Positions 1-64,000 of a DNA stretch of 64,000 nt are shown piece after piece. The stretch is from Ginglymostoma cirratum. Taxonomy: Eukaryota. The notes under the pieces were generated by a model that ran no database searches, was not told where the DNA came from, and worked only from the letters and a program-made list of their open reading frames with translations. The stretch lies in assembly GCA_024137785.1 (NCBI GenBank), contig JAHRHZ010000111.1:9538530-9602529 (forward strand), written 5' to 3'. The translations under genes and the position numbers were made by a program. Within the stretch, counting starts at the first letter, position 1; every line of letters starts with the position of its first letter.

Positions 1-135
1 GACTGTGGGAGGAAACCCATGCAGACACGGGAAAAACTTGCAAATTCCACACAGACGGTCGCCTGAAGGTGGAATCAAACCTGGGTCCCTGGCGCTGTGA
101 GGCAGTTATGTTAACCACTGAGCCACCATGCCACC
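1..135 (-). mobile_element. HE1-like tRNA-derived shark SINE, 5' part (cut by window edge)
   Basis: Reverse strand reads ggtggcatggtggctcagtggttaac...ccaggtttgattccacc (A and B boxes). Same family as the copies at 49978 and 50465. Confidence 0.8.
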
Positions 136-1051
136 TCAAATTATCCTCTTGCTCCTAATAAATTGGTAAGACATCATTTGGGTTTACCTTGGTGTTGTTT
201 GCCAATATTCCTTTGTCTTCCTACTTTCCTTTTTGATTTCACCAATCCACTTTGTATACTCCTGCTGGCTTTACAGACGATTGAATTCTCTCTGTCCGAT
301 GTGGCTTCCTTCACCCTAAGCTCCCTAATCAAGTCTGCCTCCTTACACATCGTTAAATCCAGAATTGTCTGTTCCCTAGTGGGGTCTACTGCAAGTTGCT
401 CCCAAAACCATCTTGTAGATATTCCACAAATTCCTTTTCGAGATCCACTATCACCCTGATTTTCCCAGTCCATCTGCATATTGAAGTTCCCTCATGATTG
501 TTGTAATTGTGCCTTTCTTATCTGCCTTTTCTATCTTCTGATTTATTTTCTCCCCAACATCCCGACCACTGCTACATGACTTCCAGCAGGAACTTATTTC
601 TTTTGCAGTTCCTCAACTCTACCCACACAAATAATACACCTTTTGACACTATATCACTTCTTGCTATCGATTTTAATTTCACTTCTTACTAACAAGGCAA
701 TCCCTCTGCCTGTTCTTTTAATAGGATGCAAATCCTGGATATTTAGTTCCCAGCCCTGATCCCCTTGCAGCCACGCCTCTACGATACCCTCAACATTGTG
801 CCCACAAATTTCAATCTGTACTACAAGCTCATTTACCTTGTTTTGTGTACTGCAAGCATTTTAAGTACAGTACCCTCAGTCCTGTGTTGGCCGGCACCTT
901 CTCATTGTTGTCCCTTTATCTGCTGTGTCTGTAGTTAGATTCTTGACCTTTTCCACACACTCTGTCCCGTTCTTGTTGTGAAACATTTTACCTCTGCTGA
1001 GCTCTCCTTGCTTTAAACTTTTTCAATCATTGTTCATGCAATGACTCCCAC

Positions 1052-1081
1052 CCCCCCCGCCCCCCCGCCCCCCCCCCCCCC
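1052..1081 (-). repeat. Poly-C/poly-G tract
   Basis: 30 nt of C with two G interruptions. Confidence 0.9.
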
Positions 1082-1714
1082 AACTGAGTACTTATTTTAA
1101 ATCCCTACCCACAGCCCAAGTTTGCAGTTTGTCAGGACTCTGTATGCTTCAAGTGGAGCTCATCCCATCAGAACAGCTCCTTCCCCAGTTCTAGTGCCAA
1201 TGTTCCATGAATATGAACCCATTTGTCCCATTTTAACCTTTGAACCACAGGTATTTACCTCTTTCATCTTGTTGACCCTGTATTGATTTGCTGCTGGCTC
1301 AGGTACCAATCTGGAGGTTATTACCTTTTTGGTTCTGCTTTTTAATTTAACCTCTAGCTGCTCATATTCCCTCAAAAGAACCTTTTCCCTCTTTCTGCCA
1401 ATGTTGTTGGTACTTACGTAGGCCACAACAACTGGTCTTCCCCCCAACTCCAAGTTCCTCTGTAGCCCATATGAGATATCCCGAACTCAGGCACCAGGCA
1501 AACAACACAGCCTTTGGAACTCTTGATCCTGGCCACAGAGGACAGTGTCTCTTCCCCTGACTATACTATTCCCAATTACAAGTACATTTCTCTTTTCTTC
1601 CCCATCTTGAACGACTGGCTGTAACACCATGCTATAGTCAGTTTGCTCCTCCTCCCAATATCTCGTACACACAGGGAGTAAGAATCTCAAACCTGTCAGA
1701 CAAGCTCAAGGGTT

Positions 1715-1863
1715 GAGATAGTAGGAACTGCTGATGCTGGAGAATCTGAGATAACAAGGTGTAGAGCTGGATGAACACAGCAGGTCAAGCAGCATCAGAG
1801 GAGCAGGAAGGCTGACGTTTCGGGCCTAGACCCTTCTTCAGCCTTCCTGCTCCTCTCATGCTG
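1715..1863 (-). mobile_element. PLE-terminus mini-element (family A) with hammerhead motif and fold-back arm
   Basis: Minus strand CTGAAGA-AGGGTCTAGGCCC-GAAACGTC at 1841-1814, with 25-bp inverted arms. Confidence 0.8.
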
Positions 1864-2509
1864 GTCAACGGCTGAGGCTCCTTTAGGACCACCCCCTTGT
1901 CCCTGACCACTGTCCAAATTTGAGGTAGTTGGTCTAGGGGGTGTGACTACCTCCTGAAACACAGCATCTAGGTAATTCACCTTCCCTGATGAGTGACAAT
2001 GTTCAAAGCTCAGGCTCCAGCTTGTCATCTCTGAGCCAGAGTTCCTCAAGCAACCAACACTTGCTACAGAATTTATCACTATGAACCACAATAGGGGCTG
2101 CCAACCCCTACGTCATGCAATTACAACAGATAGCCTGACTTTGATTCTCTATTTTAACTACTTTGTTCTTAATTTTGAGGTTTAAAATTTCATACTGGTC
2201 TTTTAGTTTGTAGCCTATAAATATTTCCCCTGTTTACCTTCAGTCTGAAAGTAATCGATAATATATAGTCAAATTAGTAGCTTTCACCAATCAATGAAGT
2301 TATTGGTTTATCTGTGATGTCACTCTTTTGTGCTGGGCTCCTGACCCTGGATTTCAATTTATCCTGTGAAAAAAATTACAAACTATGAGCCAAAAAAATG
2401 CAAGCAAAAAGCACCTCATTTCCCTATGCACCGAATTCCCACATTGTCTTCAAATTCCCAAACTGTATACTCACTTGGGCTGTGTTTCACTCTGGATTTG
2501 ATCTGTCCT

Positions 2510-3870
2510 TCCTGAATGTGTGAAGTTTACTGATCATACAGTATTTATATGGCTAGTCCAGTTCAGTTTCCGATCAATGGTAACACCAGGATGTTTATAC
2601 TGGGTGTTTCAGCAATAGTAGTACCATTTAATGTCAAGGGGAAATGGTCAAATTCTCTCTTGTTGGGAGTTGTCATTCCTTGGCACTTATGTGGCATGAA
2701 TATTACCTGCCACTTCACAGCCCAAGCCTGAATATTGTTCAGATGATGCTGCATTTGGACAATGATTTCTTCAATATCTGAGGAGTTATGAATAGTGCCG
2801 AACGTTGTGCTGTCATTGGTGAATATTCCCACTTCTGACCCTTAGGATGGAGCTGAAAATGATTTGGCATGGAACACTACTCTGAGGGCCCTTATGACAC
2901 AATGGTAGTGTACCTCCCTTGGAGCCAGGAGACCTAGGTTCAAATCCCAATTGCTCAAGAAGTGTGTAATAACATCTCTGAACAGGTTAATTAGGAAAAA
3001 TATAGCCTGGGGAACAGCTAGGACGCCTGCGGAACAGGAGTGGTACCCCAGCTCTGAGTCAGAAGAGCCAGGTTTAAGATCTATTTGCTCCACAAGTGTT
3101 TATGAACATCCTTGAACAATTTGATTAGAAAATATTTAATAAGCTGGTTAGGAATGTAAGACGCAACAAAAAGCAGTTTGATGACACAAATCAAATAATT
3201 ACCCTGAGGAACTAAGACTCTTATGGTGCAGTGGTAGTGTCCCAACCTCTGAGCTGGGTTCATGTCCCACCTTCTCCATTCGTGTGTAACATCATCTTTG
3301 AAAGGGTCAACTAGAAAATAATTTACCCTGATTTCCAGGACTAAAATTAATGATTTTTAACAATCATCTTCCTTTGTGCTAGGTTTTGAGTCCAACCAGT
3401 TGAACGTTTTACTCTGATTCTCATATATGTTGGTTTTGCTAGAATTCCTTAATGCCCAAGTGCAGTATTTCTTACCTCACTTCTCAACTTCAGCTCTTTT
3501 GCCAATGTTTGGACCAAGGCTATGATGAAGTCAGGAATTGAGAAGCCCTGGCCAAACCCAAACTCAACATCAGGTAATCACTGCGTAAATGCCACTGAAT
3601 GGTACTGTTATGACAAAAACCATCATTTTTCCTATTATTGAGTAGTCTGATAGAGCAGTAATTGGCTGGCTTGGATTTGTCTTGTTTTGTAGACCAGGCA
3701 TACCTGGGCGATTTTTTTTAACATTGCCAGGGAGATGTCAGTGTTATGACCGTACTGGAACAGCTTGGCGAGGGGAACAGCAAGTTCTGGAGCACAACTT
3801 TCTGGTACTGCTGCCAGATTGTTCTCAGGGTCCGTAGCCTTCAAAGTATCTGGTATCTTCAGCCGTTTCT
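2510..3870 (-). mobile_element. CR1/L2-group LINE RT remnant interrupted by three tRNA-like SINEs (2887-3320)
   Basis: PESCAPELAVPLAKLFQY..IAQVCLV and LNNIQAWAVKWQVIFMPHKCQ. Related fragments at 5925-6190, 51000-52400 and 60390-60950. Confidence 0.75.
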
Positions 3871-4029
3871 TGATATTATGTGGTTTGATTTTGTTTGCTA
3901 GTGTTCCCGTGGCTTTTTTTTTTCGATGCTTTACTGCTTTAAACGTACTGTATAAATGCAGGCTGTTTATGAAACCGGGCAGCCAAGTTGTGCAAAGCAA
4001 GATACCATAAGCAGCAATGAAAAGGCTAG

Positions 4030-4620
4030 GCGGATGATGAAGGAAAGTGGGCGACAGGGCGACTTATAGGACACTGCAAATATGCGTAGCAAACGCCAGC
4101 ATAAACTGGCTGGACAGGAAAACCGGTTTCTCCGTTAATCTTTTGAAAAAAAGACCCTAGCATATTTGGAACAGTGCATTGAAATCTAAGCTGCAGACTT
4201 GGGTCGCAGTTAGTTCCCTAAACAGTTGCTACGTACAGCCGTGTAATGGGGGCAGTCCCACACTCAGCCCAAGTAACGTTCAAATCTCATGAGATGTAGG
4301 GTTTGTGGGAAGGAGTTGTTCTGTCCTTGTTTTGATCGGATCAGCTGATTTTCTGCCTTGTTCTTGTCTCCCTTACGGTAGGATGGTTACCTGCTTGACA
4401 GATCTTTTCTGAATCTCATAGACCTTCGGCTCGCAGTTGACCAGGCAAGTTACAAAGGGGAGGGCGGGCGTCCGTGTGCCCGCTTTTGATTTTATTAATG
4501 TTTCTACTCGGTTTCTCTTTTCCGGCGCGGGGTTGGGGACAGAGCTACAGAAACTCGGAACCTGTGGTACTGGGCCAGAGACAAGGAGGCCTCGTCATTT
4601 TTATTCGGACCCATGACAAC
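4030..4620 (+). promoter_or_regulatory. CpG-enriched, TE-free segment; likely PSEN2 promoter and non-coding first exon
   Basis: Local CpG excess, GC box GGGAGGGCGGGCG near 4458-4470, about 2.3 kb upstream of the ATG exon. The TSS cannot be determined from sequence. Confidence 0.55.
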
Positions 4621-6870
4621 CACAGCCTGTGATTCCCATTGTACGTTACTGTGATGTTCTGATGCTTTCGTCTGGTATAGATCGTTAATCTGAGCATCGG
4701 TAACCATACTCTGCAATAGTAAATGCTCAATCTGCAGCAATAAGGGCTTTGACAGTCGTTCTAAAAATAAACTTCTCTGCAAAACAGAGATTGAGGTGGG
4801 GAGTTGGGGGTGAGGAAGTGCAAACACTGCAATCGACTAGTCTTTTTTTCGATTGCCCAACCCTGTCCCAGAATCACCGTGGAGCGTCCAGGAAGGAAAG
4901 GTTAAACTGTTGGCCCATTCCTGAAAGCAAACAGGAGATAAACCATAAGGGAGATTTTTAAAATTTATTTTCTTTGTTTTATTTTGTTCCCCACTTTCAC
5001 ACAAGCATAGCAAAAGGCAGTTTGACTGATTTTCAAATGTCACTCAGTTGAGTGACAGTAAGTCATTTTGATTTCCAATTGGCAATTCGGAAGGTGAAAT
5101 GACGTATGTTAATGTTGGACACTCAGTGGTGAGGATGGCAAGTCATGTAATGAAACCTCCAAGAATATTCCCGATGAGAGTATGAATGTTTCCAATAGAT
5201 TTCAGGAATCTGCAGCTCCAAGTTCCCTGCCACTATGAATCAGTCTGTGCTTCAGTGCTTTTTTAAACTGGAGGCGACCAAACTGTGCTGGCATCTTGCT
5301 GTAATGGCTGTTGACACGATAAATGTCAATGTGTTTAACAATCACTGATTCAGATGTGTGAAGACACAGAAGAAACTGAGATTGATCTCTTTAGAACAGC
5401 AAAAAATTAAAAGGAGCTTCATTACTGGCGTTAAAAATAAATAAAGGGTTTTGAAACAGTAATTAAGGAGAAAATATTTCTATTGACAAGAGTGTCAGTA
5501 ACCATTGGGCACAAACTTGAGGCTCAGTCAAAAGGACTGGGAAAAGATTTTTTTAAAACACACATTGTAGTGATCTGGAATGCGCTTCCTGAAAGGAGAA
5601 TGGAAACAGAATTAAGAGTAAACTTAAAAAGATAATTGGGTAAATGCTTGAAAAGAAAAACAAAAGAACAGGAATGTGGGTGAACAGTACAGGGTTGAGA
5701 CTTCTTGCGTGGTTCTGTTAAAGAGCTCATGTGGGTATGATGGACGAGATGATCTTCTTTGTGCTGTGAGATGCAATGATTCAGTAATAAAAGGGAATAG
5801 TTTGAAACTCAGTGTAGTGGGATCCAAAGGATTTGACCACTTTATACAATGTGTGGTGTACGTACAGATTGGAATGCAAGTCAGTGATGAGTGATTGCAT
5901 CATGAGTTGAAGGGAAAACTGGATAAGTACCCAATGCAATGCTTGCTTCACATTATATCCAGGAACGGCTGAAAGTGCTGGATACTATGAAGGCTAAGAA
6001 CAATCTGGCAGCAGTACAGAAGAGTTGTACTCCAGAACTTTCTGTTCCCCTCGCCAAGCTCTGCCAGTACAGCTACAATACCAGGCATCAACCTGGAATA
6101 TTGAAAAAATTGTCCATGTGTGTCTGGCCTACAGAAAAGAGGCAACGCAGCCAATTACTGCTCTATCAGTCTACTCTGAATAGAGCTTGCTGGAGGTATT
6201 GTATCTCTGTGCTGTCACATTGCTTGTCTGAAAACCAGTCATGGATGAAAGGTAACCTCCTCCAGTGAAACATTGGAAATATCGAAGCTATCATCCAGGG
6301 GCTCCAGCTACAGATTATGTACACAACACCATTTATTCAGTCACTTCTTTGGGGCCATTTCTGCCTTAGTCATACTGCTTCCAACCTGGATGCCGTGTTC
6401 AACTTTAAACTGAACATCTATCCCATTAAAAAATTACTTTCTTCCATTTCCTTAGCATTGCATTTTCATCTGTGACACCAACTCCAAGTAGTTACTGACT
6501 TCTTACAGTTACATTACTGACGCCAGACACTGCTCCAGACACTGGCTCCTCCTGGTTACATTAACAAAGTTGTCTTCCTGCAGTTACTGCCTCCCCTTGG
6601 CCAAGTTACCAAGGCCAGCTCTCCATAGTTATATTAATAAATCTGACTCCTGACTGTTACATTACTAAAACAGGACAGGTCCTGCAAAATGACGAAGTGG
6701 CTGAATACCATGATCAAAGGGGAGTTACAGTACACTGAACAACATCTATTGCTGGAGGTAATATTTAATTACAGTGTTCTTCAACTCTTGATGCACATTG
6801 TACTTATGTTTTGCAGAGTTACCTGGCTAGTGTGTGAGATTATCCACTCGTGCTTGCAGAAAGATTGTTC

Positions 6871-23163
<16,293 letters not shown>

Positions 23164-23367
23164 GAATTCGATTAAAACTCCACCTTGCTTGGACTGATGA
23201 CAGGTGCAGGTTTGGGGAAATTTCAGCACTGATCTTACCTTGTGAAGGTCCAGAAGGGGGGATAAAAGGGATCATTTATATATTCATAATTTAATGATGC
23301 AAATGTTATAGCCATTTTGAGTCTGACAAATCGTGCAAGATTGAATTTTAAGAAGTGTCTTTATAGA

Positions 23368-23373
23368 AATAAA
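23368..23373 (+). terminator. Candidate PSEN2 polyadenylation signal AATAAA
   Basis: First AATAAA, about 205 nt after the stop, followed by U-rich sequence. Confidence 0.5.
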
Positions 23374-24014
23374 AGTATGTTTATTAGTAACTGAAAAACC
23401 CAAATTTAGTTATGTAATGCCACTCTGCCTCACACTAGGCCCACAAAGGGTTTAGAATGTAAACGTGCAACTGGAATACTAAAGTGAGGGATGGAAAATG
23501 TGCCATGGAGTTTCAGACTGTAATATATAGAAACTTGTTTATTTATTTTGTGTCAAAGAGGAATTCTGTTTTTTAGTTAATCAGCAAAGTAGATGGAAGA
23601 GTTTAGTGGAGCAAGGTGTTGGAGGTGAAATGAATTTATTAACCCAGCATTGACTTGTCACCCTTTGAGCATGAAGGTGAAAGATGCTGTTTCAGTTAAT
23701 GTAACCTATAGAATATAGAACCTGTGCCCCTCCAGTCAGTGAAGGAAAGGAGTCATTTCTATTCTTTGTTTAGTGGTGAATGTTTACTACAAAGATCGTT
23801 CTGTTTGTCTAGTCATTTGAAATCCTGTGACCAGACTGGACTATTTGTACCAAATCACGATTGCATGAGGAAGTGATTTGTACTCAACCTCAGCAAAACA
23901 TTACCTCAGGGTATGTACAGTTCAAGACAGTAAAATAGAATTTCACAATTGTCGGTAAGTATTTGTAGTGTACTCTGTAGTGTTTTACTAAATCCATTGG
24001 CAGGTGTCATTTCC

Positions 24015-26400
24015 CTGTGGTGGGGCATTTCAAGATTGGGGGCATCTTTTTAAGGTGGGGAGAAGAAAGATTTAAAAAGAACATCAGAGGCACTTTTTAT
24101 TTAAACAGAGTGGTTCATGTTGGAATGGACTTGTGGGAAAATACTAGGCAAATGCAATATAAGGTGGATAAATGTGTGGTTATCCACATTTATCCACCTT
24201 GGTTGCAAAAACAGGAAGGCAGATTATTATCTGAATGGTGGCAGTTTAGGAAAAAGGTGAGATGCACCGAGACTTGGGTGTCATGGTGGAACAATTGCTG
24301 AAGGTTGGTATGCAGGTGCAGCAGGCAGTGAGGAAAGCTAATGGCATGTTCTCCTTCATAGCGAGAGGATTTGAGTATCAGAGTAAGAATGTCTTGCTAC
24401 AGTTATACAGGGCTTTGGTGAAGTGACAACTTGAGCGTTGTGTGTAGTTTTAGTTTACTAGTCTGAGGAAGGACATTCTTCCTATTGAGTGAGTCCAGCA
24501 AAGGTTCACCAGACTGATTCCCAGGATGGCAGGACTGACATATGTGAGGAATGACAGGGTTGACAGGGCTTGTATTTGCTGGACTTTAGAAGAATGAAAG
24601 GGGATCTCATAAAAATATATGAAATCCTGATGGGACTGGACAGGCTAGATACAGGAAGAATATTCCTAATGTTGGGGAAGTCCAGAACAAGGGGTCACAG
24701 TCTAAGAATAAGGGGTAAGCCATTCAGGACTGAGATAAGGAAGAATTTCTTCACTCAGAGTTGTGAACCTGTGGAATTCTGTCCCACAGAAAGCTGTTGG
24801 GGCCAGTTCATTAGATATATTCAAGGGGGAGCTGAATGGGGTCCTTGCGATTAAAGGGATCAAGGGGTATAGAGAGAGGGTGGGAATGGGATACAGAGAT
24901 TGCATGATCAGCCATGATTGTACAGAATAGTGGTGCAGGCTCGACAGGCCTAAAATATATTTTTTATTACATTTTGCCAACCTGTGAAAGACCCATTTAT
25001 GCCTTCTGCCTCCTTGTTAGCCAGCCAATCTGCTATCCACACCAATTTGCCATCACTGACACCATGGGCATTTATTTTCTGCAGTAACTTTTGATGTAAC
25101 ATCTTATCAAATAAATCAGTAATTGAGGTAGCAAGAGGGGAAAACTATATCGGTAGTATGCATAAAAGTATCCAGATAACTACAACATACTGGAGGTTGA
25201 AAATTGAAAAATTGTGAATGCATCGGGGATTGCACAGAAGAGGTTTGCAAGAATGGTTCCATAGATGAGAAATTTCAGTTATGAAGATAGATTGGAGAAC
25301 TGAACAGGAAGATAAGAACGGAAGCAACCATTCAATATAATCATGGCTAATCAAATGCTTCAACGTCTTTTACTTATCCCATTCCCATTACCCTGTCTGC
25401 TATTGATAATCCAAAATCTATCAATCTCCACCTTAAACATGTTCCAGGACTCTGCTCCAGGGCTGTCTGAGGTGGAGACTTCACAAGCCTCTGAGTAAAA
25501 AGATTTCTCCTCATCTCCATTGACGAGGCATTCCCTTATTTTTAAGTTGTGCCCCAATTCTGGATTCCCCAACCCAGGGAACCATCTTCCCTGTATCTAC
25601 CCTGTCTATCCCTTTGTATTTTTGTAGGTTTTAATGACAGGTTCAACTTGTCATTCTTTGAAACTCTAGGAAACACAGACCCAGTTCGCCTAATCTCTCT
25701 TCCTAAAATAATCTTCCCATCCCAGGAACAAGTCTGGTGAACCTTTGTTACACTCCCTCTATGGCAATAATATTTTTCCAGAGATAAGGAAATCAAACAA
25801 CACACAACTCCAGGTGCTGTCTAAACAAGCTCCCATACAATTGAAACAAGCCTTCACTACTATACTCAAATCCTCTTGTAATAAAGGCTAACATTTGATT
25901 CATCTTCCTAATACTTACTGAACCTACACGTTCGTCTTAATTGACTTACTGACAAGGACTCATTACCATTTGTACATCTACACTTTCCATTCTCTTATCA
26001 TTTAGGAAGTACTCTGCACAAAAGTAATAATTTAGCTTATCTGCTATTTCTGTTCCCCATTATAAATTCTCCTGATTACCTGTATTGTACCTACATTTGT
26101 TTTAAGTAAATGTTTTCTTTTTATGTACCCACAGAAGCTTTTACAATTACAATTATTTTGCGAGATTACATTCACATTCTATTCTCCCTTTCTTATTAGT
26201 TTGTTGGTCCTTTTTTGTTTTTTTCTTTAAACCTCCCAATCCCCAGAATTACTACAATTTGATGACTTTATTGCTTTATCATCTTAATACAAGCCTGAAA
26301 TTACTTTGTTTGTCACAGTTGACTGATCTTTCAAGTTTTTGCACCACAAAGAAATACACATTTGCCGTTTAGCATGCCCTCAAGTTAGCTTCTCCAGTGT
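24015..26400. mobile_element. Cluster of CR1 fragments on both strands between the PSEN2 and DPY30 3' ends
   Basis: KGDLIKIYEILMGLDRL..RTRGHSL..RKNFFTQ on +, and equivalents on -. Confidence 0.85.
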
Positions 26401-28370
26401 GTTCTAGAAAACCACCCCTATAAATCATTCTCCTCCAAACAGCTGGCACAGGCACAATGGGCCAAGGAGTGTCTCAGTACTGTACCATCGGAATTCATAA
26501 CACATTTGCCAAAAAAAAAAACTGGCTGCCAACTGAAATACTTGGTTTATGATCTTCTGAAATTGACCTTACCTCCTGCTATCCTAGCTTGGCTGAGTGC
26601 TCAACTTTCTCTCCAGAATATCCACCTGATCTATTCACTTCCTTCCCTGTGTGTGCTGTTGTTGGATACAACCACTAATTTCCCCAATGTGCAGAGTTGC
26701 TATTAATCTAATGTTAATGTTTTAGAAGTGTGTACACAGAAACAGAGGGTTAAGTTTTTAAAACTGAAGGCAGCTTTGGTCCAGCTTCAGCCTCAGCAAA
26801 TTATAAATTGCCTTAGGTGAAGCAAAATAATTGAAGTTTTATAGAAATGCAGCATTTTTTGATTAAATGTACAAGCTCTAATAATTAAGTGAGTCCAGTC
26901 ACAAAAGTTGTCCTGTGTGGTCACTTTCTGCCCAAGAAATAATGCTGAGCTTTGGTCTTGTTTCACCAAAATGTAAGCGGGTGTAAAGATTGGAGGGATG
27001 CAAGCATTGTCATGGATGAAGGGCACAATATTGTTTGTATGTCACGAGTGCTTTTTCTGTCAAATATATCGATAAAGATTAGGCATTGTGCTGTCGCCAC
27101 AATGTGGGATTGGGACCAAATAACGGCTGATGCTGATCACAGTGAAGCCAAAAAAGTATAACGGAGCCAAAAAACTTTCAACAGCTGTCTATTATAGCTT
27201 TCCTTGTTATTACCCCAAATTCCTTACTGATATGTGCATCAGGTAGGTTCAGCATTATGTTCCAATTTCTAATTCCAAATACATTTTGAAAAAAAAGCAA
27301 TAAGACTGTGTTCTACAAACTGAGAAACACCTGCCTACCTTAACCTGAGTTTCTGGCAATAAATTTGCTATCCTCATGGCTTTACTTCCTTACACCATAT
27401 GTATAACTTGCAGAAAAACATCCGACAATTCAGTTAATACCTTTTGAAAAGCCATTATGCTGGATTTGCTGTATTCCTTTGATGTATCCAATTTCTCAAC
27501 ACAACATGCCAGTTTTAAAACAAAATTAAGTGCAGGTAAATGGGATTTGTGTAGCTTGGTGTTTGCTGGTCTATGCTGCAAAGCATTGGCTGACTGTGAT
27601 ACTGCCGCACATTTTAAGTGCTCACTAACTTCAACCTAAGATTTATCCATAACAAACATTTCTGTAATTAGTCTATAGTTAGCCAGTTTATCCTCCTTTT
27701 TCACATCTTGAACACAGGCATCGCATTAGTCACCTACCAATCTGCAGTAGTAATTATTGCATAACCAGAAGACTGAAAAATTGGATTGAGAGGGTTTCTA
27801 GTTCTGCTTTCTTTAACAGAAGGATGCATTCCATTAAAGCCAGTTAACATCTATTTTGAATATGTTCATTTTTTCATATCCAAATTCTTTTGTTATCTGA
27901 CATTTATTCTGTCATTTCCTTATGGCTATATAGTAACTTCCATTACTGTAAAACTCTCAAATTATACATTTTCACCACACCTGCATCCTCCACAAACTAA
28001 CTGTTTCCAACTGATTGGTCTTTGCTGCTCTCCAATTCTTTTGTTCTTAACATCCTTAAGATGGCTGTAATTATTTTATCTTTAGTATCCTCAATTATTT
28101 TCCTTTTATGCCACTGGATGCCTTTTCTCATTATCCCTTTTATTCTTTCTTTTCACTAGTTCACTTCTTAATCTCCATTTTAAGATTTCCCATTGGCCTG
28201 TTTCACATCTACCCTTCTATCATATTGCTTTAACCATAATCCTTTAACCCCTCAAATACTATTCCAGACTTACTTGTATACTCCCTGCAAAAAAAAAAAA
28301 GTCTAGTAAGGGTACTGAGAGTGAAGCAAAGAACTGCACATTATTGAACCGATGTAAAAACACACAGTGG

Positions 28371-28376
28371 TTTATT
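28371..28376 (-). terminator. Candidate DPY30 polyadenylation signal AATAAA
   Basis: TTTATT on the + strand, about 210 nt past the stop, followed on - by GU/U-rich sequence. Confidence 0.65.
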
Positions 28377-28585
28377 TAACATCACAATGTTTACATAAAT
28401 AACCGAAAATGGTGATGAGCTATGCACAGTTACCACACTTCAGATAGATTATGGGCCACTTTATGCATATCCTGGTCTTGTTTTTTTTCCTCTGAATTGC
28501 TTTCACAAACCATGATATTCTAGAGTCACCACCTTCTTTGCAAATGGATCCGATGAAGTCTTCAGTTTTGCATCTTCCATGCAAG

Positions 28586-28658
28586 CTAATTTCTCTCTTC
28601 GAACTGTGACTTGTTCTTCAAAAGGTATGCGGCCAGGAATTCAATAGGATTGGGAGGT
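28586..28658 (-). CDS. DPY30: DPY30 last coding exon ([23 protein letters not shown])
   Basis: ttccag acceptor, TAG stop. Confidence 0.97.
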
Positions 28659-31600
28659 CTGGAAATAAGACAGAATAAACAGTATTTTATGATAAACTAA
28701 GTGACTATTTTTAAAATTGCAAACTTCATGTTAGGGAACAACCAATGCGCAAATTTCTCTCATGAAAACATACAAGTACAAGCCTTTGCACAAGATATTT
28801 CCTTCATTAGTTAGCGGTTGCATCAAATTGAATTCATCTGAAACCCTAAACCTGTTTGTAACAACTGTGTTTTGGTCACACATGAAAGGAGATTAACTGA
28901 AGTTGCCTTTAGTCGTAGCTAATTGTGGAGAAAAAGGTTCATTTGGAATTTAAGTTCAAAACTATTTAAAACAAATAACCAAACCTTGACAAACGTGTAG
29001 AAGTTGGTATAATGTTGCTCACACTGAATTCTGAGAAAGTTCAATTTGAAGTTTAAATTTCATTTACTTGATAGAAATTAACGATTTCTCTGCTCCTTTT
29101 GACATTTATTTTCTGAAAATTATACTGGAGAATTAGGAAAATCCCAAAATTAGAGAAACATTTTTGAGATTACAATTAACACGAGATTCTGGCACAAGGT
29201 ATACTGCTGTAAAAGAGGTCATTTTTCCCCCAGCAGCTCTGTGCCTGTTCTTCAAAGAACAAACTAGTTAGGCTCTCTACTCCACTGTTTCCCCCGATCC
29301 TTGCAATTTTTCTTCTTAAAGTAGTCATTCAATTCCTTTGCAAAAGCTCCAGTTGTATCTGTGTCCATTACATCCAAATTCTAACTACTAAAACAAAAGT
29401 CAAGTCTCATTCTTTTATCTTCTCCAAAATCTACATATCCTTCCTAAAGTGTGGTGCCCAAAATCTGACATAATACTCCAGCTGGGAGTTTTCCATGAAC
29501 TTTTACACAAAACCTCCTGGCTCCTGTACTCTATAAATGGAAACAAAATCCAGGACCCTATACATTTTATTAATTGCTCTGTTAAACTGTCCTGAACCAG
29601 TTAATAATCTGTGCACAAGTAGCCTCAGGTCATTGTTTTCATTCAAAAATTTTTATAAATGGTGCCATTTATTATATTCTCGCTCATTCTTTCTACTAAA
29701 ATATTGTATCACCTCACAATTTGCTATGTTGAATTTCATCTGCAACATGTCCTCACATTTCATTTGTCTATCTCCATCACCTTGAAGGCTATTACTCCCT
29801 ATATCAGTGTTAGTGCACTTCTAAGTTTTGTCTCATCTGGAAATTTTGAAATTGTGTCAGTAAATCTAGTCCTAGTTATTATTGTGGATCAGAAATAGCA
29901 GTGGTCCGATATACTTGCCTCCCAATAAAAACAATACTTTGAATAAAACTGTTGTCCTACACACGCTTCAACATGTACATTTTGTTGATGTAAACTCAAG
30001 AATGAGGTAATCCCAGATTTAGCTACACAGTGGGACTTTGCTCCATGAATTCTAGGATGCCTGTACACATTCTGTAATAAACAGCAATGCATTGCATGTC
30101 ACAGCTAATAAATCCATTTTGAAATTAAGAACTTATATTAAGATTTTAAAACAAAAAGGAGAAAAAGTGCAAAATCCTGGAGTCATAGAAATCAGGTAGC
30201 CCCCCCCCACCCCCACATTGTTAAAGTGCTAAATACTATGAAAACATGCTGGTCATTACCATGTGAACTATACCCCAGAGTGATGCTCACAGCATCAACA
30301 GAATTCAGAAGTACTGTTTCTTACTTCATTTTACAAGAGAAAGAAGTAGATGTGAAACATAAGCTCCCAGGCATCCTGTAACTTATGAAAGAATGCTCTC
30401 AGCCTTTGCAATGGTGCACGTAAGAGTGAATTTTAAACAACCTTGACCACAACAGCCATATATACTCACTTTTCGTAAGCATCTTACCTTTCTTTTGCCA
30501 GAACGGAGAGGCCTTGCAAAAGAATGGGTACCACTGTTTGATCCAGATACGCCCGAGTTGGAAGGGACTGCAGATCCACTTTCTGTTTAGATGTTTTCTC
30601 CGCATTCAGTTTTTCATTCTCAACTATCCTCTATTCCATTCAGGAAAAAATAAAAAGCTTTAACTTTAATCCTCATGGTACATCTTCAACAGAAGTGTTC
30701 TTATGTCGTTTGTAAGGCAAATAGGATTGCTATCAATGATCACTGACAAAGTTCAATACAAAAGATGTTCCTTCATGTATTTTAAAAATGGGATTCATGA
30801 TTGTCCTGCATTACTCTTCTACTAACCTTCACAAGCAAAAGAACAGTAAACATTCCCAGGCAAATATTGTTCTGACTCTAGTTAGTGAGGGGGGGCTTAG
30901 GGCAATTATTGTAGGAAGCACCTTCTATTGAAGTACAATGGAGATCAAATCAAAGTTTGTGGGTTGGGGAGGGAATTAAATCTGTGGCAAAACACTGTAT
31001 AACCTAAAACAAACCCTTGAAATTATATTCTTCGTGATGCACCTTTGACTCATTCAAGTGTCCATGGCTCGTTTGTGAACACAAACAGTAAACATCAGTG
31101 TGCTCAGTTTTGATGAGTCATATTGGATTCAAAATATTAACAGTCTCCACAGATGCTGTCAGACCTGCTGAGTTTCTCCAGCTTTTTCTGTTTTCATTTC
31201 AGATTTCCAGTTTCTTCAGTATATTGTTCTCACTTAAAGATCACTGGACTACTTAACTGTAAGGGCTTTAATTTAAAGTATCATACTGCCCAAATGCACT
31301 TTACAGCAGTAGCATCACTTAATAGATACCAGGAAAAACTGATCAAGAGGGCAGTCAAAATAGCCAAGAACCTTAAGAGAAGAGCATAAAATAGTTAATA
31401 TACTTCATCTAAGTGTTCACAGAAACGGTTCTAAAAACCAAGCTGTATCAGTTCTCCTGGCTGATTTACTCGGTGCTATGTGGAATAATGGCACAGCCAT
31501 GGAGACCTAAATAGGAGACTAGGCAAAGTTCAATGAAAAATAATAACCAGGGAGGTGCTATGATTTATAATATTCCATCCAAATGTGCAAACTCAATCCT

Positions 31601-34600
31601 GAGTTTTAAGCATTTAAATTAATTCAAAATGAATTTATTTTAATGGTATTTGTTAATCTATGAATACAATGGCACTTATTGTTAAATGCCACACAGTTTA
31701 CACAAATGTAATTACATACAGATCGGATAAGGTGCGAAGACCAAAGAGCAGCATAAAATTTTATACCTTCTCCAAATATTCAAGACAAACAGTATTTTAA
31801 AATCCCAAGCCCCGTTAGCTTTATTTCATACTTACTGTTGACTCATACGCTGGCTGGAATGTCTGCAAACAATCCCTAAGACTAGATTAGGAAAGCTTTA
31901 ACAAAAGTTAATGAAGGTTTACCAAATACATATGATTATACAGGGCAATGTATTGAAGATAACTTCAATTTAATTGCACAGGGAGACTTGTATATGTATA
32001 GGTTTGACAGTGTGTGAACCTGCCTCTGGAGTAAACTGCCACATGGCTCAGTTTAGTACCTGCACATTCTCAGAGAGACCGTACTCCGCGTGAGGATTTT
32101 CTGATATCTGAAAAAAAAAAAGACAGACATTGTCTGGAGAACAGTACAATTTTTGTCCTAGCCAAATAAAAGACAAGATATTTGTGTTCTTGTGTCTCAC
32201 TTAATTCCAGTCTCGTATTACCTGCATCTGTCCTTCCAGGTTTGGTTCTGCAAGCGTTTCACTATGCTCTAAGGAAGTAAAGACATGACAATAAAATTAA
32301 ATCATGACTCAGCACAGTTCTTTATCCACATAAGTCAGGGCAAAAAATTCCTACATGCTGGAGGTCCATCAAATCTTAATAAAAGCATCAAGCAAATTCT
32401 GGCAAATACAATTGTTGTTTTCTGATAACCAGATACATTCCACTTATATAAGCAAATACTCCTGTTGATTATGGCAGACATGTTCACTAACTGAATCTGG
32501 AGGTTGGGAACCTGAAGACAACAATAGCGGACGGAATGAAACAAATAATAACGTGTACTGATAGTATCCTCTGTAATCACCACCAGGAATGTCAAATGTG
32601 TTTTGCCAACCTGATGCCAGGGTAGGGAATATTTCAACGTACCTGGAAAGGACAGGAGACAATCCAGTTATGACGTTCATTTCAGGTCCAATGACATAGG
32701 GAAGGAGTAATGAACTTAGAGAAGTCAGGATCTAAATAATAAAGTAGGATCTCAAGGGTGACAATCTCAGTTATTACTAAAGCCTCATTCTAATTGGCAT
32801 TGGAACAAAGAGGAAGATGAACATGTGGCTAAAAAAGGTGTTTTGGGAAGAACAGGTTCGATTTTAAGGGATATTGGCTCATTCCCTGGTTCAGGCGATA
32901 GTTGTACAAATATGTCAGTCTGCATCAGAACCAGGCTGGCACAAGATCTGATGTAGTGAAGATTTTATTAGATTTTGTAGGACAGGGAGTGGCTCAGTGA
33001 GTAGCAACAGCAAAAATTGTAGAGTTAAGGTCATAGTAATATACATTACTCCAGATTATGGGAACACTAATAACAACAAATTTCCAAATAAGAATCAAGT
33101 TAAACAATGTGAGAAAAACAGCATAAACCCAAGATGACAAGTAGGACTTCTTGCCCGAGCAAATGTTTTGTATATTAATTGTATAAAACTAAATTGACTG
33201 AATTAGAAGCACAAATACACATTCTAGAGAATGACATGATAGTCATGCTTTCAAGTCACTGATGAGTGGAAGTTAAATATTCCAAATGTAACGTCTTCAG
33301 AAAGATAAATGAAACTGGTAGGAGAGCAGTCTTATTGATTTGAGATAATATTACTACATTAGGAAGAAAGGACATAGTTTTTGCTGATTGCTTTCATTTA
33401 TCTATGGTCAGAACTGAGGTAAAACATACAATGTTGTCTCTAGGTCACCAGAAAGCAATGACAAGTAAGAATGTGTTGCGAGATGAATAGCAAAAGCAGA
33501 GTTGTAGTAATGGGAGAGTATTTTTCACATATTAAGAGGCTCAAGTCAGATAGTAAATTTTGAGACCACTCGTTATTTTCTGGAACAAAATATTTAGAAC
33601 AAACAAAAGGGCACTCATGTTAGATTTAACAATCAGTGATATGCCTCTTAATAATCCAATATTATATTATCAAATTGAAGGATAGATTTAAAAGAGAAAT
33701 AAAATAAGTTAAGAAAGATGACTTTGGATTTTGGCAAGGGTAATTTTAGGATAAAGCAGACTGAAAACAGCATACCACTCAAGGAAGCATACGCTGCTCT
33801 ACAATGATTTAGAGGGATTCAAGAAGGCAGCTCATCACTTTCTCAAGGGCAATTAGGGACAAGCATTAAATGGTGGCCCAGCCAGCAACGCCCATAGCCC
33901 ATGAGATGTATAGGGGTTTCCCAATTTACAAACATCTGACTTATGAACACTCATACTTATGAATGCAATCTCATACAAGGGTGTAATTTTAGTCTCGCCA
34001 TGCAAACATTTCCCATATTTAGGAACAGGATCTTTATATTGTCCTACATTGTTTGTCAATTTACACACAAATTGACATGTGAATGGACTCCAGAATGGAA
34101 TCCATTTGCGACCCAAGGACTGCCTGTACAAAATGAGAGGCACAGACAGGGTAGACAGGAAGGAATTTTTCCCCTTGATGGAGTGACCAATGACTGGGAG
34201 CATAGTTTCAAGGTACAAATTAGAAGGTTTAGAGGAAATGTGAAGAAATTCTTCTATCACTCAGTGGAAGGTGGGAATCTGGAACTCACTACCTGTTAGG
34301 GGTGGTAGAGGTAGAAACCCTCATAACATTGAAGTGGTATTTAGATGTATACGTGATGCTAAGGCATACGAGGCTATAGGCCAAGTGCTGGAAAATGGGA
34401 CTAAAATAGTAGTTGTTTCTGACTAGCACAAACTCAATTGCCTGAAGAGCATTTTTATGTGCTGTAGACCTCTGTGACTCTACGTAATCTATCCTTTCTA
34501 AATCCAGACTAGTTTTCTTTAATAGGCTCGAATTCCTTGTGTTCAGTCACTTTGTTCCTATTTGTACACTTCAACAGACTATAAATTTATAATTTCCTAA

Positions 34601-37600
34601 CTTCTCTTTCACTTTTCCTAAATAACAATCAACATTTACAATGGATGTGTGTATTTGAATTCTCAGAAAGCTTTCAATAAAGTGCCGTCCAGGTGGTTAG
34701 GAAAAAAATTAGAGCATGAGATAGTTGGTAATACATAGACTGAGGATTGAGAAACTGAGTTAATGTTAAGTCTTGCAAGACTCTTCTTCAGAACTGAAAG
34801 GTGTTATAAAATAGGTTTTTCTTTAATACTTTTGACAGAGGCAAAGTAGGAGCAAGACAGCAGATGGCTTGGATGATGGTTGCTCAAGATCAAGCCCGAT
34901 CTTATTATCAAATCTGCCATAAGGGTGGTGCATCATCTGGACTTAGAGACCTCGACTGGGCAGAAGCTGAGGGCCAACACTCAGACACCTCATGTCACGT
35001 CTTGCAATATGACCCCTCCATCAAGCTGTTTCTAGGACTGTCATGGGCCTTCTCTCTTCTGGAGATTCTCCACCCCCCACTCCCACCATCCAGCTTCCCA
35101 TCTCAGTCACCTGAGCCTATACAGCCTGCTTCCATGTCCTTCCCAAAGTGGAATGTCATGGCAGATTTATCATTTCAGACTGTTCCTGCCCCACTAAACT
35201 AATTTCTTCCTGTCTTGACTATTTCCTTTCTCCCTCTTGTTCTGTCTCTTCCCACCTACATTTGAGATTCTTCTGATGCTTTATATTGGTTCCAAAATTT
35301 CCAGTTTTCTGGTTTTAGCCACTTTCTCCACCATGGATGTGCAATCCCTTCATTCAACTATTCCTTTCACTTTCTTACATTCCCTCCCATCCCTTTTCCC
35401 CCATAGCCATGTTGTATTTGTGTTGTTTACTCATTTATTTAGTAGAAAAGGACCTAGTTTCTCCATTTCACACCAAATTTCATCCTTTAATAGCTTTCTT
35501 GTTCTAACAACCCTTCATCTTTTGCAAAGGACTTGTACACCATTTGCCCTCTTGCTTCCCTTCTGCCTCTGTCAAAAGTATTCAATAAAACTATTTTCCA
35601 TCACCTTCTAGTTCTGAGGAGTCATACCAGACTCAAAAAAATTAAACTGTTTCTCTCTCCACAGATGCTACCAGACCCATTGAGTTTCTGCAGCATTGTG
35701 TTTGTTTCGGATATCCAGCATTCACTGTATTTTGCCTTCAATAGACCGAGCAGTGTTTAATGGAAAGAAAACGAGAAATAAAAAGATAATTCTCAGGTTT
35801 TCAAGCTGTGGCCAGTGAGATAACATTAGGATCAGCACTTGGGCCTCAGCTACTCATAATCCATATTAAGGATTTGGATTTTGGGACATTTTCAGGCTTA
35901 CAGATGGCACAAACTACATAGGAATGTTACAAAGATGATGTAAAGAGGCTTCAGGAGGTTTTGGATAGGCTGAGTGAATGGGCAGTATAGCAGATGGAAT
36001 ATAATGTGGATAAATGTTATCCATTTTGGTTGGAAGAACAGAGGTGCAAAGTATTTCTTAAATGGAGAGAGATTACTAAGTGTAAGGCGGGCAAAGGGAC
36101 CCGAAGTACTAACTCAATGAAAGCTAACATGTAGGACCGGAAAGCAACTGGGAAGTCAAATGGTATGTTGGCCTTTATCACAGAAGATTTGCATACAAGA
36201 GTAAAGATGTCACAACTGTACAGATAATTGAGAGGCAACACCTGGAATATTGTTTTGGTCCCCTTACCTAAAGAAGGATGTATTTTCCTCAGGGGGTGCA
36301 CAGTGGAGGTTGACCAGACCTCTCATCACCAGAGTTTAGGAGAATGAGTTGTGATTATTGCTAGTACAGAACTTGAATATTGATGAAAAGAGACATGTTG
36401 CTGCTGCTGCTTTTCATTCTGATATCAGCACAAACAAGAATGCTAAATTTTAAACATTCATAACAATAAATACTAGAGAAGAAATTGATGTTGATTGGTT
36501 GGCAAGTTCTGCCTGGCTGAGGCATTGCCACAAAGAAAGCAACAGGGAACTATCAGCTCCCTAAGCTTTTAGGTAATTAGGAAAGGTACAAGGCTTCAGC
36601 ATATTCCAGGCAACAGGTCCCCGAATATGACTATATCACTTCCAGAAAATATAAACCAACCATGTTAAGTTCATCTGATTATCTTAATGCCAAAGCAGAA
36701 ATTGCTGGAAAAACTCAGCAGGGCCCTTCTGAAGAGGAGTCACTGGACCCGAAACGTTAACTTTGATTTCTCTCTACAGATGCTGCCAGACTTGCTAAGA
36801 TTTTCCAGCAATTTCTGCTTTGGTTTTGATTTCCAGCATCCACAGTTCTCTTTTTTTTTTAAATTATCTTAACAAATAGGCTAAATGTCCCATCAATTGG
36901 TTAATTGAATCAAATAACATGTACTTTTATTGTTTGTAACAGATAGCGTACAGACCACACTCAACCAGACCACCCTTGCAAAATCCAAATCCCAAAGGCC
37001 TACTATTAGGTGGTTCTCCAGTTGAGGAGCATTCATTATGCAGTCATGAGCACATTATGTTATATTGGTTATTAGTGTAGCTGTTAATCAGTTGAGTTTA
37101 TAGTATGACTCATTTATGCTTTCTGGAAGTAGTATAAACTCACAATCTGGAACCTCTCGCAATAAACAGAAGGAATATGTTCAACCCTTCCAACCTTAAA
37201 AAATTACTCAGGCACTAGAAGCTTAAAATATCTTTTTTAACTTGTCAACTAAACATTTTCTCCTATAATTGTTTGATCATTTGAAATTTGGTATTGTATT
37301 TGTCCCAATGAGCGCAAGATGAAAAACTTCTGCAACATGCTTCTCTCTGAAGCAATATTCAACTTTCCTTTGGAAAGTTCCAGCCTTGACTGAAATAGTT
37401 TCCCTCCTTTGATGTAATGACTGCCACAAATTATGGAATTTGAGCTGATTTGAAAAGAAAACCAACATGAATTTGAAAATTTAAGTAAAATGCAAAGGGA
37501 CTTCACATCAGCTGTGGGCTCAAGTAAGTAGATAAGGGGTTAGTGAAGGAAGGTGGAATTAAATGACAATGTCGGCTCAAAGGGCCAAATTGCTTTTTGC

Positions 37601-38308
37601 AGCCTTATATCACAGCTTCAAGCAGTCTCCAGAAATTTGAATGCAACGTAGGCTGACAGTACAGTATTGTGTCCGTAATACACGAGAAGTGACTAATGGG
37701 GCTGCGATAAGATGCACAGAACGGATAAGTGAGCATAGAAGGCTATAAGGCGCTGGGCGAAACCAGGAGCCACTGCGAGTCAATAAAAGATAAACCCTTC
37801 ATTTAAGGGTTTAGGCCCGAAACGTCAAGTTTTCCTGCTCCTATGATGCTGCTTGACCTGCTGTGTTCATCCAGCCCCATGCTTGTTATCTCGGATTCTC
37901 CAGCATCTGCAGTACCTTTTATCTCCGAGTCAATAAAAGTTGTTGCTAACAACAAATCGTTGCGCTGTTACCTAGCATTCACCTCTGCCTCACAAACTTC
38001 TGGCAATAAGCCGGGAAGAAACACCTCAGTGTAGGTAAAGGGGACAGTCAAGTGTAGAAGGAGGTCGGGAAAGCTAACGCAGCGCTGAGAAACCGAGAGC
38101 GGCGGGTCTTTAAGATCTTACAGGCTGAGATAGCCTGACTACATTTAGCACAGAATACTCATCGTCACTTCAGCGAATTCGACCTCGGCCACAGGTCGAG
38201 GCTCAGAATGCCGTCTCCAGCTCACCCAGATAAAACAAGCAACCAAATTGTATTTTTTTTAGAAAAAAGGAGGCCTGGCTCAAATCTAAAGCACCTACCT
38301 TCCGCCAT
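28586..38308 (-). CDS. DPY30: Protein dpy-30 homolog (COMPASS/MLL subunit), complement join(38299-38308,32222-32268,32060-32107,30488-30630,28586-28658); 106 aa
   Basis: Translation: [106 protein letters not shown]. All introns GT-AG. Missed by the ORF track. Confidence 0.96.
30488..30630 (-). CDS. DPY30: DPY30 exon 4 (Dpy-30 motif [19 protein letters not shown])
   Basis: 143 nt, gtaaga donor. Confidence 0.97.
32060..32107 (-). CDS. DPY30: DPY30 exon 3 ([16 protein letters not shown])
   Basis: 48 nt, poly-T-cag acceptor, gtact donor. Confidence 0.95.
32222..32268 (-). CDS. DPY30: DPY30 exon 2
   Basis: 47 nt, ccttag acceptor and gtaata donor, encodes ..NLEGQMQ. Confidence 0.9.
33911..34126. 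mobile_element. TcMar-Tigger-like MITE
   Basis: TA-flanked, with degenerate TIRs (taggggtttcccaatttac... / ...gcgacccaaggactgcctg). Confidence 0.55.
34750..35740 (+). mobile_element. Decayed Penelope-like element (RT remnant) with inverted terminal units
   Basis: KGGA and TMDVQSL.STIP RT motifs. Hammerhead-like units at about 34755-34795 (-) and 35611-35645 (+). Confidence 0.65.
36688..36862 (+). mobile_element. Family B PLE mini-element with fold-back arm, hammerhead core and 10-bp TSD
   Basis: CTGAAGA-GGAGTCACTGGACCC-GAAACGTT at 36729-36758. ATTATCTTAA at 36678 and 36863. Confidence 0.8.
37790..37925 (+). mobile_element. Family A PLE mini-element, 14-bp TSD
   Basis: CGAGTCAATAAAAG at 37776 and 37926. 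The core has lost CUGA through a small 5' inversion. Confidence 0.8.
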
Positions 38309-38570
38309 GTTTGTTGACCGTTTCTACGCACTACTTCCCGTCCCCGGTGAGACGAGCTCGGCGATTGGTCGTCACTATCCCGGCCTCCATTGGATGCGAG
38401 CTTCGATTGGTTCGACTGTTACCACTTTTGAGAGAATGAAGGGTATTGGCTACAGTTGTGAGTGGGCAGGGCCACGCATGCGGTGAGACGCGGGCGGGCG
38501 GGACCGTTGGAACCAGTCGACGCATGCTCAGTCCTGGCAGCCAGGAGGTGGTACAAAGCCGGTGGTTGTA
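38060..38570 (-). promoter_or_regulatory. DPY30 CpG-island promoter with four CCAAT boxes, GC boxes and a YY1-like site over the start codon
   Basis: ATTGG at 38364, 38389, 38406 and 38445. GGGCGGGCGGG near 38492. AACATGGCGG on - at 38302-38311. Confidence 0.8.
38299..38308 (-). CDS. DPY30: DPY30 exon 1 coding part (ATG GCG GAA G)
   Basis: aacATGG Kozak context and GTAGGT donor, within a CpG island. Phase fits the next exon. Confidence 0.85.
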
Positions 38571-38769
38571 ATATTGTGGTGGCTTCAAGTGTCAAATGTT
38601 GGCTGGGGAAATTATTGAATAAAAGACTCGTGGAGCAATATTATCATTAACATGATAAACTACAGTTTAGTTAAAAGTGAATGTATATATGATGCGTGGC
38701 CACGTCAGTTCAGTTCATTTCCAAATCAGCAAGGTTTGAGGGCAAAACAGCATCTTGCATACAGGTGCA

Positions 38770-38890
38770 GAGATAGTAGGAACTGCCGTTGCTGGAGAAT
38801 CAAGGTGTACAGCTGGATGAACACAGCAGGCCAAGCAGCATCAGAGGAGCAGGAAAAGCTGACGTTTCAGGTCTGGACCCTCTTCAGAAA
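38770..38890 (-). mobile_element. Family A PLE mini-element with intact hammerhead core
   Basis: Minus strand CTGAAGA-GGGTCCAGACCT-GAAACGTC at 38887-38861. Confidence 0.8.
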
Positions 38891-39379
38891 ATATAGGTAG
38901 GGTCTTAAACAATATAAAACACCCCGAGGCACTTCGCAGAAGACTCATGCTAAATGTGAAACCTAGCCACATAAGGAGATATGTCTTGCTGCTCAGGTCA
39001 GATGACCAAATGTTTTGTCAAAAAGGTACATCTTATGGAGAATGTTAAAGGAGGAAAATTCAGCAAACCCATTTTGGCTCTTGCTGAATTTTAAAGGAGG
39101 AAAGTGATGGAAAAAGACAAGGAGATGAAGGGAGGAAATTGATATTGTTCTTGGTGCTGAGCACCAATAGCTAGAGTGATGGAATGCAAGTCAGTGAACA
39201 TATCCAGCTGACAATGAGTGTACTGGATTTGGCGTTGAATGGCAGCCACCAACCTGTCAATGCAGGCAGCCAGATGCTTGTGTGCCAGAGGCAGCAATGG
39301 TATGGATATAAAACTGGAGTTCTGAAGAAGTCATGCCAGACTTGAAAGAATAATTCTATTTCTCTGCAGAGATGGATAA

Positions 39380-39930
39380 CACAGTGGCTCAGTGGTTAGT
39401 ACTGTTGCTTCACCCAGGTTCAATTCCAACCATTCTCCACCCATAAGGCAATCAACAAACACATTGAATTGGACCCCGTATACAAACCCATACAGATCAA
39501 AACTGGAAATGACACTACTCACCATAACGGACCAAACAGTAAAAATTCCAAGCGGAGTAGAAGAACACCGCTTCATCGGAGGCTCCACCTAGCATGGTGA
39601 CAAAACGTCTGAACGAGAACAAGCTAGCTCAGCGAGCAAGTCAACAACCTCAATTCCAACTTCAGGTGACTGTGTGGAGTTTGCATGTTCTCAAGGTGTC
39701 TGCATTGGTTTCCATGAGGTAATCCCACAGTCCAAAGATGTGCATGTTAGATGGATTGGCCATGCTAAATTACTCTGTAGTGTCCAGGGATGTGCAGGCT
39801 AGGTGGATTAGCCATGGTAAATGCTGAGTTATGGGGATAGGGTGGGGGCTGTGTCAGGGTGGGTGGTCTTCTGAAGGTCAGTGCACATTGATGGGCTAAA
39901 TGCCCTCTTTCCGCACTATAGGGATTCTGT
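39380..39930 (+). mobile_element. HE1-like SINE interrupted by a PLE 3' fragment (39431-39649)
   Basis: A-box gtggctcagtgg and B-box ggttcaattcc. TSD TCAATTCCAAC at 39420 and 39650. Confidence 0.8.
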
Positions 39931-40599
39931 GAGATGCTACCCTTATGCAGAAGTGCAGAAGTCATTTGTGAACTCCAATAACCTTGGAATTTGTCTGCTC
40001 AATGCTTCTGACAAACCTGCCTGGCACTCCTTGAATGAAATCCAATACTCAGGTTTTTTTTCCTGCAGGGACTCCAGCAATCTTCCGAGCACCAGTGACC
40101 TTGGGTGTTTCTTCCTCAACCAACCGGAAGGGAGGGTCAGAAGGTGGAATGGAAGGGAGTGCTAGATGTGGTAGGTCTTAGTAGGTATGGAGATTTTTGA
40201 ATCACTATGTAAGCAATCATGATCCTGTCCTGATAGGGAGATCCTCTTCCCCTAAGGAATGAATGTTGGGCACTCCACCACCCATTTTGGCTCTTGCTGA
40301 ATTGTGAAGAGATGTTTCCTTCTGGAATGAGACAAAGAGAAGGATTGACTGAGATAGAAATGGCTGGCAATGCTGTTGGTAGTGGGGGAAAGATGGAGAG
40401 GTGTTCCAATTATGTGACTAGGCAGTGCAGAGGCCATGCAGGATGCAGGATAATTCGTCTAGAGTGATTAGGATGGGTATAAGCAAGTGAGGGAAGATGT
40501 TTCATGCAATAATGACAGTAAACATGACTGTTAGTGGGAGGTGGGTACAGTCGCAGAGCTAGAGAGTATGAGGGAGCAGAGAGACGATGGCGACATTTA

Positions 40600-40860
40600 C
40601 ACTTGCAGAGTGTAGATTGTCATTAACCATTTTTCTGCACAGATGGGAATTCTTCCAGACCACAGACATTGCACTGACCTGAATGGCAACTTCAGACCCG
40701 GCTGTCAGGATCTGATGCGGTGGTTTCCTATGGTGGCCCTGAAGAAAGAGGGTCAGCCTTCCTCTGCATCACCGCACCCGCCTACCAGGATGACCTCCAA
40801 GTCCCTGTTGATGAAGTGGGGAGCCAACTTCTCTTGCTGAGCTTTCTCTGGGACATTTCT
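40600..40860 (-). mobile_element. Decayed Myb/SANT ORF, probably a PIF/Harbinger remnant
   Basis: Frameshifted minus-strand pieces RDLEVIL... and SAMSVVWKNSHLCRKWL resemble Myb/SANT-like helices. Confidence 0.45.
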
Positions 40861-41589
40861 TCACACACAGGAAACTGACTGACAGCATGGACAAACAGGA
40901 GGCTGGAAGAATACAGTAGGTCAGGCAGCATCTGGAGGAAAGGAGCGATATTTCTCTGGTAACACCCTTCTTAAGGACTGGATGTGGGGGTAGGGCGAGC
41001 TGCAGATAAAGATGGGGGGGGGGTGGAGGGTTGGAGGCAGAATGGTGGTGATAGGTGGACACTGGTGGTAGGTACGACCTGGTTGATCAATGGGAGGGAT
41101 GAATCCGGTTGGTGGCCGGAAGGGAGGGTCAGAAGGTGGAATGGAAGGGAGTGCTAGATCTGGTTCCCAGCTGCGTATTAAAAATGGCAATGGTGCCAGG
41201 AATTCTACAGGTTCCTGGCAGTGGTGAGGACTTCCAACACTGGTGAGTGCCTGATAGCAGTAGCAGGCACCATAGATGTAATGTGCATACATAATGAGGT
41301 GAGTGGCACAGAATTGCAAGAGATAACTGACTAGAACTTATAGAGAAACAGCTCTTCATGAAAATCCCTGAAACTGACAATTAATCATGGTTCTGAGTTT
41401 ATTGATGTTACTGTAATTATGTACATATATAGACAGCTGATTGGCTTAACAAATTACACTGACTTTGTTACACACAGAGTGACTGCAGGTGTGGCAGGTA
41501 CCGTTAAATCAAAACGTCACACAATTCAATGTCATGTAACTCTCTTAACACTACCGTGCCTATGTCCTCTAGAATCTATGCTGTAATAC

Positions 41590-43170
41590 AACAGTTTGTA
41601 TGCAGGTACGCAAGTAAGTAGGAAAGCTAATAGATTGTTATAATTTATTGCATGGGGATTTGAATCAAAATTAGGGAGGTTATGCTTCAGTTATACCATA
41701 TCTGGAGTACCGTGTTTCCGTGTTGGTCGCCTTAGTTAAAGAAGGATGTAAATGCATTCAGAGAAAATTTACTATACTAATGTCTGAAATAGGTGGGTTA
41801 TTTTGTGAGGAAAGGTCGGACAGGTGAGGCTTGTATCCACTGGATACACTTGGATCCACTGATTCGTGATCATTACACGAGCAAAGTTAGAAGAAACACA
41901 TCACCTTATTAACAGCACATTCACTGGAATCAAGTTCACTGGGGAAGAAGAGAACAGTCAACTTCCGTTTCTAGATGTAAGGATGGGACGAACAATGGTG
42001 AATTCCTTACCGGTGTATACAGAAAGACTGCACACACAGACCAAATCCTGAATTGCAACAGTAACCACCCCAGCATCCACAAACACATCTGTGTCAAGAC
42101 TCTGTTTAAATGAGTGATAACACACTGCAATACCCCGGAGCTGCGCAAAGATGATGGGGACACCTATACAAAGTCTTTATGAACAACGGGTATCCTAAAA
42201 GCTTTGACTGCCGATGCCTGGCAAGTAAACAACACCAAAAAGACGCTGTACGCCCCAACTCACTGGCCACACTACCCTATGTTAGAAACACATCAGAACT
42301 GTCTACAAGATTCCTACAACCTCTTGGAATAATGATAGCATACAAACCAACAGCCACACTTTGACAGTTACACTCAAAGACAAAAGACCCCATACCCACA
42401 ATGAGCAGGTCAGATGTGATATACAAAATACCACGCAGCAACTGCAAGAAACACTACATGGGACAGACCAGGATACATGAACACCAACTCGCAGCAAAAC
42501 GGCATGACCAACTCTGCCCCATTTCAATACACTCTGACATAAAAGGATATCAGTTTAACTGGGACAAAGTAACAGTACTTGGATAAGCAAAACAAAGACA
42601 TGCACGAGAATTCCTGGACATGTGGTTTTCAACTACCAGTGTGATAAGCAAACATGTTGAGTTAGACTCCATCTACATACTAATATGGTGCAAAATCAGA
42701 AGCAGGGCTACCCACCATGACAGATTGGACCATATAAATTCAGACCAGGAGAGAACAACAACACTTCAACAGAAGCTAGACAGTACTGAAGATGTTACCT
42801 AGAAGGGAGACAAAATGTTTGCACGAAAACCAGTCAGCTCAACGATCAGCCAACAACTCCTGTATCCACTGGAGTTCAAAAGAATAGGAGATCACATGTT
42901 TGGAACATATAAAATCCCGAAGGATCTTTACAGGGTGCATGTGAAAAGAATATTTCATCTTCTGGAAGAACCTAGACATAGGAATCACTGTTTCAAAATC
43001 AGGGCTTGCCGATTTAACACCAAAGTAAAGAGTTTTTTTCTCATGGATAGACAGATAGATTCTTGCGAAGCAAAGGGATGAAAGGTTCTTGTGGGTAGAC
43101 AGGAATGTGGCGTAATCAGATCAGCCATGACCAAATGAGGCCTAGTGGCCTATCCCTGCTCCTTATTCAT
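41590..43170 (+). mobile_element. CR1 3' fragment split by a nested Penelope element
   Basis: CR1 RT C-terminal sequence resumes exactly after 42873. Confidence 0.8.
41845..42860 (+). mobile_element. 5'-truncated Penelope-like retroelement (RT, GIY-YIG and hammerhead-like terminus), 13-bp TSD
   Basis: IKFTGEEENSQLPFLDV, NGYPK, LPYV and DVIYKIP..CKKHYMGQT.RIHEH. TGTATCCACTGGA at 41832 and 42861. Confidence 0.9.
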
Positions 43171-43394
43171 ATTTTCAAATGTTCAAATGTCCCAGTTGCA
43201 GAAAGAAACTAGAAACTGTGCTAGCAATATTCCACTGCAGATAGGGAGCTAAATATTGAAATGGGAGGACAAAATCCCTGAAACGCTCAGCAATTGTGCA
43301 ACAAGTAGGCATGTGGTCAAAGGCCACACCTGAAATTTCCAACAGGAGACAGTAAGCTCAAAGAGAAGGGATGAGTCGTAGGGTGAAGTTTTAG

Positions 43395-44900
43395 ACAGAC
43401 ATCTCTACAAAGGGGAGATGAAATGCAGACTGGGTGACTGCTTTGCAGAACACCTATGTTCTGTTTGCAAAACTGACCCCCAGTTTCCAGTTGCCTTCCA
43501 CTTCAACACACCACCAAGATCCCCGGTCAACATTTCTGTTGCAGGCTTGACGAGTGAACCTCAGTGCAATCTTGAAAACAACATCTCATGTTTCGTTCGG
43601 GGACCTTGCAGCTTCTAGAACTCAATATTGAATTTAGAGCCTGATTCCATCCTTCCATTTTTTTTTATCCACCCTAAACCTGGTTCTATTATGACACGGG
43701 GTTGCTTTTAGCACAGTCACCCATTCACATGTACTCCTGGACCCATTATCACATTATATGGAACAAAAACGTAAATTACTGGAAAAGCTCAGCAGGTCTG
43801 GAAGCATCTGAGGACAGAAAGCAGAGTTAACATTTCAGGTCCAGTAACCCTTTTTCAGAAGTGACTGTAGTTAGGAAAATGTTGGTATTTCTGCTGAAGA
43901 TGGGGCTGAGAGTGTGGGAAAGAGTAAATGATAGGTGGAGATCATTTCCACAGAGAGAGAACAACAGTTGTGCAGACAAAGGAATGGATACAGGTCAGCT
44001 TGTGAAAATCAAGAGCTGCTAATGGGGACCATTAATAGCTGAGAAAGGGTAGTTGCAGTAGTAGCTCATGTGATGACAAAACCTGGTGAGTGGGGTTTGG
44101 GGTAAGAACATAGGAGATGGTGATCAGACTCTAATATTATTGAACTCGATATTGAGTATTTGAATCATAGAATCATGCAGTGCAGATGAGGCCCTTCATC
44201 CCACTGAGTTTTCACTGATACATGAGAAACACCTGACCTTCAATCTAATCCCATTTACCAGCACTTGGCCCATAGCCTTGATGTTGATGCCCACCCAGGT
44301 AGTTTTAAAGGATGTGAAACAATTCGTCTCTACTGCCGATCTGCACAATGCATTCCAGACTGCCACCACCTTCTGGGTAAAAACCTTTTCCTTGCAATTC
44401 CCCTAAACCTCCTGCTTGAACCTACTTACAGGAAGCAGGATCTGTAGTCAACTGTCGGAGTCAGGAGTTTGTCTTAGATATTGGTGGCCAGCCTATCCCC
44501 AGAAAAGAGATGCCAGGGAAGGGAAAGGAGGAGTTAGAAATTGACCATGTGACTGTCAGAGCAAAGTAGAAATTGGAAGCGAACTTGATAAACTTTTTCA
44601 ATTCCGGATGAAAGAGAGAAGTAGCACCCATGATGTCATTGATATACTGGAAAAAGAGTTTTGGGTGGGGATTGAATAGGACTGGAACAAGGAATTTTCC
44701 ATGTACTCCACAAAGCGACAGTATAACTTTGATCTGAAGAAAATGAGATGAGTTGAATGAGAAGTTGTTCAAAGTGAGGACTAGCCCAACCAGGTGGAGG
44801 AGGATGATGGTGGATGGGGATTGTTCAGGCCTTTTTTTTCCCCAGAAAGTAACAGAAAGCCCTAAGACCATCTAAATGGAGAATGGACATGTAAAGGGAT
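43395..44900. mobile_element. Rearranged Penelope-like element remnants (GIY-YIG on +, terminus and RT on -) with a CR1 piece at about 44165-44410
   Basis: RLGDCFAEHL..PVAFHFN and LVLTLNNFSFNSSHFLQ..FQYINDI. Confidence 0.8.
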
Positions 44901-44904
44901 TGCA

Positions 44905-46545
44905 GATTTTTTGAGGAGATGACCAGATGTGTTGATGAGGGTAGTGCAATAGATGTAGTTTACATGGATTTCAGCAAAGCCTTTGGCAAGGTCCCACATA
45001 GGAGACTTATCAAGAAGCAAATGTACATGGGATACAGAGTAATTTGATAAAGTGGATTCAAAATCAGCTCAATTGTAGGAGACGGAGGGTGATGATAGAA
45101 AGCTGCTTTAATGACTGGAAACCAGTGAGCAGTAGCGTACCACAAAGATCCGTCTGGGTCCCCTATTATTTGTGATTCACATAAATAACATAGATGACTG
45201 TGTGTGGTTTGAATTAGGAAGTTGGCGGATGACTCAAAGATTGGTCAGGTGGTTAACAGTGAAGTTGAGCATCTTGGGCTACAAAAAGATATAAACGTGA
45301 TGGTCAATTAGGCAGATAAGTGGCAGATAGAATGTAATCCTGAACAGGACAAGGTGGTTGTGAAGATACAATGGCCTTAAGAGGTGCATTTTGTCCTGGT
45401 TTTTTTATGAAGAACAGTTGAGGCAGATGTGCCAAGTGGTCTGCTCAAAACCAATAAAGGAAACAGCTTGTGAGGCCTTTGGTTTTTTTTTCAAAGTTGG
45501 AACAATAGAAGCAGCCTGAGTGGGTGAGGCCAAGCTCCCACAGAATCAGGATTTTCAGTTCTAGCTTTCCACAGTCACTGGTGTCTTGAAGCTGGATGTA
45601 GAAGCTCTTATTCCTCTCTTTGTTAGAGCTAAAAGCTGGTTTCTGATGAAGGGTCTAGGCCCGAAACATCAAGCTTTCCTGCTCCTATGATGCTGCTTGG
45701 CCTGCTGTGTTCATCCAGCTCCACACCTTGTCATCTCGAATTCTCCAGCATCTGCAGTTCCTATTATTCTCTTTCTGCTGCTAGAATTGCATGTGAGACA
45801 ATCTAGTTTACTAATTTGCCTTTGCTAAGGGTGTGTTAATGGGATGTTACTATATTTGTACAGTTAATTAATAGTAGTTAACATAAACATACATTATTTT
45901 GTTAAGCATTTCGATACAGGCACAGTTAAGCCAATTCTTTTCTTTTTATTTTGTCTGTTTTTTAATTGTAGTGTAAAAATAAAGTGTTTTGCTTAAAGTT
46001 GAGTGGTTTCACTAATCAAATTATATCTGGAATGCACCGCCTTTCACTTGACTATAAAATTAGAAAAAGTTAAGGTCAAGACTATCTTATTAATGTATTT
46101 TGAGGGGGTTTGGTCTGGTCCATAACAATGATACACTTTAGAAGGAGTAATTTGACAAGGAAGTATTCAATGAATTGCATGATACCAGGAAGTCCTATTG
46201 AGCAAAGGGACCTTGGAGTGTTTGTCCATAGATCTCTGAACGCTGAAGGGCATATTAGTAGGGTGGTGAAAAAGCCACTTTCCCCTATCAATCGAGGCAT
46301 AGATTACAAAAGCAGTGAAGTCATTTTGCAATTCCATAGAACTTTGGTGAAACCATAGCGAGAGTACTGTGTGCAGCTCTGGTCGCCACATTAGAAGATG
46401 GATGTGATTGCACTAAAGTGGTTGCACAGCAGATTCACCAGGAAGCTGCCTGGGATGGAAAATTTAAAGTTATGAGGAAAGATTTGGGTTGTTTTCTTCG
46501 TATCAAAGAAGACTGAAGGGCAATCTGATTGATTCATCTGTCTGC
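44905..46545 (+). mobile_element. CR1 RT fragment interrupted by a solo LTR
   Basis: VVYMDFSKAFGKVPH, then EYCVQLWSPH after the insertion. Confidence 0.8.
45359..46127 (+). mobile_element. Probable solo LTR (TG...CA) with nested family A hammerhead element (45642-45772)
   Basis: TGTGAAG...CATAACA termini, internal AATAAA near 45978. CR1 sequence continues on both sides. Confidence 0.65.
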
Positions 46546-46614
46546 TCAGATCCTCCTTCAGCTCCCACTTTCCCAACTTCAGCTTCAGCAGAAATAACAC
46601 ATTTTCCTAGCTGC

Positions 46615-47200
46615 TAGCAGTTGTGATGAAGAGTCACCGGATTCAAAATATCAAACTCTACTTTCCTCACACAAATGCTCCCAGACCTGCTGGAGGAACA
46701 ACATCTCATCTTCCGACTAGACACTTCACAGCCTTCTGGACTTGATATTGAGTTCATCACCTTCAAATTGTGAACCAACTCCCATTTCTAAAGAAGGGTC
46801 TGGACCCGAAACGTCAGCTTTCCTGCTCCACTGATGCTGCCTGGCCTGCTGCGTTCCTCCAGCTCCACACTGTGTTATTCCATTTCTTCCCTTTCTTTTA
46901 GCTTTATTTGTTACATTCTCTGTCACTATGTCATCTATCCCCTCCCCCCATCACTATGGGACTGTCTTCTCTTTCAAGTCTGGCAGCTAGACACGCCATT
47001 CTCACATTCCGATCACTTATTGTGAACAATCAACATCTTTTCTCCCCCAGCACTCTACACCCACCACCGCCACCACACCGCAACTCTCGCATAAATGCCA
47101 CCCCCTCCACATTTCACTTCAGTTCTGATGGAGTCATATAAACTCGAAACGCTAGCTTGCCATCTGACTCGCTGTGATCTCCAGCATTTGTTGTTTTCAT
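46615..47200 (+). mobile_element. PLE 3' region with three successive hammerhead-like units
   Basis: EEQHLIFRL remnant. Degenerate cores near 46623, 46788 and 47125. Confidence 0.7.
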
Positions 47201-48391
47201 TATAAATTAGGCAGGCAGGTTTGTGATCACCAATCTGTTTAAAAAGAGTTTTCTTTAACCGTAATTGTTTAAAAAACACAGGTAGAATGTATCTAGATTT
47301 GCTGGTGGTACAAGACTAAGTTGGAAACTAAACTGTAATGAGGACACAAAGAATTTAGGATTTAGACAAGCCAAGTGAATGGGCAATAACATGGCAGATG
47401 GAGTATAATATGGAAAAATTGTGAAGTTATCCACTTTGATAAGGAAAATAGAAAGCAAAATACTTTTGAATTAGTGAGTATGGCAAATGATACTCAGAGT
47501 CACCTAGATATCCTTGTATACAAATTACAGAAAGTAAACAAGCAGGTATAACAGGTATTTAGTGATGCAAATTGAATGCAAGTTTTTTTTAAGGTATTAC
47601 AGGTATTTAGATTGCAAATGGTTATGAAACTGTATAATGATGCAATTGGAGTATAAAAGCTGTCTTGTCCACAAGATGTGAAGAGAGATCATGAATATGT
47701 TTTAAGGCTTTATTTGCTTGTATCAATTTTCCAATAAATTTTGCTGGACTTAAACAAGGCCACTGCCAATCGAGTCATGCAAATTGACCACAATTTCTGG
47801 AAGGATTCCAATCAGCAGATACTAATCAGAGGGTACTCTGACATTTTCCTCCTGGAATGTCACAATTATGCATGCATGGACCTTCAATTAAAAGCAAAAT
47901 ACTGCAGATGCTGGAAATCTGAAATAAAAATAGAAAATGCTTAAGAAACTCAGCAGATCTAGCAGGTCTGTGGAGAGAGAAAAACAGAGTTAACATTTTG
48001 AGTCCAAAGACTCTTATTTGGAATGTGGTGTAAAAGGACACTGGGCTTGCCTTTGCAAAAATCTGGTTCCAAAGCCACATCCAGAGTCTACAATATAATG
48101 TAACCAAACAAAGAGCATGCTGGTAGACTCAACAAGGTGTGTTGCAGAGACCTGCACAAATGGAAGTACACACTTGGGCTTCACAGCAAGACAGATCAGG
48201 GTGAAATTTCAGAGTGGAGGAAACTTCAACAAGGTGAATAGACTTTCCATGTTGCCAATATGAAACATTGTGTGGACAAAAAAAAAGAAAAAAAATAGAA
48301 AATAGAAACTTTTGCTCCTGTCAACATCGTCTGCCCATTGGTAAACACATGTTTGCTGTTCTGAGGAGAGCAGCTCAATGACTCCAGACTC

Positions 48392-48600
48392 TAAAACAAA
48401 ACAGAGAGTGTTGAAGAAACACAGCAGGTCTGGCAGCATCTATAAAGGGAAAACAGAGTAAACATTCATGAAAGGTCACTGGACCTGAAATATGAACTCT
48501 GTTTTTCTCTCTACAGATGCTGCCAGACCTGTTGTACTCTCCAGCACTCTCCGTTTTTGTTTCAGATTTCCAGCATCCACAATTGCGTGTTTATTTTGTC
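48392..48600. mobile_element. Family B inverted pair (hairpin)
   Basis: cagcaggtctggcagcatct and agatgctgccagacctgttg arms, with CAGACTCT on both flanks. Confidence 0.75.
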
Positions 48601-49977
48601 TTCAGACTCTTCTCTGTGTCCTGCTCCTTATTGATATGGACTACTCCAAGTAGAGACAGAATATGTGCTGACATGTAACTTTATATCGAACAGAATAAAG
48701 TGGAGGTACTTAAAAATTTGACAGAATTCAAAGAAGAAAAGTCACCTGGACCAGATGGAATATATTCTAGGTTGCTGATGGAAGCCAGAAAAGAAATTAC
48801 AGAAGCTCTGGTCTAATTATTCCAAGCCCCCTGAAAATGAAAGTCTGAGAGCTGGGGCATTGCAAAATTTATGCCTTTGTTCGAAAACACAGGAGAGTGA
48901 ACAACTTGGTAATACAGGACCAATCAGTCTAATCTTTTTTGGAGGGATTGTGTAGAGAAATTCCTCTGGGGCAAAATAATTTGGCACTTGGATAAATATC
49001 AGATAATAAATGAAAGTTTCACAAATTTGTCCAAGGCAAGTTGTTTGATTGACTTGGTCAAGTTGTTCAATGAAGTAATGGAGAGTGTGGATAAGGGCAG
49101 TGCAGTTAATGCTGTATACATGGACTTTCAATCTGACACGATGTGGAATGCACTACCTGAAAGGTGGTGGAAATCAATTCAGTAATAAATATAAAAAGAA
49201 AATTGGATTACAACTTGAAAAATAATCACTTTGCTTTGGGGGAAATGTCAGGGAGGATGATGTCTCAGGGCAATGAGCCAAATTGCCTCCTTCTGTCCAG
49301 TTTCACTCTATTAAACTAACAGATCAAAAGGTAATTGACAGGGTCAAATAAGGATCAGCACTAAGTTCATTACTACAGCTTTTAGTATATTAGCAGTATT
49401 AGTTTATTATAAAATATTGTTAGTAATGACTATTAACAAACTCCTTTGAACTGTGTAAGCTCATGAACAGGTTTCTATTGATTCATGCTGTGTAGTACAA
49501 TCTGGTACAGCAGTATCCTCTGGCTCTGTTCAGGGCTTCTAGAAAGCTATTGGAATGTGTCCAGAATATTGTGAGCATGCTGCAGACTTAGATGACATCT
49601 CACTGTTTTAAGTCAGACTGTATTCATTAATCAGCACTGTTCATTACCAATCAATCTGTAAAAATCTGTGGAATCTCTGCAACAGCTACTGAAATTGAAT
49701 CCAACAGTCATATTTATACCTATGATTTTCTCCGACCTGAACAAAAACTAAATTCTCTGATAAAAATGGTAACACATTTTACTTAAGTCTGAAATCATGA
49801 AAAATGACAGGCATGAAACTGATCCCTCGCCCTGTGCCATACAGTTGCAGTGCTAAATGTATTGAAAAAAAAGCTTGGGAGTGACCTGATGGAGATGTTT
49901 AAGATTATGGAAGTGTTTTCCAATGTGGACCATAGGGAAGAACTTTACACCAAATACCTGATTGAAAAGTTTATTGG

Positions 49978-50335
49978 AGTGGCACAGTGGCTCAGAGTTT
50001 AGTACTGCTGCCTCACAGCGCTGGGGACCTGGGTTCAGTTTCACCCTTGGGGGACTGTCTATATGGAGTTTGCACATTTTCCATGCGTCTGCATGGGTTA
50101 CCTCTGGGTGCTCCGGTTTCCTCCCAAGCTCCAAAGATGTGCAAGTTAGGTGGATTGGCCATGTTAAATTGCCTATAGCGTCCAGGGATGTGCAGGTTAG
50201 GTGGGTTAACCATGGGAACTGCAGGGTTACAGGGACAGAGTGGGCGGTTGGTCTGTGTGGGATGCTCTTTGGAGGTTTGGTGTGGACTTGATGGGACAAA
50301 TGGCCTGCTTCCATACTGTAGGGATTCTGTGATTC
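49978..50335 (+). mobile_element. HE1-like SINE, full length
   Basis: tRNA head, gtttgcacatt..ccaaagatgtgc core, CR1-like tail gggattctgtgattcta. Confidence 0.85.
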
Positions 50336-50464
50336 TACACTTGTGTGTGAAAGCAAAATTAGAGACTATAAATATGCATATAGTTGCTGATAAATTGGAC
50401 AGGGAACTCAGCAGAAATATTTTTACACTGTTGTTAGAGTGTGAAACTTGCATGTTTTTTTATC

Positions 50465-50785
50465 ATAGAATCTCTACAATGTGGAAACAGGCCCTTCGGC
50501 CCAATGAGTCCACACCGACCTGCAGAGCATCCCACCCAGACCCATCCCTGTAAAACACACCTAACTTACACAACCCTGAACACTATGGGCAACTTAGCAT
50601 GGCCAATCCACCCAGCCTGCACATCTTTGGAGTGTGGGAGGAAACCAGAGCACTCGGAGGAAACCAACGCAGACACAGGGAGAAAGTGCAAACTCCACAA
50701 TGACAGTCAACCGAGGGTGGGATTGAACCTGGGTTCCTGGCGCTGTGAGGCAGCAGTGCAAACCACTGAGTTACCGTGCCGCCCT
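50465..50785 (-). mobile_element. HE1-like SINE, full length, tail-to-tail with the previous copy
   Basis: Reverse complement of the same family. Confidence 0.85.
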
Positions 50786-50999
50786 AATTGAGATGATAGA
50801 ATAAATACATTTTAATACAGCTTAGATAAAGAGTTTAGAGGGATATGGGCCAAATGCTGGCAAATGGGATTAGATTAATGTAGAATATCTGGTCGGCATG
50901 GATGAGTTGGACCAAAGGGTCTGTTTCCATGCAGAACATCCCTATGATTCTATGACTCTATAATATAATGTTCTATAGAATGCAAGACTTTTTTTCCTA

Positions 51000-52400
51000 C
51001 TAGGACAGACCCAGCAGAATGGGCAGCACAGTGGTAAACAATTGGGAGGGAGTTGATCTAGGAGTCCTCAACATTGACTCTCCAGTAGTCTCATGGCACA
51101 CGTCATACATGGCAAGGAAATTTCTTGCTAATTATCACTTAGGGTGATGAATAAGTACTCCTCTACATTGAAAATCACTTGGAGGAAGCATTGAGGGTGG
51201 CAACAGTGTAGAATATACCCTGGGTGGTTGCGATTTTGGAGTCCACCTCCAAGAATGGCTCAGCTGGACCTCTATTAACCAAGCTTGTTAGATCCTAAAG
51301 GACATAGCTGCTATACTGGGTCTGCAGTAGATGGTGAGGGAAAAAGAAATTTGACCTCAGCTTTGCCAATCCACATTCTGCAGATGCATTTGTCCATGAC
51401 CATTTTGGAAAGAGTGATCACTGCACAGTCCTTGTGGAGATGAAATCCTGCCTTCACATTGAGAATACCCTCCATCGTTGTGTGTGGCATTATCACCAAA
51501 TGGGATAGACATTGAACAGATCTAGAAACTCAAAACTGGGCATCCGTGAGGCACTGTGGGCCATCATCAATACAGAATTATATTCCAACACACCTTGTAA
51601 CCTCATGGCTGGGCATATCTTCCACTTTACCATTACAGTCATGTCAGGTTATCAATCCTGGTTCAATGGAGAGTGCAGGAGAGCGTCCCCAGAGCAGTAC
51701 AGAAATCTTAAGTGTCACCCTGGTGAAGCTACCAAATTTGCACACCAAACAACATAAGCAGTATATGGTAGATAGGGCTAAGCAATCCCACAACCAATGA
51801 TTCAGATCTAAGCTCTTCAGCCCTGTCACCTGTGAATGGTGACGGACAACTAACCTAGTTACTGAAGGAGTATGCTCCATTAATATCCCCCATCCTCAAT
51901 GATGGAAGAGTCCAACACTTCAGTGCAAAACATAAGCCTAAAGCACTTGCAGCAATCATCTGCTAGAAATTCCAAGTGGATGATCCATCTCAGCTTCTTC
52001 CAGTGGTTCCCAGCATCACAGATACCAATCTTTAGCCAACTTACTTCACTCCATTTGATATCAAGAACAGTTGGAGGCACTGGATACAGCAAAGGCTATG
52101 GGTCCCGACAATCTTTGGCAAAAGTACAGAAGACTTGTGCTCCAGAATGTGCCTCACCCCTAACCAAACTGTTCCAGTAAGCTACAACAAAAACATCTTT
52201 CCAACAATGTGGAAAATTGCCCAGTTATACACTTAGAACATATCCAGTCAGCTACCTCTCCATTGGTCTACTCTCTTGATCCTTATCAATATTATTAAGT
52301 AAAACTTGCAAATGAATAACCTGCTCATTGTCCTCAATTTTGGTTGCACGAGGGCATCTCAGTTACTGATCTCCAAATCAGCTTGGGCTCAAATATTTCA
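51000..52400 (+). mobile_element. CR1/L2-group LINE ORF2 remnant (endonuclease to RT)
   Basis: QSWFNGECRRA and KTCAPECASPLTKLFQ. Confidence 0.75.
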
Positions 52401-52459
52401 AAGATCAAAATGAAAGTTGGAAAATTAGAAGGAAAAGTTGGAACGTGGAGGAAACCAGG

Positions 52460-52830
52460 CTAGCAGCTTTATAAAATCATGAGGTATATAGATAAATTGG
52501 ATAGCAAAGGTTGTTTACCTATGTTTAGGGAGCTCAAAACCAGACAGCATAATTTTAAGATGAGAGGAGAAACATTTAAAAGGGATCTTAAGGGCAGTTT
52601 TTTCACCCAGTGGGTGGTTTGTATGGAGAATGAACTGACAGAGGAAATGGTGGATGCAGGTGCAGTTACAACATTCAAAAGACATTTGGATAGTTACATG
52701 AATTGGAAAGGTTAAGAGGAATATGGGCCAAATGCAGATAAATGGGACTAGTTTCATTTGGAAGTTTGGTTGGCATGGACAAGTTGGACCGAAGGGTCTG
52801 TTTCCATGCTGTATGACTCTGACTCATGGA
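52460..52830 (+). mobile_element. CR1 3' fragment
   Basis: FKRDLKGSFFTQWVV..TTFKRHLD, with a tatgactctgact tail. Confidence 0.85.
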
Positions 52831-53611
52831 CTATAAAGCACTTTGGAACAACGTGGCTGCATGAAAAGCTACCACATGAATGAAAGTCATATCTTTTCTT
52901 CATAAATAATTCAGTATCTGTTTGCTAATATGCCACAGACCATTTCAACTGGGATTAAACATCTATCAGGAAATTCAGATAGGACTGAACGTTAGATATA
53001 CCACTGTGTTTATTTAGAGTGTGTGACTTTTCAGAATAAACACTAGATGAAACAATAAGCAACCATTATGTCAATTTGATTGAATTAAACTCAAACTTCA
53101 AAACTGAAATTGATAGATTTTGTAATCCAAGGATATTGATACTGTTATATACATATTTAGATATCCAATGATGTATATATGATACGTATAGATATATTAC
53201 TATTGATATCCAAGATAATCCAAGGGTTACACTACCAGTCAAGGACAGAGTATGACCTAATTGAATAGCAATATAGTCGTTTACTTCTATTCCTATGTTC
53301 TTTCCTAAGGAAGGACAGCATGGAACAAGGCCATTTGGCCTATTGTGCATGTGTCAGAATTGTTCCTTGCATTATAACATTAGTTGATGTTTACTTTACT
53401 CCAAAGAGTAATAAGGAACTCAGATGAGGACAAGTAGAAACATTACTTGGCTTTTCAGGCATCTGCTATAGCCTCAACACTTGCAAAGCATTTTTGAAGA
53501 TTAAAGTCCTTCCACTGGGTCTAATCATTTGATGATGTGTTAGTGCAAACAGGGAATGATAATTCTGGATATGTGCGAAACAATTACTATGCTTAGCTTA
53601 ATGGTCAGGTA

Positions 53612-53686
53612 GGGCCAGTTAGTTCAGTTAATTAGAGCATGATGTTTAATAATAGCAACTGTGTGGGTTCAGTCCCCCTACTAAGT
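53612..53686 (+). pseudogene. Degenerate tRNA-Ile(AAT)-like sequence (pseudogene or SINE head)
   Basis: ggccagttagttcagttaattagagcatgatgtttaataa...gggttcagtcccc is collinear with tRNA-Ile, but the stems are broken. Confidence 0.5.
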
Positions 53687-54192
53687 AAGGCCTGCATCTT
53701 CTACTAGCTCAGTCTATGAGTCATGATTACCAACTCTTGGACATTGCATGAATAGGTAGAGTAATATAGCTGTGCAATATTAACTCTGATCAGTGTGAAG
53801 GTGTAACTGGAAAGTTGTAAATCTTATTAGCGTGTTGAATCAGAAAATGGCTGAGTTTGATGTTACAAAAGTTAAGCAATTTAGATTGTTTTTCGTTTGA
53901 TTCCTAAATACTGGTCACCATACATGCAGCTATGGTAATATGGTCATATGCATTTGGTATTTGGAAGAAAAGGGAGTTTAAAATGTTAATTGTTTTAAAG
54001 ACGCAAATGATTAAATCTGAGCTTAACGGCACATGCGTTGCACCAAACTTGTAAACATTAGCACAGAGAAAGGAACCCAGCAAACCCAGGCATTATTTTG
54101 AATGATAGCTGAGTGTCAAACCCAGGAACAGCAGCTTGATCAAATATTCACTATAATCCTTGATTGACAACACAGTTATTGTGAGTCTGCAG

Positions 54193-54992
54193 CAGCAATT
54201 TCCAAAATTTGGGTTGCGACCCCCAGTGAGTGCCATGTTGGCTCCGGATATTTGCGCACTGTGTCAGTCTAGGCCTAGGTCAACAGAGATTGTGTGAGTG
54301 TTAGAAAATCTAGGAGGTCATACAGCTGAACTAGGAAGGTTTCAGACTTTACTGTGTTTCTGCTACTTTCAGCTTGACGTACAAGATGATTATCCTGGGA
54401 TAATGATATTGCTTTGCACACACTGGCAATCTGGCCGGAAGGGTGGACTGTGAGGGACGGATTGGGTGGGGAAAGTTGGTCTAGTAAAAGGGATTGATTA
54501 CTACATGCGGAGGGGGAGGAAGTAACACTGGTTACACTATGGGGGGGAGGAAAGAGGGGCTGATTAAAATGTGTGGGGTGGGGAAGAGGGCTGTTCACAG
54601 TGTGGGGGCCAAAGAAGAGGGGCTGATTACAGTACATGGATTGTTAAGTGCAGCTGGTTACAGTGCACCAGGATAGAGACAGGAATGTGAGGGGTGGGGA
54701 GAGGGCCAGATTATTTTGTCTTAGGGTGGGGGAAACTGTTTGGCATTTTGCTGAGTGTTCTGTCATTGGGCCAAATGGAAAGCTTGGCTGCCCCCTCCCT
54801 AAGTATATGTGATATCAATTTAGAAAGTATTTTAAGGGCATAGATATTTTTAATCAAATGGTAACTGGGGTAATGCTCAAATTTTCATGATTATATACTG
54901 AATATTATCATGCCACTTCCTTTGCTGATGTTTGTGGTAATATTAATTTTCAAAAAAGGGAATTGTTTTGAAAAATAGTTTGGGAAACACTG
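54193..54992. mobile_element. Probable hAT-Charlie-like non-autonomous element containing a degenerate G-rich minisatellite
   Basis: cagcaatttccaaaattt..gggttgcgaccc start and agtttgggaaacactg end. Confidence 0.45.
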
Positions 54993-55879
54993 GCCTCGAT
55001 TTTCATTTCGTGGGGACAAAGAGCAGTCTGAAGCCAGCGCAGAAACTAAACTAGATGCATTGCTTTTCCATGCATGAAATGAACAGACTTGTTTGCAAAT
55101 AACTCAAGGAGAAAAATCTTTCTTGTTTTAATATATCAATGACAAAACTGTATGGAATTACTTTATATTATATTTTGCATGGGATATTGACTTGCTAACC
55201 TCTTGTTAAATACTGGACTTAAAACATTGGCTCTGTTTCTGTCTGCATAGATGCTGCTGAACCTGCTGAGTTTCTCCAGCATTTTTTGTGTTTGTTTCAA
55301 ATTTCCAGCATCCTCAGTATTTTGCTTTTATTTGTTAAACGCTAGTTCTTAGCTTCAGTCCGTCCCTTAATGACAGAGCTTGTACATTGAATCTATTAAT
55401 GCGGTTGTGGGTTGGTTGATTGATCCCTGATTTATTTGAGCAATAGGCAGGAAAAATACTGCAAGGTCCAGTTCAGAAAATGAGCAGTGAATCCTTGAGA
55501 ATCCTACTTTTAGATGTTTAACTAATGGTATGACATACCTCTGGAGCAGGTGGGACTCGAGTATGGGCATTCTGGCCCAGAGGTAGACACTACTGCTGTA
55601 GCACAGTGCTGAATTTGTAGAATATTTCTTCAATACACAGCAATAATTTCTGTGCACTGTATTTAGCACCACTAATATGCTAAAGAAATATAAATGCACG
55701 TTTTTTTTTCTTTTACTTAACCCTACTCATCTATTCACACGCTCAGTGTTTCATATCTCTTTCTCTTCATTCTGCTTCATGCTTACAATTCAGTTGCTAT
55801 CTGATCTTCACTTGCTCTTTACCGAGTCCATTGTTTGTTTTCCTGCGTCGTTGGTCTCCTTTTCTCTCCAAACTGTTTT

Positions 55880-56219
55880 TTTTTGATTGGCTGTTAATCT
55901 GTAATCATCTTCGCTGCTGAAGAAGGGAGGGTGTTTGGTATGGACGCCTTTCCCATCTGTTTTTGCACAGAGCTGCCTCACCCACCAATGGTTTGTTTTG
56001 ATGGACTGGGAGGCCGCAGTTCTGGACTCCGATTGGTTAGTTACCGCACCGGGAATCTTGGAACTTCGTGATTCTATTGGATAGCTGGTGAAGTATCCGC
56101 GTTCTGATTGGATGGAGGCCCGGCTATCCGCGCAGCTGATTGGAGGGTGCCTGGACAATGCGGAGTGGCCGGGGCGCCTGCGCTATGCCCGTGGGTGATG
56201 GCGGACAGAGGGCGGGTGG
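55880..56219 (+). promoter_or_regulatory. SPAST CpG-island promoter and 5' UTR with CCAAT array
   Basis: ATTGG/CCAAT at 55886, 55985, 56032, 56076, 56107 and 56139. CpG-rich to about 56600. Confidence 0.8.
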
Positions 56220-56541
56220 ATGAATTGTCCGGGTGGCCGAGGCAGAAAGAAGAAGGGTCCGGCGCGAGTATCGCCCGACGGCACCAGCGACAGACTCTCT
56301 CTCCACAAGCGGAACCTTTACTACTTTGCGTATCCTCTGGTCGCCGTTTTCAGCTTCCTGCGCTTCCTGGCCTTCCACCTTTGGCTCTTTTTCGCCTACG
56401 TCTGCCAGCGCCTGGCCGCGATGGCATCGCGCAAGACAGCCCCGGCCGTCACTACGGCCGAACCCGAGCAGATCCGCCAGTCCCACAAACTCGCATTCGA
56501 CTACATCTCCACTGCTCTCAAAATCGACGAGGACGACAAAG
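56220..56541 (+). CDS. SPAST: Spastin exon 1 (M1 isoform N-terminus, hydrophobic hairpin, start of MIT domain)
   Basis: MNCPGGRGRKK..LHKRNLYYFAYPL..HKLAFDYISTALKIDEDDK, then donor G|gtaagc. Confidence 0.96.
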
Positions 56542-59452
56542 GTAAGCAAGGTTCTCCGCAGTTAAAGCGGGCTGGTCGGGGGAGGGCTTTTGTTGGACAG
56601 TTGCAGGGGTTGTTGGGTCAGCACCCTGCCCCTTTGACCCAGGTGAGAAACCAACTGATAGTGTTTATTTGCAATGTTAGTGTGCATCACATTGTAACTG
56701 TCTGGCATTGTAATATAATTGGAATGTTTTATAATAGATTCTGTACTAGAATATTAAATTTGTGATTCATTGTGACATTATTGTGCAGCGAGTATTATAT
56801 TTATAGTTCACATTGTAATGTAGTGTTATTGCAGTACGTCTCGCATTGTGTATATTACCATGTTTTGATGTTGTAGAGGAACGTGATACTTTTCGCAGTA
56901 CGTTGTAATGTATTTCTTGCCTTACTGTCATGATGTAGCACTATATTGAATGCCTCTGTCATGTGATGTTGCATGATAATGTGCATGCTTTACTATGTTA
57001 CATGGTGCTGCTTTGAAATGTGCTTGCATTGATCTGTGTGCTACACTATAATGTAGTGTAAGCCTTACAGCATCACAGAACAAGGCACCAAGTGAAAGCA
57101 TGTGTACGACTGTTCTCAAGGAAAGTGACCCTCCATGAGGAGCCAGTGAGTTCTGAGATGCTGACTTCCCTTATTACAATGTCCAAGAACAGCAAGCTGA
57201 GTAGTCAATCAGATTGGAAAAATTCTCAGAGCAAAGCCAAAAACAAAAAGGTGGTTTGCTTTTTAACAATTTTGCAACAAATTAGATAAAGATTAGGACA
57301 TACATGCAGGATTAAAGTAGAAACTGAACAATCATTAAAAGATATTTTGTAAACATTTTAAAAAAAAAAAATCATCGTGGTAAAGAGCAAATGACACTTC
57401 AAAATTCTAAAACTATTTTTTTTTCAGCACCGAGTTTATGCAGTAACATTTATGACTCAGTACAAGTTAGCAGCACAGTGACGTTTCCTGCAACAAGATT
57501 CTGTGATTTGACAGTTCAGTGGGCATTATGGTGAGAATGGTACCTGTAGTGTACAGAATCTGTCAGATGACAGAATCAAAATTAGGGTTCATTTCCAGTT
57601 TTCATTGTCTCATCATAAGCTAGGGTAGAACAAAAGTCTCCAAATATCTGGCGCATATTTGCCTAGTTTTTCAAAGCAAAGGAGGAAAATGAGGATGAGA
57701 TGCTGAAAACTGGAGTTTAAGTTGGTGGACTGAGAGACTTTGTACACTACAGCTGCTGGTCTGTATTGTTCAGCACATTTAATTAGACACTGCATGGAGT
57801 AAATTCCTACATTAAAATAGAGCGAGAACTTTAAAAGACAGTAAGTTCTTGTTTAAAATTGATTGCATTGCTGGAAATTGCGGCTTTAGGTGTAACATTG
57901 AGTTAGATTCTATAAAATCTTCAGGAAAAAACACTAACGTTATGCTCTGCAGGTTGAAATACTTTACATTGCTAGATTTTTGCATTTGTAAATAACTTCT
58001 CACGTATTTTTCAAAAATTTTTTTCTTATAATACCTCCTCTCGCTGCTAATCACGCTTCTCAAACCTCTTGGTTAGCGCTGTTTCTTCACTTACCTGAGC
58101 CTCTAATGTGCCCCATCCTGCCTAAATTCCTGTTTGAGACCTAGCTGACAATAGAGTTCTGATTTTTTTGTTTTTTTTTTTAAATGCTCCAGCTTGTCTT
58201 TTCCCATTCCTGAACATTTTCTGTGCCTGTGGCTTCTAGAGATGAGTGGCTCTTACAAGAGACTGGAAGATCAGCTTCAACAATCACTTGAAATAAAACA
58301 TGGATTATACCAGCCCCAACCTGGCACATCTGCACCACCGTGGCCTGTAATTTTGCTTTTGCTTTGGATTGAATCTAGCTCTTGAATAAAAAGGCACATT
58401 CAGGAGACTGAAGCAGTGAGAGGTGGGGTCAGGAAGGGGGAAAAGCCACAAATCAAGAGTTGGGCAATGAGAGAGGCTGCACGTCAGCGGCTTGGAGAGA
58501 GAGCATCCTAATATTGAAGGATCAGACATAGAGATTGACCCCATGTTGCAGGATTGGGGAGTGGGTACAGACCACGAGTTGCAGAGTTTGAGTCTAAGAA
58601 GCTACTCCAAATTGGAGCCAATTGGTGTCTCGGAATTCACTGTGACCTCGAATCTCATGATACTCAGCAAACTTGTTGCCCCCATTAACTTAGCTTTATT
58701 TTGGTTCAGCATTGAGAAATGGGGCAGCATTAAACAAGGAATTACTGTATTTATTAGATGTAAATATGTCAGCATATCCTGAGGTTGTTTAAAACTGTAG
58801 CTGTTAACATGTTGACTTGTGCTCCAGATGCAAAAATGGATAATGGAGCCTACTGACTTTCTGTGCCTCAGCTTTGAAACCTTTGTTTTGTGTCTCAGAG
58901 CAATGGTTTAAATGTCTCCACCTAGTAAGCTGACAAAACCTAATGAAAGCTGGTAAGGTTTGAATTGAAATTTTGTCTGTGTGCAGCTCATGACATGATG
59001 TAAATGGACAAGCACTGTATTGTAATTATTGGGCAGTGTTTAATCCTTAACGAATGCCAGAAACAGATGACCTGCTCAGCTTTCACATTTCTGTACATGG
59101 GACCCCATTGTGTAACTTGGTGCTAAATTCCCAGCAATGCAGTAGAATCTGTGCTTCAAAAGTACTTGATTAGCTTCACAGTAATTTAGGATATCTTCAG
59201 TTTGTGAGAGGAGCTGTAGCAATCGATGTCCTTCTCTTATCCATATCTTGTATGTTAACTATGTACATGACTACTGTAATTGGTAAGTGAAGGAGCAGAA
59301 CTAACCAAAGATGATAACGAAATTGATGTTAGTTTACCTCCATTTTCCAACTGGTATAGTACCAGGGTAATTTTGCTGGAACTTGGACTATGCCGCAGTT
59401 TGGTTTTATATTAAACCCTATGCTTTCTGTTACAAGTTCTTATTCCACATTT

Positions 59453-59593
59453 TAAAAACCAAAAGAACTGCGGATGCTGTAAATCAGCAACAAAAACAAA
59501 GTTGCTGGAAAAGCTCAGCAGGTCTAGCAGCATCTGTGAAGGGAAAAACAGTTAACGTTTCAGGTCTGGTGACCCTTCCTCAGAACTTCCTTG
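59453..59593 (-). mobile_element. Family B PLE mini-element with complete minimal hammerhead, 10-bp TSD
   Basis: Minus strand AGTT-CTGAGGA-AGGGTCACCAGACCT-GAAACGTT-AACT. TTCCACATTT at 59443 and 59594. Confidence 0.85.
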
Positions 59594-61111
59594 TTCCACA
59601 TTTAGGATTTTTTTCATCAACCTGTTCAAACATGTTGTGTTGCACACATCTGGAGCAGGTGGGGCTTGCACCCAAACGTTCTGGCCCAGAAGTAAACCCA
59701 TTATCACTGTGCCACAAGAGTCCTTTTATTTCATGTTTATTATGAAAACATTTTCTGTAAATTTCTAATGTAGCGGCATATCCCTGTCAGTTCCACATTA
59801 TTTTGGAAAATGCATTTAGAGCATCAGGCATTCACAAAAGTATTTCCTTATTACAGTTGTCATAAGAATCTATAATAGCAGTGGGGAATTTTTTTTACAT
59901 GAAGACGAGTGGATACTGAGGTAGTAGCATGTTGCTTGCTTTGAGAAAAATAGTTGAAAAATTGAATTAGTTTTTTGTTGGAACAATTGTCGTATGATGG
60001 AAATATTTAAAATTGAGAGAATGGATAGGCTTGATAGCAGATTATTTCAAATAGTTGAGAGAATGATATATTTAGAAAGCAGGAATAATGTCTTCAGGCA
60101 GATTTGAAAGGCTTTGTGGTTGCCTTTGAGAATGTATAATTGAGACACACACTTTTAATGTTGAGCCGTAGAACAAAGGGAAATGAAGGAAAATGGATTT
60201 TGAGGCATGTGGGGATAGCGTGTAGCTATAGTTTTAGAATGATTTGCTTTTCAAAAGCAATGGACTGGCGGGTCCAGATTACATCTGAGTGGACCTGTCT
60301 AGTTATCCCTTGCCATCTACTCTCACTTCGTTTCAACACAATTCTGCTCTAGACTTTCCACATCTCCAAGATCGTAGGCAGGTATGTGATTAAGGAGAGA
60401 ATGCCAGGATTTTGACTCAGTGACAGTGAAGGAATGGTGATTTATATTTCCAAGTCAGGATGGTGAGTAGTTTGGAGGGAGACTTGGTGTTTTGGAGATG
60501 TTCCCATATATCTGCTGTCTTTTTCCTTCCAGATGGAAGTGCTTATGAGTTTGGAAAGTTCTGTGTAAGTTTCTTTGAATTTCTGCATTACATCTTGTCG
60601 ATGTAAACACTGTTGGTGGAGTGACTGAATGTTGTGCCAATCAAGCAGGATGCTTTGGCCTGGATGATGTCAAGCTTTTTGGTGTCCTTGGAGTTGCACT
60701 TATCCAGGCAAATGGGAAGTTTTCCATCATTATTCTGACTTGTGCCTTGTAGATGACAGACAGGCTTTGGGGACTTGGGTGGTGAGTCATTCACTGCAAC
60801 ATTTCCAGCCTCTGACCTGCTCTAGTAGCCACTGTAGTTATATGGTGGGTCCAGTTGAGTTTCTCTTCATTGATCACCCCCATGATGTTGATGTTTCTGT
60901 TTCAATGATGGTAACATCTTTGAATCTCAAGGGGTAGTGATTAGATTCTCTTATTCTTCCACCATCAGTCACACAGTAGCTACCAATGTACAACATCTGG
61001 AAGCTGTACTGCAGCAATGAGCCAATACTCCTTCAACAGCCCCTTATAAGTTGCAAACCATTCTTACATAAAAATATATTGTTACTTAATTATCCCAGAT
61101 CCTTCTGTTGC

Positions 61112-61691
61112 TGTTGACCGTGGCCGAGGCAATTACCCATGGCCGCATATTATTATGTTATAAAATGGAGAACTGCTGATTGAATGGGAGGCATTGTGGG
61201 ACCTGATCAATTTGATCACATTCCTGTAATTATTCAGTTACTGCAGCCACAGACCTTAAGTTTACTCATGAGGGCTTGCCGTTTCAGTGCACAGGCAACC
61301 ACATTGAGTAAATGACTGCTAGAAGAAACAAGCCAGGCATGTGGCTGAGGTAAGGAAATTCTGAGCACAATATTCATTGTGAAGGCACAGGGACAATTGA
61401 CAAGATGTCTGGTAAATATCGTGATGTAGCATTGTCCACAAGCTGATCATGCAGCCACGTGATACCTGATTATTAACTTGATTGGACATATATGTAATCA
61501 GTTAATACTGTGCTTGGTTTGGCTAAAGCCAGGATGGGCTAAAATAGAAGATGTGTACAATTTCCTTTATTCAATGGAGAAGCGCATAGTGAGCCCAGTG
61601 ACTTGCTCCCCACCAGTGTGAAATAAACCATTTGATGATTGAAATGGACCTGGGTGCTGAGTGATCTCTTTTTAGCAAGAATGACTTAACA
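61112..61691 (+). mobile_element. Possible solo LTR inserted in a LINE tail
   Basis: TGTTGA...TTAACA termini, AATAAA at 61622. Flanks are LINE 3' sequence. Confidence 0.45.
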
Positions 61692-62319
61692 CTTTCAAAT
61701 CCTGGAACTTCCTACTTAATGGTAATGTGCAACCCCTGTCACCAAATGGACTGAGGCAGTTTTGAGACGGCAGTTAACCATAACTTTCTCAAGGATAAAT
61801 AGGAATGGGAAATTAATGATGACACTTCTAGTGATCTGCACGTTCCATGAGCAAATTTTAGAGTTATTCACCTGAAGACAGCATTTTGCCTTGACTCTGT
61901 GTACATGTTCCTAGGACTTTGACCAGCATGTGGTCTAATGAATTGAAGCTAATTCCATTTGGACTTCATGTTCAGAGCTGTAGTCATAATACAGGATGGA
62001 ATGTTGAGAGGCTTGGCTGCCTGCGACTACTCCATTTGTAAAGTTCTCATGTTTTGAACACTGTCCTATGTTGCTACGTCACTCATTTTACGAATGAGAA
62101 GAGGGATGTAGATCAAAAATGTTAAAAGTCACATACAAATATATAATCTCAAGTGACTTGAAGATTGGCTGTGGTCCTTTTTTGCCTTCCCTCCAGCGTT
62201 GTTTACATCTTGACATTTTATGCTTTCTTGCCAGTAATTTTTTTTTTGTGCATAACATCAAGCATCACAGGCCACATACAGCAACACAACAGTGTTCCTG
62301 TTAACTTATATACATCTTG

Positions 62320-62550
62320 TGGAGGTGCTGGTATTGGATTGGGGTGGACAAAGTCAGTAGTTGTACAACACCAAATTATAGTCCATCATGTTTATTTGAA
62401 GGCACGAGTTTTTGGAGCACTGCTCCTATATCAGGTGAAGTCAACATGGCCAGTCAAGACTTCACTTGACAAAGGAGCAGTGCTCAGAAAGCTTGTGACT
62501 TCAAATAAACCTGTTGAACTATAACTTACATAGTGTCATGTGACTGACTA
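62320..62550. mobile_element. Family C PLE terminal units in inverted arrangement
   Basis: Stem II ggagcagtgctc(c/a) units on both strands, each followed by aaataaac(c/a)tg(t/a)tg(a/g)actataa. Confidence 0.7.
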
Positions 62551-62830
62551 TATCAACCTGAAAGCTATAAATATACTTCTGTTTTCTTTTGAGTTATGTA
62601 TCCATCGTACTTTTTAGTCATACTTTTCATATCTCCAGACCAACACACTTTCTCTGAGATGCTCTTGAGAGTAAGAAGCGGAAATTGGCATAAATGGAGG
62701 GACCCAAGTCTCGTGGGCTGATTGATGAGGCGCTGTGGAAGTTTGCTGTTCAGGTTTCCTGTCCACTTGTGTGGACTCTTAGATTGGATCAGCCTTCGCT
62801 TTAAAGTGCGTAAATGGCTGCATCGAGTTT

Positions 62831-62930
62831 TCTGATGAAGGGTTTAGGCCCGAAACGTCGAGTTTTCCTGCTCCTATGATGCTGCTTGACCTGCTGTGTT
62901 CATCCAGCCTCATGCTTGTTATCTCTATGT
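62831..62930 (+). mobile_element. Family A 100-bp element with intact hammerhead core, 12-bp TSD
   Basis: CTGATGA-AGGGTTTAGGCCC-GAAACGTC at 62832-62859. TGCATCGAGTTT at 62819 and 62931. Confidence 0.85.
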
Positions 62931-63319
62931 TGCATCGAGTTTGTGTCGCTTTTAGCAACTACATAGCATCAGTCGGGTCACCGGTGCATGTACTCGTGTA
63001 TCCATTGTAATCAATGCCTTGATTCCTTTTCCATCACTTTTGCACAAAAAGTTCTTAACCCTAGATTTGTATAGCCCTGAGTGCATGCTCTGGCACAATA
63101 CGAGTTTAACTGAACAATGCAAGTGATTATACAGATGGGGTAACTTTTCACTGTTCAAATGGGCTTACATGTCGCATATTACTGAAATGCTGGTGACAGT
63201 CGTCATAGAAGTATAAACAGCAAATTGTGTTCAATCCGGAAAATGACCTAGGTAAATTTAACGGTGTTATTTTGAGTATTGTGGGCAGTGGCAATCATTC
63301 TGTTCCTTTCCTTCAACAG

Positions 63320-63403
63320 GACAGAAGGAGAAAGCTGTGGAATGGTACAAGAAGGGGATTGCAGAACTGGAGCATGGGATTGCAATCCAGATCTCTGGGT
63401 CAG
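63320..63403 (+). CDS. SPAST: Spastin exon 2 (MIT domain [28 protein letters not shown]); gene continues beyond window
   Basis: 84 nt, caacag acceptor and gtaagg donor, phase 1-1. Confidence 0.96.
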
Positions 63404-64000
63404 GTAAGGCATGCATGTTAACAACAGCTAACCTGTTGCTGTAATGAATGATGGTGCATAGAAAATAGATGGTTTGAGTTGTCTCCCCAGGTGGCTTGGA
63501 GGTCAAGTAAGATTCAAAGGGAATAAGCAGTGGAGAGGAAGTTTTGAATGGCTGACTGCTGGAAAGACCTTGGCAGAAGTGTTCAGTTGTCTTGAATAAC
63601 TGTAATTTAATCTGGATGGAAACTGTATATTTGTCAATAGAATATTACTTCAAATCAGAACTTTGTAGCTATTCTTCTAAACATTAGGCACCTTGTCACT
63701 TCAGAATTGTTGCCTTCTCCATGCTACCTCAGCACTACATAGTGCTGTATCATCTTCGTTTTTGTTTTTTTTTTAAATTAAGTTGAACATTTGTGACCAG
63801 GAGTCCCCATATCACGCAACTTGTACAGAGGAAGTTGTGACAGTCCCTCAGTGGTGATTGAGAGGAGATGATCCATAGTGGACAGCTCTGCTGTGAGTAG
63901 CCAGTGGTAGTTAAGTTGACAGTGGCAGAGAATAATGGGGGTCCTCTGTATGCAAGTGTGAAATCTAGACTTTGAGTCTGAATGTCACTGGGTCTTTGAA

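Follow-up and report, generated by a model that had tools for sequence, protein, structure and literature searches.

Penelope-like elements (PLEs) are the closest described relatives of the sequences reported here. In the passages covered from Cervera and de la Pena 2014 (PMC4209133), the terminal repeats (pLTRs) of metazoan PLEs carry type I hammerhead cores without helix III, with palindromic ACGT/AGCT and one extra base before stem II, in many families per genome; most are solo motifs ascribed to truncated PLEs, ~4,000 in coelacanth and 9,000 in Xenopus. The canonical EN+ PLE unit, as given in the parts covered from Craig et al. 2021 (PMC8557442), consists of RT followed by GIY-YIG with a CxxxxCxxC linker, and shows 5' truncation, an adjacent inverted copy, an optional 30–40 nt tail and partial tandems. 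In PAc, a Poseidon element of Anolis (Frangieh et al. 2024, PMC11167929), RT starts internally at two sites, both strands are primed, the ribozyme is dispensable and uncut RNA is the main substrate. The sections covered from Schostak et al. 2008 (PMC2377424) place the transcription start of D. virilis Penelope inside the pLTR, at a TATA-less internal promoter, with a partial tandem required, and a putative TATA plus initiator is noted for a rotifer pLTR (PMC3846280, covered in part). Non-LTR retrozymes (Li, Clavereau, Pollet 2026 preprint, covered in part) are non-coding, hammerhead-bearing and pLTR-derived, and form head-to-tail arrays with at least two complete ribozymes.

We analyzed a 64-kb stretch of the nurse-shark (Ginglymostoma cirratum) genome, hereafter the window, which contains recurring hammerhead units. 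They share the listed core features and the multiplicity of families with the PLEs of PMC4209133 and are far more numerous: two single words alone are matched exactly 22,605 and 32,264 times; 5' ends and promoters, analyzed here, are unmapped in the passages covered from that paper. The elements also follow the EN+ layout of PMC8557442, whose listed features, in the passages covered, do not include a fixed 5' start like that of ~40% of copies in the youngest shark family. As in PAc, two RT start sites would account for the tail, the hammerhead lies near the ORF start, and uncut RNA appears to be the template; in contrast, the Anolis ORF starts inside stem II while the shark ORF starts ~166 nt past the core, and run-off copies and an RNA start are undescribed for PAc. 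The predicted shark start lies inside the pLTR, as in D. virilis Penelope, but downstream of a TATA-like box. Unlike retrozymes, the units in the window are scattered, either as monomers or in head-to-head pairs. The literature covered, with most subscription papers, Repbase and Dfam outside its scope, yielded no description of shark PLE hammerheads or of the fixed 5' start; these families may be listed in the supplementary tables of PMC4209133 or the retrozyme preprint. The units are thus known as a class, and it is the fixed start in the youngest family that adds mechanistic value.

Hammerhead units in the window

A real repeat unit, either a minimal type-I hammerhead or its worn remains, occupies all 24 places where a preliminary description had reported one (8 'intact' and 16 'degenerate'), and this claim is borne out (Table 1). 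A profile built from 16 window copies matched 26 segments, with none in the reversed-sequence control; 34791, 42786 and 62410/62465 belong to families missed by the profile, and together the window holds ~30 segments in ~23 insertions. The units combine a CUGANGA + GAAA core with stem II, a short stem I (4–5 bp in family B, only ~3 bp in family A) and palindromic 15.2–16.2. A strict descriptor (CTGANGA, stem of at least 4 bp, GAAA), which gave a mean of 0.33 and a maximum of 2 matches in 100 dinucleotide shuffles, is passed by five of the eight cores described as intact or near-intact (1841, 38887, 45643, 59583 and 62832); stems or cores are broken at 10904, 36729 and 39322, so the description was overstated for these three. 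The ACGT palindrome is lost from core 45643.

Across 21 distinct copies, stems I and II are paired in 82% of cells, compared with 13–52% when slid. Double changes occur in six of nine stem pairs, a value as high in 1 of 500 shuffles, among copies that are related and vary mostly by decay. The proposed Rfam comparison returned no hammerhead-model match at E ≤ 10 in the window, only chance hairpin matches. Not all units begin at the core, as had been stated: PLE 3'UTR or ORF remains lie upstream in 8 of the 24 places. Three other readable regions of the genome contain 18.6, 22.6 and 15.4 units per 64 kb; the density in the window is ordinary for this genome.

Table 1. Insertions carrying hammerhead units in the window
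Feature	Position	Strand	Details
Family A (older subtype) short copy	1715..1863	-	core 1841; 22-nt fold-back arm at 5' end
Family B-type head-to-head pair	10817..11001		unit 10817-10904 (-), worn core; inverted arm 10906-11001 (+)
Inverted PLE insertion, single	16547..17200		unit 16547-16643 (-), 3'UTR upstream, TATA-like word 16672-16679; GIY-YIG C-terminal remnant 16937-17053 (+) joined directly to second unit 17067-17200 (+)
Family A short copy	18507..18659	-	unit 18521-18603, first core half missing; inverted tail arm 18603-18645; 14-bp target duplications 18507-18520 and 18646-18659
Family B-type short copy	31106..31230	+	core worn
Inverted PLE insertion	34740..35738		unit at 34791 (-), unit 35614-35738 (+), 3'UTR upstream of both; 3'UTR arms 34817-34894/35513-35590 enclosing RT remnants 34921-35365
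Family B short copy	36678..36872	+	core 36729; inverted arm 36690-36722; 10-bp target duplications 36678-36687 and 36863-36872
Family A short copy	37776..37939	+	copy 37800-37925, core start lost; 14-bp target duplications 37776-37789 and 37926-37939
Family A (older subtype) short copy	38770..38891	-	core 38887; start is T-run ahead of core
Family B-type short copy	39318..39374	+	core 39322; 3' part missing
Worn unit with 3'UTR upstream	40895..41150	-	unit 40895-40975; absent from preliminary description
Family E truncated PLE	41890..42860	+	RT/GIY-YIG remnants; TATAAA 42733-42738; hammerhead from 42786
Family B long copy	43403..44953		unit 43757-43860 (-), 3'UTR to ~44157, RT remnants 44566-44953 (-); adjoining GIY-YIG remnant 43403-43640 (+)
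Family A short copy	45640..45767	+	core 45643; start at TTT (-3)
Family B-type unit	46560..46692	+	unit from 46623; ~60 nt 3'UTR upstream
Family C truncated PLE	46689..47208	+	GIY-YIG end 46690-46770; 3'UTR; TATA-like CATAAAT 47090-47096; hammerhead from 47125
Family A-related short copy	46782..46887	+	core 46788; nested in family C 3'UTR; 8-bp duplication 46782-46789/46880-46887
Family B-type short copy	47888..48023	-	core worn
Family B-type head-to-head pair	48390..48595		junction ~48466
Family B-type short copy	55205..55332	+	first core half missing
Family B short copy	59443..59603	-	core 59583 intact; 10-bp target duplications 59443-59452 and 59594-59603
Family D head-to-head pair	62373..62527		GGAGC/GCTCC stem; both arms start ~7-8 nt ahead of worn core
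Family A short copy	62819..62942	+	core 62832; 12-bp target duplications 62819-62830 and 62931-62942

The units are terminal repeats of Penelope-like elements

The window units are the hammerhead-bearing pLTRs of at least five PLE families and not a separate retrozyme or SINE class. The ~100–135 nt unit sits both behind and ahead of an RT-GIY-YIG ORF: it is found downstream on the same strand in 25 of 28 ORF hits (564 kb) and, for family A only, ahead of the ORF start at loci L233, L229 and L224, with a partial tandem at L249. The element size of 3.6 kb is a composite from the overlap of loci L233 and L207. Copy 45643 is 97–99% alike to its 40 best genomic matches; among its top 30, 16 extend 38 to >1503 nt upstream, and 10 of the 16 reach the ORF. 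Natural open frames match RVT_1 (7e-08) and GIY-YIG (3e-05) in Pfam, both above the curated cut-off; the window ORF fragments alone gave no Pfam match, and a PDB sequence search with the RT part gave nothing significant. Family A translations contain the RT-EN linker FPCNRRKCYTC, which conforms to the Zn-finger-like pattern CX2-5CxxC, and this motif suggests assignment to the Neptune clade. Insertions display the variable 5' truncation, adjacent inverted copy and 30–40 nt tail of EN+ PLEs, and their 3' ends fall at two sites ~35 nt apart (+76..+105 and +124..+134). The preliminary description correctly took these for minimal hammerheads of the PLE type, mobilized by PLE RT/GIY-YIG. Its main inference of an independent SINE-like or retrozyme class is unsupported: the unit is the PLE's own terminal repeat, the window has no hammerhead tandem array, and short copies form no lineage of their own.

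Were the units non-LTR retrozymes, tandem hammerhead units would self-cleave, circularize and reinsert. Arrays of this kind, reported from vertebrates, one chondrichthyan among them, are pLTR-derived according to the part covered from the preprint (bioRxiv 10.64898/2026.07.22.740005), and mini-tandems do exist in the shark genome, with one three-core cluster listed on C1. Against this, the tandem arrays that the preliminary description had proposed to look for are absent from the 64-kb window, where no head-to-tail array with at least two complete ribozymes occurs. Elsewhere, mini-tandems are rare and their units do not join at the cut site, where no step occurs either, and paired units are mostly head-to-head, which makes a tandem dimer impossible. 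Among the joints listed from a polyA run, which is ill-suited to circles, none falls at the ribozyme cut site. We regard a retrozyme origin as very unlikely, the least probable of the origins considered.

Short copies have a defined 5' start

Copy ends were mapped in a sample of C111, C1, C9 and search-selected loci, in which RT-selected sets are biased toward long copies; five of six 100-kb random blocks were all N and were left out. Genome-wide exact counts for family A fall from 22,605 for the core to 20,047 with TTT, 13,434 with CATTT and 10,265 with TCCCCCATTT, a drop by a third over positions -4/-5 before CTGA (20,047 to 13,434). CATTT is kept in 100 of 103 long copies with TTT. Among 246 mapped 5' ends, 54 lie at -5..-2, and ~40% of young family A copies start there, the others being longer truncations. 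In the plot of copy 5' ends and lengths proposed earlier, a continuous tail is interrupted by one sharp step, at -4/-5; this is no smooth continuum, and it follows that short copies have a defined start. The fallback reading of extreme 5' truncations came closer and is incomplete: it leaves out this start, which does not lie at the ribozyme cut site. Across that site exact counts fall by only 4% (30,747 to 29,498), no step occurs at +28, and 13 of 246 ends map to +27..+33. Ribozyme cleavage was rejected as the source of short copies, and cleaved RNA rarely if ever served as template.

In family B, 43 of 48 copies are short, identity fades at -3..-5 and ends pile up at AGTT. Splicing at the CAG ahead of family B's core was rejected: most short copies retain its G (34/43), and they have no upstream exon in common. 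In family D, 26 of 30 copies end within -1..-10, spread over -1..-5 (12/26) and, past stem I, -6..-10 (14/26), with none between -11 and the 4 long copies. Family E has no pile-up; 6 of 40 copies end scattered at -10..-31 and none at -1..-9.

Of 66 short segments, 32 are simple and 24 have an inverted arm no more than 45 nt away; where the assembly has a 400-N gap, mirror-image arms may have been counted twice. Inverted arms would suit an antisense RNA template that primes itself, terminating or turning back at the step and giving head-to-head pairs and fixed ends, as proposed for rotifer PLE palindromes in the part covered from PMC3846280. This route is highly improbable, given that nearly half of the segments are simple and that 15 of those 32 are flanked by target duplications of 7–15 bp (control mean 2.1). 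Moreover, the spacing of sense-strand TATA and initiator fits the step, and since both strands are primed in vitro, sense RNA is enough to account for head-to-head pairs (PMC11167929).

Promoter-like signals and signatures of a predicted RNA end

The step at -4/-5 coincides with an initiator-like A, ~30 nt behind a TATA-like box. In 74 copies with the ORF end upstream, a TATA-like word is present at -33..-28 in 54 and an initiator with A at -4 in 64; after thinning, each is found in 5 of 11, with no such match in windows -58..-35 of any of these 11. Families C, D and E have TATA-like words at the same spacing; in family E, TATAAA at -48/-47 is well kept (29 hits in 40 copies), yet ends do not pile up. 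A DPE match at +28..+32 is offset by 2 nt and is not claimed. T-runs of at least 4 occur in 26 of 85 short copies against 2 of 108 long ones, preceded by A in 53 of 63 copies. The base ahead of that A is C in 30 of 53 short copies, which exceeds the expectation for a start at A. The base before ATTT is G in 955 cases and A in 620, though A is the commoner base, and the first 7 nt are directly reiterated in 48 exact copies. The position of the step likely marks the RNA 5' start, as predicted from these sequence signals. A raw RNA run (unstranded, mostly copies inside host transcripts) showed no listed site where many molecules begin; the 352 reads from run X24 belong for the most part to a single other subtype.

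Alternatively, the step could be a hot spot of ordinary 5' truncation with no RNA end involved, where RT drops off after unwinding the hammerhead or where the endonuclease or microhomology acts at ATT/TTT. In families A and B the step is the 5' edge of stem I, so start and edge are indistinguishable there; the scatter of family D ends points the same way, the Anolis enzyme favors ATT near its own ORF-pLTR junction (PMC11167929), and heavy 5' truncation of PLE copies is known from the part covered from PMC8557442. Nonetheless, a double ATTT word at -33..-24 takes ~3 of 246 ends, compared with 54 at the step, which disfavors ATT-directed cutting or microhomology alone, and family B piles up at AGTT rather than ATT. 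Drop-off at the hammerhead is also at odds with the family D ends past stem I, with the lack of ends at -1..-9 in family E despite its hammerhead, and with single (monomer) units folding no more stably than shuffles. Stutter, extra G and reiteration suit a template end. On this evidence we consider a truncation hot spot unlikely.

A predicted run-off mechanism

We propose that the short copies are probably dead run-off products, made when RT initiates within the repeat and reads an uncut transcript through to the 5' end predicted for it. A TATA box ~30 nt upstream and an initiator would place the start of the RNA 4 nt ahead of CUGA, or 7 nt ahead of it in family D. With such a start inside the pLTR, each end of the RNA would carry the repeat, in the manner of a retroviral R region. 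RT starting in the 3' repeat copy would give variably truncated long copies; starting in the 5' repeat copy, it would give short copies with a fixed start that have lost the TATA box and are promoterless and dead. A jump onward from the RNA end may generate the mini-tandems, and transfer through the repeat would rebuild a promoter-bearing pLTR. At 9 of 30 loci with 5'UTR sequence, a second unit follows directly, starting at -5..-3, and jump products carry 5'UTR/ORF sequence to +163..+501 that is available only from the element's 5' end. Against run-off stand family E, which has no pile-up despite TATAAA, and the spread of family D ends. D. virilis Penelope, with no TATA and an intron 46 nt past its start (PMC2377424, in the sections covered), counts against the TATA reading.

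Short or TATA-keeping truncated copies might instead be transcribed alone and amplified in trans by PLE protein, as a SINE-like class. Short copies number hundreds of thousands, with target duplications, and the predicted promoter is retained by over half of the family A copies, which could yield RNA with the same start; rotifer pLTR sequences alone can mobilize captured DNA, according to the part covered from PMC3846280. In the family A sample of 193 used for tree and lineage tests, short copies cluster slightly (29 changes versus 35.4 ± 2.4; 4 of 300 shuffles as low), but all except one of the 12 commonest subtypes (13/23 types overall) hold both long and short copies, and no variant column is private to short copies. 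The predicted TATA box lies upstream of the short copies and is hence lost, although they may hold an internal promoter element of the D. virilis kind, and the 5'UTR/ORF sequence of the jump products has no source in them. An independent class is thus very unlikely, while TATA-keeping truncated copies may contribute some short copies.

An extension of the run-off reading, which we put forward only tentatively and at somewhat less than even likelihood, is that the shark pLTR resembles a retroviral LTR, with a TATA-bearing U3-like part, a hammerhead-led R-like repeat at the capped end and a 5'UTR. Short copies would then be integrated 'strong-stop-like' cDNAs, mini-tandems and partial tandems would be fossils of the end-jump and of the repeat-mediated transfer by which the pLTR is rebuilt, and the RNA would be uncleaved. 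Since all products would stem from uncleaved RNA, the ribozyme would act at another step; it might, for example, remove the cap-bearing first ~30 nt and thereby switch the use of the RNA.

Implications for Penelope-like elements

In the passages covered, PLE pLTR regeneration is stated to have no obvious mechanism (PMC2377424) and the hammerhead's role in PLEs is called unclear (PMC8557442). At ~20 per 64 kb, the units would swamp ribozyme screens of shark genomes, and Rfam profiles miss them. In this genome the young copies of each family run to tens of thousands, their ends are countable to the single base, and the counts give an exact prediction of the element's RNA start that is cheap to test. 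If it does mark the RNA start, the fixed start of the short copies would show how PLEs copy themselves.

Hammerhead units are terminal repeats of Penelope-like elements

Every place named in the preliminary description carries a real repeat unit of ~100–135 nt bearing a hammerhead core or its worn remains. A profile built from 16 window copies detects 26 segments in the window, none in reversed sequence, and 168 across three regions that total 564 kb, of which 533 kb are readable. The units are many, as first noted, but their density is ordinary, with 15–23 units per 64 kb elsewhere. Five families (A–E) are present, where at least four had been proposed. In the 4.36-Gb assembly, exact counts made genome-wide reach 22,605 for one 28-letter family A word and 32,264 for one 17-letter family B word. 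Stems I and II are paired in 82% of cells across 21 distinct copies, compared with 13–52% after sliding. The cores initially listed as intact hold up in part: five window cores satisfy a strict descriptor, which shuffled sequences pass 0.33 times on average, but the others do not. An Rfam search returned no model detecting the units.

Of the best 30 genomic matches of window copy 45643, the first being the copy itself, 16 continue upstream for 38 to >1503 nt, and 10 of these reach an ORF. Another 13 end at the edge of the core, two of them next to an assembly gap, and the remaining match is a head-to-head pair. The upstream ORF encodes RT (Pfam RVT_1) and GIY-YIG domains together with a CxxxxCxxC linker, which PMC8557442 ties to Neptune/Nematis. 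A same-strand unit lies downstream of 25 of the 28 ORF hits in the 564 kb searched, and walking upstream at three loci (L233, L229 and L224) reveals the order core, 130 nt, 5′UTR and ATG at about +166, where the C of CTGA is position 0. Because the unit stands both behind and ahead of the ORF, it is the terminal repeat (pLTR) of a Penelope-like element (PLE). Towards its N terminus, the family A ORF has a length-variable Ala/Thr/Pro/Asp-rich repeat region (L224, L229, L233 and L236).

In the window, 3′UTR or ORF remains lie upstream of the unit at 8 of 24 listed places, several units are arranged as head-to-head pairs, and target duplications of 8–14 bp flank six short copies; copies are termed short when they end around the core and long when they continue upstream into the 3′UTR or ORF. 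The 3′ ends fall at two places, about +80..+100 and +125..+133, a PLE tail signature traced to two internal RT start sites (PMC11167929). The pLTR placement, duplications, head-to-head pairs and tail all agree with PLE anatomy as described in PMC4209133 and PMC8557442, and the hammerhead units almost certainly originate from PLEs. A check for tandem hammerhead arrays found none in the window. Head-to-head pairs are often centred on 400-N assembly gaps (e.g., L031, L037/L038, L042), so an accurate tally of palindromic insertions calls for long reads.

Additional features in the window and at other loci of the genome. The dispersed repeats bear no relation to the hammerhead units; they are presumably V-SINE-like elements and tails of CR1/L2-type LINEs.
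Feature	Location	Observation
ORF–hammerhead fusion	window 16927–17070	ORF end fused straight to hammerhead, 3′UTR absent
ORF–hammerhead fusion	L057	as above, via 12-nt microhomology
Tandem segment	L245:1360–1545	~34-nt segment (+135..+168) with three extra tandem copies just before ORF start; resembles 34-bp repeat of D. virilis Penelope
Family B core triplet	G000:C1:2642195–2642301	three cores head-to-tail, 41 and 49 nt spacing; possible small retrozyme-type tandem hammerhead array
Family B units (examples)	window 36760–36850, 48495–48580	2–3 consecutive pyrimidine-tract/CAG words, splice-acceptor-like, downstream of ribozyme
Dispersed repeat	window 39723–39878, 50122–50276	
Dispersed repeat	window 15723–15836, 50833–50947, 52711–52824	
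Dispersed repeat	window 8–139, 49973–50788	

A fixed 5′ end ahead of the hammerhead and no step at the cut site

We mapped 246 5′ ends from mixed sampling (39 of 285 were dropped at an edge or gap), and 54 of them lie at −5..−2; the unselected blocks yielded 37 ends, 13 of them at −9..−1 and 10 at 0..+9. Genome-wide, the family A word count falls to 20,047 on extension to −3, 13,434 to −5 and 10,265 to −10. Of 103 long copies, only 3 are lost on extension from −3 to −5, and the word to −10 survives in 84 of 108; set against these losses, the fall in counts implies that about 58% of counted copies are long and about 42% short. Longer truncated copies do exist, in line with the proposal that the units are extreme 5′ truncations of PLEs, but the lengths are no smooth continuum, as a sharp step between −3 and −5 is superimposed on the tail of longer copies. 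Ribozyme cleavage was considered as the source of the fixed end and rejected, as counts across the cut site pass only from 30,747 to 29,498, a mutation-level drop. This near-absence of a drop points to uncut RNAs as templates, in agreement with unprocessed RNA being the main substrate in vitro (PMC11167929).

Promoter-like signals and template-end marks

The step falls on an initiator-like A in families A (CC-A-TTTC) and B (TC-A-GTTC), with YYANWYY and TATAWAW as the consensus words for initiator and TATA box. Among 74 ORF-linked copies, 54 carry a TATA-like word some 30 nt before the step and 64 the initiator-like A; after thinning to 11 diverse representatives, each signal is found in 5/11, and windows −58 to −35 of these 11 contain no TATA-like word. 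Families C, D and E share the TATA-like spacing, which places their predicted starts at −4 (C), −7 (D) and about −18 (E). Most family B copies are short (43 of 48); G at −3 is kept in 34 and A at −4 in 21. In family D, 26 of 30 copies end ≤10 nt before the core (14 at −6..−10, 12 at −1..−5), and the outer limit loosely tracks the predicted start, not stem I. Family E speaks against the generality of the fixed end, as 34 of 40 copies extend past −55 and the remaining six end at scattered points.

Short family A copies have extra Ts (26/85 versus 2/108 long copies), reiterate their first 7 nt, direct or inverted, and carry a G before the first A above background (13 of 23 non-C cases; genome-wide, G 955 versus A 620), all marks expected at a template end. 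A C precedes the A in 30 of 53, which is not accounted for by a start at A alone. Cutting at ATT, or T-microhomology, might also set a fixed end; the double ATTT at −33..−24, which attracts almost no 5′ ends, argues against both.

Raw reads from one polyA run are deep over the unit, and their loose ends cluster at −3, matching the DNA pattern. The reads are unstranded and mainly from copies within host transcripts, and no molecule start was among the ends listed. In run X24, about 270 reads on locus L249 share the same ends and belong to one diverged subtype; they may represent an amplicon or come from a single expressed locus.

Short copies, jumps and mini-tandems

The proposed separate SINE-like class finds no support in a family A sample of 108 long and 85 short copies (193 in all), among which short copies have zero private variable columns; long/short frequency differences arise because part of the long set was retrieved via a single young subtype. 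Both forms co-occur in 13 of 23 sequence types, including the seven commonest. Mapped onto a 135-unit tree, the long/short label changes 29 times versus 35.4 ± 2.4 in 300 shuffles (4 as low); short copies cluster weakly and are not a clade.

A word crossing the repeat's 3′ border into the 5′UTR occurs 1,490 times genome-wide. Within the first 30 of these loci (two being one place), nine are mini-tandems, in which 5′UTR/ORF sequence to +163..+501 is directly joined to a second unit from −5..−3. At 14 loci, the second unit begins at −31..−280, frequently with microhomology; one locus is a long partial tandem and six have other arrangements. Jump junctions of this kind require a template containing the 5′ end of the element. 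Junctions of about +237..+271 to −55..−91 recur at L253, L254, L257, L258, L259, L262 and L270. Mini-tandems so joined retain the predicted TATA box together with the region around the ORF start, and are the foremost candidates for genuinely non-autonomous source elements.

A proposed run-off model for short copies

The sequences establish the PLE origin, the two-site 3′ ends, and a fixed 5′ step with none at the cut site. Short copies probably derive from RT running to the predicted RNA 5′ end. Transcription would begin 4 nt before the core, and the repeat would occur at both ends of the RNA. RT primed at a target nick could initiate within either repeat copy, and initiation in the 5′ copy would yield a 100–135 nt run-off cDNA, integrated without a promoter. 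Head-to-head pairs may reflect priming on both strands, and jumps would generate mini-tandems that could rebuild the pLTR.

PLE hammerhead units of this kind have been known since 2014, and the window units are further members. A literature search found no description of the TATA/initiator match, the end-of-template marks or the genome-wide counts, which add a testable mechanistic signature to otherwise known PLE hammerhead units.
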